Positions 1 to 64,000 of a DNA stretch of 64,000 nucleotides are shown here, piece by piece (position 1 is the stretch's first letter; every line of letters starts with the position of its first letter). The position numbers and the translations under genes were made by a program. Source of the DNA: an uncultured virus (IMG/VR IMGVR_UViG_3300013126_000020). Its lineage: Duplodnaviria > Heunggongvirae > Uroviricota > Caudoviricetes. The notes beneath the pieces were generated by a model, which made no database searches, was not told the origin of the DNA, and worked only from the letters and a program-made list of their open reading frames with translations. The stretch lies in IMG/VR virus record IMGVR_UViG_3300013126_000020; one strand, written 5' to 3'.

Positions 1-13
1 AGAGGTTATTTCA

Positions 14-595
14 GTGGCAAGACCAAAGAAAGTACAGGCGCCTCCAGCCCCGCCCCCACCGGGGCGGGATCGCATACCACCCCATGACCCACGTCGCAGC
101 ATCTACTTGTTCGGCGAAGTAGATACTGATATGACAAAGCACCTCGCCGAGCAAATGGCACACCTACTAAAGGAAGATAGCAAATCCCCTATTTGTGTAG
201 TTGTCAATACAGAGGGCGGTGGAGTCTACGAGTCTTTTGCCATGCACGACCTTATCCGTGCCTGCCCTGCTCCAGTGCACACCTATGGACTAGGTACCGT
301 TATGAGCGCCGGTACCATCATTCTTGCGGCAGGACGCAAGCGGTATGCCTACCCTAATTGCTGGCTAATGGCTCACGAGCCATGGTTTGTTGGCAGCGAC
401 CTGCGTGCTGGCGAGCTGAAATCAGACATGCTCCACAACGAGCGACTAAGCTCAGTATTCTACGGACTTTATAGCAAATACTGCCAGAAGCCGATAAATA
501 TCATCGAAAGTGATCTGAACGGTCGAACAATTTACTTCAGCGCGACCGAGGCAAAGAAGTACGGCTTTGTGGATGACATCGTCGACATTGAGTGA
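14..595 (+). CDS. clpP: ClpP-family protease subunit with Pro-rich N-terminus
   Basis: IYLFGEVD, VNTEGGGV, nucleophile VMSAG, MAHEP and FSATEAKKYGFVD match ClpP motifs; AGAGG SD before GTG. Confidence 0.9.
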   Translation: MARPKKVQAPPAPPPPGRDRIPPHDPRRSIYLFGEVDTDMTKHLAEQMAHLLKEDSKSPICVVVNTEGGGVYESFAMHDLIRACPAPVHTYGLGTVMSAGTIILAAGRKRYAYPNCWLMAHEPWFVGSDLRAGELKSDMLHNERLSSVFYGLYSKYCQKPINIIESDLNGRTIYFSATEAKKYGFVDDIVDIE

Positions 596-660
596 CTGCG
601 TCTGCGGCATACCCCGGACGCACTCGTGGCCAGTGCGTGTAAGCAAAGGATTGCCTAGCA

Positions 661-969
661 GTGAAACAAGCAGATCTCATCCTGGGTTGCCATGGCCGTG
701 AGGAGCACGGCATATGCCTTTGTGGCGGCACATCCTCGGCGATACTAGATTTGCTAAGCGTGCACCCCGCGGATAAAAAATTCCACGATTACATGTACAA
801 GCTCATGCGATTAGACCAGAGGCCGATTACCGATTATAATGCAGTAATAAGCACTCTGCAATTTCTAAGAGGGGCTTATCTGCCAGATAAACAATTTGAG
901 GTAATCGGTGAGTGGTTAAGGTTTCACAAGAGATGCGGAATCTATATGTACAGGAGTACGCTTGACTAA
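661..969 (+). CDS. hypothetical protein (Cys/His-containing)
   Basis: ORF fills the gap in a + strand operon and overlaps the next start; start uncertain. Confidence 0.55.
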   Translation: MKQADLILGCHGREEHGICLCGGTSSAILDLLSVHPADKKFHDYMYKLMRLDQRPITDYNAVISTLQFLRGAYLPDKQFEVIGEWLRFHKRCGIYMYRSTLD

Positions 970-1324
970 GCAAATCAGCACTACCAAACTGGCAGCGGCT
1001 TTCCGAAAACTACAGGACGCGCAAGAGCGAATGACTAGGCTCGCTAAGAGCTATTGGGCGTATTTCAAGTCTGATCCTGCAGGTTTTGAGATGGAGCCGC
1101 TTAATGCAGCGGCCGCAGAGCTAAATTCTATTTCATCAGCCGAGGGAGCACAGACTAGCGCGACACTGGCCCTAAACGGTCTGATGCATTTAGCATCCAG
1201 GGTCAAGGATCTTGAGGCCGAAAATAAGAGTCTGCGGCGTCGCCTGGAGAGGTTAGAGTCAGATGCAGAACGGAAGAGTCAAATTTCAGCAGAGCAACAC
1301 TCAGCTGAAGTCACTGCTGAGTGA
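962..1324 (+). CDS. hypothetical coiled-coil protein
   Basis: AGGAG SD upstream; heptad-like VKDLEAENKSLRRRLERLE. Confidence 0.65.
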   Translation: MTKQISTTKLAAAFRKLQDAQERMTRLAKSYWAYFKSDPAGFEMEPLNAAAAELNSISSAEGAQTSATLALNGLMHLASRVKDLEAENKSLRRRLERLESDAERKSQISAEQHSAEVTAE

Positions 1325-1835
1325 GCGCGCCGCCGAGAGCGCGTACAGCATGCTCGCCGCTCGCAAGACGCTGCAGTCCGGCAGCGGTAAGTTTACTCAC
1401 AAATGTAGCTGCCCAAGTCCGGCGCACAAAGGTGGCGGCGAGAAAACCGCCAGCTTTTATTTCAGCCGAGCAACAGGGCAATTCTTTTGCTTTGGGTGCA
1501 ATATTTACGGCAACGCTTTCGATCTTATCGCCATGCTTGGCGGCAGCAGCGAGACTGCGCTAGAGTCTGCAATCCAGCAAGGTCCGATAGCCATACCAGA
1601 TACTCCGAACATGCAAAAGCTAATCGGAGACCACAGTAGAAAGTTGATTAAGAAATGCCGGCAGAAGCTGGCTGCAAGCTACGGCACAGCCTCATGGGAA
1701 GTAGACTTTAAGTGGATGCAGAGCTTTTACGAGAAGCTTGACAAAATACTTCCAGATATGGAGTCTGAATCTGCAGAGCAGGTACATGGCAGGTTTCTTC
1801 AGTTTAACATGGAGCTAAATAGGAGATTCAAGTGA
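1263..1835 (+). CDS. stand-alone CHC2 zinc-finger protein (DnaG zinc-binding-domain type); true start probably ~1317-1350
   Basis: CSCPSPAH...EKTASFYF...FFCFGC...GNAFDLI matches the DnaG ZBD pattern; no TOPRIM domain follows. Confidence 0.8.
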   Translation: MQNGRVKFQQSNTQLKSLLSERAAESAYSMLAARKTLQSGSGKFTHKCSCPSPAHKGGGEKTASFYFSRATGQFFCFGCNIYGNAFDLIAMLGGSSETALESAIQQGPIAIPDTPNMQKLIGDHSRKLIKKCRQKLAASYGTASWEVDFKWMQSFYEKLDKILPDMESESAEQVHGRFLQFNMELNRRFK

Positions 1836-2998
1836 TAGGAATAATTGGAGACTGCCATCTTGGCGCCAGCCTCAAGGCGGGGACCAAAGACCCAGTAACC
1901 GGCATTCCAAGCCGGCTCGTGGACTATCATAATACGCTGCTTTTTGCAATTGAGGAGATTGCAAAAACGTGCGATACCATTGTGTTCACTGGCGACATCT
2001 TTGAGCACAGGTATCCGCACATGATTCAGCAGCAGATGTTTAGCAATGCCCTGCGCCGAGCACTTGAGCTTGGAGTAAAGCAGATTCACATTCTCATCGG
2101 CAATCATGACCAGCAGCGCACGGCAAGCACAACTACACTTGCGTACCTATCTGAGCTAAAGCTAGATAACATCATTATTCACGATGAGCCTAACACTGTT
2201 AGAATTGGAAATGACGCCCTGCATTTCTTTCCATATCGAGATCGCAAATACCTTGCTGCGCCCACATACGCAGAAGGCATTGCCGCTGCCGATGTCATCA
2301 TCGCTGGCCTGGCGGCTAATCGTGCCCCAGGCTCAAACATACTTATCGGGCATATGGCAATCGAAGGCACATTCTTTGCAGAGGAAGAAGCGGAGTTGTA
2401 CACCGACAACGAGCTAATGCTGCCAAAAGCCAGCTTTGCTCCATTTGATCTGACTATCATGGGGCATGTACACACTCCTGGCGTAGTCAGCACAAATCCG
2501 CAGATATATTACGTCGGCTCCCTTGAGAAGCGCGGGGCATTTGAGTCGCACAAGAAGCAGTACTGCGTTGTTGATTTGCAGAATCGCAGCGCCGATTGGA
2601 AGACACTGCCATGCAAGGACTTTTATGAGTTTGGCATCGGACTGCCAAAGACAGGCGTAGAACTCATGAGCGGGCTGCTTGCTCAGCTGGTAAAGCAGAT
2701 CGACTCAACAGATCTCACTGGGAACATTGCAAAGGTAGAGATATCTGTTTCTTCTGAAGATATCGGCCACCTAAACCCAGATGCAATCATGGCAGAGCTA
2801 CTGCGACGCGGTTGCTCGTTTGTGTATCCGCCATCGGTCTCCGTTAAAACCGAGCGTGCTCTTCGCAATGATGTGAAAGAGCTCGGCTCAGATACCGAAA
2901 CATGGTCGCAGTACATCCAGGGTCTTGTAACAGATAAGGATTTCGCTGCACAACTGATTGCAGTTGGCAACAGCATCATTGCCGAGGAGGAAGCTTGA
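1832..2998 (+). CDS. sbcD: SbcD/Mre11-like metallophosphoesterase nuclease
   Basis: GDCHLG, GDIFE, GNHD, GHMA, MGHVH, YVGS motifs; adjacent to an SbcC-like gene. Confidence 0.92.
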   Translation: MIGIIGDCHLGASLKAGTKDPVTGIPSRLVDYHNTLLFAIEEIAKTCDTIVFTGDIFEHRYPHMIQQQMFSNALRRALELGVKQIHILIGNHDQQRTASTTTLAYLSELKLDNIIIHDEPNTVRIGNDALHFFPYRDRKYLAAPTYAEGIAAADVIIAGLAANRAPGSNILIGHMAIEGTFFAEEEAELYTDNELMLPKASFAPFDLTIMGHVHTPGVVSTNPQIYYVGSLEKRGAFESHKKQYCVVDLQNRSADWKTLPCKDFYEFGIGLPKTGVELMSGLLAQLVKQIDSTDLTGNIAKVEISVSSEDIGHLNPDAIMAELLRRGCSFVYPPSVSVKTERALRNDVKELGSDTETWSQYIQGLVTDKDFAAQLIAVGNSIIAEEEA

Positions 2999-5007
2999 TT
3001 CCACTTAAAATGCACATGGTTAACTTTGGGCCATATGCCGACTCGGCGGTAGACTTCAACTTCAAGTCTGCCCTGATCGTCGGAGAAAACCTGAGTGTAT
3101 CGGGAGCCAGCAACGGCACAGGGAAAAGCACAATCTTCCAGGCGCTAACATGGGCGCTCACTGGCAGCTCCCGCTACAAGAACTCTAACTCGATTATTCG
3201 CGATGGAACCGATGCTGCGAAGGTAACTCTGCTGTTCGAGGCCGGCGGCGAGAAGTACCAGATCATTCGCGGCAGAAACCGCACGAACAAGCAAACCCTG
3301 GACTTTAATCGTGTACTGCCTGACGGCAAGATGGAGCCGGTTAAGGCAGATACCAACTCAAAGTTAGACGAGAAGATTGCCGAAGTAACGCGTGTGCGCT
3401 ACGACTCGTTTGTCAACACGGCTTACTTCGCACAGAACACTATTTCAGAATTCATGTACGGTACTAGCTCTGTGCGGCAAAAGCTTATCGCAGAGATCCT
3501 GGCCATGGATCGCTGGAACTCCTATGCGAAAAACGCTGCAGCCAAGCTATCAGAGACAGAGAAAGAGCTTGATATCTGTCGCTACAAACTTTCGATTTTT
3601 GGCAACCTGCCGGATCAGCGCATGCGGCTACAGGCCGAGCATGTCACCCTGAGTGAGCGAGGCGAGCGTATTTCTGCAGAGATTGCTGCCCTAGAGGCGG
3701 AGGAGGAAGGTCTGCGTGCGGTGGCTGCCGAGGAGGCAGCTGCGTTTCAGGCAGCTGCAACCAGGGCCGCTACGCAGCAACTTGTGGAAAACATCAGAAA
3801 ATCACTTGCAGACGCAGAAGGTCGCAAGGCGACGCTGGCCTCGCGACTTGCCGCAGTCCGATCCTCCATCGAGGCTATGGGCTCGCAGGTTCGCGAGATC
3901 GGACCACGTCCTGATGTTTCCTCATCAATTCTCCAGAAACTCGCCGAGCGGCGGGGCGAACTGGCGCTTAGTGGCCGCCGCATTTCTGCTATGGAAAAGG
4001 GGCGTTGCGAAACATGCGGGTCTTCCTGGCAGCATGATCACGCAGAAGAGCTCCGGCAGCTGCGTGCACAGGTCGAGGAGATGAAGTCCCGGATTTCGAT
4101 TGGTGAGGGCAAGCTGGCCGAGGCCCGAACTGCCGAGGCCCAGTGGGATGCCGAAAACTCAAAAGTTTCTGGTGCCAGGACGAGGCTTTCTTCGCTAGAG
4201 GCAGATGCCGTTTCTCTCGCGGCCGAGGGCTCTGAGATTGACGGCAGAATTGCTCGGCTTGCCGTGGAGTTGCAGTCTGCAGAGCAAAAGCTGGCGGCAA
4301 TCCCGGGATTTAGATCCGCTTCTGGTGCAGCCGGTCGCTTGCGCGAGACGCAGGCGCAGCTCTCCGCAGCTAGAAATCAGCACTCCGGAGTTGTTGCTGG
4401 CCTAAGCCAGGTACGGGCAAAACTAGACGTAATTGCAGCCCAGGAGGCCGAGTCTGGTGCGATGGCGGCTCGAGGCCAAGAGCTAGAGAAGGAGGTCAAC
4501 CTATACTCTGCTCTTGCCAAGCACTTCTCAAAAACAGGAATTCAGGCATCAATCCTGGACACCGTAATTTCAGAGATCGAGACCCTGAGCAACTCCTTCC
4601 TTAGCCGACTAAGCCACAAGCCATTTAGCATTAAATTTGTTACCCAGCGGCCGGATACAAAGGGGCAGATTAAAGAAACTCTCGATATCGAAGTGATCAG
4701 CCCGACTTCCACCAAGTACATCGAAGATCTCAGTGGTGGAGAGCAGTTCCGCGTTGGGTTCAGCGTTCGGCTTGCTCTCGCCGCAGTGCAGGCCCGCCGC
4801 CAGGGCGGGGAGCTGTCGCTCCTGTTGCTGGACGAGGTATCCAGCAGCTTAGACAAGGTAGGCGTAGAGACCTTCGTGAGCATTGTAAAAGAGCTGCAAA
4901 AGACGATGATCGTTATGCTAATTACTCACGACGACTCACTTAAGGAGCATTTTGATAATGTTTTAAGGGTGCGAAATGACGGACAAGTAGCGAAGATCAT
5001 TCAGTAA
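2995..5007 (+). CDS. sbcC: SbcC/Rad50-like SMC ATPase
   Basis: Walker A NGTGKST, coiled coil with CETC zinc hook, LSGGE signature, LLLDE Walker B, ITHD. Confidence 0.93.
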   Translation: MIPLKMHMVNFGPYADSAVDFNFKSALIVGENLSVSGASNGTGKSTIFQALTWALTGSSRYKNSNSIIRDGTDAAKVTLLFEAGGEKYQIIRGRNRTNKQTLDFNRVLPDGKMEPVKADTNSKLDEKIAEVTRVRYDSFVNTAYFAQNTISEFMYGTSSVRQKLIAEILAMDRWNSYAKNAAAKLSETEKELDICRYKLSIFGNLPDQRMRLQAEHVTLSERGERISAEIAALEAEEEGLRAVAAEEAAAFQAAATRAATQQLVENIRKSLADAEGRKATLASRLAAVRSSIEAMGSQVREIGPRPDVSSSILQKLAERRGELALSGRRISAMEKGRCETCGSSWQHDHAEELRQLRAQVEEMKSRISIGEGKLAEARTAEAQWDAENSKVSGARTRLSSLEADAVSLAAEGSEIDGRIARLAVELQSAEQKLAAIPGFRSASGAAGRLRETQAQLSAARNQHSGVVAGLSQVRAKLDVIAAQEAESGAMAARGQELEKEVNLYSALAKHFSKTGIQASILDTVISEIETLSNSFLSRLSHKPFSIKFVTQRPDTKGQIKETLDIEVISPTSTKYIEDLSGGEQFRVGFSVRLALAAVQARRQGGELSLLLLDEVSSSLDKVGVETFVSIVKELQKTMIVMLITHDDSLKEHFDNVLRVRNDGQVAKIIQ

Positions 5008-5010
5008 ACT

Positions 5011-5036
5011 GGGCCGGCTATCAATGCCGGCCTTTT
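5011..5036 (+). terminator. intrinsic terminator
   Basis: GGCCGGC-loop-GCCGGCC followed by TTTT after sbcC. Confidence 0.7.
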
Positions 5037-5069
5037 ACTGTGTAATTGAACATTGTTAAGGAGCGCTAC

Positions 5070-5387
5070 GTGGATTTGCTTGCATTTATGCAGCCAGAGA
5101 CGACAAACAGCTTGGCGGCAATCGGTACACTGGGTTTTGATGGAGCCCAGCGAGCAGCGTTGACACGAGCCGCGGCGCAGCCTAATCCTCGGGCAGAGGC
5201 TCTCCGATGCCTAAAACTTGCCCGCACATATCTAAAAGATGCAAGGGCGTTCAATTTTTCTCCAGGGCTACACAGCAGATACTTGCTGCTTGCAAGCTTC
5301 TACAGGATACTTGCTCATAAGATTTATTGGAAAGCGGGTTTCCGCAACGAACAGGTAAGGCACGGTTTTTTGAGGGTCATTAAATGA
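5070..5387 (+). CDS. hypothetical protein (GTG start re-assigned from 5046)
   Basis: AAGGAG SD 6 nt before the in-frame GTG at 5070; TGTAAT motif at 5041. Confidence 0.6.
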   Translation: MDLLAFMQPETTNSLAAIGTLGFDGAQRAALTRAAAQPNPRAEALRCLKLARTYLKDARAFNFSPGLHSRYLLLASFYRILAHKIYWKAGFRNEQVRHGFLRVIK

Positions 5388-6268
5388 GCATCTCAAGCCT
5401 TATCTTTCTGGAATCTGAAAATCAGTTGATTGCAGGATTTCCAGAAACAGTAGAAATTCTTTCATCAAATCCTGCAGCTATTATATATTTTACGACTGAC
5501 GGCAGCATCCCCGATCCGCTAGCCCAGGTGTATATAGAGGCAATTCGCCTCCCAACGGACAGCCAGCCATTTACTCTTAGCGCAGTCGCCTATGCAGACG
5601 TTGACGGGTACATGATTCCCGGCAGCATCCTGACCTACACCTGGTCACTTAATAATACGGCGTACTTTGAGCAAAGAAAGAGCCACAAGGCGGGTATCGC
5701 ATACATATATCCAGGTGGCGCCGACATACCGTACTGGTATGACTTCGAAGGGAATACCGCCACCTATCTGGATATTGATCCCAGCGAAATACAATTCTTG
5801 TTCTCGGATCGAGATTCTCAAGGGTTCCCACAGTCCAGCGACTATCACAGCGAGGTCACCGGAGTCGTAAATACGGACACGTCGTATCTCAGCACGCTGG
5901 GAGCCGATAACTTCAACCCGGATGCGCACATAATCCTTATTGACACCAGACCGGAGTCCGCTCGCAAACCATCCGTTACCGTTATTAACGGTCCATATAT
6001 GACCCTGAGAAATCCAGAAAAGTATTACCGAGGTATCGACTATCGCGCAGTTGACGGCTCAAATCATACGTCTGGTCAGCATATCCAGAGCTATTATAAC
6101 CGTAAGACCGGGACGCATGTGGCTTATTACTTTGACACCGTGGACGCAAAGTGGATCAAGTCAATCAGCCATGTTCCGGTGGAGCCGGACAAGGTCAGGC
6201 CACTGCCTGTCTATCAGAACCCACTAGTTTTCCAGTGGAATCTGTTTGGTAGATATAACACTTTCTAA
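5384..6268 (+). CDS. protein with N-terminal Fn3-associated/chitobiase-C-like beta domain, possibly virion-associated
   Basis: SSNPAAIIYFTTDGSIP...VYIEAI...FTLSAVA resembles that domain family. Confidence 0.6.
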   Translation: MSISSLIFLESENQLIAGFPETVEILSSNPAAIIYFTTDGSIPDPLAQVYIEAIRLPTDSQPFTLSAVAYADVDGYMIPGSILTYTWSLNNTAYFEQRKSHKAGIAYIYPGGADIPYWYDFEGNTATYLDIDPSEIQFLFSDRDSQGFPQSSDYHSEVTGVVNTDTSYLSTLGADNFNPDAHIILIDTRPESARKPSVTVINGPYMTLRNPEKYYRGIDYRAVDGSNHTSGQHIQSYYNRKTGTHVAYYFDTVDAKWIKSISHVPVEPDKVRPLPVYQNPLVFQWNLFGRYNTF

Positions 6269-6342
6269 GCCTGCCGTCTGCCGCAAATGCTGGGGACCCT
6301 CCTGTCTGGACAGGGACTCATCCCAAAGATTGGCGGTTAATT

Positions 6343-8289
6343 TTGACACTAAAAGTATCAGTAAGCAGCCTGGATACCTACGAAAGCTGCCCAAGGAAAT
6401 ATAGGTTCCAGCAAATCGACAAGCTCCCACGCAAGACCTGGGAGCATCTCGATGTAGGCAACTACGTCCACGAGGTACTGGAGCATTTTCACAAAGAGCT
6501 GAATGCAGATGCTAGCCAGCAGCCGGAGGCGCTTCTTAAGCAGATCGCCAAGAATACGTGGAACAAATTCTCTACAAAGATTAGCGCAGAAGGTATGGAG
6601 AAGAGCAAGGGCCTCCTCAAGTCATATCTTGCGCACGTTTCTTCCGAGGGCTGGCCAGATGTTCTTGCCACAGAAGATCGTTTTAGCATTCAGATTAACA
6701 ATGACCTGCTAATCCGTGGCGTTGTAGACAGGATTGATCGCACTCCGAACGGATATCAAATCCTGGATTACAAGGGTTTGGCTCTCGATACCCCCATTCC
6801 AACGCCGAGCGGCTGGACAACAATGGGCGACCTAAAGGTTGGCGACAAGGTGTTTGGCAGCGATGGTCAGGAGACGACCGTAGTTATCAAATCCGGGGTT
6901 CATAACCGGCCCTGCTACAAGATTACCATGAGCGATGGCTCTGACGTCGTATGCGACAACGTACACCTATGGCAGGTGTCTCTGGCAGGTTCAAAAATGA
7001 CGGACAAGAGCGAGAAAACGCTCGACGCAGATCAGCTCTTCGAGCTTTTCAGCTCCCTTCAGAAGGACCGAAGGGGGTCAATTGTGATAAAAAATCCTAA
7101 GCCACTTCAGTATCCAGAACAGGATCTACCTATTGATCCATGGGTACTGGGGGCCTGGCTTGGGGATGGGCATAGAAAAACTGGCAGCCTGACTGTCGGG
7201 GCCCAGGATTTTGACGACATGACTTCCATTGTCAGGGAGAAGTGGGGAGACTTCTCCGTCTCCAAGGAAAAGAAGAGGAATCCTAATCACAATGACGTTT
7301 TCACAGTTACCTTGACAAAGCCCCGGCATGATCGATGTGGATTTGGTCATGATCAGAGTTTGCATAAAGCTAATCATGAATCCGCGGACACATGCCTGAT
7401 ATGCTCGAATCGAACAAGTCGCCAGAGGAACGGCACCCTTGATCCTGAAAGGGATCCGGCAAGAACCAATATTCCACTGAGAGGCCTTTTGAAGGCAAAT
7501 AATTTGCTATACAACAAGCACATCCCGGAGATATATCTTAGGTCATCTGTAGCCCAGAGACTAGAGCTCCTACGCGGACTGATGGATACAGATGGTCACT
7601 TTTCATATAAAAAAGGTAGATGTGTATTCGTCTCATCAGACAAGGCACTTGCTCATAGTATCAGGCACCTGATAAAGACTTTTGGCATCTCTACACGGCT
7701 CTATGAGGCTGTAGATAAACATGGAAATAAGTCATGCCAGGTTGTGTTCTCTCCTGTCGGCATTAACCCATTTAGACTAAAGCGAAAGGCTGACCTGGTC
7801 GACGGACACGTATTCAAAGAGCCAAGGATGGCACTGGGAAGGCGCATTAAGGTTATGGAGAGAGTTGAAAGTGTTCCAACCCAGTGCATTCAAGTTGATG
7901 CGCCCGACTCCCTGTATGTTTGTGGCAATGGTCTAAACCTAACCCACAATACGGGAAAATCCTCCTATCTCGACAAATTCCAGCTGCAGGTCTACGGGAT
8001 GCACCTAAAGAACCTCTTTCCTGACATCCAGGAATACGATGGTGTCTACTTGGTACTGCCAGAGGGTCCCAAGAAGCTCAGCTACCGGATTACGCTGAGC
8101 GATATAGAAGAGGCAAAAGAGGACATTATCAAGACTGCTGAGCAAATCGCTACGGACAAGACTTGGGAGCCTAAGCCAACATTCTTGTGCAAGTATTGCG
8201 ATTATTATGACGCCTGCCCAGACGGCTGGGGCAAGGGCAAGAGCGGCGGGTCGGATTTGGTTAAAATCTCGGGCAGAAAGAAATTCTGA
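6343..8289 (+). CDS. PD-(D/E)XK nuclease (AddB/RecB/Cas4-like, four Fe-S cysteines) containing an intein
   Basis: SVSSLDTYESCPRKY, GNYVHEVLE, RGVVDRID, DYK|TGK, C-terminal CKYCDYYDACP. Confidence 0.88.
   Translation: MTLKVSVSSLDTYESCPRKYRFQQIDKLPRKTWEHLDVGNYVHEVLEHFHKELNADASQQPEALLKQIAKNTWNKFSTKISAEGMEKSKGLLKSYLAHVSSEGWPDVLATEDRFSIQINNDLLIRGVVDRIDRTPNGYQILDYKGLALDTPIPTPSGWTTMGDLKVGDKVFGSDGQETTVVIKSGVHNRPCYKITMSDGSDVVCDNVHLWQVSLAGSKMTDKSEKTLDADQLFELFSSLQKDRRGSIVIKNPKPLQYPEQDLPIDPWVLGAWLGDGHRKTGSLTVGAQDFDDMTSIVREKWGDFSVSKEKKRNPNHNDVFTVTLTKPRHDRCGFGHDQSLHKANHESADTCLICSNRTSRQRNGTLDPERDPARTNIPLRGLLKANNLLYNKHIPEIYLRSSVAQRLELLRGLMDTDGHFSYKKGRCVFVSSDKALAHSIRHLIKTFGISTRLYEAVDKHGNKSCQVVFSPVGINPFRLKRKADLVDGHVFKEPRMALGRRIKVMERVESVPTQCIQVDAPDSLYVCGNGLNLTHNTGKSSYLDKFQLQVYGMHLKNLFPDIQEYDGVYLVLPEGPKKLSYRITLSDIEEAKEDIIKTAEQIATDKTWEPKPTFLCKYCDYYDACPDGWGKGKSGGSDLVKISGRKKF
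6775..7950 (+). mobile_element. class-3 intein (392 aa) with LAGLIDADG homing endonuclease
   Basis: starts GLALDTPIPTPSGWTTMGDLKVGD, has CDNVHLW, TQCIQV and LTHN|T; LGAWLGDG and LRGLMDTDG endonuclease motifs. Confidence 0.9.
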
Positions 8290-8296
8290 GGCAAGC

Positions 8297-9076
8297 ATGA
8301 ACATCGACGGAACATATAAGGTTGGCAATAACAAGTATTTATACCTAAATAGCAAAACGGGAGAGGGGTTTGAGAAGCTAATTAGCCTAATGCGTGGCTT
8401 TCTGAATCACCAGCTAAATACCATGGAGTTCCCCAGTTTTGGCCGTGATGATCTCGAGCAGGAGATGCTGACTCTTGCGATGGAGGCGCTGCCGAGGTAC
8501 GACGAGACAAAGCCTGCGAATCTACTGACGTTCCTCCAGAACCACATCAAAAACCGTCTGATCAATATGTGCAAGTTCTTCTCACAGAAGAGGCGATGTG
8601 CAACCTATATTTCTGCTGATTCACAGAAAGTGCGCTGCAATTCCTGCAGGACTTTCTTCCGTGCAAAGCAGAGCCTTGAGGTGCTTACCTGCCCAAAATG
8701 TGGTGAATCCGCTGAGAAGCACAGTGGTATGTGGAAGTTCTACAACCTTATTGCGATCCCCGGTCAGATTGCCGTAGATGATAGCGATGCCCAGCTAGAG
8801 CAGGAGATCGATCCAGACAACGCTCAATTTACCGCAATAGGATGCGGCGGCGGGACGCTCACCACCGATCACGGGATTGATATTTTGAAGCTTCTAGGGC
8901 AGGAAGACGACGTAAATAGATCAATAATCAATCTAGTTTATCAGGGATACAGCCGTCAGGAAATAGCACTAAAGCTTGGGTTGACATCGGCCGTAGTAAG
9001 CAAAAACCTAGCCGAAGTTTGTAATAGGCTTAAGAATAAGATAACCGAGGACAGTAATGAATTTTCAGCTTTTTAA
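8297..9076 (+). CDS. sigma-70-like RNA polymerase sigma factor with central zinc ribbon
   Basis: region-2-like DDLEQE...ALPRYD...LLTFLQNHIKNRLIN; region-4 HTH YSRQEIALKLGLT; CNSC...CPKC between them; GAGG SD before 8297. Confidence 0.8.
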   Translation: MNIDGTYKVGNNKYLYLNSKTGEGFEKLISLMRGFLNHQLNTMEFPSFGRDDLEQEMLTLAMEALPRYDETKPANLLTFLQNHIKNRLINMCKFFSQKRRCATYISADSQKVRCNSCRTFFRAKQSLEVLTCPKCGESAEKHSGMWKFYNLIAIPGQIAVDDSDAQLEQEIDPDNAQFTAIGCGGGTLTTDHGIDILKLLGQEDDVNRSIINLVYQGYSRQEIALKLGLTSAVVSKNLAEVCNRLKNKITEDSNEFSAF

Positions 9077-12000
9077 GACTGCCGCCTTCGATAACGCCGT
9101 CACTCTACCCAGGGTCGGGTTTCTCTCTGGAGTACTGCGAAGCTTGGTTGCCCCGCTATACGCTTTTCATGATGAAAAACACCCTGAGCTAGAGTTTTTG
9201 GCGCTAAGTCTTGCTGATCATTTTGCCGGCGCGGACCCGGAGACAAGGCTATTCCTGTCTCTGCGCTCACGAGACCCTTATGAGCTCGTCAATAAAAAGC
9301 TGCTCTCATTTAAGATGTCGCAGCTCCGAGCCTTTGCCGACGGCATAGAGAATCCCAGCGTTGAGCTCAGCGATGACAATATTCGCAAGCTAGTTGACCT
9401 CGTTATGCACGAGGCAGTATTCCTCGCATGGGAAGAATTCTTGCGCTCCAACCCTCGCGCGGCCCTGCTCGCTGGAGCAGAGGGCCTTGCTCCATCGGAG
9501 CTGGTCAAGACTGCAGCGAAGAAGAAGAAGAACGCCCCCGCGATTGCTGAAGCAGAAGGTGGAGCCGAAGCTGAAGGTGGAGCTGAAGGCGGCGCGGTAC
9601 AGCGTGGGCGCCTTCAGCGTCGCACGGGAGGTGAAGTCTACTCGCTAAGGGCCCCTACCATTAGCCAGGGCAGAGATGAAGTTGCTGTTTTGGCATACGA
9701 GGCCCTTCACAATGCTCTGGTAATGTCCTCGTTGCTTGAGGGCACCCTCCAGCATAGCGCCGGAACCACCAGGGCATTTAGGGAGCGATCACTTTCTATT
9801 TTAATACATCACGCTGATCAAGTCGACGAAATTGATAATTTCCGCGCAGCAGTCGCAGAGATATGTGCCTCTAATCAGCAGCGGCCTATTGTAAACGGCC
9901 TTCCACTTGTCAGTGATCCTCCGATGGGCGATATTCTCGGCTCTGATTTCTCCAGGTGGACCAGGTCCTCCGTCGTCGACGACGATAATGATGGCAAAGA
10001 ACACCATCCTGCGGGATTTGTAACTGCCATGGCACTTGGCGTTGACGCAAATACACGAAGAAATGCGGCAGAAACAAGTCTGCAAATTCGTAGAACTATT
10101 ATGGGGAAAGAAGCTGCCGGACCATCAATTATCTTAGGTACTGGGCGAGCTGCAATTGGGGCTCATAAGCGCCTTGCATCGGCATTTTCCTCAGAACCTG
10201 ACAAGCTTAAGTCTGCCATTCATGGGATTGTCGTTGCAGGCCTGAATGCCAAGATCAGAGCCATGAAAATAAATGGAGTGCCAACAGCCCCGTGGCTCGG
10301 TATTATCCCGGCGCTGACCTACCCTGATATAAAGCAAAAGGCCGATGCTGCACTGGGCAGAATCCTTGGAAGCATCGATGGCAATTTCTCATCTCTGGAG
10401 GAGGCTGCGCAGATATGCAATGCCGCGGTTGATAGCGAGGCTGCTAATGCGGATCTGCAAAAGGTAGCGCGCTCGCGGTGGGTCACCAAGCAAAATCATC
10501 CCACGGAAGAGCTGGGCAGCTCGTTCCTGCACTTTTTGGCGAGCACAATCTTGGGGCTACCGATCAAGCTTGCCTCACTATGGAAGGAAATGGTTATTAC
10601 AGAGGCCCTTGCTCCGATTCCCAAGCTAGATATATCAAAGGAGGTTCAAGTAGGGGGTAAAACACTAACTGTAAAGCAGCTCGCAAGCCTGCTCGGTACT
10701 TCCACTGTTGCCGACAAGGCGGCACGGACCTCGGTTGCGGCACAGGATGCAATCATAAATCTATTTAGCCACTCTACGGTTTCAAGCTCCGACCTGTTTA
10801 TCGCATCTTTTGATTATATCAAAGGCCTTGACAGCGCCCCACAAATTATCAGAGCTAGAGAGAAGGCAGTGACCAACATAAAGCGAGCCGTAGAGTCCGC
10901 TCGTGCTGCCATTACAAGGCAGCTGGCAGAGCTCAGGGCCAGCAAAGAGGCCGCAGAGCAGTCTGGCACAGCAGAGAGCCTCGACAGCATACGGCTGTAT
11001 GGCGAGACCATGAGTGCCGATGTGGCACAGGCGCTTCTGGAGTTGCCCCGAGAAGATCTTAGCGCCGCAGTCTTTGCAAGCCTGATAATGTCTTTCGACA
11101 GCACCTCGCTGCCACAAGCCGATCTACAGGCGACATGCAAAAAGATAATTGCTAGTAATGGTAAGCTATATGAAGGAGAAAATCTAAAGGACTTTGCAGA
11201 GCTATTTGCTAAAGCAATCCCTCCTAACTTTAATCGCCAGCGCCCCGCGCAGGTTGCGTCTGATTTCCTAGGGTCCTCCAAAAGGTACCAAGATGCACTC
11301 CTCTCGGAAGAAGTAACCGGAGAGGAGGGCGCAGATGCACTCGCAAACCTTGGCACAGGTCTAGATAGAATTCAGACAGGGACGGCAGATGCTTCTGCAA
11401 CTTGGTTTATGCACAGGGCATCTAGTATTGCCCTCGTAAAAAACCTGTTGTCTGAGCACATCGCAGTAACCCTTGACGACAATGAGAAGAAAATAAAGCA
11501 GGAGATCGAGGATCATGTCGCTGTCGATCCAGCCTCGGGCCTGAGCAAGAGTCTTAAGCAAGACATTGATAGCAAGATTGAGGATCTAGAGAGAACGGGT
11601 ATCCTGGGTCAGCGTGGCTTTGAGATAGATGCACAGGCCGATGACCTAAAGGAATCAGAATCAAAAGCTGTCAATCCAGAGCAAGCCGTGGTCCTCCGCA
11701 ATGTTAATCGGTTTTTGCGCAAGAACTCGAAGAGCTCAATCCTGGCAGAGCTACAGCGGCGTGGTTTTGACGAAACCTATTACGACGCATTACTTGTACT
11801 TGTTTCTCGAAAAATCGGAGTTCAGTTCGCCGAAATGCTGGAGAAGAATGCACTGTCGCGCTATTCCGCCAAGAAAGAGATGACCCAGTCCCTTGGGTCT
11901 GGCGGCGAGGTCAGTGTCTCGCGCACCGACCGTGATGGTGATCGTGACTACGGCGGTGGTGGCGGTCGCGATACCGGCGCCGAGGCCAGCGAGAACGAGG

Positions 12001-15000
12001 GCCTAGCCCAAGAATCTGCCGAAGCCCAAAAGATTCTCGGCAGTGGCGAGATTAAGAGTTTTGTGTCGAAGTGGTATACCTACCCGGTGTATGACTCGAA
12101 GGGCAACATCGGCGCGCAGTCTCTGGCGGGCTTTTTAGCAAATGCAATGCACAAAGCAGACCTGGCCCAAAATGGAGATGCCAAGGCCAAGGAGTACATA
12201 GAGTATATAACTAAAGACCCAGCCGTGAAAACTGGAAATGTGCGGACTCACCCCCTTTCGATGATGATGAAGCATGCCGTTCGCAATGCAGTTGGTGCTG
12301 AGCTGTTTCTTGATCCTGCGCGGAAAAATCTTGCTACGATCATTTCCTATAACAAGGCAAGCGGAAGCGATATAGTTTCATATGCCAAAGTAGCCGCGGA
12401 CATCGGGCTACTAGCAGATCCGATTCGTGCCGCAGAGAACCTAGCCGCTGGAGATCGGCGCGGAGACACTTATCGCCGTGCCTTTGAGAGAATGCTGATG
12501 AAAGCCGGCCATATGAAGGTAGACAATTATGAAATCTGGAAAGCCGGTATGCTAGAGGAGCTGCAGGTATTTAGAAAACAACAGATTGCTAAAATCGACT
12601 CACTTCTGGCGCGGGGCGTAATAACTGCTAGCTCCAAGAACATGCTAACAACCATTCTCGATAGAAAATTCAATGGAAGTGCCGCATTTGATGCCACGTA
12701 TTTGTCAACAGAAGAGGCGGATGCGCTCCTGGTAATTGGCAAGGCTATTGGCGCACAACTGGTTCCAGCTGTTGATGACATCCTGCGCGAGACCATTGCT
12801 TCTCCAGAGTTTGAGGCAGCCGCGAGGAACGCAAAGGATGATGTCCAGGCTATTGCGAAGGACGTAAAAGACGACAAGAAAAAGAGCTATGGCAGATTCC
12901 TGCAGCAAAGGCTCGATGCAGCGGGATTTCCCGCGGCAGATGTTAGCCTTGGCGAAAAAATAAAAGCAATTATGGAAGTTCGCAGGATGCGGACCCCGCC
13001 CGCCGATCCTAAGGCTGTGAAGGTTTTTAATAGCAACCTGAAGAAATTTGAGAGCAGTCTGCCGACACTTCGTGCATCGCAGGACCGACTCATTTCATCG
13101 ATTGTCAAGGCTGATGAGTTCCGCAGTGCGATTAGCCAATGGGCCAGTGAGCGCGGAGAAGAAATCAAGGCGCTTGTCGCAGCCGCTGATTTCGGCAACA
13201 AGGTTGCCGGAGCCCGCATGCTTGGCGCGGCCTTCAGAATAGCTATTAAGCAGGAGCTCGGAGAAGATGCAGAATCATCTTTTATGGATGCATCTGGCGG
13301 GTATTCTAATCTATTTGCCAGAGAAGACCTTGGTACAATCGTCAGCTTGCTAGTTGACTCTATAGAGCTTTATTTGAAGGACATTACTGACGCGTCACCG
13401 GAACGTGCGTCGCTTCTTAAGAAGAAGCTAGAGTCGACAGCTGTGACAGTGGGCACCGCATCTGTTGAGTCGGAAGGCCTGCTTCGGGTGCAGCAGCTTT
13501 CTCAGTTTGCCGATGGCACTCGCCTGATTGACGCTATTTCTGATGCGACAAAGAGTCTTCCGCAGCTGAAAATGTTTATGCAAACAGTAATAGCAGATAA
13601 AACCAGCCTTGCACTGCGCGGAGGAAGGGCGCTCCCTCAGACTCGACAGATGCTTGCCGAGGTCGCATCTCTGTTTGCTGAAAATAGCCCCGAGGTAGAG
13701 AGGATTGCCAAGGCCGCTCGTGGCAGCGAGAGCGACGAGGGGCGTGAGAAAAATCTGCGGCGCTACCGCCGTCTGGCGGCAGATGCGGCAGGCATACTGG
13801 AAGTAATATCCGAGCAGGTGGCGGTCGCCAGCGCTTCGGCAAATGAGATAGAAGAGGCCAAGAGCACGGCCTCTTTGATCACCGGCAGTGCCGCTCACAA
13901 TGAGATGTTGCGGCTAGAAGATGCTCTTCGCGCGGCTCGACTGCCACGGAGCCACGCCTTCTCTACGTACAAACGCACTTATGAGATGCATGCCGCCCAT
14001 GTGGCAGATGTTGCACAGAAGTACGCCAAGGCGGTCGAGCAGAACTACGGCTCTATGTTCGAGGCCCAAGAGCGGCTCAAGGCCAGCGGCAAGACTGTTG
14101 AAACTGCGACTCCGGAAGAGTTGGAGAGGGTGTTTCGACAGATCGCATCGGGATCGGTAGTCGGCCCGCAGCTAGACGCCAAGGTGCGAGAGATTAATGC
14201 CTCTCCGCTTGAATTCTTGCTAAAGAATCCAGACCTTATCGGAGTGGTACAGAGGCGATTTAATCTGGCCCAGATTAAAGAAGCATTTCTAAGTGCCGGA
14301 TTCGCACAACCGCTGTCTAGCATCCTAGCAGATTTTGCAGTGCAGGACGCAGGCGATCTTAGGGCCGTCCTCGCCAGCCGACCGGGATCCTATGCTAAGC
14401 TCAATAAATGGGTCGATGGTCAAAAAGGAACTCCCGAAGAGCGAAAGGCAGCGACAAAGAGCAAGGTGGCCAAGATAATGGACAATCACCTCTCTGAAGT
14501 GATCGCTGCAAATGCCAATAGCTTGGCAAGAAGAGCTCTTGATCTCCCCGAAGAAGAGGAAGAAGCGGACGATGTCGATCAAAGGCGCATTGCGGCCCAG
14601 GTCGAATTTGCGAAAACAAAAGGCGTCGAGATCTTCAAGAAGATCGCATATGCAGAAGCCAAGGTGCAACAAACTGCCGAGTTGGCCGCAGCCGCCGCCA
14701 AGGGACGCGATGTTGTTTCAGATGAGTTCCGCCGGGGCTTTGCAGAGGCACAGCAGCAGCGCGAGCTTGCACAAGAGATCAGTCCAGCAGACGACATTAT
14801 CAACTTTTCAGAAATTGTTCTGGAAGAAGACGAGGTAGTCACCAGTGAAGAGACTGAGCAGAAACGGAAGGTAAGGACAGAAATCGTTAATTTCTGCACC
14901 TCTTTCATGCGCAGGGATATGGGCAACAACATCGGCAAGGTCTTCGGCGACTTTATCAGTGCACTGCGGGCGCAGATCGATAATGAGTCGGTGCTTGACA

Positions 15001-16592
15001 AGCTCGAAGTCAGCGACCTGATCACCCTTAATACCGACTATATTACGCGCCTCAAGAATATCAAAGCAAATGCAAGGTCTGTGAAAGATGTCGGCAATAT
15101 GCTCGTGGCTCTTTCAAAAGATATTGAGCGCGTCGTATTCAAGAACACGACTTCCATCGCCTTCTCTCCAGCGGCAGAGAAGGATGAGAGCCGTTTTGAA
15201 TCAGAGCTTGACAAAGTCTTGGCGCGAATGAATGCTAAGATAGACAGCACCCTGAGCAAACCTGGAGTCAGCGCCGCGGAAGGCGACGACATGTCCCTTG
15301 CGGAGAAGGGGCTTGAGAATATCAGGCTCTCACTAAACTCTATCTCGCAGGACAAGCGTCAGGTCAACGGCGACCGTCTAGATGAAAAGGGCGTAATGTC
15401 AGTGCTCGCAGATATTGAAAAACTTATAGCGCCAGCCACTGCAGAAAGGGCCACGCCAGCGATCATGAAAACTCTCATGGACAAACTCGGGCTATTTGGC
15501 CTGTCGTCAAACCAACCAGGAGTCGGCTATTACGAGATCGGTGTACCACTTGTAATCCCAGACTCATCCGGCTTCCAGGCGGCAGTGGACCAGCTTGAGA
15601 GCGAGGTTGAGCAAGCGAAGCTCGGCTCAGGTCCGGCGGCTGCGGATGAATATCTTCCGCTAGAGAGCCTTGTGCGTGCATATTCTGAAGGCATGTACCA
15701 GTTTGCGCGCTCCGCCGACGTGGCAGCTGCGACTAGCCTGCTCTCGTCTCTGTTGCCAGGCATAAACGCAGGCTCTAAGATGAGCGAAAAACAAGTTAGC
15801 GAAATCCACTCTAAGCTAGCGGACATGGGAGTCATAACCAAGGCTCCTACTGCACCGCATGTGGTGGAAATCCATGATGTTCCACGGGTCGAGCCAATTG
15901 GCCCTGAGCAGCCGCCAGAGGCGCCACAGACTGCGGTTTCGCCACTAATGGACATTCAAGAGGGCAGGCTATCGCCTCCTCGTGCAGAGTCACCCGAGGA
16001 AGAGATTATCGAAGTCTCGGAAGGGGACATCGAACCTGTTGACGAAGGGGACATCGAACCTGTTGACGAAGAGGGCATCGAACCTGTTAGCGAAAATGAT
16101 GGTAGTGAAGAGCTCGATGAAATCCCGGCGGGAGAGGTCTATTTAATAGAGCAAGAACCTGCCGTCGCCCCTGCTCCATCGAAGGTCACTCCGACCCCGA
16201 TTGATCTCGGCCCTAAGCCCATGTCACAGGAGTCCCTCGAGGTGCTGGACAGAATTATAGAAGAAGCAGATACGATCAATAATATGCTGGCCGCGGCAGG
16301 AGTTGCGGGCCCAGTGCACGAGTCGCTAACCGGTATTAAGAACAGGCTAACGGCTGCAAGGGCCTCTGGCGTAGTAGCTGACGACCTGGATCAGCTCGTG
16401 GATGTTCTTGATCGTGCCATGGCCTTGTCTGATGAAGTAGCGGCGGGCGATCCAAGCGCGTTTGCTACGATTGCTCCGCCTGCAATGGCAGACTTGTTAG
16501 AGGGTGTGAGCAAGATTATCATGCCCAAGAAGGCCAACTCACGTCCTCCTGCATTTATACGAGATGGCGATAGTTGGACAGTGCTAGTGTGA
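9057..16592 (+). CDS. giant (2511 aa) Ala-rich helical orphan protein, possibly an internal virion protein
   Basis: 7.5-kb ORF with GAGG SD and a downstream terminator; begins MNFQLFKTAA; acidic Pro-rich C-terminal region. Confidence 0.85.
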   Translation: MNFQLFKTAAFDNAVTLPRVGFLSGVLRSLVAPLYAFHDEKHPELEFLALSLADHFAGADPETRLFLSLRSRDPYELVNKKLLSFKMSQLRAFADGIENPSVELSDDNIRKLVDLVMHEAVFLAWEEFLRSNPRAALLAGAEGLAPSELVKTAAKKKKNAPAIAEAEGGAEAEGGAEGGAVQRGRLQRRTGGEVYSLRAPTISQGRDEVAVLAYEALHNALVMSSLLEGTLQHSAGTTRAFRERSLSILIHHADQVDEIDNFRAAVAEICASNQQRPIVNGLPLVSDPPMGDILGSDFSRWTRSSVVDDDNDGKEHHPAGFVTAMALGVDANTRRNAAETSLQIRRTIMGKEAAGPSIILGTGRAAIGAHKRLASAFSSEPDKLKSAIHGIVVAGLNAKIRAMKINGVPTAPWLGIIPALTYPDIKQKADAALGRILGSIDGNFSSLEEAAQICNAAVDSEAANADLQKVARSRWVTKQNHPTEELGSSFLHFLASTILGLPIKLASLWKEMVITEALAPIPKLDISKEVQVGGKTLTVKQLASLLGTSTVADKAARTSVAAQDAIINLFSHSTVSSSDLFIASFDYIKGLDSAPQIIRAREKAVTNIKRAVESARAAITRQLAELRASKEAAEQSGTAESLDSIRLYGETMSADVAQALLELPREDLSAAVFASLIMSFDSTSLPQADLQATCKKIIASNGKLYEGENLKDFAELFAKAIPPNFNRQRPAQVASDFLGSSKRYQDALLSEEVTGEEGADALANLGTGLDRIQTGTADASATWFMHRASSIALVKNLLSEHIAVTLDDNEKKIKQEIEDHVAVDPASGLSKSLKQDIDSKIEDLERTGILGQRGFEIDAQADDLKESESKAVNPEQAVVLRNVNRFLRKNSKSSILAELQRRGFDETYYDALLVLVSRKIGVQFAEMLEKNALSRYSAKKEMTQSLGSGGEVSVSRTDRDGDRDYGGGGGRDTGAEASENEGLAQESAEAQKILGSGEIKSFVSKWYTYPVYDSKGNIGAQSLAGFLANAMHKADLAQNGDAKAKEYIEYITKDPAVKTGNVRTHPLSMMMKHAVRNAVGAELFLDPARKNLATIISYNKASGSDIVSYAKVAADIGLLADPIRAAENLAAGDRRGDTYRRAFERMLMKAGHMKVDNYEIWKAGMLEELQVFRKQQIAKIDSLLARGVITASSKNMLTTILDRKFNGSAAFDATYLSTEEADALLVIGKAIGAQLVPAVDDILRETIASPEFEAAARNAKDDVQAIAKDVKDDKKKSYGRFLQQRLDAAGFPAADVSLGEKIKAIMEVRRMRTPPADPKAVKVFNSNLKKFESSLPTLRASQDRLISSIVKADEFRSAISQWASERGEEIKALVAAADFGNKVAGARMLGAAFRIAIKQELGEDAESSFMDASGGYSNLFAREDLGTIVSLLVDSIELYLKDITDASPERASLLKKKLESTAVTVGTASVESEGLLRVQQLSQFADGTRLIDAISDATKSLPQLKMFMQTVIADKTSLALRGGRALPQTRQMLAEVASLFAENSPEVERIAKAARGSESDEGREKNLRRYRRLAADAAGILEVISEQVAVASASANEIEEAKSTASLITGSAAHNEMLRLEDALRAARLPRSHAFSTYKRTYEMHAAHVADVAQKYAKAVEQNYGSMFEAQERLKASGKTVETATPEELERVFRQIASGSVVGPQLDAKVREINASPLEFLLKNPDLIGVVQRRFNLAQIKEAFLSAGFAQPLSSILADFAVQDAGDLRAVLASRPGSYAKLNKWVDGQKGTPEERKAATKSKVAKIMDNHLSEVIAANANSLARRALDLPEEEEEADDVDQRRIAAQVEFAKTKGVEIFKKIAYAEAKVQQTAELAAAAAKGRDVVSDEFRRGFAEAQQQRELAQEISPADDIINFSEIVLEEDEVVTSEETEQKRKVRTEIVNFCTSFMRRDMGNNIGKVFGDFISALRAQIDNESVLDKLEVSDLITLNTDYITRLKNIKANARSVKDVGNMLVALSKDIERVVFKNTTSIAFSPAAEKDESRFESELDKVLARMNAKIDSTLSKPGVSAAEGDDMSLAEKGLENIRLSLNSISQDKRQVNGDRLDEKGVMSVLADIEKLIAPATAERATPAIMKTLMDKLGLFGLSSNQPGVGYYEIGVPLVIPDSSGFQAAVDQLESEVEQAKLGSGPAAADEYLPLESLVRAYSEGMYQFARSADVAAATSLLSSLLPGINAGSKMSEKQVSEIHSKLADMGVITKAPTAPHVVEIHDVPRVEPIGPEQPPEAPQTAVSPLMDIQEGRLSPPRAESPEEEIIEVSEGDIEPVDEGDIEPVDEEGIEPVSENDGSEELDEIPAGEVYLIEQEPAVAPAPSKVTPTPIDLGPKPMSQESLEVLDRIIEEADTINNMLAAAGVAGPVHESLTGIKNRLTAARASGVVADDLDQLVDVLDRAMALSDEVAAGDPSAFATIAPPAMADLLEGVSKIIMPKKANSRPPAFIRDGDSWTVLV
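16020..16088 (+). repeat. 24-bp coding tandem repeat (EGDIEPVD x~3)
   Basis: GAAGGGGACATCGAACCTGTTGAC twice exactly plus a degenerate third copy. Confidence 0.9.
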
Positions 16593-16619
16593 AGAGGGCG
16601 CCCTTCGGGGCGCTTTTTT
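16592..16619 (+). terminator. intrinsic terminator
   Basis: GCGCCC-TTCG-GGGCGC followed by TTTTTT. Confidence 0.85.
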
Positions 16620-16657
16620 CATGTCCGCACATTATTCGCCCGGGTGTAATTGCTGGC

Positions 16658-17899
16658 ATGACCAACATCCAACACTCGCTCCTTGAAAAAGACGGAAAAT
16701 ATATCGTCGACATTACAGTTCCAGGGCCTCTTGTAGAAAAAGCTCTGAATGCGGCGGCCCAGGCTATTGCAGATAAGGCAGAGGTCCCAGGCTTCCGGCC
16801 TGGAGCAGCCCCTCTCGCCATCGTGCGACAGCACTATGCGCCTCAACTAAAGGCCCAGGTTTCTTCCAGGCTTGTACAGGAGGCTACCCGAGACGCGCTA
16901 CGAACTCTGCAAATCTCTGCCGGAGCCAGACCAATGGTGCTACCAGAATTCAGGCCCGCTGGTATTCGCAAGTGGGTAGGTCGATTCGAGCTCAATGGCA
17001 CCTTCAAGTTCGCAGTCGCTACAGACGTGCCTCCGGCAGTTACCACCGTGGACATCGACGGGATCACTGTAACGCCTCATACCGATGATCCTAATGCGGT
17101 CATTGACGAACAGCTGCACCACTTGCGCCACGATCTTGCTATCAAGTCCCCTTCGAGCCAGCCATCAACGGAGCTAGATGAGATCATTTGCTCTATTGTT
17201 GCGCTTGACCAGAATGGACAGGCACTCCCAGAAATGTCACTGGCCAGCTTCCCGCTGTCTCTTGATCTACAAAAGGAAGCCCTACTAAGCCGTACCATGG
17301 CCGCCCAGCTAATCGGCAGGCGCCCTAGTGATCAGGTGGAGTTTTCAGAAGATGGCCTCACCTATCGAATTTCCATCGAAGCAGTCAACATAAAGACCCT
17401 GCCAGTTCTAGATGATGCGTTGGCTCAGCAGTGCGGAATCGCTTCGCTGCAGGAGCTTCGTGATCGAATCCACGAGGAGTGGCTACTGCGAAATGCCGCC
17501 CGAATCAGGCGAGATCTTCACATGCAAGTTCGCGAACAGCTTGTGGCCAAGAACCCATTCCAAGTTCCGGAGGCCTGGACAGCAGATTATCGGGAAAAAG
17601 TTCAGAGTCTGGCAGATTTTTCCGAAGCACTCCAGGAGAGCGAAGAGCGAGCTGCCCGATTTGCCCAGATCTACGCCGCGTCAGACTACCTACTAGAGAT
17701 TATCGAAGAAAAGTTTTCAAGTGAAGTACAGCTGTCGGACGCAGATTTGCTTAATTACGCCAAAGAAGAGCTGGGCGTGTCTGGAGTAAAACCCGAAGAT
17801 TATATCAAGGTTATGCTGGCAAAGGGCCAGTACGATTCATGGGTTCTTCAGCAGAAGAAGACGAAAACGCTCGATTGGCTTATTACAAGGGCCAAGTGA
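16658..17899 (+). CDS. tig: trigger-factor-like chaperone
   Basis: ribosome-binding signature VPGFRPGAAP, LPVLDDALAQ, NPFQVPE and C-terminal KTLDWL; start re-assigned to ATG 16658. Confidence 0.85.
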   Translation: MTNIQHSLLEKDGKYIVDITVPGPLVEKALNAAAQAIADKAEVPGFRPGAAPLAIVRQHYAPQLKAQVSSRLVQEATRDALRTLQISAGARPMVLPEFRPAGIRKWVGRFELNGTFKFAVATDVPPAVTTVDIDGITVTPHTDDPNAVIDEQLHHLRHDLAIKSPSSQPSTELDEIICSIVALDQNGQALPEMSLASFPLSLDLQKEALLSRTMAAQLIGRRPSDQVEFSEDGLTYRISIEAVNIKTLPVLDDALAQQCGIASLQELRDRIHEEWLLRNAARIRRDLHMQVREQLVAKNPFQVPEAWTADYREKVQSLADFSEALQESEERAARFAQIYAASDYLLEIIEEKFSSEVQLSDADLLNYAKEELGVSGVKPEDYIKVMLAKGQYDSWVLQQKKTKTLDWLITRAK

Positions 17900-17935
17900 C
17901 TAAAACAGCCGGTAGATGAAAGATAAGGAAACGCA

Positions 17936-18217
17936 ATGAATAAGAAGACTGTCTCATGCACTGTTAGTGGTTTTGCCATCCGCAAGTACACCTCAACCGA
18001 GGGTAAGAAGGAAGAGGATCCCGGCACCGTAACCCTTGCGCTCATCGGCAGCAAGGCCGATATCCGCCCGAACGAAGCACTCGGTCAGCTCACGGTTTCC
18101 GATGTACTTGCTGCTCTCAATATTCATCAAGAATCACGGGAGCAGGTAGAGATCACGCTCAACTTCTCTGTACCAGAAGAGGTTGCAAAGCAGATCGAAG
18201 CCGCCCGGCGGCACTGA
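17936..18217 (+). CDS. hypothetical protein
   Basis: AAGGA SD; followed by a terminator. Confidence 0.7.
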   Translation: MNKKTVSCTVSGFAIRKYTSTEGKKEEDPGTVTLALIGSKADIRPNEALGQLTVSDVLAALNIHQESREQVEITLNFSVPEEVAKQIEAARRH

Positions 18218-18220
18218 GCA

Positions 18221-18253
18221 AGACCCGCCGCAAGGCGGGTTTTTGTTTTTTTT
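18221..18253 (+). terminator. intrinsic terminator
   Basis: ACCCGCC-GCAA-GGCGGGT followed by a long T tract. Confidence 0.85.
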
Positions 18254-18263
18254 GGAGAACACC

Positions 18264-18590
18264 ATGAGCGAAGAGAAGAAATCGATACGAGTGGCAAAGG
18301 CAACCCTTTGCCCGCGATGCAACTCTTTTATATATCACCTGCCCGTAGCCTTGGATGCAACTGTTGCCGAAAGTCTTGCGCTTTTTGGCAACCCAGTCTA
18401 TCCACTTGACAAGTTCAAGATTCTCAAAATAGAGTCGGAGGGGATCGCAATCGATTCCGCGCTTGGCAAAAAAGAAGTGCGTGTAAAGTTCAAGAAGAAC
18501 GCAGTGTCGATGTCTGCGCTCTTTCGCGCTTCGCTCCTAAGCTGGGTAGAGAGCAAAGTCGGCCCAACTGACTATATTGGAACGCCATAG
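18264..18590 (+). CDS. hypothetical protein (CxxC)
   Basis: GGAG SD before ATG 18264. Confidence 0.65.
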   Translation: MSEEKKSIRVAKATLCPRCNSFIYHLPVALDATVAESLALFGNPVYPLDKFKILKIESEGIAIDSALGKKEVRVKFKKNAVSMSALFRASLLSWVESKVGPTDYIGTP

Positions 18591-18599
18591 GAATTAAGC

Positions 18600-21500
18600 A
18601 TGACCAAGTTCGTAAACCTGCACGGCCACACCTACGGATCCGTACTTGACGCGATTGTTCGACCCAGCGAGCTTTTCCGCCGGGCGAAGGAGCTCGGCCA
18701 GAAAGCCGTGGCGATCACGGATCATGGCAATATGTCGCAGATTTACCCAGCATACAAAGAATCTAAGAAGCACGGCGTCAAGCTTATTCCGGGCAATGAG
18801 ATCTATTTTGTTGAGAATCTCGACAACCCAAAGTCAAAGCGACGCCACCTCGTACTCCTGGCCGCAAATCACCAAGGGTACAAGAACCTTTGCCGCATTA
18901 CGTATGAGGGCTTCAAGAACTCGGTCACAGTAATGGGCAAGGAGTTTCCTCGTGTAACGGCAGAAACTCTTCGCAAGTACAACGAAGGCCTTTTTGCTAC
19001 ATCCGCTTGCGGTGGCAGCATCATTGCCGCCCACCTTTATGAAGGCGATAGCGACGGGGCCGACCGCCATGCTCGCACGTTTGCCGAGATCTTTGGCAAT
19101 CGCTTCTTTATCGAGATTCAGCCGCATGCACTAAAACGCGGAAACTTCGACCAGATCGCTTTAAATAACATGCTCAAGGGCGTGGCCGACCGGCTTGGCA
19201 TTCAGATGGTTGCGACGTGCGATTCACACTATCTTGTGCCGGAGGACGAGAAATTCCACGACATGGTTCTCGCCATCAGCGATAAGAAATCCCTTTCTGA
19301 CCTGACGCGGCACCGCTACGTCAGCAGCATTCCCTGCGCGGCCTGCGCCGGCTCGGGATGCGATGAATGTGGCAATACCGGCATCGGCGAGATCATTCCG
19401 TGCCCAGAGTTCTATCTAAAGCACGAGGATGAGATCCGCGCCTTCTTCTCGAAGCAGTACTCGCCCGAGTTTGCAGAGCAGCTAATCTCCAACACTTCCA
19501 TGATTGCAGATCAGTGCGAAGAGCCCAAGTACCTGGAACCAACTGGCGAAAGAATTCCTAAATATGACATGCGCATGATCGCTGGCTGCCCAGACAGCGA
19601 AGAGTTCCGGACATGGCTAGCAGAGAAGCCTGCACGCGGCGCCATTCCGGTTGATAATGCCTATTTGCGCTTCCGGGTTGCGAAACGCTACCGGGAGTAT
19701 ACGAAGACTTTTGACCGCGCTCGTCAGAAGCAGTACTGGGAGCGGCTAGAGGCAGAACTTGAAATCCTCGAGACCCGTGGGTTTTGCAGTTACATGCTTA
19801 TTGTTGCTGACGCTATCCAGTGGGCAGAGTCTCAGGATGTGTGGACCGGCATTGCTCGCGGTTCAGCGGGCTCAAGCCTTATTGCATATTTTCTCGGAAT
19901 TCATAAGCTTGATCCCATTCCATACGGACTTCTATTCGAGCGCTTCCAGAACAAGGAGCGTGCGCAGTGCCCCGACATCGACACGGATATCCTGTCATCT
20001 GGACGTGATCGCCTTATTAAGTATATGTCGGAGCGCTGGGGAGCGGAGTACGTCGCTCAGATCACTAACGCAAATCGCATTACGCCCAAGGTTGCAATCA
20101 AGGATATCGCAAAGTCCCTGGAGGTTGGCGGCACTCGCCAGGCCTCGTTCTCAATTGCTGAGAAAATCACAAAGGAGATCCCTCTCAAGGTTACGAAGCC
20201 CGATGGCAAGATTATCGAGATTAATACTGTTGCTCTTGCCAAAGAGTACAGCCCCACGCTTGTCGATTTCTTTAAGCAGTACCCAGAGGTCGAAGCCCAT
20301 GCAGAAAAGGTCGTAGGCTTGCCACGTAGCTGGGGTGTGCATGCCGGTGGCGTTATCGTTAGCGACGTGTCGCTGCCAGACAACTTCCCGCTGCGGCGGG
20401 ATTCTGATGGCACCGTAAGCGTTCACTATGACAAGTACGTGTCAGAAGAAGTAGGCCTTATCAAGATCGACATGCTTGGCCTAGATACGCTCGATGTGCT
20501 GCGCGAGGCCTATCTGACTGCTCGCAAGATGGGCATCAATCTGCCTAAACCATGGGAAGTACCAGAGGACGACCAGCAGGTTTACAAGATGATTTCCGAT
20601 GGCGATGTGCTCGGCCTTTTCCAGCTAGAGGGCGGCACCCTTGCGCAGCTGTGCAAGCCAATGCAGCCCAGGAACATTGAAGATATTTCTCTCATCAACG
20701 CTCTTGGTCGCCCTGGCGTTGACAAGGCAAAGCGCAAGCAGTTTATCGACCGTCGCTTCGGACGGCAAAAGGTGGACTATGCTCACGCCGAGCTCGAGCA
20801 CATCTCTAAGCCAACTCTTGGCATCTCTGTTTACGACGAAGACTTGCTGAAAATTGCCAGCCATATTGCCGGATGGAGCCTTTCCGAGGCCGATGGTCTG
20901 CGCAAGCTGACCAAGCTAAAGGAGAAGGGCGCAGATCTTGCGGCCAAACTGGAGAAGAAGTTCGTTGACGACGCTGAGCGGCTAGGTCGTGTGGCGCGCA
21001 AGGATGCGCAATACATCTGGGACAATGTTATTGCCGATTATGCCAAATACGGATTTTGTATCGCAGGCGACCAGCTTGTTGAGACAATCGACGGTCCGCG
21101 CCCCATTTCCGCTATCAGCAGTGGCACAGTTGTTAAATTTATCGATCTTCATACTGGCGGTTTCAAGTATGCGCCAGCTAGCAAAGTCTGGTCGACCGGC
21201 AAGAAGCAGGCTTTCAAGGTGACCTTTGAAAGCGGTCATACGGTCTCTGCCACGGAGGACCACCGCTTTTACGACCACCGGGCCGGAGGCTGGGTGCAGT
21301 TTAAACAGGTCATCTCTGCCGGCGCAGCGAGCCGCACTAATGGCTTTGGCGCATGGATCGCGGATCCTGTGACAGAGGTATTAGACCTGGGAGAAGTAGA
21401 GGTCTACGACATGGAGATGCCAGTCGACCCGAATTTCATCCTTCCGGGTGGCTTCGTGGCCCACAACTGCAAAGCCCACAGCGTTGCCTACGCCCGGATG

Positions 21501-22466
21501 GGTTATGCGACGGCCTACTACAAGTATCATGCCCGAGCAACTTTCCTTTGCTCTTACCTAAACCAAGAGATTGCAAAGAAAACGCCGGACACTGCCGCGT
21601 ACATTGAACAGATCAAGAAAGAGATTCTTTCCTCCAAGATCGCAATCCGTGCCTGCGACATCAATCTGAGCGGCGATAGGTATCGGGCGATTGATCGCAA
21701 GACTATTGTTACTGGCTTGAATGCTGTCAACGGAGTTGGTGACGTAGCAATTTCGCATATTTTTGCTGGCCAGCCATATACCGCGTTTGCTGACTTCATT
21801 TATCGCAGCCCCTCTTCTGTTAACCGCAAGACTATTATCTCACTGGCCAAGGCTGGCGCATTTGACGGCTTCGGCATTTCACGCAAGTGGATTTGTGACA
21901 CGTTCTCAGAGGAGAAGGCCGCCAAGCGCTTGCGCATGAAGATTAACAGTCTCGGTGACGCAGCCACCCAGGATGGTGCCGCAGAGGCCAAGGACATTGA
22001 TTGGAGCAGTTTCGACTACCTCTCTACAAAAGAGGAAATGACCAGGGAGTGGACTCGCAAAGAGATCCTTCTTGCCGAGAAAGAAGCTCTTGGAGAATTC
22101 ATCTCTGGCTCTGCCGAAGAGGTATTTGGCGGCTTCTTCAAGAACATCAACAATCCGCTTACCCGTGCGCAGTTGCAAGCCCTGCCAAATTATCACAAAG
22201 TTATGCTGGAAGGCGTTATACTTGGGATAGACCAGATTCCGGTTCGGACAGGCAAGAATGCGGGCAGAATGCAGGGCAAGATTAAGATCGAGTCCCTGAA
22301 GAAAGAAGATTTTGAAGTATCGGTTTGGCCGGATGACTGGGAAAGCACAAAGCCCCGTCTGGAAGTAGGATCTCCAGTGATCCTACGCTGCACTGTAAAA
22401 GAGTGGAACGAGTCAAAATCTCTTAGCCTAGAGGATGTAGTTTCAGTTTGGAAGGAGCCCAAGTGA
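18600..22466 (+). CDS. dnaE: DNA polymerase III alpha subunit with mini-intein
   Basis: PHP domain (LHGHT, ITDHG, CDSHY), RGSAGSSL, PDIDTD, KIDMLGL, YGF|CKAHSVAY and a C-terminal OB fold. Confidence 0.96.
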   Translation: MTKFVNLHGHTYGSVLDAIVRPSELFRRAKELGQKAVAITDHGNMSQIYPAYKESKKHGVKLIPGNEIYFVENLDNPKSKRRHLVLLAANHQGYKNLCRITYEGFKNSVTVMGKEFPRVTAETLRKYNEGLFATSACGGSIIAAHLYEGDSDGADRHARTFAEIFGNRFFIEIQPHALKRGNFDQIALNNMLKGVADRLGIQMVATCDSHYLVPEDEKFHDMVLAISDKKSLSDLTRHRYVSSIPCAACAGSGCDECGNTGIGEIIPCPEFYLKHEDEIRAFFSKQYSPEFAEQLISNTSMIADQCEEPKYLEPTGERIPKYDMRMIAGCPDSEEFRTWLAEKPARGAIPVDNAYLRFRVAKRYREYTKTFDRARQKQYWERLEAELEILETRGFCSYMLIVADAIQWAESQDVWTGIARGSAGSSLIAYFLGIHKLDPIPYGLLFERFQNKERAQCPDIDTDILSSGRDRLIKYMSERWGAEYVAQITNANRITPKVAIKDIAKSLEVGGTRQASFSIAEKITKEIPLKVTKPDGKIIEINTVALAKEYSPTLVDFFKQYPEVEAHAEKVVGLPRSWGVHAGGVIVSDVSLPDNFPLRRDSDGTVSVHYDKYVSEEVGLIKIDMLGLDTLDVLREAYLTARKMGINLPKPWEVPEDDQQVYKMISDGDVLGLFQLEGGTLAQLCKPMQPRNIEDISLINALGRPGVDKAKRKQFIDRRFGRQKVDYAHAELEHISKPTLGISVYDEDLLKIASHIAGWSLSEADGLRKLTKLKEKGADLAAKLEKKFVDDAERLGRVARKDAQYIWDNVIADYAKYGFCIAGDQLVETIDGPRPISAISSGTVVKFIDLHTGGFKYAPASKVWSTGKKQAFKVTFESGHTVSATEDHRFYDHRAGGWVQFKQVISAGAASRTNGFGAWIADPVTEVLDLGEVEVYDMEMPVDPNFILPGGFVAHNCKAHSVAYARMGYATAYYKYHARATFLCSYLNQEIAKKTPDTAAYIEQIKKEILSSKIAIRACDINLSGDRYRAIDRKTIVTGLNAVNGVGDVAISHIFAGQPYTAFADFIYRSPSSVNRKTIISLAKAGAFDGFGISRKWICDTFSEEKAAKRLRMKINSLGDAATQDGAAEAKDIDWSSFDYLSTKEEMTREWTRKEILLAEKEALGEFISGSAEEVFGGFFKNINNPLTRAQLQALPNYHKVMLEGVILGIDQIPVRTGKNAGRMQGKIKIESLKKEDFEVSVWPDDWESTKPRLEVGSPVILRCTVKEWNESKSLSLEDVVSVWKEPK
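21057..21467 (+). mobile_element. mini-intein (137 aa, no endonuclease)
   Basis: CIAGDQLV... start, block B ATEDHRF, VYDMEM...FVAHN|C end. Confidence 0.9.
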
Positions 22467-23035
22467 ATTGTATCAACTGTAACCTAGAAATTTCGCCAAG
22501 CTTTGTAGCGTCCATCCGGGACAATAAGTGCCCTGCTTGTGGCAAAGCTTGCCTATCAGATGCAGATCATGGTGCGATATTCTCGGTTGTTTCGCTAATT
22601 ACTTCCTCTGTCACTGACATGGCCGAAGATACCACAATTAAGCTAGCCACTGCGCTTCACGGCAAGTTCGACATCTTCCCGAAAGGCGTTGTGGTAGATG
22701 GGCAGGTTACAAAAGAAATTGTCTATGTGACGACCGGCTCCTCATCGCAGCCGGCTGGCGGCATGCGACGACCAGCCCCGCTGCCGGTCCGCAAGGCTCG
22801 CGTGGCGCCTGAGCAGTCTACTCCTGAGCTGCCAGGCGAGCAGCTTACTCCGGCCCAACTGGCCAAGCTGCGGCAATTCCAGCAGCTGCAGGAGCAGACT
22901 GTAGACGTTGAAGAAGATGAGTCAGTTACTTTTGACGGGCCACTTAGCGAGGATTTGCGCGATGCCGAGGCAGTACGGCTTGCAAAGCAGAAGATTGCCA
23001 AAATGCGAGCCGAGCATGCTGGCATTAAAGGCTGA
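22463..23035 (+). CDS. hypothetical protein with N-terminal zinc ribbon
   Basis: GTG overlapping the dnaE stop, AAGGAG SD; CINC...CPAC. Confidence 0.7.
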   Translation: MNCINCNLEISPSFVASIRDNKCPACGKACLSDADHGAIFSVVSLITSSVTDMAEDTTIKLATALHGKFDIFPKGVVVDGQVTKEIVYVTTGSSSQPAGGMRRPAPLPVRKARVAPEQSTPELPGEQLTPAQLAKLRQFQQLQEQTVDVEEDESVTFDGPLSEDLRDAEAVRLAKQKIAKMRAEHAGIKG

Positions 23036-23040
23036 ATCAA

Positions 23041-23310
23041 ATGGACTGGAAGAAAAGAAACATAAGGAATGTGCACCTACTTTGCACAGATATTGACGAA
23101 TCAAACATAAACAAAATGCTTGACGAGGCGCGCGTTCATGACGCGCGCTCTATTATTACGTGCGATTTCGAGGGCAGGATCACCCGATTCAATCCCTCTA
23201 AGGCGATGACATGGGGCACGGTCTGGTATGTACAAAACCTCATGATCATGCAGCGCCTGCATCAGGTAGATGCCGCAATGAGCGCACTTAAGAGCCGCGG
23301 TGTCATTTGA
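23041..23310 (+). CDS. hypothetical protein
   Basis: tightly packed in the operon. Confidence 0.6.
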   Translation: MDWKKRNIRNVHLLCTDIDESNINKMLDEARVHDARSIITCDFEGRITRFNPSKAMTWGTVWYVQNLMIMQRLHQVDAAMSALKSRGVI

Positions 23311-23696
23311 AAATAAAAGAGTACTTGCTGGCATGCAGCGATCTGCAGTCAGAAAATGATCTAGATATTGTATTTGAATCGATGCCGTGGGCCAGGGGCG
23401 CTGGCGGCATGTGGGCCTCTGCCCGTAATTATTTTTCTTCTTTTCCAGATGACATGAATGGCATCACCATGACGGCTGATACTCCCACTCAGTTCTGGAG
23501 AGCCTGGTTTACTCCTGCGGGATATCTACACCTGCTTGAAAACAACCAGCCCTCTGCGGCGTCATCTATTGGTCTGCTGACTATTCGCGTAAGTATAAGA
23601 GCAAGCACTTGTAGCAAGCACCGGCAGTACCTAGAGACCGCGGGTTTTCTCGAAGATGGGCCAGGTTATTGGTCGTACAATTTTTGGAGCGAATAA
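23307..23696 (+). CDS. hypothetical protein
   Basis: start/stop overlaps with both neighbours. Confidence 0.6.
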   Translation: MKIKEYLLACSDLQSENDLDIVFESMPWARGAGGMWASARNYFSSFPDDMNGITMTADTPTQFWRAWFTPAGYLHLLENNQPSAASSIGLLTIRVSIRASTCSKHRQYLETAGFLEDGPGYWSYNFWSE

Positions 23697-24247
23697 TGTC
23701 AGAAGAACAAAAAGCCGATTCTATCATGGCTCAGCTGGAAGAGCAAATCAGGCTCGCCACTGGCTATCCAAATATTCGCATGATGATGCGCACTATTTCA
23801 GACTATGTCGGGCAGATCCCAGATACTGTTGCCACGGTAGATGGCCACACGGCCCGGGAACTGGCCGCTCGATTCCTAAAGGGTCAGTCGTTGTGCGCGG
23901 ATCTTGTTGCAATTGCAGAATTTTACGAGGGCAAGATGGCTCGCAAGCAAAAGGCCGCCTACTCAGAGGCCTTTATTGACGCAAGTGACAAATTCAAGAC
24001 TCAGAAGGAAAAGGAGTCTTACGCAGAAATTTCGGCTTCCCATGTAGAGGCCGCCGAGGAGTATATGCGGGCAAAGATGTTTCGCCTGCTTATCGAGAAC
24101 AAGCGCGAAGACCTGGAAAAGGCCCACTACTTTATGCGAAAGATTGCAGAGGGCGACACGATGGCACCACCAGATCTGCCGTCTGTTGGAAATGCAGCCG
24201 GAACTCAGGTAGCGCGAAGGAACGAGAACGGGCGCGTCACATTCTGA
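23696..24247 (+). CDS. helical protein, possibly a UvsY-like recombination mediator
   Basis: GGAG SD; helical KTQKEKESYAE segment; lies next to the SSB gene; function is a weak inference. Confidence 0.45.
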   Translation: MSEEQKADSIMAQLEEQIRLATGYPNIRMMMRTISDYVGQIPDTVATVDGHTARELAARFLKGQSLCADLVAIAEFYEGKMARKQKAAYSEAFIDASDKFKTQKEKESYAEISASHVEAAEEYMRAKMFRLLIENKREDLEKAHYFMRKIAEGDTMAPPDLPSVGNAAGTQVARRNENGRVTF

Positions 24248-24305
24248 GGCGCTACGGATAAAGCAGGATTCTTTGCCACTATGTGGCAGTCAAGTTCAAA
24301 CAACA

Positions 24306-24354
24306 GTCTGTAGGCGCAAGCCGGGATAATGGTATCCTCACTATAAGTGCAGAC
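24306..24354 (+). promoter_or_regulatory. four-way-junction structured leader upstream of the SSB gene
   Basis: GTCTG/CAGAC closing stem enclosing GGC-GCAA-GCC, GGATA-ATGG-TATCC and CACT-ATA-AGTG. Confidence 0.55.
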
Positions 24355-24371
24355 AAACCAAGAGGTAAAAA

Positions 24372-25115
24372 ATGACTACAGTAAATGGACGTATTGCGTG
24401 GGGCGAGAAGGCTGGCGGGGGCGCGGGTGGTTCGCGCCTCGATCAGAAGAACGACTTCCTGCGCCTCAAGGCCGATGGCGACTACATTATCCAGCTCATG
24501 AGCGAGGCGCCCATGGCTTACCACGAGCACTGGAGCAAGACAGCGGATGGTCAGAACCGCAGCCTGCGTTGCGCTCTCCGCAACTGCACTCTTTGCAAGG
24601 AGGCCGATGCCGCCAAGAACTCGCCAGACCCCAAGGTCCGCGAAGCTGCCAAGCAGATGACTTCAAAGCCCAAGTATGCAATTGAGGCCTTCCTGCTCGC
24701 CCAGGGCAACGAGCGCCTGGGGCAGACTACCGGTCGCGCGGTTATCTTTGAGTTCGGCAAGCAGATTTATGACCAGATCTCTCAGGTTGCAAAAACCCTT
24801 GAAAAGATTGGCGGTCAGCTGAGCGGCAGCATTCTGCTTGTAAACCGTGAAGCGCGCCGTGGACCATCTGGCATGTACAGCGTTACGCTCGTACCAACCG
24901 CCTACAAGATGACGCAGCAGCAGCTCGATGCCGTCAAGGCCTTTGAGGAGAAGGGCATTGACCTCAGCAAGCTCTATGCTCCACCAGAGGATGAGGCCAA
25001 TATGCGCCGCCTTGGCCGAATCGGTGGGGGCACCGATGCCCCGGCTGCCTCATTCGGTGGCGGTAGCGATGCCGCGCCTGCGGCCGGCGGTGCCAAGTGG
25101 GACGACAGCTGGTGA
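24372..25115 (+). CDS. phage single-stranded DNA-binding protein (gp32-like)
   Basis: DFLRLK, YHEHW, CxxxxCxLC, IFEFGKQIYDQI, Gly-rich linker and acidic/aromatic KWDDSW tail; AGAGGT SD. Confidence 0.75.
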   Translation: MTTVNGRIAWGEKAGGGAGGSRLDQKNDFLRLKADGDYIIQLMSEAPMAYHEHWSKTADGQNRSLRCALRNCTLCKEADAAKNSPDPKVREAAKQMTSKPKYAIEAFLLAQGNERLGQTTGRAVIFEFGKQIYDQISQVAKTLEKIGGQLSGSILLVNREARRGPSGMYSVTLVPTAYKMTQQQLDAVKAFEEKGIDLSKLYAPPEDEANMRRLGRIGGGTDAPAASFGGGSDAAPAAGGAKWDDSW

Positions 25116-25136
25116 TAGCACGATAATCCAGTACCA

Positions 25137-25170
25137 GGAGACCGGCTTAGGCCGGTCTTTTGTTTTTTTT
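25137..25170 (+). terminator. intrinsic terminator
   Basis: AGACCGGC-TTAG-GCCGGTCT followed by a T tract. Confidence 0.85.
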
Positions 25171-25185
25171 GCTGTAACCCTAGGC

Positions 25186-25911
25186 ATGAACAAGTTTAAA
25201 GCAATTCATGAATGCCTTAAGAAGTCCACCTCTTTTCACTATTTAGAGGACTACTGCACTGAAAACAAGATCACGGCGATGTCTCTCAGTAGGGATAATT
25301 TTACAATAATGCTGCGGCCGCTGTTTGAAGATGTGCTGTTAGACTTCGAACTGATAGTTGACCCAGTCTACCTAAGCCTGTATACCTATGGCAGCATTGC
25401 GGATGCAGTCGGTCGCCTAGGCGTCTTCCTATCGGCCCCACGCCCGACCGAATCGGGCACCACAAAAATACTGCTGCGAAAAGTTATCAGCCTTCGACTC
25501 CTTGGCACAGATGACGAGATCGAGGCAGAACTAAAAACCTTCTGCTATGCCATAGATGTTGCCATGCGTTACATGGAGCGCCTTGAGGTTGCAGTTCATC
25601 TGCCGAACGTGGACATCTCCATGTGGGAAGGCGTCGACCTACAGTTTACTGACATTGGGCACATCGTTGAGCGGCGGGCGATTGCATATCCAGACTGGGA
25701 TCACTTCATAGATACTATCATTTCAATATCTGATGATGAGCTCCCGGAAGACTACAAGGAGGAGATCATAAAGATAATGGTCGCCTGCAAGGAGTTCGAG
25801 CGCGTAAACGACCATCTGAAGCTGCCAGAGGTTATCGGACCTCTCGTAGGGATGCTCGAAGAGTTGGATGGCAAGCCTAAGCCAAAGCGAAAAAATTATG
25901 ACATCAACTAG
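25186..25911 (+). CDS. hypothetical acidic protein (start re-assigned from 24928)
   Basis: ATG after the terminator and a TGTAAC-N7 motif; the upstream extension overlaps SSB. Confidence 0.7.
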   Translation: MNKFKAIHECLKKSTSFHYLEDYCTENKITAMSLSRDNFTIMLRPLFEDVLLDFELIVDPVYLSLYTYGSIADAVGRLGVFLSAPRPTESGTTKILLRKVISLRLLGTDDEIEAELKTFCYAIDVAMRYMERLEVAVHLPNVDISMWEGVDLQFTDIGHIVERRAIAYPDWDHFIDTIISISDDELPEDYKEEIIKIMVACKEFERVNDHLKLPEVIGPLVGMLEELDGKPKPKRKNYDIN

Positions 25912-25920
25912 TGCAAACCG

Positions 25921-26580
25921 ATGAGAAGTATTGCACTAGACATATCAAGTAGAAATACTGGTTGGACTGTTATGTCCGATGGTTATCTTTTAGAGACAGG
26001 AGATATCACGCCACCTGCCAGCGCGGACCACCCGCAAAAGCTCCATTTTTTCCGTACTGCGCTGCTACAGCTGATAGCCAGACATCAGCCGGCAGAATTG
26101 TGCATAGAAGATGTTTGGGCAGGCAAGAACAAGCTCACGTATAAGATACTATCTCTTTATCACGGTATTGTGTATCAGTTGACTGCCGAAGCATGCCTGC
26201 AGCTGCAGATTATGACCCCTAGTCGCTTCCGACGGCTTGTTGGGGCTGTGCACAATATCAAGCTCAATTACGCAGAACGTGAAGAGGCAAAGCAGGCAGT
26301 GAGCTCTCTCGTCTGCTCTATTTACCCCGAGCTCTCCTCTTCGTCGGAAGACGTCCATGATTCGGTCGGAATTGCCATGGCAGCCCATTACTGGCGCACA
26401 AAACTAGATGAGGAGTTGGCCAGCGTTCGCGCTGCAAATCCGAAGATAAAATCTGCCAGTCGCCTACTGACACTGGCAACTGATCGAGCCGAGGACTACT
26501 TCAAGGGACTGGAGAAACAAAATGCAAAATCCGTGGGAAGTCCTGGGAGTAAGTCCAGAGACAAGTCAAGAGGAAGTTAA
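25921..26580 (+). CDS. ruvC: RuvC-like Holliday junction resolvase
   Basis: IALDISSRNTGW, LCIEDVW and EDVHDSVGIA catalytic acidic motifs. Confidence 0.85.
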   Translation: MRSIALDISSRNTGWTVMSDGYLLETGDITPPASADHPQKLHFFRTALLQLIARHQPAELCIEDVWAGKNKLTYKILSLYHGIVYQLTAEACLQLQIMTPSRFRRLVGAVHNIKLNYAEREEAKQAVSSLVCSIYPELSSSSEDVHDSVGIAMAAHYWRTKLDEELASVRAANPKIKSASRLLTLATDRAEDYFKGLEKQNAKSVGSPGSKSRDKSRGS

Positions 26581-27442
26581 AAAAGCATATAAAAAGCTTG
26601 CTCTGAAGTACCACCCGGATCGCAATCCGGGTGATGCCGCTGCAGAGGACAAGTTCAAAGAGATTACTGCAGCCTATGAAGCAATCACGAATGGCAGCGC
26701 CAGGCAATCCTATGGCCAGCCTACTGATGACATGCTTAACGATATTTTTAGCCAATTCGGGTTTGATATGCGTACGCGCCAGCAGTATGCAAATGTCGAG
26801 CCAATTATGCTCAGCGTGCAGGAGTATGCTACTGGAGCAGACAAGACTACGCGAATTCGCCTGGACGGCAACTGCCGGGATTGCTCGGGCGTAGGCGCGG
26901 CTCCAGGCGACTATAACGATTGTGGCACTTGTCGCGGTACCGGTAAAGCTACTTTTCGCCAGGGATTTGTGACAGTGTCGATGGGCAGTTGCTCGCCATG
27001 CCGCGGAGTAGGGCGTACCATTATTCGCCCCTGCGCCAAATGCAGCGGCAGCGGTCGATCCATGTCTGATGATACAGTGGAGGTGCGCGTCCCGCCAGGT
27101 GCAGGCGGAGGCCAGCTCGTAGTAAACTTCCTTGGGAATAGAATTGGTATTCCGATAGGAATCAATCCGGATCCGAATCTCTCTATAGATGGTCGCAATA
27201 TCCGGTCAAAAATAACTATCTCCCTGCAACAAGCGCTGTTCGGCTGCAAAGTACCGGTCGAGACTGCGCTGGGCACAAAAACAGTTTCCATAGATCCGCT
27301 TAAATACGGGCACGCCGAGCTGCGACTGCGCGGTCTCGGTGTACAGGGCTCCAATCCTGGTGATCACGTCCTGGATGTAAGGGTCGAGATGCCAGATGAG
27401 GCAACAAGAGAGAAAGTGAAAGAGGCGCTAGATGAGCAATAA
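26522..27442 (+). CDS. dnaJ: DnaJ chaperone
   Basis: J domain with HPD, four CxxCxGxG repeats and a C-terminal domain. Confidence 0.95.
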   Translation: MQNPWEVLGVSPETSQEEVKKAYKKLALKYHPDRNPGDAAAEDKFKEITAAYEAITNGSARQSYGQPTDDMLNDIFSQFGFDMRTRQQYANVEPIMLSVQEYATGADKTTRIRLDGNCRDCSGVGAAPGDYNDCGTCRGTGKATFRQGFVTVSMGSCSPCRGVGRTIIRPCAKCSGSGRSMSDDTVEVRVPPGAGGGQLVVNFLGNRIGIPIGINPDPNLSIDGRNIRSKITISLQQALFGCKVPVETALGTKTVSIDPLKYGHAELRLRGLGVQGSNPGDHVLDVRVEMPDEATREKVKEALDEQ

Positions 27443-28565
27443 GGAATTCCTTAAAGCATTCAACAAAACGTTCGCTAAGAACGGCACGGACGCTGCGCGC
27501 AAAGCGAGCGATCCGCAAGCTTACAAGGGGGAGGTGATTGATTTTCCGTCGTTGACGCTTGGCGACGCTAGCCATTACTGGGGACTTCCTCTTGGTAAAA
27601 TTACTCAGTTTCATGGTCCCGAGGGCAGTGGCAAGACTTTCTTTGCTATGCTCATGGTAAAGCAGGCTCAAGACAAGTATCCTGGTAGCAGCGTTGTTTG
27701 GTTTGATGCCGAATATAGCTTTAGCGAGACCTGGGCCAAGAACCTCGGAATCGATATCGAGCGGCTAATCATTATCCCTGAGAACAATGCTGCCACAATC
27801 TTCACCATGATCTGCGGTCGTACCAATGATCAGGGCAAGAAGATTGATCTTGGTATTCTTGACCACGTTGCTGGCAAGAGCCTTGACTGCAAGCTGATTG
27901 TCTTGGACAGCATTGCAAACCTTATCTATCCCATCGAAGAAAATCGTGGGTTCGAGGAGCAGGAAATGGCCGCTGGCGCTCGATTCCTGATGAAGGGCAT
28001 GAAGCGCACGACTCCGATGCTTGCTGACACTGGAACTGCCTTCCTTTGTATCAACCAGGCTCGTGAAAAGATTGGCGAGCGAATCCCGACACTGACCTAT
28101 CCCGGTGGTCGTCCATATCGCCACACTCTTAGCCTGGCCGTGCTCTTCAAGGCGTCTGCTGCCAAAGACGGTCAGATTCAGAGTGAGGACGAGCGCAAGC
28201 AGGGTCACAAGATTCTTGCCACCGTGGAGAAGACCCGTGCTGGTCCAGACAAATGGAAGAGCGAATTCTGGCTAGACTTCTCCAAGGGCGTAGTTAATCG
28301 CGGCGCAGAAGCTGCTATGCTTGGTGATGCATATGGCCTTATTTCGCGTCCGAATGCTACTATGTGGCACTACGAAGACCTGTCGGTCAAGGGCAAGGAT
28401 GCTTTCGCGGCTGCGCTCGAGGCTCGTCCAGATCTCGTTGACAAGCTCGTTGCAAAGATTCGCGACATCAAGCAGTCCGGCAATGGTCGAGCCGCAGTCC
28501 TATCAGAGGACGACACTGGACCTGTATCTGACTTCGAAGTAGAAGAGACCGTGGAGAGCGCCTGA
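27432..28565 (+). CDS. recA: RecA recombinase
   Basis: GPEGSGKT, WFDAE, IVLDSIA, INQARE, PGGR. Confidence 0.93.
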   Translation: MSNKEFLKAFNKTFAKNGTDAARKASDPQAYKGEVIDFPSLTLGDASHYWGLPLGKITQFHGPEGSGKTFFAMLMVKQAQDKYPGSSVVWFDAEYSFSETWAKNLGIDIERLIIIPENNAATIFTMICGRTNDQGKKIDLGILDHVAGKSLDCKLIVLDSIANLIYPIEENRGFEEQEMAAGARFLMKGMKRTTPMLADTGTAFLCINQAREKIGERIPTLTYPGGRPYRHTLSLAVLFKASAAKDGQIQSEDERKQGHKILATVEKTRAGPDKWKSEFWLDFSKGVVNRGAEAAMLGDAYGLISRPNATMWHYEDLSVKGKDAFAAALEARPDLVDKLVAKIRDIKQSGNGRAAVLSEDDTGPVSDFEVEETVESA

Positions 28566-29047
28566 TGAAAACTCATTGCCCCGCATGTCGTAAATCATCG
28601 CTAAATTTCCTGCACAAGGAAGCCGGCGCTCTGTACTGCAGTGCGTGCGGCAAGCAGATTCCCGTCTCAGACAGCATTAAGGCTGCCCTTGTTCGCAAGG
28701 GCGCCTTTTTGCCTGACGACTTTTTTGATGCGCCGCCAGAAGCACCAGTACCTCAACCAATTGTCGCTCAGCACGATCCCCGGGCTGCGGCGCTACGGCG
28801 AATCAACCAGCAACAATCGCAGCTTAACCCCGAGATGGACGGCGATACTTCAAGGAAAATAAATATTCCGAAGATCTCACGGGCAGAGGCTGCTGCTCGC
28901 AAGCAGGCAATCGTTGCAAGTCTGGCTAATACAGATGAGGCGCTCTCTCAAGCATCTCAACCACCGCGACCAGACCTGGCATCGGATTTTGCCGAGCACG
29001 GAATAGACCTAGGTCGCCTGGATGAGATACTCAAGAGTGAGCCGTGA
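28565..29047 (+). CDS. hypothetical protein with N-terminal zinc ribbon
   Basis: CPAC...CSAC; GGAG SD. Confidence 0.7.
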   Translation: MKTHCPACRKSSLNFLHKEAGALYCSACGKQIPVSDSIKAALVRKGAFLPDDFFDAPPEAPVPQPIVAQHDPRAAALRRINQQQSQLNPEMDGDTSRKINIPKISRAEAAARKQAIVASLANTDEALSQASQPPRPDLASDFAEHGIDLGRLDEILKSEP

Positions 29048-29778
29048 TCGAAACAGAAGCACTAGAAACAACCATAAAAGTTTGCAACCTCGGCATCTGG
29101 CAAGATCCCGAGGTTCTCTCTTATTGTCGCGAGCGGGGATTGTCGGACACAATAATCCGAGAGTGGCGACTGGGCGCCTTTCCCGAGGACCCCAACCAGC
29201 TGTATAGCCTGAGCACGCAAATAAATAACTCTCGCTACTCCAGCTACTCCATACTGCGTCTTATTGATGGATATTTCGAGTCTTCGTTCTTGAAGAATCG
29301 CCTGATAATTCCTGTCGAAGATACATACGGAGTCCCGATGGCGATCATGGGGCGGGCAGTACTTCCTGCGGAGATTTGCAAACAATACGATTTTCCAAAG
29401 TACTACAATACCCACTACCCTAAGACACGGGCCCTGTTTGGCATGAGCCGAGCTCTGCCCGCAGTTATGCGCACTCGGGAAATAGTTCTAGTAGAGGGAA
29501 ATCTTGATGTAATTACGGCGCACCAATACGGGCTGCGCAACGTCGTTGCTACGAGTTCGTCAAGCATAAGCACACACCAGATTTCTCTGGCTGCGCGTTA
29601 TGCCGACAGGATCTTTCTTGCTCTTGATGGCGATGAAGCTGGTCAAGCTGGCATCGAGAGGGCGATGGATAAGCATGCGGCTGCAGCCCGGCAGCTCGGA
29701 GTAGAGCTGATTCCAATGTACTTTCAGGATGGAAAAGATTTAGATGAAGCCCTACGGGCAGGAGGAATAAAATGGTAG
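29044..29778 (+). CDS. dnaG: DnaG-type primase catalytic core (TOPRIM) lacking the zinc-binding domain
   Basis: YCRERGL, RLIIP, GRA, PKYYNT, LVEGNLDV, LDGDEAG, KDLDE. Confidence 0.88.
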   Translation: MIETEALETTIKVCNLGIWQDPEVLSYCRERGLSDTIIREWRLGAFPEDPNQLYSLSTQINNSRYSSYSILRLIDGYFESSFLKNRLIIPVEDTYGVPMAIMGRAVLPAEICKQYDFPKYYNTHYPKTRALFGMSRALPAVMRTREIVLVEGNLDVITAHQYGLRNVVATSSSSISTHQISLAARYADRIFLALDGDEAGQAGIERAMDKHAAAARQLGVELIPMYFQDGKDLDEALRAGGIKW

Positions 29779-30041
29779 ATTCAAATTGCGTTGTTAAGTT
29801 TTATGCAAATTGGTGCGGGCCGTGCAAGCAGCTTGCCCCGGTAGTTGATGCAGTTACTGCGGAACTCGGCGTAAAGCTTGTATCGGTTAACGTGGACGAG
29901 AATCCTGAGCTTGCACAGCAATTCGGAGTCCGCAGCATTCCTGCTGTTTTTGCCATCAAAGATGGCACCCCTGTAGCTTCTTTCTTCGGTAACAAGTCGG
30001 AGGCCGACGTCCGGGTTCTTGTGGGCAAGGTGCTGTCATGA
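29772..30041 (+). CDS. trxA: thioredoxin
   Basis: WCGPC active site and VRSIP cis-Pro motif. Confidence 0.95.
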   Translation: MVDSNCVVKFYANWCGPCKQLAPVVDAVTAELGVKLVSVNVDENPELAQQFGVRSIPAVFAIKDGTPVASFFGNKSEADVRVLVGKVLS

Positions 30042-30601
30042 AAGTCGTGGTTTATGACGCTAGTTATTATGCTGGATGGGTAGGAAATACCTGGGTGGCT
30101 GGCGGCAGGCTTTATCGCGCGCTGCGCAAGGTAGATCTTGTAATTCCTGTTCTATTTTGGAGTCAGGTGTATTCCGAGCTGCAGAAGCTGCCAGATTTCA
30201 GCATTACCGATCTCCAATTCTGGTGCCACGGCTATCCGGGCGGAGTAGTGATCAATAAGGAAGCGGTCGCACACGACCGCATTGACCCGCGGCCTTGGAA
30301 GGGGATTGCTGCAAAAATTGCCCCTGCGGGGCGTGTGTGGTTCCGCTCATGCAGTACGTTCGCTCGTCGCCAAGGCCAGCTATTTGCACAAAATTTAGCA
30401 AATACCATGGATCGTCGAGTAGTAGGTCACACCTATCTCACGTGGGTGTTCCAGTCTGGCTTACACGAGCTGCGACCGGGGGAGGCAGTAAGCTGGTCTG
30501 AGATGGAGGGTGTTAGAGTTAGGAAAGATAATACTGTAGAGCTAAAGACATCTGGTCCCTTTGAGCCGAACACTGTCACATGCCTACATACTGACTTTTA
30601 A
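30038..30601 (+). CDS. hypothetical protein with possible His/Cys dyad (DUF4347-like)
   Basis: FWCHGYPG ... VWFRSCST pattern. Confidence 0.5.
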   Translation: MKVVVYDASYYAGWVGNTWVAGGRLYRALRKVDLVIPVLFWSQVYSELQKLPDFSITDLQFWCHGYPGGVVINKEAVAHDRIDPRPWKGIAAKIAPAGRVWFRSCSTFARRQGQLFAQNLANTMDRRVVGHTYLTWVFQSGLHELRPGEAVSWSEMEGVRVRKDNTVELKTSGPFEPNTVTCLHTDF

Positions 30602-30612
30602 TAGAGGAAACT

Positions 30613-31014
30613 TTGAGCAGCCCGAAGCAGCCTAAAAAACTAACCACAGAGGAATGGGTTCAACTACTGCTAGACAACCAAGAAGAATGGCGAACCCGGC
30701 TGGCTTTCGTGGATGAGGAGGCCCGCAGAGTCTTTTTCAGTTCTGCCGGGCCTCCGCTCGATTCAAATCTGCAATTCGTTAGCGTATTTTTCTACGCAAC
30801 CTACCTGTACAATTTCATACATGCACTAGTTTCTGACCCAGAAATCGGCGTTCCAGAGGAAGTTCTCAAGTACCACACTGAACTAGCTGTCGAGCTAGCG
30901 GAGTCTGCTTATGTTGATTCCGCAGCACACCTCAGGAAATCAACAAACCTTCTAGAGGACAGCGAGGGTCTGGATCCGGAGCTACGCATAACAATGAAGC
31001 GAGGAGATGCATGA
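30613..31014 (+). CDS. hypothetical protein
   Basis: AGAGGA SD before TTG. Confidence 0.65.
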   Translation: MSSPKQPKKLTTEEWVQLLLDNQEEWRTRLAFVDEEARRVFFSSAGPPLDSNLQFVSVFFYATYLYNFIHALVSDPEIGVPEEVLKYHTELAVELAESAYVDSAAHLRKSTNLLEDSEGLDPELRITMKRGDA

Positions 31015-31694
31015 GAGTACTGCTAGCACTGGCTATGATTTTCGCTGTGGGCTGCCAACCCAAAGATCCGCTGTCGGCAAAAGCACTGGCCGAACAAAAT
31101 ATCTGGAAAATGCGGACACCCGAAGCAGAATGTACGGCCTTCCAGATTGAGCCAGATCTACTGGTCACTGCAGCACACTGCGTTAACTCAGACATCTTCC
31201 TATTTAAAAATGGTGACGATGTTGTCCAGGGTAGCCTGATCGGCACCTCTCCCACAACAGATATAGCACTCTTCTACGCGCCAGGAGCTAATCGCCCTGG
31301 TTTTGTTGTTTCTCAGGCCCTGCCGGATAATGGCGAAAGCATGACTGCCGTTGGATTCCCGGCTCGTGTTTCAAATGGCTTTATCTTTGCGCGCGTAAAG
31401 ATCATTAGCGTCACTAGCGACGAGTCGGGCGGCAAGTACGCAATATCCCTCGGACCAGATGTTTGGCCAGGCATGAGTGGCGGACCACTACTAAATGACA
31501 AAGGCGAGGTCGTAGGAGTCGTCTCCAGTACCAGTCAGGTCATATTTGGTCCATCCAGCGACCCAACCAGCCTGCTGCGTGAGACTGGCAACTACGCAGT
31601 TGATCTGTATAACACACTCATGGAAATTATTGCCGCAGCAAATAAAAAGGCCGCAGAGCCTGTGCCGGATCTGCAGCCAACCGAATCTGAATAG
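31011..31694 (+). CDS. trypsin-like serine protease, predicted lipoprotein
   Basis: signal peptide with lipobox AVGC; TAAHC, DIAL and GMSGGP triad motifs. Confidence 0.88.
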   Translation: MRVLLALAMIFAVGCQPKDPLSAKALAEQNIWKMRTPEAECTAFQIEPDLLVTAAHCVNSDIFLFKNGDDVVQGSLIGTSPTTDIALFYAPGANRPGFVVSQALPDNGESMTAVGFPARVSNGFIFARVKIISVTSDESGGKYAISLGPDVWPGMSGGPLLNDKGEVVGVVSSTSQVIFGPSSDPTSLLRETGNYAVDLYNTLMEIIAAANKKAAEPVPDLQPTESE

Positions 31695-31722
31695 AAAGAG
31701 GCCGGGGTTACCCGGCCTTCTT
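31695..31722. terminator. hairpin between convergent genes (probable bidirectional terminator)
   Basis: AGGCCGGG-GTTA-CCCGGCCT. Confidence 0.7.
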
Positions 31723-33092
31723 CATGCTGCTCCAGCTGCTGCTACTGCGGCCTCTATCATGGCACGCCGCCTGTCCGGATCACCCCAGTCTGCTCTCACA
31801 GCCGGGTCTAGGGCGGCCAGTGGGTCGAAATAACAGAATTTCTCGCCAGGCTTTACACTCGGAGCAGCGTAGACGCTGATGCCGGTATTGCGATCATACA
31901 GCTCGAATGAGTGAGCGTCACGCTTACCGCCACCTCCAGGAGCATCTACGACGAACACTGGCGTATTGAAGCCAGCAGTACTGCCGCGCACTCCCTTCTC
32001 GATCTCTATAGCCGTTGAGACAGCTGTGCGCAGGTCTTCTGTGCCACGTACCAGGTCGTGCACATATACATAATAGGGATGAACGTTAATCCAGCTCAGT
32101 CGCTTGACAAGTAGCTGCATCGTCTCAACGCTGTCATTTACGCCGCGTTGTAGTACGCTCTGGTTGCGAACAGTAACCCCGCGCTCCATTAACAGGTTGC
32201 ATGCCCGTGCGCTAATTCCTGTTATTTCCGCAGGGTGATTAAAGTGCGTGTGGATCACCACTTCTTTGTGCAGCTGCCGGCCACGGGCTGCGATGTCGCA
32301 AATCGCATCGGTCCATGCAGGATCGGTCAGCACCTTCATTGGCTGGATTGCAAGCCCCTTCGTAGCATAGCGCCAGCGCCGGACATGTGGAATGGCCAGC
32401 AATCGCTCGCCAATCGCCCGCACCTGATCGGCGCGCAGCCGGTAGCTGTCACCGCCGCTCACAACAACATCCTCTACTTCGGGCCGTGACTCGATGTACT
32501 GGAAGATGCGTGACCAGCGCTCCTCGTCGGCCTTCAGACTGACCTTTTCTACCGTATCAGTGTCCAAGCCGACCGCGTAGCTGCGCGTGCAGAAGCGGCA
32601 ATACACTGGACACGTATCAAGTGCTAGGAACAGCACTTTGTCTGCGTAGCGATGTGTCAGTCCCGGCACCGGGCTGTCGTCCTGCTCATGTAGCGAATCA
32701 AGCGTCAACATGGGATGGTCGGCCTCGAGCTGGCTGCCTACGGGCAGGAATTGCCGGCGAATTGGATCGGCATACGGGCTTGACCAGTCGATCAAGCTCA
32801 TCAGGTACGGGCTGATGCGAACGGCCATTGGAGCGGCGGCAAATCCAGCTTGCACATCTGCGATAAAATCCTCGGACACCAAGTCGCGTACTGCCGCCAC
32901 CAGCCGATCTGCGGAGGTTATCGCATTTTTTTCCTGCCAGGTGTGGCTTAGGAAGGCCGCCTCATCAATCTCGCTCCACGCTGGAATCGTCCGCCAGAAC
33001 TCGTCCGTGCGCAGATTGCGGTGGTCCAGGGCTGATTCTGCAACTGCCGGCTTTAGGTGATTAATTCCGTCAAGGATTTGTAGTTTGCTCAT
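31722..33092 (-). CDS. kamA: KamA-family radical SAM/PLP 2,3-aminomutase
   Basis: GLTHRY, CPVYCRFCTR, SGGD, HFNHP, NQSVL and PLP-lysine motif DAPGGGGK. Confidence 0.93.
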   Translation of the reverse strand: MSKLQILDGINHLKPAVAESALDHRNLRTDEFWRTIPAWSEIDEAAFLSHTWQEKNAITSADRLVAAVRDLVSEDFIADVQAGFAAAPMAVRISPYLMSLIDWSSPYADPIRRQFLPVGSQLEADHPMLTLDSLHEQDDSPVPGLTHRYADKVLFLALDTCPVYCRFCTRSYAVGLDTDTVEKVSLKADEERWSRIFQYIESRPEVEDVVVSGGDSYRLRADQVRAIGERLLAIPHVRRWRYATKGLAIQPMKVLTDPAWTDAICDIAARGRQLHKEVVIHTHFNHPAEITGISARACNLLMERGVTVRNQSVLQRGVNDSVETMQLLVKRLSWINVHPYYVYVHDLVRGTEDLRTAVSTAIEIEKGVRGSTAGFNTPVFVVDAPGGGGKRDAHSFELYDRNTGISVYAAPSVKPGEKFCYFDPLAALDPAVRADWGDPDRRRAMIEAAVAAAGAA

Positions 33093-33157
33093 GCCTATTA
33101 TTACAGGATTACCTATGGTTATTGCTGTACTGTGGTAATGTCAAAAACGGGAGCTGT

Positions 33158-33481
33158 ATGACTTTTTCGCTTTTTAAGATTGCCGTTAATCCGTCGATGT
33201 CTAGCTACCTGGACGAGAGTGATACCCATCCTCGCTGGACGCCTCAATATGCGGCTCATGGGCACGGGCCACTCGCGGCCAAGAGAGGAGATCCTCTGCC
33301 GACTCCTGAGAATTTTGGGCATATTATTGTTGCTCCTACCAAAGATGGAAAAATTAACTTTGAATATTTTGTCCGGAACTGCCCATATAATATTCTTGAA
33401 CAGATGTTTGCCGATATTCCTGGGTTTTTAACGGATCCACATCACATAGATTTCATACAAAATATCTTAGATGGAAACTAA
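33158..33481 (+). CDS. hypothetical protein beginning MTFSLFKIA; probably the N-terminal part of the downstream in-frame ORF
   Basis: GGGAG SD; same frame as 33494..35203, separated by a single TAA. Confidence 0.6.
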   Translation: MTFSLFKIAVNPSMSSYLDESDTHPRWTPQYAAHGHGPLAAKRGDPLPTPENFGHIIVAPTKDGKINFEYFVRNCPYNILEQMFADIPGFLTDPHHIDFIQNILDGN

Positions 33482-33493
33482 GAACTTAAACCT

Positions 33494-35203
33494 GTGATAG
33501 AGGAAAGAATAGAGCGGGCATATTCGAAGCCATTTCTTTTTAGCGAGAAAAGCAGGCTGGCTATCGAGCATGGGTTGCATCCTTATTCTTATGATATCGG
33601 CGGCGAACATAAAATAAAAGACTTGCATGCCAAAGTAAAAAGCATCTCTAATCAAATTGGAAAGCAATTTGATCCAAGAAAAGGCAACATAGCCGCTGCA
33701 TTTTTTAAAGGGAATATGGGACATACTGAGCGCTATCTGCGGTACGTGCTAAGCACTTCGCAGTACAAAACAAGAGTCGAAGAAAGGCCTGCTGACATAG
33801 CGAAGCGCATAGGCGTAAGTTTATCAGACCTAGTGAAGCTAAATCCTCAGCTAGCTAATGCTGCGACTGTGCCACCAGCTAGCACCATAAAGATCCCACC
33901 TATGCTAGAGGTAAAGCATCTCGACGAGAGTGCACTGCCCGACGCCGAGGCACTCTTCAGGTCGATCAATGCGATTAGCTCGCTTTTTGGTCGGAGTGCC
34001 GGCGTCGGTGGAGGTGACGACATCGCACTCGAATGGCTCGCAAAGTGCAAAGGAAGTGCTAGCAGAGTGGATAAAGTCAAAAATCTAGCAGGGCTGGCCG
34101 ACATTTACCATCAAATGCACTTCACGCTACCGACAGCACCAAATGCACTCCATTCGCAGGCAGTGAATGGAAATAAAAATGCTATGAATTTTATGCGTAA
34201 TTACCTATTATTGCGTGACTTTTCTCCCGAAAAAATAACAGAAGCCCAAGACCATGCGCGAGAATATCTAAATCTAAACATCGATATTGCTCAAAATCTA
34301 GAAACTATAGAGAAGCTTGGAGTTATCGGCGACCAACAATCTAAATTTATCAGGGTCGTTCAAATAATTTTGAATGCAGCTTCGGTCATAAATGGAGTTA
34401 TGACTTATAAGAAGCATGCGGCACCAAAAGCACCAGAGCTGTTTAATTTAGATCATGAAATACTTGCAGGTCACTTGCGATTCCGCGTACTCAAGGACAA
34501 GGATCCCTATCACTTTACGGTTGGCGCAGACACAAATTGTTGTCAAGTTATAAAAGGAGCTGGAGAGGATTCAGCGGTACAATCATATGTAAATCCTCTG
34601 GCCGGAGTACTAGTACTGGAATGCAATAAGGGCGGGACTTGGGAGACCGTTGCGCAGTCATACTTTCATTATGTACCGGCACAACAGCAGTATATTCTAG
34701 ACAATGTAGAAGAAAATGCTGATATGACTAAGTACATGTCTAATACCTATGGCACAAATTTGCAGTCGATTTATGCTATATTTGCAAATGAAATAAAGAA
34801 AAAAATGCCTCATGTCAAAGACATGGTTGCGGGAATGAGCTATTCAAAAATAGGAGAGACGGAAGCCTGGGAAACCGGATCCATGCCCAAAGATCCAAGG
34901 TATTATCACAAGCTGGATTTGACTTCCCAGCAAGAAGAAGAAGAAGAAGAAGAAGAGGAGGAAGATGAGGAAGATGAGGAAGATGAGGAAGATGAGGAGG
35001 AGAGTGAATTTGAGGGCTACTCGGATTTTAGCCACATACAGCACTTAAACCTGCAATCGCCAAAGTTTGAGGTAAAGCCTCCGGTCGCCACCCCCGGCCT
35101 AGCGCCGGCGCCGAAGGCGCAAGAGGCTGAAAAGAAAGAGGCGCGATTCAGGAGGCTAACTCTGTTTAAGGCCGCATCAAATTCATTCCGCCTCTTCCGC
35201 TAA
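33494..35203 (+). CDS. LysM-containing protein with a TNCCQ...DNVE domain and poly-Glu tract
   Basis: ADIAKRIGVSLSDLVKLNPQL...TIKIP is LysM-like; E/D tract at ~34933-35003. Confidence 0.7.
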   Translation: MIEERIERAYSKPFLFSEKSRLAIEHGLHPYSYDIGGEHKIKDLHAKVKSISNQIGKQFDPRKGNIAAAFFKGNMGHTERYLRYVLSTSQYKTRVEERPADIAKRIGVSLSDLVKLNPQLANAATVPPASTIKIPPMLEVKHLDESALPDAEALFRSINAISSLFGRSAGVGGGDDIALEWLAKCKGSASRVDKVKNLAGLADIYHQMHFTLPTAPNALHSQAVNGNKNAMNFMRNYLLLRDFSPEKITEAQDHAREYLNLNIDIAQNLETIEKLGVIGDQQSKFIRVVQIILNAASVINGVMTYKKHAAPKAPELFNLDHEILAGHLRFRVLKDKDPYHFTVGADTNCCQVIKGAGEDSAVQSYVNPLAGVLVLECNKGGTWETVAQSYFHYVPAQQQYILDNVEENADMTKYMSNTYGTNLQSIYAIFANEIKKKMPHVKDMVAGMSYSKIGETEAWETGSMPKDPRYYHKLDLTSQQEEEEEEEEEEDEEDEEDEEDEEESEFEGYSDFSHIQHLNLQSPKFEVKPPVATPGLAPAPKAQEAEKKEARFRRLTLFKAASNSFRLFR

Positions 35204-35248
35204 CCCGCGCTACACCCGCGCATAGCAGTCAAGCTACAGGTAACTCGC

Positions 35249-35665
35249 ATGAACTTTCAGTTTTTTAAACGTGCCAGCCCGGCACTAGCCGCCGGAGCCG
35301 CGATAGTAGCCAGCAGCACCGGCAGAATACTGCTCCAACTGCGCGCTCCTCATCTAAGCGCCGGTGGTACATGGAGCCTTGTAGGCGGTGGCATCGAACC
35401 AGGCGAATCACCCGAACAAGCGCTGTTTCGCGAAATCACAGAAGAAACAGGCGCCGTACTAGCAGGCAATCCCCAGCACCTGTACACCAATAAGAAAAAA
35501 CACCTACATTACCTCAGCTATCTGCTGCGCATCCCAGAAGAGTTCGAACCAGTAAACAGCGAGGAGTCCGCCGAGCACCGGTGGGTAGATGCAACCGATC
35601 TGCCGCAACCACTGCACCCAGGGATGAAGCCGTTGGTGCCAATCCTGTTGCGAATACTAAAATAA
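35249..35665 (+). CDS. Nudix hydrolase
   Basis: Nudix box GGIEPGESPEQALFREITEETG; PLHPG tail. Confidence 0.92.
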   Translation: MNFQFFKRASPALAAGAAIVASSTGRILLQLRAPHLSAGGTWSLVGGGIEPGESPEQALFREITEETGAVLAGNPQHLYTNKKKHLHYLSYLLRIPEEFEPVNSEESAEHRWVDATDLPQPLHPGMKPLVPILLRILK

Positions 35666-35682
35666 ATGCAATCTAACCCGGC

Positions 35683-35715
35683 AGAGGCCCGCGATCCGCT
35701 TGCGGGCCTCTTGTT
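35683..35715 (+). terminator. terminator-like hairpin
   Basis: AGAGGCCCGC...GCGGGCCTCT followed by TGTT. Confidence 0.65.
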
Positions 35716-35805
35716 GCATACCCGGCAAAATACGGCAGACCGCCGGCCATAAAATGTAATCTAATCCAAGTTAGGTCAGAATTTTATTAGCAGTCGAGGT
35801 GATTT

Positions 35806-36240
35806 ATTTCTAAGTCAAGCAATTCACAGTATCTTTATCGCGAAGTTGTCGTTGATCCCGTTATCCTATCTACCGTCTATCTCAGGAATGCCGCCTATAA
35901 CATCAACGAAGTTGAGTTGATGGAGGAGTTGAAGGAACTTCAGGATAGGTTGATCGCTAAGATTAAAGAGGTCATTGATACATGTCTGACTGAGCGGCAG
36001 CGGGAGGTGATGATACGGACGTATTTAGAGCAAAGAACGCAGATGGAGGTCGCTGACATGTTGGGTGTTTGCCAGACCACCGTACATAAGATCATCAGCG
36101 GAAACATAGACTACAGCAATGGCGGTCGCCGCTACGGCGGCGCGCTAAAAAAAATCAAGAAAATTTGCGAAACAGATCAAGAAGTCGTTCAAATCCTCAC
36201 TCGCCTTGAAGAAATCAAGGGTGCGCTAAGCGACACATGA
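35806..36240 (+). CDS. sigma-70 region-4-like HTH protein, probable ATT start
   Basis: LTERQREV...TQMEVADMLGVCQTTVHK; frame open from ATT 35806 just after GAGGTG SD; in-frame TGA at 35800. Confidence 0.75.
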   Translation: MSKSSNSQYLYREVVVDPVILSTVYLRNAAYNINEVELMEELKELQDRLIAKIKEVIDTCLTERQREVMIRTYLEQRTQMEVADMLGVCQTTVHKIISGNIDYSNGGRRYGGALKKIKKICETDQEVVQILTRLEEIKGALSDT

Positions 36241-36483
36241 CCTAGATCAGGCAGCAATAAGCAGCAGACGCCCGCCCAAGATTCATTCCTGGGCGGGCGT
36301 CGATCTTACGCAGGTCTGCTAAAAAAACTCTCGGCTGTCACTTAGGATGTAACAAATGTTACCATGGCGGTCTGACCACCACCATGATACCCGGGAGACG
36401 AAAGCTACTGGAAGTCGCTTCATCGTCTCCTTACACCGAAACTACAGTCCACAAAACTGAGAATGGGAACAAGGAGAATCATT

Positions 36484-37536
36484 ATGGCAAAAAAACAAGA
36501 TTGGTACGACTTCGCTGGGCAGGTTGTAGGCTGCTACACCGTAATAGAAAAGGTCGCTGCGGACGATGATGGCAATATGCACTGGAGGTGCAAGTGCAAT
36601 GTATGCGGCAATACGTCTGATAACCTTAGATCATCGGACTTGTCTGGCTCATCAAAGAAAACAAAAAATTGCAGCATGGAATGCCGGGCACGTGAGGCAG
36701 CAAGTCAGTATATCGGCAAAAGATACCACATGTTGACGGTGACCGGCATAAATGAAGAAAAGAGTCGGCGCTGGAAAACTCTTTTCGTTGACACCATGTG
36801 TGACTGTGGGAATCTGCGAGAGGGGGTTAAGCTTACTGATCTGAACTGCAAGGACAAAGAATGGGCCTGTAGCCAGGCTTGCGCTAAAAAACATGCAAAT
36901 CAGAACTACATAGGATACCGCTCTGGCAAGCTCGAGGTAGTCGGAGTTCGTCATGGAAAGGTTAATGAGTCTGATGCCGGGCACGGTAGAGTGCTTTTTG
37001 ATGTAGTTTGTGAATGCGGAACAAAGACTACATATCATAAGCGCAACGTACTAGGGGATCGTGGCTGCGTTCGTGTCAATAGCTGCGGCTGCGAAAAGGC
37101 TCAGCGCATGCAGGATATTTGCAAGGATAAGTGGGACGGTCATACTCCGATTCCGCAGGCCCGTGCCACGAATGAATACTTTGCTTGGCGTAAGGCCGTG
37201 TATAAGCGATACTCCGGAACATGCGCTGCTTGCGGATCAAAGAATCGCAAAGGCATGGAGGCGCACCACCTATATGGTTTTTCATTTTACCAGCACTTGA
37301 AGTACGATGAAAATAATGGAATTCTGTTATGTGAGGGATGTCACAAAGATTTCCACCGCAAGCATGGCAATCACTTTAATGTTCCTCAGCAAATGCTTGC
37401 GTACATGGGTCGAACTGATTTGCCGGGCATCGATCTTGAGCGATTGCTGCAGGCTGGCGAGCCTACTCTTGATGGGCCTCTTGAGGAGGCGCCACAGGTA
37501 GACACTGACATTGGCGAGGGGGTTGTTTTAGATTGA
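36484..37536 (+). CDS. free-standing HNH endonuclease with three Cys-rich N-terminal repeats
   Basis: repeated G-x-[LY]-x-V...C-x-C-G modules; CAAC...AHH...NGILLCEGCHKDFH; AAGGAG SD. Confidence 0.85.
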   Translation: MAKKQDWYDFAGQVVGCYTVIEKVAADDDGNMHWRCKCNVCGNTSDNLRSSDLSGSSKKTKNCSMECRAREAASQYIGKRYHMLTVTGINEEKSRRWKTLFVDTMCDCGNLREGVKLTDLNCKDKEWACSQACAKKHANQNYIGYRSGKLEVVGVRHGKVNESDAGHGRVLFDVVCECGTKTTYHKRNVLGDRGCVRVNSCGCEKAQRMQDICKDKWDGHTPIPQARATNEYFAWRKAVYKRYSGTCAACGSKNRKGMEAHHLYGFSFYQHLKYDENNGILLCEGCHKDFHRKHGNHFNVPQQMLAYMGRTDLPGIDLERLLQAGEPTLDGPLEEAPQVDTDIGEGVVLD

Positions 37537-37539
37537 ACT

Positions 37540-37566
37540 GGGCCGGCGACAAGCCGGCCTTTTTTA
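37540..37566 (+). terminator. intrinsic terminator
   Basis: GGCCGGC-GACAA-GCCGGCC followed by a T tract. Confidence 0.8.
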
Positions 37567-37642
37567 TTACCAAATACGGAACCTTCCGCCAGAAGCGCGA
37601 ACTCCGGGCGGAAGGCGGTGTTTGATCGAGAGAGCTACTTAT

Positions 37643-37915
37643 TTACTTTAGCTTGTTTATATTGTCTAGAATATCTACAAGCAATGTTGCATTCTCTGGT
37701 GGGCCATCGACCGTCTGGGCGGCCTTGATTATGGCTACTGCTTCTCGCGCTTTTAGTGCCTGAGGGCTGACTCTTCGCACGGGGAGAGTGGCCGCTTGCT
37801 TAGCCAGGTTCTGAAACCGATCCCCGATATCCATGGCTAGGCGAGCCTTGCGAGCGTCACCCTTCTGTAGGAATTTCTGCGCCAGGTCATACGCAGCAGC
37901 AGTCTTTTTAAACAT
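37643..37915 (-). CDS. small basic helical protein (MFKKTAAA...)
   Basis: GAGAGG SD on the minus strand; TGTAAATAT motif upstream. Confidence 0.7.
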   Translation of the reverse strand: MFKKTAAAYDLAQKFLQKGDARKARLAMDIGDRFQNLAKQAATLPVRRVSPQALKAREAVAIIKAAQTVDGPPENATLLVDILDNINKLK

Positions 37916-37926
37916 GGAGCCCTCTC

Positions 37927-37986
37927 TATGGGGCCCGGTATGGGGCCCGGTATGGGGCCCGGTATGGGGCCCGGTATGGGGCCCGG
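37927..37986. repeat. 12-bp perfect tandem repeat x5 (TATGGGGCCCGG)
   Basis: five exact adjacent copies with no spacers. Confidence 0.97.
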
Positions 37987-38028
37987 TTAAACTTTCATAT
38001 TTGATATTTACAGATTCATAGATGCAAC

Positions 38029-38050
38029 AAAAAACCCGCTTTGAAGCGGG
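38029..38050 (-). terminator. intrinsic terminator for the LamG gene
   Basis: CCCGCTT/AAGCGGG inverted repeat preceded by an A tract on +. Confidence 0.75.
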
Positions 38051-38073
38051 CCTTTGTGTCAGAGTGACTTCTA

Positions 38074-39510
38074 TCAGGTGCCTGCGGTCGGCAGCGATCC
38101 GGGCGGAGTGAAGCTTGCCGTGTAGCGGGCCACTCCTTTAGTTACGCGCAGATCGTCGATGTACCCCGTAAAAGCGTATCCACCTCCAGCGGTATCGAAT
38201 CCGCCTGTAGAGTTTAGCAAGTTTCCAACGGATATCTTGTTCGTACTATTTCCAAGTGCGCCGGCGGCAGTAGCCGTTGTCGCGTCTTGGACTCCGTTTA
38301 CAAATAGCCGGATGGTGCTGCCGGAGCGGCTGACTGCGACATGCGTCCAGGTGTTTGATGAAACAAGTGTAGTCGTTCCCTGAACACCTATATCTGAGGC
38401 TCCCAGTCGATATGCGATGTAGGGCCTGCCATTATTAACTCGGAAGGTAAAGGAGGACGGTGCCCACTGGCTAATTATTGAGCGATTCCCGCTTGTACTT
38501 GTCATATAAACCCAGGCTTCTATTGTGAAGTCGCCATCAAATGCGAAGGCATCGCTGTCGTTCATTGTCAACGCGCTGCTGCCTGGCAGATAAATGCTTG
38601 TTCCTCCGTGCTTGCTCTGGGTGGTGCTGTTTACTGTGCTGCCAATTCGCGTGATGGCAAAATTATTCGTGCTGTTGTCAAAGAATGTGGTGCTGTTGTT
38701 CATGGCACCATCTGCTTTTAGCAGCAGTGATACATTTGAGAAATGTGGATCGAGTTCAGCCACACCTATTTGATACCTGATGATTACGATTCCGGAGCCG
38801 CCGTTGCCGCCTGGACGCGAGGTGAGCGGGGAATTGGTGCGCGGCTGGCCGCCCCCACCGCCGCCGCCTGTGTTCGCCTGGCCAGCACCGCCGGTTGCGC
38901 CCGACGACGTCGAAGCCGCCCCTGCACCTCCACCGCCGAGGCCGCCGGCGCCGAATCCAGGCCGATTGCCGGCTCCTGCGTAGAAGGTTTCTATGCCGTT
39001 GATAGATGACGACAGGCCGTTTATTGTGCCGCTGGCCCCTATGCCTGCCGCGCCGAGGCTCCCTTCTCCAGACCTTCCTGCGCCGCCACCCTGCGCCGAT
39101 AGCCCTAGCACGGACGAGATGGCACCTCCGGTAGCACTGCTGCTTGTGCCAGTACCTCCGGCACCGACTGTGACCGCATACGCCATTGCCGATACCGCTG
39201 ACGCACCCGAGAGCATCTGCCCCGCGTTACCACCACTGCCTCGCTGGGGGTTGTACGGATCCTGTAGTCCTGGTCCGCCGGCTCCACCGCCGCCAACAAT
39301 CAAATACTCAACTGCTCCTGCAGATGTGAACGTTATATCTCCGCTTGACAGAAAGGTGTGAACTTTGTACACCTTGTCTCCTACTATTATTTCTGACTCG
39401 ATACCACCGGTAGCGGCGGCAAAACCCGGCGCGCGAGAGGGGCGGACTAGATTGCGAGCTTGTGACCCGCGCACTATGTTAGGATTTGATACACCAAAAT
39501 GACGTGACAT
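38074..39510 (-). CDS. Gly-rich plus LamG/ConA-like domain protein (probable virion adhesin)
   Basis: YLIVGGGGAGG, ANTGGGGGGG, GGSGIVIIRY; DFTIEAWVY, WTHVAVSR, GYIDDLRVTKGVARY; AGGAG SD before 39510. Confidence 0.85.
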   Translation of the reverse strand: MSRHFGVSNPNIVRGSQARNLVRPSRAPGFAAATGGIESEIIVGDKVYKVHTFLSSGDITFTSAGAVEYLIVGGGGAGGPGLQDPYNPQRGSGGNAGQMLSGASAVSAMAYAVTVGAGGTGTSSSATGGAISSVLGLSAQGGGAGRSGEGSLGAAGIGASGTINGLSSSINGIETFYAGAGNRPGFGAGGLGGGGAGAASTSSGATGGAGQANTGGGGGGGQPRTNSPLTSRPGGNGGSGIVIIRYQIGVAELDPHFSNVSLLLKADGAMNNSTTFFDNSTNNFAITRIGSTVNSTTQSKHGGTSIYLPGSSALTMNDSDAFAFDGDFTIEAWVYMTSTSGNRSIISQWAPSSFTFRVNNGRPYIAYRLGASDIGVQGTTTLVSSNTWTHVAVSRSGSTIRLFVNGVQDATTATAAGALGNSTNKISVGNLLNSTGGFDTAGGGYAFTGYIDDLRVTKGVARYTASFTPPGSLPTAGT

Positions 39511-39688
39511 GTGCTCTCCTGATAGGAGTTGCTTGCCTTGCGGATTTACTTGATCATAATACAATATATTTAGTAATTGGGCGCGGCGGGGCCATAGCCC
39601 GTAATGTCAATTATGGTGTAGCTGTTTCAAGGCATTTATTATTAAAGCAGCCTTGAAGCTGAAAGCAGCTGCGCATTCCGGAGATCCA

Positions 39689-42553
39689 ATGACTTTTAGA
39701 CCATATGCCTGGAAAATTCGTCTCGGTAACACTGAGAACTTCCTTGATATTGACGATCTAACAGACGGATACTTGCTATGGAGAAACGGCTCAAAGGTGA
39801 TGTCTACTCTGATTGATCAGGGTAAGCTGAGTCTGAGCGCTCCACAGAACCCGAATGATGCGGCTACGAAGCAATATGTAGACGATAGCCTTAGTGCTGA
39901 TGAGTCTGCCCGGGTCGCGGCCGACATCCACCTACAGGCTCAGATCGACGCGCTCATGGGTACTTCGCTGACCAGCGGTGACAAAGGCGATATTACCGTT
40001 GGATCTACTGGCACATCCTGGACTATTGACTCGGGTGCTGTCACCAATGCAAAATTGGCGAACGTGGCTACTGCCACTATCAAGGGCAGGACCACTGCCG
40101 GCACTGGCGCAGTTGAAGATCTGACGGGTACCCAGGTCACAGCCTTGTTGGATACGTTTACGACCGCTGCAAAAGGCCTTGTTCCTGCTGCCACGGGAGG
40201 AGGAACTATAAACTTCTTGCGTGCAGATGGAACCTGGGCTGCGCCGCCCGCAGGTACCGTTACCAGTGTATCTGTAGTATCAGCAAATGGTCTTGCCGGC
40301 ACTGTTGCAAATGCGACAACTACTCCGGCCATTACGCTATCGACTAGCATAACGGGCCTCCTTCAGGGCAACGGCACGGGTATAGGTGCGGCAGTCGCCG
40401 GTACCGACTATGCCCCGGCCACAAGTGGGTCGTCCCTACTGGCTGGCAATGGCAGCGGTGGTTTTAGTAATATTAGCATTGGAAGCGGCCTTTCGCTTGC
40501 TGGAGGCATCCTCGCTGCCACGGCCTCTGATTCTTCTGTTATCTCGGTCACGGAGGGCAGTGTTCCTTCTGCAGCTGCCGGTACGGGTAAATTGTGGGCA
40601 AATGGCGCTGCCGATGCCCGGCCTTACTGGGTCGACGACACTGGTCAGAACTTCAACCTGACGCTTGATCGATTTAATACGCTGACTCCTGCCGCGTCCG
40701 TAGCTATCGATGTATCTCCCGCATTGCCAATTTTCAACAGCTTGACGCTAAATCAGAATACGACATTTACTACGTCAAACCTCGGCAACGGACGATCAGC
40801 ATCGGTACGTGTTATTTGCGATGGTACTGACCGACAATTAACATTTCCTATGACATGGAAGTGGCTCGGCTCCGGCCCGCCTAGCGGCCTGCTCGCGAAT
40901 AATGTTGGGTATCTTTCTATTGTTTCATTTGGCAGCACTGATGCTAGCGTGGTTGCCGCTTGGTCGTACGAAAATATGGCGCAGCCTGGTACGGTTACCG
41001 GCGTATCCGTGGTTTCTGCAAATGGCTTGGCCGGCACGGTTGCGAATTCCGGCACTACGCCCGCTATCACGCTATCTACAAGTGTCACCGGACTTCTGAA
41101 GGGCAGCGGTGGTTCCATTAGCGCAGCAATATCTGGCACAGATTATGCTGCTCCTGGTAATTACGTTACGACCGACACTGCGCAAACTATAACTACGACA
41201 AAAGCAATCGATGTATCCGACTCTGGCGCAGCCCTTCGCGTCACACAACGCGGAGCCGGCGAGGCACTCCGCATAGAGGATTCTACAAATCCAGATAGCA
41301 CTCCGCTTGTGGTAACCGCAGACGGAAGCCTAGGAATTGGCACCTCATCTCCTGGTGCAATGTTGGATGTTGCCGCCACCGGGGCGTCGTCCGTCACGCT
41401 TTATTCTGCCGAATTTGAGTCATCATCTGGTACAGCAAACGCCGGCCGAGTTCTTTTTAGCCAGGGCAGCACATATGCAATGGCGATTGCTCCAGCTGGA
41501 ACTAGCGCAACTACTGGGCGAATTGACTTTCAATACATCACAAGAAGCACCGGCGCTATTGCGTCTACGCCACTATCTCTGCGTGGCGATGGAAATGTTG
41601 GAATTGGAACGACCTCTCCTGGCAAAAGACTGCACATTAGTGGCAGTGGGCTGCTAATTGATGGCGCCAACTCGGTCGAGAGCACCCCCCTTGCTGCAAG
41701 GCTAATTGTTGACAGCGGCGCCAGCACCGGCCATACTCTGGCTGATCTGCGAAACAACAATGGATCGACGCTATTCGTCGGTGGATCAGCGGTTGGGATT
41801 GGCACGGCTTCGCCGTCCGCTTCTAACCGCCTCTCAATCTCTGCGGGCACTAACAACAGCCTTGCTAGCATAGCTATATCAAACAGCTACCTCAGTACTG
41901 GCACATGGGAAATTGCAGTTCCTGGTACTGGCAAGGTTTTAGATTTTGCATACAATGGAAATTCAAGAGGGTATCTGAGCAACTCGGTAAACGTCTCAAA
42001 TATAGACTTCACCGGCCAGCACAGGAGTGTAACCACAGACATCGGCCAGCTTGAAGATGGCGGAATAGGCCTTATTGTTGTTGCTACTGGTGATTATCAA
42101 TCACTTTCGGGCACGAGTGATATTGACATCAACGAAGCTCTGCCCAAGGCTACGCTTAGCAGCATCAGGAATCAAAAGAGTGTTTTTGGCGTTATTTCCG
42201 ACAGAGAGGACGACAGCTCGTCAACGCGAGAATACTGGGTAGGTAACTTTGTCAATGTTTATAACAAGGCACCTGGTGATAATCGCTTGGTCATAAACTC
42301 TCTCGGAGAGGGCGCCATCTGGATTTGCAATATAAACGGAGCCCTTGAAAACGGAGATTTTATTACCTCTTGTGAAGTCCCTGGGTACGGGATGAGGCAG
42401 GACGACGATCTCATGCATAATTACACAGTTGCAAAAATAACCTGTGACTGCGACTTTGATCTGTCCAGTACTGCGTATTTGTGTCAAGAATTCGAGTTTA
42501 ATGGAACTGTGTACAGAAGAGCGTTCGTAGGCTGCACATATCACTGCGGATAG
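39689..42553 (+). CDS. tail/fibre protein 1 with C-terminal FTGQH...YHCG domain
   Basis: DAATKQYVD, repeated GIGTxSP beta-fibre motifs, T/G/S-rich; GGAG SD before 39689. Confidence 0.82.
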   Translation: MTFRPYAWKIRLGNTENFLDIDDLTDGYLLWRNGSKVMSTLIDQGKLSLSAPQNPNDAATKQYVDDSLSADESARVAADIHLQAQIDALMGTSLTSGDKGDITVGSTGTSWTIDSGAVTNAKLANVATATIKGRTTAGTGAVEDLTGTQVTALLDTFTTAAKGLVPAATGGGTINFLRADGTWAAPPAGTVTSVSVVSANGLAGTVANATTTPAITLSTSITGLLQGNGTGIGAAVAGTDYAPATSGSSLLAGNGSGGFSNISIGSGLSLAGGILAATASDSSVISVTEGSVPSAAAGTGKLWANGAADARPYWVDDTGQNFNLTLDRFNTLTPAASVAIDVSPALPIFNSLTLNQNTTFTTSNLGNGRSASVRVICDGTDRQLTFPMTWKWLGSGPPSGLLANNVGYLSIVSFGSTDASVVAAWSYENMAQPGTVTGVSVVSANGLAGTVANSGTTPAITLSTSVTGLLKGSGGSISAAISGTDYAAPGNYVTTDTAQTITTTKAIDVSDSGAALRVTQRGAGEALRIEDSTNPDSTPLVVTADGSLGIGTSSPGAMLDVAATGASSVTLYSAEFESSSGTANAGRVLFSQGSTYAMAIAPAGTSATTGRIDFQYITRSTGAIASTPLSLRGDGNVGIGTTSPGKRLHISGSGLLIDGANSVESTPLAARLIVDSGASTGHTLADLRNNNGSTLFVGGSAVGIGTASPSASNRLSISAGTNNSLASIAISNSYLSTGTWEIAVPGTGKVLDFAYNGNSRGYLSNSVNVSNIDFTGQHRSVTTDIGQLEDGGIGLIVVATGDYQSLSGTSDIDINEALPKATLSSIRNQKSVFGVISDREDDSSSTREYWVGNFVNVYNKAPGDNRLVINSLGEGAIWICNINGALENGDFITSCEVPGYGMRQDDDLMHNYTVAKITCDCDFDLSSTAYLCQEFEFNGTVYRRAFVGCTYHCG

Positions 42554-42705
42554 TCTGCTAGTAGGCGTCGTCTGCGCATGCTCGGTGCTCAAACTGCCGT
42601 CTCTCTGAGGCGAGGGGCGCGGGCATCTTTGATGCTAATTATATTACATATTAGGCAAGAAATCGAAGATAGGCAAGTGAGCAAGCTAATTAACTTGGAG
42701 ACACC

Positions 42706-45700
42706 ATGACTTTTAGACCATATACTGGAAAAGTCCGTCTTGGTAATTCAGAGACTTTTCTAGACATCTCTGAACTTCCGGATGGATACGTACTCTCTCG
42801 TGAGGGTACGCAGATCATTGCAACGCTCATTGATCAGAGCAAGCTTTCTCTCGAGGCCCCATCAAAGGACGCTGATGCCGCCACAAAGGGCTATGTTGAC
42901 TCAGAGATCAGCTCAGAGGAATCTGCTCGCATTGCGGGTGATGCAGGACTTCAGAGCGGCCTGGCATCAGAAACATCGGCTCGCGTAGCCGGCGATGCAG
43001 CTCTCCAGATTGAGATCGACGCTGAGGAGTCCGCGCGTGCTGCCGGCGACGCGGCCCTGTCGACCAGCCTCGGCAACGAAGCTTCGGCTCGCGCTGCCGC
43101 GGTTGTCGCTCTCCAGGGCAATGTTGCCAGCGAGGAATCTGCTCGTATTGCTGGCGACAGCAATCTGCAGACCCAGATCAACAACCTGCTCTCTAACGTA
43201 ACTCCCGACTCGCTCGACTCCCTAAGTGAGATTGTTTCGGCATTCCAGAATGCTGACGGCTACCTCCTAGAGGTAGTTCAGAACCTATCAACCGGCTCAA
43301 GCTCTGCTCTTGGCCTTGAGACCTCGGCTCGTATTGCTGCTGATGCAGCATTGCAGGTCGAAATCGACAGCGAGGAGTCTGCCCGTGCAGCGGGTGATGC
43401 CGCTCTCAGCACCAGCCTTGGTAGCGAGACCTCGGCCCGCACTGCCGCCGATGCAGCTCTCCAGGTCGAGATTGATGCGGAGGAGTCTGCTCGTGCAGCG
43501 GGCGACGCCGCTCTTTCCACCAGCCTAGGTAACGAAGCCTCTGCCCGCGCTGCTGCTGATGCAGCTCTGCAAGTCGAGATCGACACCGAAGAGTCTGCTC
43601 GTGCTGCGGGTGATGCAGCCCTCACAATCAGTCTCGGCAACGAGACTTCGGCTCGCGTAGCCGGCGATGCGGCTCTCCAGATTGAGATCGACACTGAGGA
43701 GTCGGCACGTGCTGCCGGCGACGCGGCCCTCTCAACCAGCATTGGCCTAGAGGCGTCCGCTCGCGTTGCTCAAGACGGTTATTTGCACGATCTCATTGTT
43801 GACGAGGTCGAGCGTGCCTCGGGTGCCGAGGAGGCTCTTCAAGGCAATATCGATGCCGAGGCATCAGTTCGTGCCGCTGCCGTTATCTCTCTTCAGGGTG
43901 AGATCGATACCGAGGAGTCCGCTCGTGCTGCTCAGGACACGGTCCTGCAGGGCAATATTGACACTGAGGCTTCCGCTCGTGCTGCTGCGGATAGCGCACT
44001 AGCTGGCGACTTGGATCTAGAGGAGTCCGCTCGTATCGCCCAGGACCAGAGCCTTCAGACCAGTATTGGCTCCGAGGCGTCTGCTCGTGCGGCTGCTGAT
44101 GCGAGCCTTGCTGGTGATCTAGATCTAGAGGAATCTGCTCGTATTGCTGGCGACAGCAATCTGCAGACCCAGATTAACAACCTGCTCTCTAATGTTACCC
44201 CCGAGTCTCTAGACTCGCTCAGTGAGATTGTCTCTGCATTCCAGGACGCTGACGGGTACCTCCTAGAGGTGGTCCAGAATCTCTCGACCGGCTCAAGCTC
44301 AGCTCTTGGTCTAGAGACCTCGGCTCGCATCGCTGCCGACGCAGCTCTTCAGGTCGAAGTTGATACCGAAGAATCTGCTCGTGCGGCGGGCGATGCTGCC
44401 CTTACGACTAGCCTAGGCCTTGAGGCGTCTGCTCGCATCGCTGCTGACGCAGCCCTGCAGGTCGAGATCGACACCGAGGAGTCTGCCCGTGCTGCTGGTG
44501 ACGCTGCACTGTCAACCAGCCTAAGCACCGAGACGTCCGCTCGTATAGCTGCCGATGCGACCAAGCTATCGCTCTCCGGCGGAACCATGACCGGCTCCAT
44601 TGCCATGGGCAGCAACAAGATTACCGGCCTTGCTGCTGGTACCGATGCTAGCGATGCAGTTACGCTATCGCAGCTGCAGTCGGCTATCACCGCAATCGAT
44701 CCCGCCGGTAGCGCTGGCCAGATCCAGTTTAACGCCGATGGTTATGATTTCGGTGCAAGTGCGAACCTGACCTGGGACAATGCGCAGAGCTCACTATTCG
44801 TTGGTGGCGCAGCCAAGGTGAATGGTGTAGTTTCGCTAGGCGAGGTAGCTGAGGCTCCGGCCGGTGAAGCGGGCTACGGCAAGCTTTTTGCCAAGACAGA
44901 TGACGGTCTGTACTTCGTTGACTCGGAAGGCGTAAGCCACTACATCCTGCTCGACGGCTATGTTCAGCTGTCCGGCACGTCCGTAGCTCTCGACGCCAGC
45001 CCATCGCTGCCGGTTTACCGCAGCCTGAGCATGACTGGTGCTACGACCTTTACCACGTCAAACCTTGGTGTTGGTCGCTCCGTAAGCGTTCGGCTCGTTG
45101 CTGGCGCATCTGAGCGCACCGTCACCTTCCCAGCCGGCTGGAGCTGGCTCGGTGGCGCCACGCCAACTGCAGTACCGGCCAACAAGGTCGCACTGCTCTC
45201 GTTCGTTGCCTATGGCCCGGCTGACACCGATGTAATCGCTGCCTGGTCGTACAACGACTCCGAGGCGATCAGCGGCGGCGGTACGACCGGCCAGGTTGCC
45301 TTCTACGATGGCACCCGCTCGATCTCCGGCGAAGCAAACCTGACCTGGGATGCCGAAAACGACCGCCTTGTTGTCGGTACCGTTGCATCACCAGCTGCCA
45401 ATTTGCATGTAGGCGGCAGCGCCCAGGTAGATGGCGCGGTTACGATGAACGGCGCAGTAACCATCGGTGATGGTTATGCTGATGTCGTTACCGTAAATGG
45501 CACTGCTACGTTTAACCAGCCAGTTTCGATGGGCTCGAACAAGATCACTAATCTTGCTACCCCTTCGAGCAACAATGATGCCGTCAACCTTGCCTTCCTT
45601 GAGTCGCGTCGTCTCCTGACGATTCAGACCATAGCGGGTTCTGGCAGCGTCGACGCGGCGACCGACGTCGTGTTCGTGACCGGTTCCGGTGGCTCCGTCG

Positions 45701-45915
45701 TCCGTCTGCCGCAGGCGGTTGCGGGCAATGCTGGCAAGGTAATCGTTATCAAGAAGCGCAACTCCGGCGCCGAAGATAATGTTGGTACCGCTTCGGGCTC
45801 TGGCCAGGCTATTGACGGTGCAGTCGCCGACTCATCATCAAACCTCCAGGAGCTGATGCTAGAGAACGAGTCACTGACCTTCCTAAGCGATGGCAGCAAC
45901 TGGTTCATAATCTGA
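42706..45915 (+). CDS. tail/fibre protein 2 with long 18-residue coiled-coil repeats
   Basis: DAATKGYVD, many E[ET]SAR[AI]A[AG]DAAL repeats, MGSNKITGL/DAV motifs; N-terminus paralogous to fibre 1. Confidence 0.85.
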   Translation: MTFRPYTGKVRLGNSETFLDISELPDGYVLSREGTQIIATLIDQSKLSLEAPSKDADAATKGYVDSEISSEESARIAGDAGLQSGLASETSARVAGDAALQIEIDAEESARAAGDAALSTSLGNEASARAAAVVALQGNVASEESARIAGDSNLQTQINNLLSNVTPDSLDSLSEIVSAFQNADGYLLEVVQNLSTGSSSALGLETSARIAADAALQVEIDSEESARAAGDAALSTSLGSETSARTAADAALQVEIDAEESARAAGDAALSTSLGNEASARAAADAALQVEIDTEESARAAGDAALTISLGNETSARVAGDAALQIEIDTEESARAAGDAALSTSIGLEASARVAQDGYLHDLIVDEVERASGAEEALQGNIDAEASVRAAAVISLQGEIDTEESARAAQDTVLQGNIDTEASARAAADSALAGDLDLEESARIAQDQSLQTSIGSEASARAAADASLAGDLDLEESARIAGDSNLQTQINNLLSNVTPESLDSLSEIVSAFQDADGYLLEVVQNLSTGSSSALGLETSARIAADAALQVEVDTEESARAAGDAALTTSLGLEASARIAADAALQVEIDTEESARAAGDAALSTSLSTETSARIAADATKLSLSGGTMTGSIAMGSNKITGLAAGTDASDAVTLSQLQSAITAIDPAGSAGQIQFNADGYDFGASANLTWDNAQSSLFVGGAAKVNGVVSLGEVAEAPAGEAGYGKLFAKTDDGLYFVDSEGVSHYILLDGYVQLSGTSVALDASPSLPVYRSLSMTGATTFTTSNLGVGRSVSVRLVAGASERTVTFPAGWSWLGGATPTAVPANKVALLSFVAYGPADTDVIAAWSYNDSEAISGGGTTGQVAFYDGTRSISGEANLTWDAENDRLVVGTVASPAANLHVGGSAQVDGAVTMNGAVTIGDGYADVVTVNGTATFNQPVSMGSNKITNLATPSSNNDAVNLAFLESRRLLTIQTIAGSGSVDAATDVVFVTGSGGSVVRLPQAVAGNAGKVIVIKKRNSGAEDNVGTASGSGQAIDGAVADSSSNLQELMLENESLTFLSDGSNWFII
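42910..44560 (+). repeat. 54-bp degenerate coding repeat array with a larger block duplicated at ~43130-43370 and ~44128-44365
   Basis: ESARAAGDAAL units; EESARIAGDSNLQTQINNLLSNVTP...GLETSAR occurs twice. Confidence 0.9.
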
Positions 45916-45928
45916 TAACTAGCAGCTG

Positions 45929-45963
45929 AAAAGAGACCGGGCCCTGAAAAGGGCCCGGTTTTT
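45929..45963. terminator. bidirectional terminator
   Basis: ACCGGGCCCT-GAAA-AGGGCCCGGT flanked by A and T tracts between convergent genes. Confidence 0.85.
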
Positions 45964-45980
45964 ACTTGAACAAAACTAAT

Positions 45981-46331
45981 TCAGAATTCTGTTTTTGAAA
46001 TGAGGTCCAGTGCGGCATCGATCTGGTCGGCAGCATCGCGCTGACAAGCAGAGTCTAGTGCAGCTGCGACCTTGACCAACTCGCCCATGAGAGATGCCTT
46101 GCGACTCTGGCGAGCATTGAGAGCGAACTGAATCTGCCCAAGCAATTCCCGCTCGGCCTTGGTCAACTTCTTGTCGCCCTCCGCCCTCTCCTGTAACTCT
46201 TTCTTCTTCTTTTTTAGAAGCGAGGTCGGGATTTTCTTGTCTTGCTGGATCTTGAGCTTCTTGTGCAGTTCGCCCTTTTCCTCTAGATTGACGGCCCCTT
46301 GCATCCACTTATTGTCTTTTCCTTTTGCCAT
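45981..46331 (-). CDS. small Lys-rich protein (possible DNA-condensing protein) with C-terminal AxxLD...AD helical module
   Basis: KWMQGAV...GELHKKL...KKIP basic domain; GGAG SD; ACTAAATAT upstream. Confidence 0.7.
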   Translation of the reverse strand: MAKGKDNKWMQGAVNLEEKGELHKKLKIQQDKKIPTSLLKKKKKELQERAEGDKKLTKAERELLGQIQFALNARQSRKASLMGELVKVAAALDSACQRDAADQIDAALDLISKTEF

Positions 46332-46382
46332 TTTTTACTCCGGATAGCTTACTAGCTGATTATCGTTCGAGATATTTAGTAG

Positions 46383-46610
46383 TCACGAATCTGATAATAC
46401 ATCTACCTCTACGTGGAATCCACGATTATTAAATGCCGCTATGGCTGCCTCATCTACTGCAGAGGCCCGTGGGTAAAGGAATTCTACCCTGTTTTTTACT
46501 ATATCCAGAGTTCTTATATATCCAACCTTCCTGTGGCCCAGGTAAACCTGAATACCCTCGTTCTGACTTGTAATATGTCCAATTAGGAGTGAATCTGCTT
46601 CAGTATTCAT
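46383..46610 (-). CDS. hypothetical protein
   Basis: fills the gap with plausible composition. Confidence 0.45.
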   Translation of the reverse strand: MNTEADSLLIGHITSQNEGIQVYLGHRKVGYIRTLDIVKNRVEFLYPRASAVDEAAIAAFNNRGFHVEVDVLSDS

Positions 46611-46684
46611 CTTTGATGAAAGCTTGCTGGGCTTTTAAAGCAGACATGCATTCTTCTGCGCTATTACTTAGCGTAGCATTACAC

Positions 46685-47434
46685 ATGGCTAATTTTCCAC
46701 TGTTTAAGCGCGCTGGGCATGAGCTGAGATCTGAAGCTGGCATTCTCGATTTCATAAAAGATCTTGGATCCAAGGCCATTGACCTACTGGACTCTGATGT
46801 CGCAAGAAGTATAAAAGATTTACCCGAGAATTTTTTAGCAGGTATTTCCGATAAGGATAGTGGTTTACATAGTAGCAAAAAACCTTCGCCCGAGCAGGTA
46901 AAAAAATATATTCAGAAAGTGGTTTCTGAGCGCGAGAGCACTCGACCAAGTGGCAAAAAGATCACCGTTACAAAGCTGCAGACCGTTCCTGGTCCTGCTG
47001 GATCTGATGACGCATTCTATGGCAAGATCTTATCTGGAATCGGCGCTCCTGTGACTCCAGAAAATAAAAGATTTATGTACGCCTGGCGGGTGGCTGAGGG
47101 AGGGCAGGCTGCTTTCAATCCATTTAATACAACGCAGGGCGCGCCGGGTGCGACAAACTACAATACTGCTGGTGTCAAGAACTATACCAGCGAAGAGCAA
47201 GGCGTGGCGGCAACTGTAAAAACTCTGCTAAATGGCAGATATGGCGAGATTGTATCAGTGCTCCGTGATGGAGGACCTGGGGCCTCTGCGGCAGCTGCTC
47301 AGGCTCTTGCTCGCAGTCCGTGGGGGACTGGAGAGCTTGTCTTTAGAGTTTTAAAAGGAAGAGGTCAGCGCAAGCCCATTTACCAGCTACCTGAAGCCGA
47401 AGAGGATGGCGAAACTATTCATATGAATAGCTAA
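46685..47434 (+). CDS. protein with C-terminal lysozyme-like (putative peptidoglycan hydrolase) domain; begins MANFPLFKRA
   Basis: AWRVAEGG...NPFNTT...GVKNY...QGVAATVKTL...SPWGT resembles lysozyme-fold virion hydrolases. Confidence 0.6.
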   Translation: MANFPLFKRAGHELRSEAGILDFIKDLGSKAIDLLDSDVARSIKDLPENFLAGISDKDSGLHSSKKPSPEQVKKYIQKVVSERESTRPSGKKITVTKLQTVPGPAGSDDAFYGKILSGIGAPVTPENKRFMYAWRVAEGGQAAFNPFNTTQGAPGATNYNTAGVKNYTSEEQGVAATVKTLLNGRYGEIVSVLRDGGPGASAAAAQALARSPWGTGELVFRVLKGRGQRKPIYQLPEAEEDGETIHMNS

Positions 47435-47519
47435 TTCCGATCTTTGCTTGTAAATATAACTATCAATCCGGAAGCTCTAATTTAAACGAGGTCCCGTAAT
47501 TACCGGCACTTGGAGATAC

Positions 47520-47993
47520 ATGAAATCGGACATTGACTGGAAATCCCTTGAGCTAGCACTGAATCCGCCGACCGACAGGTCAATTGACTTTGCTTCAGCA
47601 TCTGGTCAGTTTACGAAGGTCGCGTTTGATGTTTATAAGAAGATCGGAGAAGAGGGCCTATGGGAGCTGCGCGAAGCCGCAGACGGCCGCAAAGTTCTTG
47701 TTGCTCTCTATGAGGAAGCTGCGGAAAACATTAAGACTGCCTCTGTAAATGAGTGGTCGGCTCACCCGGACTCTTCCAGCAAGTTTGTAACTCTAGCCTT
47801 CCGTGGCGCCCCAATCTACAAATTCGCTGCGGCAGATTACGGATTTGACGAGTCGAGCGCCGGTCAGTTTGCTAGTTTCATTGCATCAAAGGCGCGTGAT
47901 AGTTCATTTGTCGACCAGTTGGCCGACACCCTAACTCCGGCCCGTCGCGCCCACCTGCTAGATCTTATCAGTGATCAGGGGAAAACCAAATGA
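47520..47993 (+). CDS. hypothetical head-region protein
   Basis: GGAG SD; first gene of the long + strand operon. Confidence 0.75.
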   Translation: MKSDIDWKSLELALNPPTDRSIDFASASGQFTKVAFDVYKKIGEEGLWELREAADGRKVLVALYEEAAENIKTASVNEWSAHPDSSSKFVTLAFRGAPIYKFAAADYGFDESSAGQFASFIASKARDSSFVDQLADTLTPARRAHLLDLISDQGKTK

Positions 47994-49489
47994 CCGATAT
48001 CAAGCGTCAGCTCCAGGCTTTTCTAAAGGCTGCAAGTGCGGCCGTAACCGAGGATTCAAAGGATTACTTTGTTTCCGATGTTCTTAATCGTATTAACGCA
48101 GCCTATACCCGGACGCGTGACGGCAGCCTTCATGCGCTACACAACGTTGTAGCCGCCAAGGCTGATCAGGTCGTAATTAGTCGCGCAGACCTGCGCGACA
48201 GCTGGGTGCGAGTTGCAAGCCTCGGGCGGGCTGATGTTGTTCGTGATGAGATCGGAGATTTGCTTGGCGATACCGCCCCTTCGAGTGGTGTAGTGCGCAG
48301 CTCCGAGCAAACATCTATGAATGCAGGCAAGTCTGCAATCGATATTTCGGTAGATGATTCCGCTAAGTATGCCGCCCTATTCGGCGAGCATGTTGCCACC
48401 AATAGCGTTCGCCTTGGCATGGAAACAATCCAGGCAGAAATGAAAGACTATGGCCTTGATAGCAAGCTTACCCTTGCTGCACAGGATTCGCGTTTTGCTG
48501 TATTTGCGGCAGAGCTCAGCGACGGCAAGCGCACCGCTAGCGCCCTGATCCCGACCGAAGTCCGCAATGGCACCGTGCTGCTGCCATCGGTTTTCTTTGG
48601 CGCAAACTTCTCCGAGTTTAACAAGGAAAATCTCGGCAGCTGGGCAAGCACCGGCAGCAAGGCTACGGTCTCCGCTGTTGGCCTGCTCGACAAGCTCAAC
48701 AACCTCGCTGGTCCGGCTGTTATCAAAGCTGCTGCAGACGCCTGGGATGCCGACATCGGCGTCGCCGGTGGCACCGGCTTCGATCTTGGCTCTCTTGAGT
48801 CGCCAGTTCTCTCTCCAGCTGAGCTACCGACCGAACTCAGTCCTGCTGCGAAGCAGATGGGTGGAGCTGACTTTGAGCAAGTGTTCAAGGAGGCTACCCT
48901 GAAGTGTGGTCCCGAGAAGCTTGCCTCTGCACGCCAGATGCTTGCAAACCAGCTCCGCTTTGCCAATGTTCGTCATGACAAGATTGTCGTAGAAAGCGAA
49001 ATTGACAATGGTCTTCGTCTTGGCACCCATATTCGCAGTGCATCCGGTAAACAGTACATCACTGTACCGGTTGAATTCGATGGTGGCAATGTGCTCCTGC
49101 CAGGCTTCTTCCAGGCCGGCAATCGCGTATGCGAATTCTCTGACTCCGCTCTGCAGCGCATCGCGTCAGAGTCTGATGCATCTTTCAATGCCGCCGCATC
49201 TGGCTTTAAGAGCCTGGGCTTTAACGATCTCTACAAGATTGTTATTAAGAATGCTCAATTTGGCAACCTAGCTGGTGCCGAAGAGGCAATGGCAGTGATT
49301 CTGCAGGAGCACGGCGAGGATCTTCACCGCCAGGCTTTCCAGGATATGGTTTCCGTTATCCAGAAGAGTGCCACTATGGAGCGCAGCGACCTCGACAAGT
49401 ATGCCGATGACCTCGCCGCTGGTGGTAGCGAAACTGCCAATTATGTTTCAAATCGTGTAAACGCGGCCATGCTTGGCCTACTGGACTGA
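47990..49489 (+). CDS. hypothetical virion protein with two internally repeated domains
   Basis: IPTEVRNGTVLLPSVF and VPVEFDGGNVLLPGFF repeats. Confidence 0.8.
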   Translation: MTDIKRQLQAFLKAASAAVTEDSKDYFVSDVLNRINAAYTRTRDGSLHALHNVVAAKADQVVISRADLRDSWVRVASLGRADVVRDEIGDLLGDTAPSSGVVRSSEQTSMNAGKSAIDISVDDSAKYAALFGEHVATNSVRLGMETIQAEMKDYGLDSKLTLAAQDSRFAVFAAELSDGKRTASALIPTEVRNGTVLLPSVFFGANFSEFNKENLGSWASTGSKATVSAVGLLDKLNNLAGPAVIKAAADAWDADIGVAGGTGFDLGSLESPVLSPAELPTELSPAAKQMGGADFEQVFKEATLKCGPEKLASARQMLANQLRFANVRHDKIVVESEIDNGLRLGTHIRSASGKQYITVPVEFDGGNVLLPGFFQAGNRVCEFSDSALQRIASESDASFNAAASGFKSLGFNDLYKIVIKNAQFGNLAGAEEAMAVILQEHGEDLHRQAFQDMVSVIQKSATMERSDLDKYADDLAAGGSETANYVSNRVNAAMLGLLD

Positions 49490-49492
49490 TAT

Positions 49493-50023
49493 ATGCTGAA
49501 AATCGCAAAACTTGAGCAAGAAATCAGCAACCTTGATGGGTCTGGCACGGACGAGGATACCCTTGCCGCCGCAGCCCTGGACTTTGCTGCCTATGACACA
49601 GATGATCTGCGTCGTGTTGCAAGCCTCGTAGTCGGGTTTGCAGATGCCCTTGATGCTGACGGTCACCGCGTGGCGGCGGATCGCCTGGATCGCGTGCTAG
49701 GCAAGTTTGCGGCAAGTCCAGAGGCATTCTGGGATCCGCCAAAGCGCCGCAGCACAGAAATGCTACCGCCAAACCGCTCTGCGATTGGCGATATCGGCGC
49801 CAGCCTCAGCACCCGCCACTCACCCGACTTGCCAGGGGTCCAGCTGGTTCGTGTATCGGATGGCGTTTACCGTGATCCGGTAACTGATAAGACTTATGAT
49901 TTTCACAAGGGATTCGTCCTAGATGACGGAACCAAGTATGTCGGAGGGTCGGTGTCTGCACAAACACCGGCCGGCAGCGAAAGATTCCGGCCACTGCGAC
50001 AACAAATCGAATTCGGCAAGTGA
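49493..50023 (+). CDS. hypothetical head-region protein with AxxLDxxG module
   Basis: FADALDADGHRVAADRLD; LSTRHSPD...YRDPVT. Confidence 0.75.
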   Translation: MLKIAKLEQEISNLDGSGTDEDTLAAAALDFAAYDTDDLRRVASLVVGFADALDADGHRVAADRLDRVLGKFAASPEAFWDPPKRRSTEMLPPNRSAIGDIGASLSTRHSPDLPGVQLVRVSDGVYRDPVTDKTYDFHKGFVLDDGTKYVGGSVSAQTPAGSERFRPLRQQIEFGK

Positions 50024-50029
50024 TTTGTT

Positions 50030-50054
50030 ACCGGGGCCCAGGCGGGCCCCGGGT
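50030..50054 (+). terminator. GC-rich hairpin
   Basis: CCGGGGCCC-AGGC-GGGCCCCGG. Confidence 0.6.
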
Positions 50055-50071
50055 CATTTGTAATATAAATC

Positions 50072-50776
50072 ATGGCAACAAAAAACAAAATCCTTGGACA
50101 TATAGATCGCGATATCATCATCAAGATGCTTTCTGACGGAGAAAGTCCTCAGAGTGTGGCTGACTTTCTCAAAAAGAAATACCCTGGCAAGCACAATGCG
50201 CACCTGAACGTGCACTGGCGAACTGTACATGATTTCCGGGATCGCTTTATGCCCTCCGGTAAGCTAAGCAAGATTGCCCTCCAGGAGAGCGAAGTTCCGC
50301 GCTGGGCAAAGGAAAATGCTGAAATCAAGGCCGAGCTAATAAAATCATCCGCCTACCAAGAGGCTATTGCGAAGCTCGCACAAGAGGAGATAAACGTAAA
50401 AAAGGAGCTTGTCCAGCTTCTTACGATAATTAAAGGCCGTATGGAGTTCTACTACAATGAGCTGCATGCCAGTGGCAAGATGGATGAGCGCAACGAGAAA
50501 GTGCTACTAGAGCAAATGAAGCTCCTCCTATCTATCTTGCAGCAGCAAGACAAGGCTGATACAGCCGCTTCAGTCCAGTCAGCAGAAGTAAGCGTAAATA
50601 TAAACATCGTTCGTGACCATGCAACGGTTATCCGTGATGCAGTGCGCGATACCCTCGATAGCGTAGATCCAAATCTAGCGATTGAGTTCATGGAGCGTCT
50701 GAACCTGAAGATGAAGGAGCTCGAGTACACGGAGACCACCGGCCTTATCCCTCTTGGTGGGAGGATCAATGTTTAA
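50072..50776 (+). CDS. N-terminal HTH-like/coiled-coil protein (terminase small subunit candidate)
   Basis: IIKMLSDGESPQSVADFL; helical body; NINI tail; upstream of TerL; function is inference. Confidence 0.5.
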   Translation: MATKNKILGHIDRDIIIKMLSDGESPQSVADFLKKKYPGKHNAHLNVHWRTVHDFRDRFMPSGKLSKIALQESEVPRWAKENAEIKAELIKSSAYQEAIAKLAQEEINVKKELVQLLTIIKGRMEFYYNELHASGKMDERNEKVLLEQMKLLLSILQQQDKADTAASVQSAEVSVNINIVRDHATVIRDAVRDTLDSVDPNLAIEFMERLNLKMKELEYTETTGLIPLGGRINV

Positions 50777-52148
50777 CTTCACAGAAGACAAATTTGATAA
50801 CGAGATGCTGGAGTGCTTAAAGGGCATATCTGCTAAAGCGGAAAGGTGTGGAGTTGAATCGCGGGATCTAGTAAAGTTCCTCTTCCTAGATAGAGTTTTG
50901 ACAGATGCCCTCAGACACCTAAATACAAAGCTATCAGAGTCAGAGTACGAAGATCTGTTAAGCCACTTTATTAGGTCAGAGGTTAGTACGCTAAAAGAAA
51001 TAGCGAAAGAGCTAGTATCTGTCTTAGGCAAGAGCAAAGATCCTAATAAGACCCTGTCCTTCTCTCTTGGTAAAGAATTAAAGAAAGAAGCTTACCCTAT
51101 ACGGGTAGATACAGCTGTATATACGGGTATTAAAAGGAATTTCCCCTCTCTGGCGTCTCGGGCGGCAAGCCTTATATCCTCGGGCGTTTTAGAGGCAGAC
51201 GCGATTCGTAGGGTGATTTCTGACCTAGACATGGATGACCGCTTGGCCTTCCTTTCCTGGTATGGATTAAAGTACAAGTCCGGTAGGAATTTGGGCTACC
51301 TGAGTGCTCAGGAGGACGTTTTGATTAAAAAAGTTGCATACGGCCCCGAGGGCTCAGATAGTGCATTCGTCTACGAGTTCATGCGCAAGCAGCCTGCCCA
51401 GGAGCCCCCTGTTGTACAGCCGGCGCGTGACCACCAGACTGACCCGATGTCTGCAGAAGAGTTCAAGAAGATGCGCGACAAGATGGTCGGCAGGACTTTT
51501 GCCATTGACAAGCTGCTGGAAAAATATCGTCACCTGCTCAAGGAAGAGCAGTTCGATGCAGTCGAGGATAGCCTCAATGTTCTTCGCAAGAGCATTCGCA
51601 AGCTCAAAGTGGCAACTCTTCAAGATGTTATTGAGAAGGTGGCCTTCACTGCGGAGCAAAATGATTGGTTCGAGGGCGCCGACGTAATTCGCAAGATAGC
51701 TGCCCCGGATGAAACGTTCGTAAAGGTTGCTGGCTCCATCTCCCGCCCAGACGACCTAGAGGCTGTTCTTAAGTCGCTTGAGGAGATCTCAGCGTTCCTC
51801 CGCCAGCGCGCGATTATCAGGGAGCTGTCAGCCAGGGATATTGATATCTTTAATCTTGGCTTCGGTCATATGCCTGAGATCGGTGACGCCGCTGCAAAGC
51901 TGATGGAGGCCTTCAACGGCTCAGCGAATAAGATCGATGATCTTGTTGGCAAGCTCCGCGCAGAGCTCCAGCAGCAGACCGCTCCAAAGATGGCTCCTGC
52001 TGTCGTTAAAACGGTCGTCAGGCCGCAGGATCTTCCGCTCGTCAAGGCACTCGAGCCAGCACCTCCGGAGGCATCTGAGGGCACTACAGAATTAGCTGCA
52101 CCAGATGCGCTACCGCTTGCACCACCAGCATTCCCGCCTAAGGTTTGA
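50769..52148 (+). CDS. hypothetical helical head-region protein rich in KxA motifs
   Basis: GGAGG SD; Pro-rich C-terminus. Confidence 0.78.
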   Translation: MFNFTEDKFDNEMLECLKGISAKAERCGVESRDLVKFLFLDRVLTDALRHLNTKLSESEYEDLLSHFIRSEVSTLKEIAKELVSVLGKSKDPNKTLSFSLGKELKKEAYPIRVDTAVYTGIKRNFPSLASRAASLISSGVLEADAIRRVISDLDMDDRLAFLSWYGLKYKSGRNLGYLSAQEDVLIKKVAYGPEGSDSAFVYEFMRKQPAQEPPVVQPARDHQTDPMSAEEFKKMRDKMVGRTFAIDKLLEKYRHLLKEEQFDAVEDSLNVLRKSIRKLKVATLQDVIEKVAFTAEQNDWFEGADVIRKIAAPDETFVKVAGSISRPDDLEAVLKSLEEISAFLRQRAIIRELSARDIDIFNLGFGHMPEIGDAAAKLMEAFNGSANKIDDLVGKLRAELQQQTAPKMAPAVVKTVVRPQDLPLVKALEPAPPEASEGTTELAAPDALPLAPPAFPPKV

Positions 52149-52858
52149 TAATGGAAACCGTTGCCTCTATAATGAAGCAGGTAGCATCATTGGCAGCAAC
52201 CAATGGTTTGCCTAGGCCATTTATAGTTGGCGGCGCAGTCAGGAATATGATAACTGGAGCTGATCCGGTAGACTACGACATTACCTGTGGCAGCCCAGAT
52301 AATCTTATTCTGGCAGACCTGGTTGCGGAGTACTTTGGAGTGCCGATCTACGAAACAGGCAGCGGCTCCAAAAAGATGGTTGTGGAAGGAATAGAGCTGG
52401 ATTTTAGTCCACATGTGCTCTACACGGAACACAAGGATGGATCATTCGCGTCCGAGCTATACAGCCGAGACTTTACGATTAATACGATGATGATCGCCTG
52501 CGACGACGGTCACTTCGTAGATGTTTGCGGTGGGCTGGAAGACTTAAAAAGCAAAACTCTGCGCTGCCCGCTGACCCCAGAAATCACGTTTCGCGATCCT
52601 GTCAGGCTCCTGAGGGCGATAAAGTACATCGCAGAAGGAATGCAGCCAGAACAGCAGCTTGAAGACGAGCTGATCAAGCAGTTCCATAAAATTGAAAAGA
52701 TCAATCACGGGCATGCCGGTAGGATTATAAATGATGCTATCCGCAAAAATCCTGAAATAGTTAGCTGGCTGTATGAGCGGGATCTTATTAAACACATACC
52801 TGTCACAAAGCTCGTGATGAGAGAGCTGGCTCGCCAGAGGATGCTGCACCATGTCTGA
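52145..52858 (+). CDS. class II nucleotidyltransferase (CCA-adding/poly(A) polymerase family)
   Basis: IVGGAVRN...DYDI, SRDFTINTM, GLEDL, RDPVRLLRA. Confidence 0.88.
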   Translation: MIMETVASIMKQVASLAATNGLPRPFIVGGAVRNMITGADPVDYDITCGSPDNLILADLVAEYFGVPIYETGSGSKKMVVEGIELDFSPHVLYTEHKDGSFASELYSRDFTINTMMIACDDGHFVDVCGGLEDLKSKTLRCPLTPEITFRDPVRLLRAIKYIAEGMQPEQQLEDELIKQFHKIEKINHGHAGRIINDAIRKNPEIVSWLYERDLIKHIPVTKLVMRELARQRMLHHV

Positions 52859-53243
52859 TCTAAAGCGCTGGAAGCAAAACATAATAAATGAAGCTCTTGC
52901 CCTGCACAGAGATCATGGGTCTGGCGCCGAATGCGTTATTCGGGCGACTGCCGGCTGGTCGGAAGACCATCCGCTGACGGGCGACGACGCTCGCGTTCCG
53001 CCGTTTTTTAGACAAAATTATGACTATGGCTCGGGCGAGGGCCTCCAGGGCCAGCTGGATGAGTATCGCAAAAGAGCCGCGAAATCGCTTAAAAAGCGGG
53101 TGTATGAGGCCTATGCACTTGATTCCGCAATCCCAACAGAGGCTTATTGCGGGAAAGAGAGAAATCGCAAGTATTGGAAGTCTGCCGGTTCCAGCAAGGC
53201 AGTAAGAGATTTCTTGAAGTACATAGAACAGGTGTCATGTTGA
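52851..53243 (+). CDS. hypothetical protein
   Basis: overlapping start/stop with neighbours. Confidence 0.65.
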   Translation: MSDLKRWKQNIINEALALHRDHGSGAECVIRATAGWSEDHPLTGDDARVPPFFRQNYDYGSGEGLQGQLDEYRKRAAKSLKKRVYEAYALDSAIPTEAYCGKERNRKYWKSAGSSKAVRDFLKYIEQVSC

Positions 53244-53782
53244 AAAAGCTAGCTGTTATCCGGACTCCGGATGGAATAAATCGCTGCCCATTTGGTCTTG
53301 GCATTCAGGTGGCTTGTCGCAATGCCGGCGATTCTGTCCTGCGGATGGAGGCACTGGCGAATGTCGACCCAGAGTCCAGGGATGTGCAAAAGCAGCACAA
53401 TGTTGCTGTTTACGCCATGTACGGTCAGGGCCGGTGTGTGTTTGCGGACAAGCTTGCCGAGAACGGCAGGGTTGTTCATTGTGATTATGGCGAGCCGGGC
53501 GCCGGTATATCTGACTCTGCTATGGACGCTATACAGGTTTACCCACGCATGTTCGGAGCCATGGGCATTCATGACTATTATAGCTACCCGCTGGCCAGCT
53601 ATTGGGACAATCCCGGCAACGCAAACCTGTTTGACGGCATCTATGGCTATGCCAGTCAGGATGATGCTGGGCTAATAATAAATGCAAATTCTACGGAAAA
53701 CACAGAATTAGTAGGCCCTGATCTGAAAAAAACACAGCAGGTCCTAGACGATTTGTTCGCTGATGAGGAAAACAATGAATGA
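53237..53782 (+). CDS. hypothetical Cys-containing protein (MLKKLAV...)
   Basis: AGGTG SD; CPFGL...C...C...C. Confidence 0.7.
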   Translation: MLKKLAVIRTPDGINRCPFGLGIQVACRNAGDSVLRMEALANVDPESRDVQKQHNVAVYAMYGQGRCVFADKLAENGRVVHCDYGEPGAGISDSAMDAIQVYPRMFGAMGIHDYYSYPLASYWDNPGNANLFDGIYGYASQDDAGLIINANSTENTELVGPDLKKTQQVLDDLFADEENNE

Positions 53783-54650
53783 CGATCTTCTTGACATTAT
53801 CAATGATGACATCCTGCTTGGCGAAGGGGATGATGACTCCATGTTCGAAGTAGACATTCTTCCTGGCTCGGACAAGTCGCTTGATCGCAACAAGGACGGC
53901 GATGAGGACGAAGATACCGACTGGGAGCATCACGGCGATCACAGCAAGTTCCTGTCTTACTTGGCTCAGAAGATGGACGCGATCCCGCGCCACAAGGGGC
54001 ATACTACGGTTGGCTGCGAGCGCGCTATTGCCTATCTAAAGCGCCTCGATGCCGAGATCAGCAAGGCTATTCGCTCGGACGAAAAGAATATTATCGACGA
54101 GGAAGAGGCGGAGGGCATCCGCGACAAAATTTACGACTACGTTGCCCGACTAGAAGAGGCGCTTGAGGGCCTTGCCTCCAAAAAGTCACGCCGCAAGACT
54201 GCGGCCTTTAAGCTGTCCTCGTCCGTGTTTACGCGGATTGGCGCCGATGGCGACCCGGCCTACTACATTCGAGCCGAAACTGACGGTCAGGAGACTCTGC
54301 TGCCGGTAACTCTCGAAGAGCCATCAGACATCCAGGTTCGCGCCTATATGGAGTGGGAGTCAGGTCAGTTTAAGAAAGAGGCCTCATCTGCCCGCATAGT
54401 GCTGATGGCAGACCCTTTCCTCCACGAAATCACAAATATCATAATTCGCTCACATGTGACCTATGGTCGCAATATCGAAATAGTTTATCGCGACCTGGCG
54501 AAGAAGTATGGCTTCACTGATCGAGACCACCTATCAGTCCACTCACTGCTCCGCGAGAAGGGAATGCTGATTGATCGCGATTTTAGCCGGATCGGAGAAG
54601 AGGTAGAGGTCGGCACCCAGAGCGTAGGCAACAAGTCCTATCCAGCCTGA
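53775..54650 (+). CDS. hypothetical protein with acidic N-terminus
   Basis: GAGG SD; operonic packing. Confidence 0.75.
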   Translation: MNDDLLDIINDDILLGEGDDDSMFEVDILPGSDKSLDRNKDGDEDEDTDWEHHGDHSKFLSYLAQKMDAIPRHKGHTTVGCERAIAYLKRLDAEISKAIRSDEKNIIDEEEAEGIRDKIYDYVARLEEALEGLASKKSRRKTAAFKLSSSVFTRIGADGDPAYYIRAETDGQETLLPVTLEEPSDIQVRAYMEWESGQFKKEASSARIVLMADPFLHEITNIIIRSHVTYGRNIEIVYRDLAKKYGFTDRDHLSVHSLLREKGMLIDRDFSRIGEEVEVGTQSVGNKSYPA

Positions 54651-54657
54651 GGCAAAT

Positions 54658-55167
54658 ATGACCATTTGGGATGAACTGTATAAGGATCTTGTTAAAAGCG
54701 AGCTAAAGCAGGACGGCCTTAGTGCCGAATCCGGCGAGCACTTCAAGACCGTCGAGGCCAAAGTAGATGAGTTGCGCCGCAGGGTTTGCCTTGACTCCGC
54801 TTCACACCTGACCAAGCAAGCATCCCTTAGGAAGCAGGCATCTGCTAGCTTTAAGCTTGTTATCGCAGGGGACGTCGAGCATGGTCTTGCCGAGATCAAG
54901 TCATATATTGCAGGCCTAATAGACCTACGCCGATCAGGCATAGACGGGCTGCAAGTCATGGATGATGTCAAAAATAAGTTTGCTCACAAAGCAGAGCTTG
55001 TGCGAGAGCACAAGGCTGAGCTAAAGGATTTTATCGAAAAGCTGCTGTCAAAGTACAAAATCGAGCTGCCTGCCCCTGTCCCAGTGCTGTATAATAAGCC
55101 TGAAGGCAGCGCCTCAAAAGAAGATAACGAGACTTTCGAGAATATATCCGACAAGCTAAAACACTGA
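54658..55167 (+). CDS. hypothetical protein
   Basis: GAGG SD; LTKQASLRKQAS. Confidence 0.72.
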   Translation: MTIWDELYKDLVKSELKQDGLSAESGEHFKTVEAKVDELRRRVCLDSASHLTKQASLRKQASASFKLVIAGDVEHGLAEIKSYIAGLIDLRRSGIDGLQVMDDVKNKFAHKAELVREHKAELKDFIEKLLSKYKIELPAPVPVLYNKPEGSASKEDNETFENISDKLKH

Positions 55168-55231
55168 ATGTGGCATCAGATTGCAATAAGTCCGGCTTCA
55201 ATAGCCGGATTTATGTTTATGGAGAAAGCAG

Positions 55232-57091
55232 ATGGTAAGCCCTAAGAAAGTCAAGGCATTAACGTCAAAAGACATCTTCAATGAAATCAAGAGAGACATC
55301 TCGATCATTGATCCCGTTAGCTTTGCAGAAAATAATCTGACCATAGACGGAAAACCATTCGACCTATCCGGGTCAGGATGGAAGTACATGGCAGAAATAT
55401 ACCGGGCAGTATCTGCTCAGGTAGAAAATAAAGAGGCCAAACCGATAGTTCTGCTAAAAGGCCGCCAGGTCGGTGCCACCATCATGGCCGGAGTACTTAG
55501 CTTGCATATGGCTAGCTCTGGGCTGTATAGCACTGAATCTGGCAAGCCACCCATTCGAGTGATGCACGTTTTCCCAGATCTCAAACGCTGCGGCGTCTAT
55601 GCAAAAGATATTCTTGCAAATCTGATTAGCGGCGCCAAGGATAATTACGTTGGCAAGCGAGCCTTGAAGGTTACCAGGACGGTGGACCTAGAAGACACGC
55701 AGACGCAGAAAAACTTTATCGGAATGAGCAAGATTCGCGTCGACTCGATAGGCAAGTCCGGCGACCGTATTCGTGGTAGTACGCAGGATGTTTTGCTTTA
55801 CGACGAATGCCAGGACATGACCCGCAGCGCTATAGAGAACACACTAAAGGTTCTGACTGCAACCCCATACGGTGCTCCTACCAAGGGCGTCCAAGTATTT
55901 TTCGGCACTCCCAAGCACTCCGGGTCTTTCTTCTGGACAATGTGGGAGGATTCAGACCAGCGCTTTTATCAGTTGCGGTGCAAACACTGCGATCATTACT
56001 TTTTTCTTTATAATCTGGAAAATGATGACTGGAACGAGATCTGGATCAAAGAAAATCTAATCAAGTGCCCATCATGCCTTAAAACGCAGGACAAGCGCGA
56101 AGCGGTCGATCTTGGTCGTTGGATATCGACCAGGCCGACAAACGCCAAGGGCGATCCGCAGAAGTATATAGGCTATCACTTCAACATGATGCTCAGCCCG
56201 CTGTTCACAAAAGAAAACGTTCTCGAGTACTGGCCGCAGCACAATAAAAACGCTTCAGAGCGAGCATGGCGAAACGAGACAAAGGGGCAGTTCTATTCGG
56301 CCAGCGAGGTTCCAATTACCCTTGAGGAGCTGTATGCCACCGCCCTGGACGAGTCCAGGGGCGTCGCAAAAAGCATAACAAACCCAGCAGGAAAGAATTT
56401 TTTTCTTGGCATGGACTGGGGCGAGAAGGTAGAGTCGGACGCAGACCTAGAGGTTAAGCGCGGCAAGTCGTTTACCTGTGCAGTTATAATGTCGGTTGAT
56501 CATACGGGCGTGCTGACCGTAGAAAATGCCGTAAGGCTAAAGAAGAATGACCCAGACTACAAAATGAATGTTGTCCGCAAGCTAATAGCTGATTTTCACA
56601 TAGACCAGTCGGCCGCCGACTTCTACTATGGTAATGATTTTGTTCGACTAGTGCAGCACAATGAAGGGCTTAAGGACAAATTCCTCGGCTGCACAAACCT
56701 GAGCAACTCCAAGCGTGCCTTCTCGTATGACGAAAAAGACCTAATGGTAGGCGTAAACAAGGATCAGGTCCTTGATGAGATATTTGCACTTTTTAAGCGC
56801 GGTAGAATAAAGATACCGGCAAAAGGGGACAGCCTCGAGCTACTGGGCTGGCTTGTGGATCACATTACTTCAATGGAAACCCACACTAAGACGAAAGATG
56901 GCATAGTGCTTAAAACGTACAAGAAAGGAGTTATCCAGAACGACGGACTAATGGCACTGATGTATGCTTATACAGCTTACAAGTTCATGGTAACTCGCAA
57001 ATTTACTGAGCAGAGTTCCGAGGGTGTAAGCAAAAAGAAGCAGGATGACGTAGTCGTTCCCATCGTTGGCTATATCCCAAGAATGCGTTGA
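55232..57091 (+). CDS. terL: terminase large subunit (GpA-like)
   Basis: LKGRQVGAT Walker-A variant, LLYDECQD Walker B, FGTP, CKHC/CPSC, nuclease GMDWG and NDGLMA. Confidence 0.88.
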   Translation: MVSPKKVKALTSKDIFNEIKRDISIIDPVSFAENNLTIDGKPFDLSGSGWKYMAEIYRAVSAQVENKEAKPIVLLKGRQVGATIMAGVLSLHMASSGLYSTESGKPPIRVMHVFPDLKRCGVYAKDILANLISGAKDNYVGKRALKVTRTVDLEDTQTQKNFIGMSKIRVDSIGKSGDRIRGSTQDVLLYDECQDMTRSAIENTLKVLTATPYGAPTKGVQVFFGTPKHSGSFFWTMWEDSDQRFYQLRCKHCDHYFFLYNLENDDWNEIWIKENLIKCPSCLKTQDKREAVDLGRWISTRPTNAKGDPQKYIGYHFNMMLSPLFTKENVLEYWPQHNKNASERAWRNETKGQFYSASEVPITLEELYATALDESRGVAKSITNPAGKNFFLGMDWGEKVESDADLEVKRGKSFTCAVIMSVDHTGVLTVENAVRLKKNDPDYKMNVVRKLIADFHIDQSAADFYYGNDFVRLVQHNEGLKDKFLGCTNLSNSKRAFSYDEKDLMVGVNKDQVLDEIFALFKRGRIKIPAKGDSLELLGWLVDHITSMETHTKTKDGIVLKTYKKGVIQNDGLMALMYAYTAYKFMVTRKFTEQSSEGVSKKKQDDVVVPIVGYIPRMR

Positions 57092-57099
57092 GGTAGAAT

Positions 57100-58953
57100 A
57101 TGGTAGATAATCACAACAAGTGGGGAACTGTTGATTGGCAAGCTCCTCCCGAGCCGCTCGCTCTTGCATCGCGGCCGGATGGCAAGACGCCATATCGACC
57201 ACCGGCTTATTCCAATGTCTCGGTACCGGAGCGTACCCGCGAACTTGCTATTAGCGAAGCGGCGCTGCGGTCCCTTGGACCGGAGCGTCGTGCTCAGGTC
57301 GAGGAAGAGATTCTAAAAAAGAGCGCCGTTGGCGGCGATCCTCGGATTGCTCTTGGTACTGCCGTTGCAGCGGGCAAGCAGAGCCTTATCAAGACTGCTG
57401 CCGCCTCAGAGCTAGGCGGCCAGCTGCACATTGCAGGTCGTGGCAACACGACCAATATGATGCCAAATCTGTACTCGCCGCTATTCCTGACGGCAAACCT
57501 ACAGCTGCCGCGTGACCGCATTACTGCAAATGCATGGAATCGTGCGTTTTATGAGACCAATCCTCTGGTTCGAAATGCCATAAACCTGCATGCAACTTAT
57601 CCGATCAGCAAGATGACCATCAAGTGCAAGGATAAGAAGATCGAGAGAAAGTATCTCGAGATGGCAAAGCGAGTTGATTTATTCAACGTGGTACAGCAGG
57701 TGGCGCTAGAGTACTGGATGATTGGCGAGGTCTTTCCATATGCCGAGTATGACGAGACTCGCAATATGTGGTCAAAAGTATACTGCCACAATCCGGACTA
57801 TGTAGTCGTTAAGCGCACGCCGGTACCTGGCGAATCGATTATTGCGCTGAAGCCAGATCCCAAACTGCTGCAGATTGTCCAATCAAACGACCCCGTTCAT
57901 CGCGCTTATCGCGACAAAATGGATCCGGGCCTGCTAGATGCAATTGCTCGCAATGAGTACATTCCGCTGGACAACTTTAACATCAGCCACCTGAAGAACG
58001 AGTCGACTGCATACAACACGCACGGCTCTTCCGTTATTGTTTCGGTATGGAAGGATCTTGTTCTGTGGGATCTATTCCGCGAGAACAAGTTCATTCAGGC
58101 TGATGCAATGGTCAATCCAATGACCTTGGTCAAGGTTGGTGCATCAAATGCAGATGGCCACTATCCGCGCCAGGAAGAGCTAGCAGCCATGCGAGATGTG
58201 TTCGAGCACGCTCAGTATGACAAGGATTTCAAGGTGTTTACTCATCCGGATGTCACGATTGAGCGGGTTGGCTTCAATGGCGGCATTCTTGACATCTCCG
58301 CTGACCTAAACTTTATCCTGGACAATATCTTCATTGGCCTAATGGTGCCCAAGGCAGTCATCACTCAAGAAGGCGCCTCATACGCGTCGGCCTCCGTGGC
58401 ACTAGACGTCATTCGACAGAGGTATAATAACTTCCGTACGAAGATGACTAACTGGCTCGTAAACAAGATCTTTGCGCCGATGGCAGAGGCTAATGATTTT
58501 TATGAGACAATCGACGGTCAAAAGCACCTGGTACTACCCGATGTAGAGTGGAACCAGATGACCCTGTACGATGTTGATACATACATCGGGCACCTGCTCA
58601 ATCTTATGGAAAAGACTCCTCCTACCGCTCCTGTTGGAGTTAGTCGCGGCACCGTGTATCGCAGCCTTGGCCTGGACTTCCAGGACGAGCTAGCCAATCA
58701 GCGCAAGGAGGCTATTCAGATGGCTATTCTTGCAAAAGAAATGGCAGCGATTGCAAAGATGTCTCTTTCAGAACTGCGTACGCTTGATCCCGATGCACCA
58801 ATCATAGAGAAGGATGAGGCACCTCTCCCAGGTGTAGGGGCAGAGGCCGCACCAGAAGGCGGAATGCCTCCTGACATGGGAGGCGGAATGCCGCCGGATA
58901 TGGGCGCCGGGCCTCCGCCGGGTGGCGCAGAACCACCGCTACCGCCGATCTAA
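57100..58953 (+). CDS. portal protein
   Basis: directly after TerL; FYETNPLVRNAI, GEVF, HGSSVI, IFIGLMVP, ASYASASV; Pro/Gly-rich tail. Confidence 0.8.
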   Translation: MVDNHNKWGTVDWQAPPEPLALASRPDGKTPYRPPAYSNVSVPERTRELAISEAALRSLGPERRAQVEEEILKKSAVGGDPRIALGTAVAAGKQSLIKTAAASELGGQLHIAGRGNTTNMMPNLYSPLFLTANLQLPRDRITANAWNRAFYETNPLVRNAINLHATYPISKMTIKCKDKKIERKYLEMAKRVDLFNVVQQVALEYWMIGEVFPYAEYDETRNMWSKVYCHNPDYVVVKRTPVPGESIIALKPDPKLLQIVQSNDPVHRAYRDKMDPGLLDAIARNEYIPLDNFNISHLKNESTAYNTHGSSVIVSVWKDLVLWDLFRENKFIQADAMVNPMTLVKVGASNADGHYPRQEELAAMRDVFEHAQYDKDFKVFTHPDVTIERVGFNGGILDISADLNFILDNIFIGLMVPKAVITQEGASYASASVALDVIRQRYNNFRTKMTNWLVNKIFAPMAEANDFYETIDGQKHLVLPDVEWNQMTLYDVDTYIGHLLNLMEKTPPTAPVGVSRGTVYRSLGLDFQDELANQRKEAIQMAILAKEMAAIAKMSLSELRTLDPDAPIIEKDEAPLPGVGAEAAPEGGMPPDMGGGMPPDMGAGPPPGGAEPPLPPI

Positions 58954-58956
58954 GGT

Positions 58957-59376
58957 ATGAATATAAAATCCGATATAGCTGCCTATGGAAAAGGGGATCG
59001 AGCCGCAGAGATGCGGCTTGCCGCTTTTATTCGTCAATGCGAATCTCGCCAGGATATCGCTGGACTGGAGGTCTTATCTGATGCCGGCGGCCGGATTGAA
59101 GAGCTGGTTCGGCGCGCAACTGTTGTCGTGCAAATGGCGCTAGATGCTCGCAAAAAGACATCTGCCGTTAAGCGCAAGTTGCGCGATTATTTGGCCAAAA
59201 TCGACAGACTTGGCTTCAATACCGATGCTGCCAAAGAAGATCGCAGATGGGTGCCGCTATTGCGCGAAGCGGCTCAGCTCAGGTGGTCGATAAAGCCGGA
59301 TCAAGAAATGTATAATATTGATCTAGAAATAAGGAATAAGATACGCAGAGCCGCGCAACTTGGTGTTAAAATATGA
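58957..59376 (+). CDS. hypothetical protein
   Basis: operonic packing. Confidence 0.6.
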   Translation: MNIKSDIAAYGKGDRAAEMRLAAFIRQCESRQDIAGLEVLSDAGGRIEELVRRATVVVQMALDARKKTSAVKRKLRDYLAKIDRLGFNTDAAKEDRRWVPLLREAAQLRWSIKPDQEMYNIDLEIRNKIRRAAQLGVKI

Positions 59377-59975
59377 AGACTCAGGTTCAAAAAGTAAAAG
59401 AGCGACTTGAGAAGTGGCGCGCGCCGATTTCACGTCGCCTGGAGCAGACCGTGTCAGAGACAGCTCTTCCTGACGCACATGACGATGAGCATGATCATGG
59501 TGATGAGCCAGTAGATGCCACCAAGAGCCTGCCGACCGGTGCTCGCCCGCCTCGGGTAACGTCCGGATTCGGCACGATAGTTAGCCCTATTGACGGGGTT
59601 AGGCGCATGCACTATGGCGTCGACATTGGGGCTGGCAAGGGCCCTGCGTACGCAGCCGTAGATGGATACATTCTGCACGCAGGGCCAGCCGGCACTGCAG
59701 GAAATATGGTAGTGATCTATCGCAAAGGCAGCGACGGAAATGGCCACCAGTACAAGTACATGCACCTTGACTCGATATCAGTGATACAGGGCCAGAGGGT
59801 GAAGAAAGGGGATCTCATAGGCACGATGGGTGAGACGGGCCGCGCCAAAGGCGTACACCTTCACTTGGAGCACTTAGTACTGGTGCCGGCGGGAGATAAA
59901 TTCCAGAAACTGCACATTCCTCCTACTGCAGAGGAAATAAATACAGCAGTGCCAGGAGCAATCAAGAGCAAGTAG
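59373..59975 (+). CDS. M23-family metallopeptidase
   Basis: HYGVD, YMHL, VKKGDLIG and HLH motifs. Confidence 0.9.
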   Translation: MKTQVQKVKERLEKWRAPISRRLEQTVSETALPDAHDDEHDHGDEPVDATKSLPTGARPPRVTSGFGTIVSPIDGVRRMHYGVDIGAGKGPAYAAVDGYILHAGPAGTAGNMVVIYRKGSDGNGHQYKYMHLDSISVIQGQRVKKGDLIGTMGETGRAKGVHLHLEHLVLVPAGDKFQKLHIPPTAEEINTAVPGAIKSK

Positions 59976-60047
59976 ACGGCTGCCCAGCACAAACATAAGA
60001 ATAAACTAGTACGATATTGGGCCGATTTTGAGTCAAATAGGAGCACT

Positions 60048-60938
60048 ATGCCCAAGTATCTAAGCAAGGCACAGGAAAAAACCTGGAGAAAGGCAAAGAA
60101 AGCCTTCAAGTCCCAGTCCGGTCGCAAGCCGGGGCAGAAGGATTGGCCATTGGTCATGCATATTTTCAAGAACATGAACAAAACTGCCGCGGATATAGAA
60201 GTCCAGCCTCAAGAAGGATACGTTGAAGAGGGCATCGAGCTTGCAGAAAAGGTCATGGGCTCCGGCTATTTCTCAGGAATTACAGATGTAGTTGTAGAGA
60301 CGGGCCAGCCAGACCACTATGGCAAGGTCGTATCCGATAATCCAAAAAAAATATACATATCCGCAAATAGAATAAAAAGCGAGTTCTCGTCACCGCTAGA
60401 CCGGGCTTTTCAAATGGCCGTGACCCTGTGTCACGAGGTTGGCCATATAAGGTCAAAGTTCCAGGGCGGCGAGGGCCCTGCTTATGCCGAGGAGCAGAAA
60501 TTTGCTCACCTGTTTGGAGAGAAAATAAAGGCAAATCCAAAGGATTTTGAGAAGTTCACAAAGGCGGCCGCACGCTCAGCCGATATAGTACGCATGGCAC
60601 ATCTGGCAGATGCCAGTGGCCATTATGCAGCAGCGGATTTCCTTGACGCGGCGCTAATGAAAAGTGCTGCCGACCAGATTGATACCGAGCAGATAATCAA
60701 CGGCGTTGGCTCTCTAATCGGCTACATGGTCAGCAGAGTGTCTCCCGAGAAGCGGGTTAGCTTCAAGCAGAGCATAATTCGTAAAATCAGCCAAATAGGC
60801 ACCGATCTGGCTCAGAAACGAAAGAATCCGTCGGCTGGCATCGGGGCGGTATTTGGCCTACTAAAGAACCTGCTGTCAGGCCTGGATGCATCCCAGATCT
60901 CCTATATTATGGGACAGATACTGTCGAGGTATTCATGA
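60048..60938 (+). CDS. multi-module protein with HEXXH zincin-like domain
   Basis: LCHEVGH...E; basic N-terminal module; AHLADASGHYAAADFLD module; AGGAG SD. Confidence 0.7.
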   Translation: MPKYLSKAQEKTWRKAKKAFKSQSGRKPGQKDWPLVMHIFKNMNKTAADIEVQPQEGYVEEGIELAEKVMGSGYFSGITDVVVETGQPDHYGKVVSDNPKKIYISANRIKSEFSSPLDRAFQMAVTLCHEVGHIRSKFQGGEGPAYAEEQKFAHLFGEKIKANPKDFEKFTKAAARSADIVRMAHLADASGHYAAADFLDAALMKSAADQIDTEQIINGVGSLIGYMVSRVSPEKRVSFKQSIIRKISQIGTDLAQKRKNPSAGIGAVFGLLKNLLSGLDASQISYIMGQILSRYS

Positions 60939-61633
60939 TAAAAAACGCAGGACCGGAGCCCACCGGAATAACGGATCCATCTACTGGTAAGAAGGTTTAT
61001 GTCTCTACCACGGCTCGAATTACTTTTCGCAAGCTGCACCCAGAGTGGGTAAAGGCGAAAGTAAAAAATTCTGCCCTAAATGAGGAGATTGCCAAGCAGT
61101 TTGCCGCAGCCCCTGTTCTAGAGATATTTCTTTCAAAGAAGAACAAGAGCGAGGCCGGCGACGTCCGAGGAACTGAGTCCAGTAAGTTTGTGTGCATACA
61201 TCGCAACTCCTATGTTTTCGTCATTGCGGCAAAAGGCACCCACAATCTACCTGCTCCGCCGGCCCCAAAAGAACTGCCTGCATCCATCAAGCTTGCAGAG
61301 CAAAATGTAAGGGTGGCCCAGGGCAGAGATGATTTCCTTCGAGCCCATCGCGGTTGGTTGGAAGACCACTGCTTTGACCTGTTTATTGGCCAGGCAGCAC
61401 TTGACGAGAAGGGCGCTCAGATGCTGCGCGAATATGCGGAAAAAAATGGCGGCTTCAAGGCTATCAAGAATATGACTGCCGACCAGGCCCGGCAGATTGC
61501 CAGCAATCAGGCCAGTGCAATGGCGCGAACCATGCTTTCCGAGGATCAGCGTGGACAGCTTACGCGGGAGCCGGGCCTCCTAAATGATCGTCCGGGCAAT
61601 CTGGCAGTCCCTTTTGCATTTCCTCTTGAGTGA
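60935..61633 (+). CDS. hypothetical protein
   Basis: GAGGT SD. Confidence 0.7.
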   Translation: MIKNAGPEPTGITDPSTGKKVYVSTTARITFRKLHPEWVKAKVKNSALNEEIAKQFAAAPVLEIFLSKKNKSEAGDVRGTESSKFVCIHRNSYVFVIAAKGTHNLPAPPAPKELPASIKLAEQNVRVAQGRDDFLRAHRGWLEDHCFDLFIGQAALDEKGAQMLREYAEKNGGFKAIKNMTADQARQIASNQASAMARTMLSEDQRGQLTREPGLLNDRPGNLAVPFAFPLE

Positions 61634-61645
61634 GTGGTGACCAGC

Positions 61646-62197
61646 ATGCGTAAAAACTCAAATGTGGAATTTTCAGTTCCGGTCTCAGAGGGCGAGAAGG
61701 CGCGCGCAACAGACCTCAGGGACAAGATCAAAGAATTTTGCGAGCATGTCGAGAAGTTCAATGAGTTTTCCGAAGTCCTAACCGAATCGCTGGACCAGAT
61801 AACATCTGGAGACCAGCTTATTCCGATTGGTGCGCTTTTCAAGAAGTACCAGTACAAGCTGCGGGCACATTTCAACAACTGCGTGAAGTCTTTCTCCCTT
61901 GTTCTAGTGTCATATGGCAAGCTATATTCTGAGTCAAGAACCGATCAGATACGAGATGTAATACTGAATACATTCTCAGAGGCCCGCACCGAATTTATAA
62001 ATCTAATGACCATAATGGATGACTTTGACGCAGAGAGCTTTGTCGCGGACGCAAAAGCATCTCAGCAACAAATCAATAATTATCTGGAAAAAGTACTGGT
62101 TAGCGCCCGCGACGAGTGGATCTCGCACATAGACAAGAATATACTTGGAAAACTAAAACTGGCATCCGACTTCTCGCTCGTAAAGGTAACAAAATGA
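61646..62197 (+). CDS. hypothetical helical protein
   Basis: GGTG SD-like sequence; operonic packing. Confidence 0.7.
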   Translation: MRKNSNVEFSVPVSEGEKARATDLRDKIKEFCEHVEKFNEFSEVLTESLDQITSGDQLIPIGALFKKYQYKLRAHFNNCVKSFSLVLVSYGKLYSESRTDQIRDVILNTFSEARTEFINLMTIMDDFDAESFVADAKASQQQINNYLEKVLVSARDEWISHIDKNILGKLKLASDFSLVKVTK

Positions 62198-62346
62198 TAA
62201 TTAAATACGGAACATCTGACCCCGCCACCCTTGTAGACACGAAGAATATTCCTTCATGGCTAAGCGATAAAACGGTGCCGGTAGCCACTGGCACTGACGA
62301 GTCAGAGTCCCCTTCTGACCAGGAAGGCAGCGCGGAGGAAGAATGA
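62194..62346 (+). CDS. small acidic protein (MIIKYG...)
   Basis: AAGGT SD; ATGA overlaps with both neighbours. Confidence 0.6.
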   Translation: MIIKYGTSDPATLVDTKNIPSWLSDKTVPVATGTDESESPSDQEGSAEEE

Positions 62347-64000
62347 GCATTATCAAGAGTGGTTTTATTGCCGGCAATTCCCTGGGAATTGTCAGCAATG
62401 CAAAGCTAAATGACGATCCGGCAGTGCATGCTCGATTTGCTGCCGTTACCGATACTCTGCGAGCGGAGCAGAAGAAGCGGGGCGCCACTGAACTGTCGCC
62501 ATACGTTGACGATTTTCTTTATGCTAGCTGCATCATGATGCATGCTGCCGAATCAGCTCTTATAAATCAGGAGACCGGAGAGGTCATTAAGACCGCTGAT
62601 GGCAAGGCTGTTGCGGGTTGGTTTGAGCGCTATGATGCAGCAGACGGTCGCGAAACTGCTCGCTGGGTTAGTCCCGATGGAATTCGCCCAACGAAGAATA
62701 ACAATGGAGACATCTTTCCAGAGAGCGAGCTCCTAAAGGCTTATAAAAACTGGATCGGCAAGCCGCTGTGCAAGGACCATGTGTCCAGCTCTGTTGATGG
62801 CATCCGGGGCGTAATAGTTGATACTTTTTATGACCCAAAGTTCAAGCGTGTTCATGCGCTCTTTGCACTTGACAAGAAGAATTACCCAGACCTCGCCCGC
62901 AAGGTAGAGGCCGGATACGCCACAAACGTCTCAATGGGAACCGCCGTCGGTCGCTCGATCTGTAGCGAGTGCCAGAATGTGGCCACCGTAGCTTCTGAAT
63001 TTTGCGGTCACGTAAAGGCGCGAACCCATTACGGCGAAATAAATCTTGATCTGAATCCAATCGAGCTCAGCATTGTGGTTACAGGAGCAGATCCTCGTGC
63101 CAAGATCCGCAAGATCGTTGCCAGTCTCGATGAATATCGCGCGCAGGCAGATGCGCTGCGCAAGATTAAGGGCGTGCCGCTCGAGGTGCTTGCTGCCGTT
63201 GACAGCGAGATTGGCAGCCTGCAGGAAGATGTCACAAGAGGCATCCCGCCCGGGGACGTATCGCTTGATCGCTTGTTTGAACTGATTGGCCTTGTAGAGG
63301 CTAATGATGAAAAAACCGGCGCTCTAGGAATGGCGGCGTCGAAACTTTTCGAGTACATGAACGAGGTTGGTCTGAGCGCTATCCATTCGGCTCTCCTTAC
63401 CTCAGGTGACGATAAGAGTGAAGAACTCTTTAAGGCCTTGTCAAGGATAAAAAATCTTTCTGACTCCGAGGATATGGTCAAGGAGGCATCCAAGGCAATA
63501 GGCAGGCTCACCGAACTTGCGCTTGGTGTATCTGACAGTGTCACTAGTATGCCCCCTTCTTCCGCGACTGGATCGTCTCCGCTGGGCGATGACGCCCGGT
63601 CCGGAACAGGGACCAGAGGGCCCATGACTGGCGATCCGGCTGGCACAGCCAGCTCAGGCACAGGGATTGATCCGTTTGGGCGGAACAGTACGTCTGGTGG
63701 ACACGGATCTCCTCCAGAGGGCGATTTGTTTGGGCTAGCATCCGTATATAGGGACGTTCCGTTGAAAAAAGGTGCAGCCGAGTACAAAAAAGACTCTGAT
63801 GCCATTTCTGAAAGAATAACATCTATTAAAAACAGTTTGGATAGTTTGAAATCGTGTCTCCCGACCCAGAAGGCGGGAGTGGGAACAGGAGATATTATGA
63901 CGTTTGATGAACTACGGAAGCGTGCTAATCTGCGTAAGAAGGCTTACATGCAGGGCACAGAAGAGCCAAAGGCTTATGCCCCCATGGGCGATCCAGATCT
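62343..64000 (+). CDS. prohead (maturation) protease/scaffold precursor, truncated by the window end (absent from the ORF track)
   Basis: manual translation: NNNGDIF..ELL, GKPLCKDH, GVIVD, NVSMG, CSEC..C.H, IELSIVVTGADPRA; GGAGG SD; frame open at both ends checked. Confidence 0.8.
   Translation, partial: MSIIKSGFIAGNSLGIVSNAKLNDDPAVHARFAAVTDTLRAEQKKRGATELSPYVDDFLYASCIMMHAAESALINQETGEVIKTADGKAVAGWFERYDAADGRETARWVSPDGIRPTKNNNGDIFPESELLKAYKNWIGKPLCKDHVSSSVDGIRGVIVDTFYDPKFKRVHALFALDKKNYPDLARKVEAGYATNVSMGTAVGRSICSECQNVATVASEFCGHVKARTHYGEINLDLNPIELSIVVTGADPRAKIRKIVASLDEYRAQADALRKIKGVPLEVLAAVDSEIGSLQEDVTRGIPPGDVSLDRLFELIGLVEANDEKTGALGMAASKLFEYMNEVGLSAIHSALLTSGDDKSEELFKALSRIKNLSDSEDMVKEASKAIGRLTELALGVSDSVTSMPPSSATGSSPLGDDARSGTGTRGPMTGDPAGTASSGTGIDPFGRNSTSGGHGSPPEGDLFGLASVYRDVPLKKGAAEYKKDSDAISERITSIKNSLDSLKSCLPTQKAGVGTGDIMTFDELRKRANLRKKAYMQGTEEPKAYAPMGDPD

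Follow-up and report, generated by a model that had tools for sequence, protein, structure and literature searches.

Introduction

In bacteriophage T4, the prohead protease gp21 removes the capsid-targeting sequence (CTS) of IPI, IPII and IPIII as well as the propeptides of Alt. The CTS (MKTYQEFIAE), a leader of some 10 residues found at the N-terminus of unrelated proteins, is described in the available part of the source as using residues 4 and 7 for targeting and residues 8 and 10 for processing (PMC9026906). The same text reports that the protease gp21 presents its own motif near its start and that both termini of Alt are trimmed, and in the portions available the 7-residue propeptide of Alt is not termed a targeting sequence (PMC9026906). 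Proteases related to gp21 also process giant-phage head proteins at a short motif, as illustrated by phiKZ gp175 and SPN3US gp245. In the accessible accounts of these phages the cut falls after Glu (as A-X-E in SPN3US), propeptides mostly span 111-254 residues, short ones of 20-24 residues also exist, and a shared portable leader is not described. Roughly 80% of the SPN3US head proteins are given as uncleaved in the accessible text (PMC10052503), so packaging need not use cleaved tags. Among viruses of eukaryotes, herpesvirus assemblin (UL26/UL80) has its protease N-terminal to the scaffold. This enzyme presents Ala at P1, and we know of no cargo leader in that system. Moraphages were considered as a further comparison and set aside as T4-group-like on the available text (PMC12619734).

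Relationship to phage G

The DNA analysed here (the window) is a 64,000-nt stretch from an uncultured virus. Its sequence indicates that it belongs to a jumbo phage akin to Bacillus (Lysinibacillus) phage G (Donellivirus), the best cultured match, with which it shares homologous portal (29% identity to gp14), protease (34% to gp19) and HK97-fold capsid proteins (45% between gp27 and the protein of G002, a complete 372-kb relative of the window); the portal is absent from the related record G001. This identity range of 29-45% suggests a distant relative rather than a member of the same genus, and GC content also differs (30% in phage G versus 51%). The head genes of the window are phage-G-like. 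The matches of the G002 capsid protein include phage G gp27 and cluster C mycobacteriophages, with no T4-type record in the best 40 of 223 matches.

A shared N-terminal tag

A preliminary description of the window had pointed to four otherwise unrelated genes opening with MNFQLFKTAA (9057), MTFSLFKIAV (33158), MNFQFFKRAS (35249) and MANFPLFKRAG (46685), and all four strings were located as given:

9057..9083, + strand: tag MNFQLFKTA; the carrier is a 2511-aa protein (9057-16592) that fits no known family
33158..33184, + strand: tag MTFSLFKIA, copy of the 5' end of the ancestral Nudix gene, acquired by capture
35249..35275, + strand: tag MNFQFFKRA, on a Nudix hydrolase (35249-35665; Pfam NUDIX, E 7e-20)
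46685..46714, + strand: tag MANFPLFKRA; the carrier has 249 aa (46685-47434) and a lysozyme fold of GH73 glucosaminidase-like type

The pattern F.[LF]FK.A has exactly four matches in the six frames of the window, all of them 2-3 residues past an ATG, against a chance expectation of 0.019 (20,780 residues, 61 proteins). The tag is more frequent than in shuffled controls, occurring in 4/62 window genes versus none in 300 protein shuffles, with 0.05 matches in triplet-shuffled windows (n=20). Since the motif was defined from these same sequences, G002 served as replication; there the tag is found on 7 of 521 called genes (shuffle mean 0.013), one of them with Ile in place of the second Phe, and four of these genes are not orthologues of window genes. 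One of the seven is endonuclease-like, with an untagged homologue in G007, and may carry the tag by chance. Gene-based counts are lower bounds, as the greedy gene caller missed a G003 gene at 2857, and the scan was repeated without gene calls. A promoter-like motif, present also before head and fibre genes, lies upstream of four of the seven tagged genes and of 11/505 others, by a pattern chosen post hoc.

The starts at 9057 and 35249 are the first ATGs of their frames, and those at 33158 and 46685 lie within longer ORFs (33122 and 46589, respectively) as internal ATGs. The former of these internal starts is backed by shared 5' DNA and the latter by the G002 lysozyme-like orthologue, in which the frame is closed two codons before the Met. 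As first proposed, the proteins behind the tags are mutually unrelated (in BLASTP at E<0.01, only orthologues match); the number of independent tags is nonetheless three, the one at 33158 being derived from the Nudix tag. The reported synonymous codon variation among tags is real, and selection on the peptide is borne out by the giant protein, whose G002 orthologue has an identical tag, with four synonymous and no amino-acid changes in nine codons, and three aligned segments that are 24-32% identical. Beyond these genomes, the strict F-x-L-F form gave no matches in real genes of G005, G007, G008, G010 and G011, nor within the initial 200 kb of phage G. It is confined to close relatives, which counts against its reading as a loading leader.

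Proteins carrying the tag

The N-terminal 1200 aa of the giant protein gave no usable match in the ESM Atlas. The model of the 46685 protein aligned with the AtlA catalytic domain (VIA Z 8.2, rmsd 3.2, 117 aligned), and the top 5 VIA rows were cell-wall hydrolases or a T6SS effector complex; Foldseek returned no match for this model. Glu138 of this protein (codon 47096-47098) is invariant, and the N-terminus is modelled with low confidence. Among 150 homologues of the lysozyme-like domain, the strict tag is present in four and a basic leader ending in I/L-x-E in 20; the gene was not found in G005-G009. In the Nudix family, the tag is present in 8/12 aligned rows, all at least 62% identical; the four distant rows lack it, as do 63/65 distinct metagenome rows. 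A signal peptide at the Nudix start was considered and rejected: the hydrophobic stretch past the tag aligns with the first conserved strand of the family.

Immediately upstream of the Nudix gene lies a locus of variable content:

33158..35203, + strand: probable single cargo gene of ~681 codons, tagged at both ends, with an in-frame TAA at 33479-33481
35156..35203, + strand: C-terminal tag LTLFKAA-SNSFRLFR, at the end of the same gene

The DNA upstream of 33158 and the first codons of this gene align with the beginning of the Nudix gene in G002 and G004, both of which lack the 33158 gene; its tag is hence a captured Nudix 5' end and is not independent of the Nudix tag. The segment 33158-33481, initially taken for a separate tagged gene, does bear the tag and probably represents the 5' part of a longer gene (33158-35203) broken by a stop. 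The two ORFs share a reading frame, and one contig of run X4 (depth 4.5) presents a sense codon at the stop site and has no downstream GTG start. The 40 homologues of 33494 include no match to the 107-aa piece at 33158. The C-terminal string LTLFKAAS was also present as described, with a true span of 35156-35179; the start first given, 35157, is one base out of frame. Two tagged ends would make this protein comparable to T4 Alt. It contains a weak LysM match (E 0.005, below the cut-off), a conserved unnamed domain and an acidic run; 33494 recovered only unnamed clusters (<0.8) in the ESM Atlas, and neither Pfam nor NCBIfam provided a family name for the cassette cargo.

At the same position, G003 encodes an unrelated 794-aa protein ending in FPLFKRS-SRQFRLFR. 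Unrelated tagged genes of 680-800 aa precede the Nudix gene in varying number: none in G002 and G004, one in the window and G001, and two in G003, with a different stacking in the run X4 contig. Among the records listed, none of the holders is recorded as RNA. On these sequence comparisons the tag is portable, with cargo swapped behind a constant tag, and the locus illustrates a route by which new cargo may acquire the address.

The head module and its protease

The tagged genes are followed by a head module, listed here with its protease and the hairpin modules:

47520..63998, + strand: head module with many hydrophobic-x-K-x-A sites (terminase at 55232, portal at 57100, protease at 62343)
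62343..63998, + strand: prohead protease (PHROG head maturation protease) in fusion with a scaffold-like region; the whole protein has ~1300 aa
45984..46079, - strand: helical-hairpin module, at the C-terminus of 45981-46331
49628..49723, + strand: helical-hairpin module, then KFA, within head gene 49493-50023
60585..60680, + strand: helical-hairpin module (L-x-[KR]-x-A-x-x-[LA]-D-x-x-G...A-D-x-[IL]-D), then MKSA
62150..62197, + strand: C-terminal KLKLA-SDFSLVKVTK of head-module gene 61634-62197

Thirteen selected head proteins contain 29 instances of hydrophobic-x-K-x-A versus 8.0 expected, and KxA ranks first among all X-x-Y pairs in the head proteins (P 8e-9; ~3e-6 after 400 tests), with no x-x-E pair in the top 8. 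The same scan on nine replication proteins yielded nothing below P 0.004. In 120 protease-scaffold proteins, bare KxA is only weakly enriched (2053 vs 1736), which speaks against the loading-leader reading. K-x-A is a general head-protein motif in this phage, so that only the F-x-L-F part can be an address. The original idea of a capsid label retains portability and a link to head maturation, on comparative evidence, with the possible address narrowed to F-x-L-F. The string DFSLVKVTK (62168-62194) was present as first noted, and the tail containing it is conserved in G002, G003 and G004, with a variant form in G010. The hairpin-module profile was seeded from regex matches. A second leader, of hairpin type, occurs beside the tag, a difference from T4.

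The protease matches the fold of T4 gp21 (5JBL; Z 10.6, rmsd 3.0, 145 aligned) and shares its conserved His and Ser; matches to herpesvirus proteases fall well below (Z 5.5 for VZV, 4.5 for HCMV and 3.3 for KSHV). It starts with MSIIKSG, and K5, His146 (62778) and Ser197 (62931) are invariant in 46 protease sequences, the latter two being the putative catalytic residues. The enzyme differs from T4 gp21 in its fusion to a scaffold-like region of ~1000 aa, an arrangement reminiscent of assemblin and not shared by the phage G protease. A total of 1033 homologues were found at E<=1e-10, and 120/120 homologues present hydrophobic-x-K-x-[AGS] near the start, in a segment with pLDDT <50. The start of the window protease itself reads K-S-G instead of K-x-A, which counts against the loading-leader reading. 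In the capsid protein, hydrophobic-x-[KR]-x-A is found at about residue 25 in 27/29 rows, within an amphipathic-looking segment, and could be structural; phage G gp27 entirely lacks the N-terminal extension bearing it. As in T4, scaffold, capsid protein and protease hence share a terminal motif, here a sequence motif only.

Proposed mechanism and alternative explanations

The tag matches the T4 CTS in spacing, as a pattern only, with F3, F6, K7 and A9 in place of Y4, F7, I8 and E10. The window leaders are basic and end in K-x-A, whereas the T4 leader is acidic and ends in L/I-x-E; this alignment suggests a cut after Ala (P1 = Ala), unlike the cut after Glu in phiKZ and SPN3US. Taken together, the sequence data make it fairly probable that the tag is a CTS-like loading leader, removed after K-x-A, in this phage-G-like jumbo phage. 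In the first step, which the sequences themselves show, peptide selection maintains the 9-10 residues of M-x-F-x-[LF]-F-K-x-A, and in-frame capture of tag-coding DNA places them on unrelated late proteins. By analogy with T4, the two aromatic residues would then dock on the scaffold core, carrying the protein into the prohead. There, the gp21-fold protease at 62343 would cut after K-x-A and release the cargo, probably making the same cut in the scaffold, the portal, the capsid protein and itself. In the last and weakest step, the cargo (the Nudix and GH73-like hydrolases and the large unknown proteins) may stay in the head and be ejected into the host.

An unlikely but best-placed alternative is that the tag is a processing site only, the protease trimming the leader after K-x-A, with head entry or activation through other contacts and the aromatics occupying extended protease subsites. 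The general occurrence in head proteins of K-x-A with Phe, Leu or Ile two residues upstream agrees with this view, as does the Alt propeptide of T4, not termed a targeting sequence in the available text (PMC9026906). Nevertheless, all N-terminal tags have the first Phe, which lies six residues ahead of the Ala and is not enriched before scaffold KxA (position -4), and the arrival of new, unrelated cargo behind a full tag would make little sense for a bare cut site. Less probable still is an uncut docking motif, with hydrophobic-x-K-x-A as a helix face joining core proteins, capsid N-termini and cargo during prohead assembly. Its presence in amphipathic-looking segments of the capsid N-terminus and the hairpin module, and in C-terminal tails of cargo homologues, would fit docking. 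Against it, the tags stop at the boundary to folded cargo (Nudix strand 1; the low-confidence lysozyme-like N-terminus), their spacing is identical to that of a leader known to be cleaved, and the same enzyme domain elsewhere carries leaders ending in the T4 cut motif.

A degradation or chaperone signal unrelated to the head would recall known N-terminal hydrophobic-basic Clp degrons, and ClpP, trigger factor and DnaJ are encoded in the window; the motif, however, tracks the head module rather than enzymes generally and is invariant at the head protease start, leaving this explanation very improbable. Just as improbable is a nucleotide-level effect (an AT-rich 5' coding stretch aiding translation, or hitchhiking on captured DNA that holds a promoter and ribosome-binding site), for which the arrival of the 33158 tag with Nudix 5' DNA, the first tag Phe being almost always TTT and the lean towards TTT of the Phe codons at positions 2-11 of G002 ATG genes (97/145 vs 2561/4422 overall) are outweighed by the purely synonymous changes in the giant-protein tag, the unrelated DNA upstream of independent tags and the similar peptides at C-termini.

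If the loading-leader reading is correct, capsid targeting would reach beyond T4 to jumbo phages of a large and unrelated group, defined by the protease homologues above, and would involve a gp21-fold protease with Ala specificity, of which our literature search found no description. That search, in which subscription journals are thinly covered and supplements may bear, yielded no report of a K-x-A rule, a capsid-targeting leader or a cleavage datum for this protease group. Ejected proteins would become predictable from sequence, providing candidate host-takeover and counter-defence proteins, and the claim is directly testable in cultured phage G.

Related leaders in phage G and in the window

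Phage G also presents leaders ending in K-x-A/S on unrelated genes, in a different dialect (K/R-R-L-I-K-K-A/S; MKRLFKKA in gp346): R-[LI]-x-K-(x)-[AS] occurs on 12/702 ORFs against 0.47 expected. According to the available text, 55% of nucleic-acid-metabolism ORFs were detected in a phage G particle preparation (PMC12484599), so detection of the tagged gp346 is uninformative. A broader scheme can be put forward tentatively, as a possibility that we hold doubtful. Phage-G-like jumbo phages would have a head-loading code of their own, combining a gp21-fold protease specific for Ala with short leaders that are particular to each lineage and with a hairpin leader, and the cassette array before the Nudix gene would swap and stack unrelated genes of 680-800 residues behind tag-coding DNA, some doubly tagged, each strain ejecting a different protein set.

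A further leader with variable cargo was identified on the opposite strand:

37793..37915, - strand: helical leader of ~38-41 residues (MFKKTAAA ... DRF-x-x-x-A), with variable cargo behind

The string MFKKTAAA at 37915, listed at first as a relative of the tag, is present and constitutes instead the start of this different helical leader. Over residues 1-38 the window shares ~90% identity with G003/G004, as does G002 with G003, and the protein behind them is of three unrelated types.

Phage identity and relatives

The window derives from a jumbo phage, and its genes include DnaE, SbcCD, RecA, a primase, the large terminase (55232), the portal (57100) and the head maturation protease (62343). 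Comparisons were made against relatives G001-G011 and Bacillus phage G. G002 is a complete record (371,675 bp) whose portal is 92% identical to that of the window; G001, G003 and G004 are closer relatives represented by fragments only, and G005, G007 and G008 are more remote, their capsids sharing 57-59% identity with that of G002. Among cultured phages, Bacillus phage G comes closest (protease gp19, 34%; capsid gp27, 45%). An intein-like segment lies inside DnaE (18600-22466), and a Cas4-like PD-(D/E)xK nuclease (6343-8289) is split by an intein-like insert bearing LAGLIDADG. Host-like genes are also present:

2-595, ClpP
16574-17899, trigger factor
26522-27442, DnaJ
31722-33092 (-), KamA-family radical SAM enzyme
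52145-52858, poly(A)/CCA nucleotidyltransferase

An N-terminal tag conserved as a peptide

The F-x-[LF]-F-K-x-A tag has four six-frame matches in the window (0.019 expected), all located 2-3 residues past an ATG, and its count was zero in 300 protein shuffles. In G002, 7/521 called genes are tagged (shuffle mean 0.013): three orthologues (giant protein, Nudix and lysozyme-like) and four genes with new cargo. These counts bear out the shared tag of the preliminary description. Its reading of synonymous codon variation as peptide-level selection was likewise upheld. The nine tag codons of the giant-protein orthologues from the window and G002 present four synonymous and no amino-acid changes, while the aligned segments of the two proteins are only 24-32% identical, which argues for selection acting on the peptide; residues right behind this tag are also partly conserved, and the local contrast between tag and cargo is therefore smaller. 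The strict form of the tag is, among the relatives compared, lineage-specific: no match was detected in G005, G008, G010 or G011, and the matches in G007 (four) and in phage G (one, within its first 200 kb) all fall in ORFs of 17-57 residues. The tagged giant protein itself (9057-16592, 2511 aa) returned no match in Pfam, PHROG, NCBIfam or Atlas, and its G002 orthologue is far more diverged than the portal.

A cassette locus upstream of the Nudix gene

G002 and G004 carry no extra gene upstream of Nudix. Their Nudix N-terminus reads M[IT]FSLFKRA, and the DNA ahead of it equals that preceding 33158 in the window, indicating that the gene at 33158 acquired its start from the 5' end of Nudix. The four tags described initially are all present, and only three of them are independent. 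The segments 33158-33481 and 33494-35203 share one frame, separated by a single TAA (33479-33481, +) that is present in sequencing runs X1-X3 and in G001. In one X4 contig (depth 4.5; 28 differences over 314 bases), this TAA is replaced by a sense codon and the GTG start is missing. Given the common frame and this one low-depth contig, 33158-35203 is probably a single 681-codon cassette gene, tagged at both ends. Many homologues of 33494-35203, residues 250-470 (P0286-P0325), have C-terminal tails containing K-x-A, and P0324 bears an RNA polymerase alpha C-terminal domain.

In G003, the locus holds two tagged genes, of 683 aa (MKFPLFKVA) and 794 aa (MTFSLFKTA ... FPLFKRSSRQFRLFR), with no BLAST match to each other or to the window cargo. 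In a second X4 contig, the window cargo's 3' end lies immediately ahead of the 794-aa gene start, and a collection scan, a small sample, located tag DNA in six stretches and C-terminal DNA in two. The unrelated genes behind the tag in G003 and the window, together with the four new-cargo genes of G002, substantiate the proposal that the tag is portable onto diverse cargo. The 37915 (-) gene shows similar behaviour, with a constant leader of ~38 residues and three unrelated continuations across four records. A 12-base G+C-rich unit is repeated five times in tandem just upstream of it (~37928-37988), and the G003 record has a frameshifted Nudix gene (G003:C1:7345-7759).

The K-x-A core and the head protease

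Every X-x-Y pair with a hydrophobic residue two positions before it was scanned in 13 selected head-module and 9 replication proteins. K-x-A was the top pair in the former (29 vs 8.0 expected, P = 8e-9), and the lowest P in the latter was 0.004; the core is, in this comparison, specific to head proteins. In capsid proteins (rows drawn from 36/48 loci plus gp27), hydrophobic-x-[KR]-x-A occurs at ~residue 25 in 27/29 distinct rows, the other two being phage G gp27, where the extension is missing, and a mis-started row. Hydrophobic-x-K-x-[AGS] lies close to the N-terminus in 120/120 protease homologues (best 120 of 1033), and the window protease has K-S-G. In full-length protease-scaffold proteins, bare K-x-A is enriched just 1.2-fold, which counts against a simple reading, and many of the sites listed could be structural or due to chance.

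The protease model (pLDDT 80.8) matched T4 gp21 (Z 10.6, rmsd 3.0, 145 aligned), with Z of at most 5.5 against herpesvirus proteases. Herpesvirus assemblin has Ala specificity. His146, Ser197 and Lys5 are invariant across 46 aligned homologues.

Leaders on homologues elsewhere

The Nudix tag appears in 8/12 aligned rows, every one a close relative, and in 2/65 distinct metagenome rows (from 79/80 loci). It is lacking in the other 4 aligned rows, which are distant, and in 63/65 metagenome rows. The fold of the 46685 domain is GH73-like (Z 8.2). Among its best 150 of 3509 homologues, 4 have the strict tag; a looser filter, applied without shuffle control or context check, sorted them into 6 with a K-x-A-type leader, 20 with an I/L-x-E-type leader and 124 with neither. 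As read from these sequences, one enzyme domain can follow a leader of either ending, a pattern that would be predicted if each leader suited the local head protease.

Distant relatives have different leaders, likewise ending in K-x-A. In phage G, the loose leader occurs in 29/702 called ORFs (7.4 expected with the first 15 residues shuffled) and the strict leader in 12/702 (0.47 expected), these including one related pair only. Among the carriers are gp17 and gp20 of the head region, gp53, the Nudix protein gp334 and, with the loose leader only, ferritin-like gp346 (MKRLFKKA). The weak PARP-like match of gp53 (E 2.5e-4) is below cut-off and recalls T4 Alt. K-x-A/S/G-type leaders were also seen on several H-[GHT]-T-[SD] proteins of phage G (35181, 81748, 163172, 178671, 245994, ~401800, ~446700).

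Likeness to the T4 leader and proposed function

T4 IPII and IPIII begin MKTYQEFIAE. According to PMC9026906, residues 4 and 7 of the T4 capsid-targeting sequence (CTS) serve targeting and residues 8 and 10 processing, gp21 cleaves after L/I-X-E and bears this motif near its own N-terminus, and Alt is processed at both ends. In MNFQLFKTA, F3, F6, K7 and A9 match the CTS key-residue distances from the leader end, a pattern match only; the window tags end in K-x-A, however, and not in L/I-x-E. The T4-like signal initially proposed thus retains the CTS-like spacing and a gp21-fold protease, but not the T4 cut motif: by analogy the tag would work like the CTS, yet by that motif it is not a member.

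From the observed tag, its peptide conservation and mobility, the head-specific core and the protease fold, we consider it probable that the tag is a head-loading leader that is also cut: it would bind the scaffold core, the protease would cut after Ala, and cargo would be retained in the head and then ejected. Counting against loading plus cutting, about 80% of SPN3US head proteins are uncleaved according to PMC10052503. Cutting only, with loading independent of the tag, seems unlikely, and docking of an uncut tag quite doubtful. Clp degron motifs are known, and degron or nucleotide effects are jointly very improbable. No description of a K-x-A capsid-loading leader was found in the literature searched; this window contributes the CTS-like spacing, cassette array, double tagging and phage G candidate list.

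A helical hairpin and a candidate late promoter

A helical hairpin of ~30 residues, N- or C-terminal and often beside K-x-A, was detected in 11 G002 proteins (14625, 19503, 20280, 24783, 25286, 61508, 77052, 100746 and others) and 3 window proteins, with a profile seeded from the same set. At equal threshold, none was found in G005, G007, G008 or phage G (first 200 kb). It may constitute a second class of head-loading leader. The window copies are:

45984-46079 (-), helical hairpin
49628-49723, helical hairpin
60585-60680, helical hairpin

In G002, CTA[ATG]NA[AT]T, a pattern picked post hoc after inspection, precedes 4/7 tagged genes, 5/9 hairpin genes and 11/505 others, several of the latter in the head region. 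It is a candidate late promoter, with these motif matches in the window:

~33095, CTA[ATG]NA[AT]T
~46661, CTA[ATG]NA[AT]T, one base off
~47460, CTA[ATG]NA[AT]T
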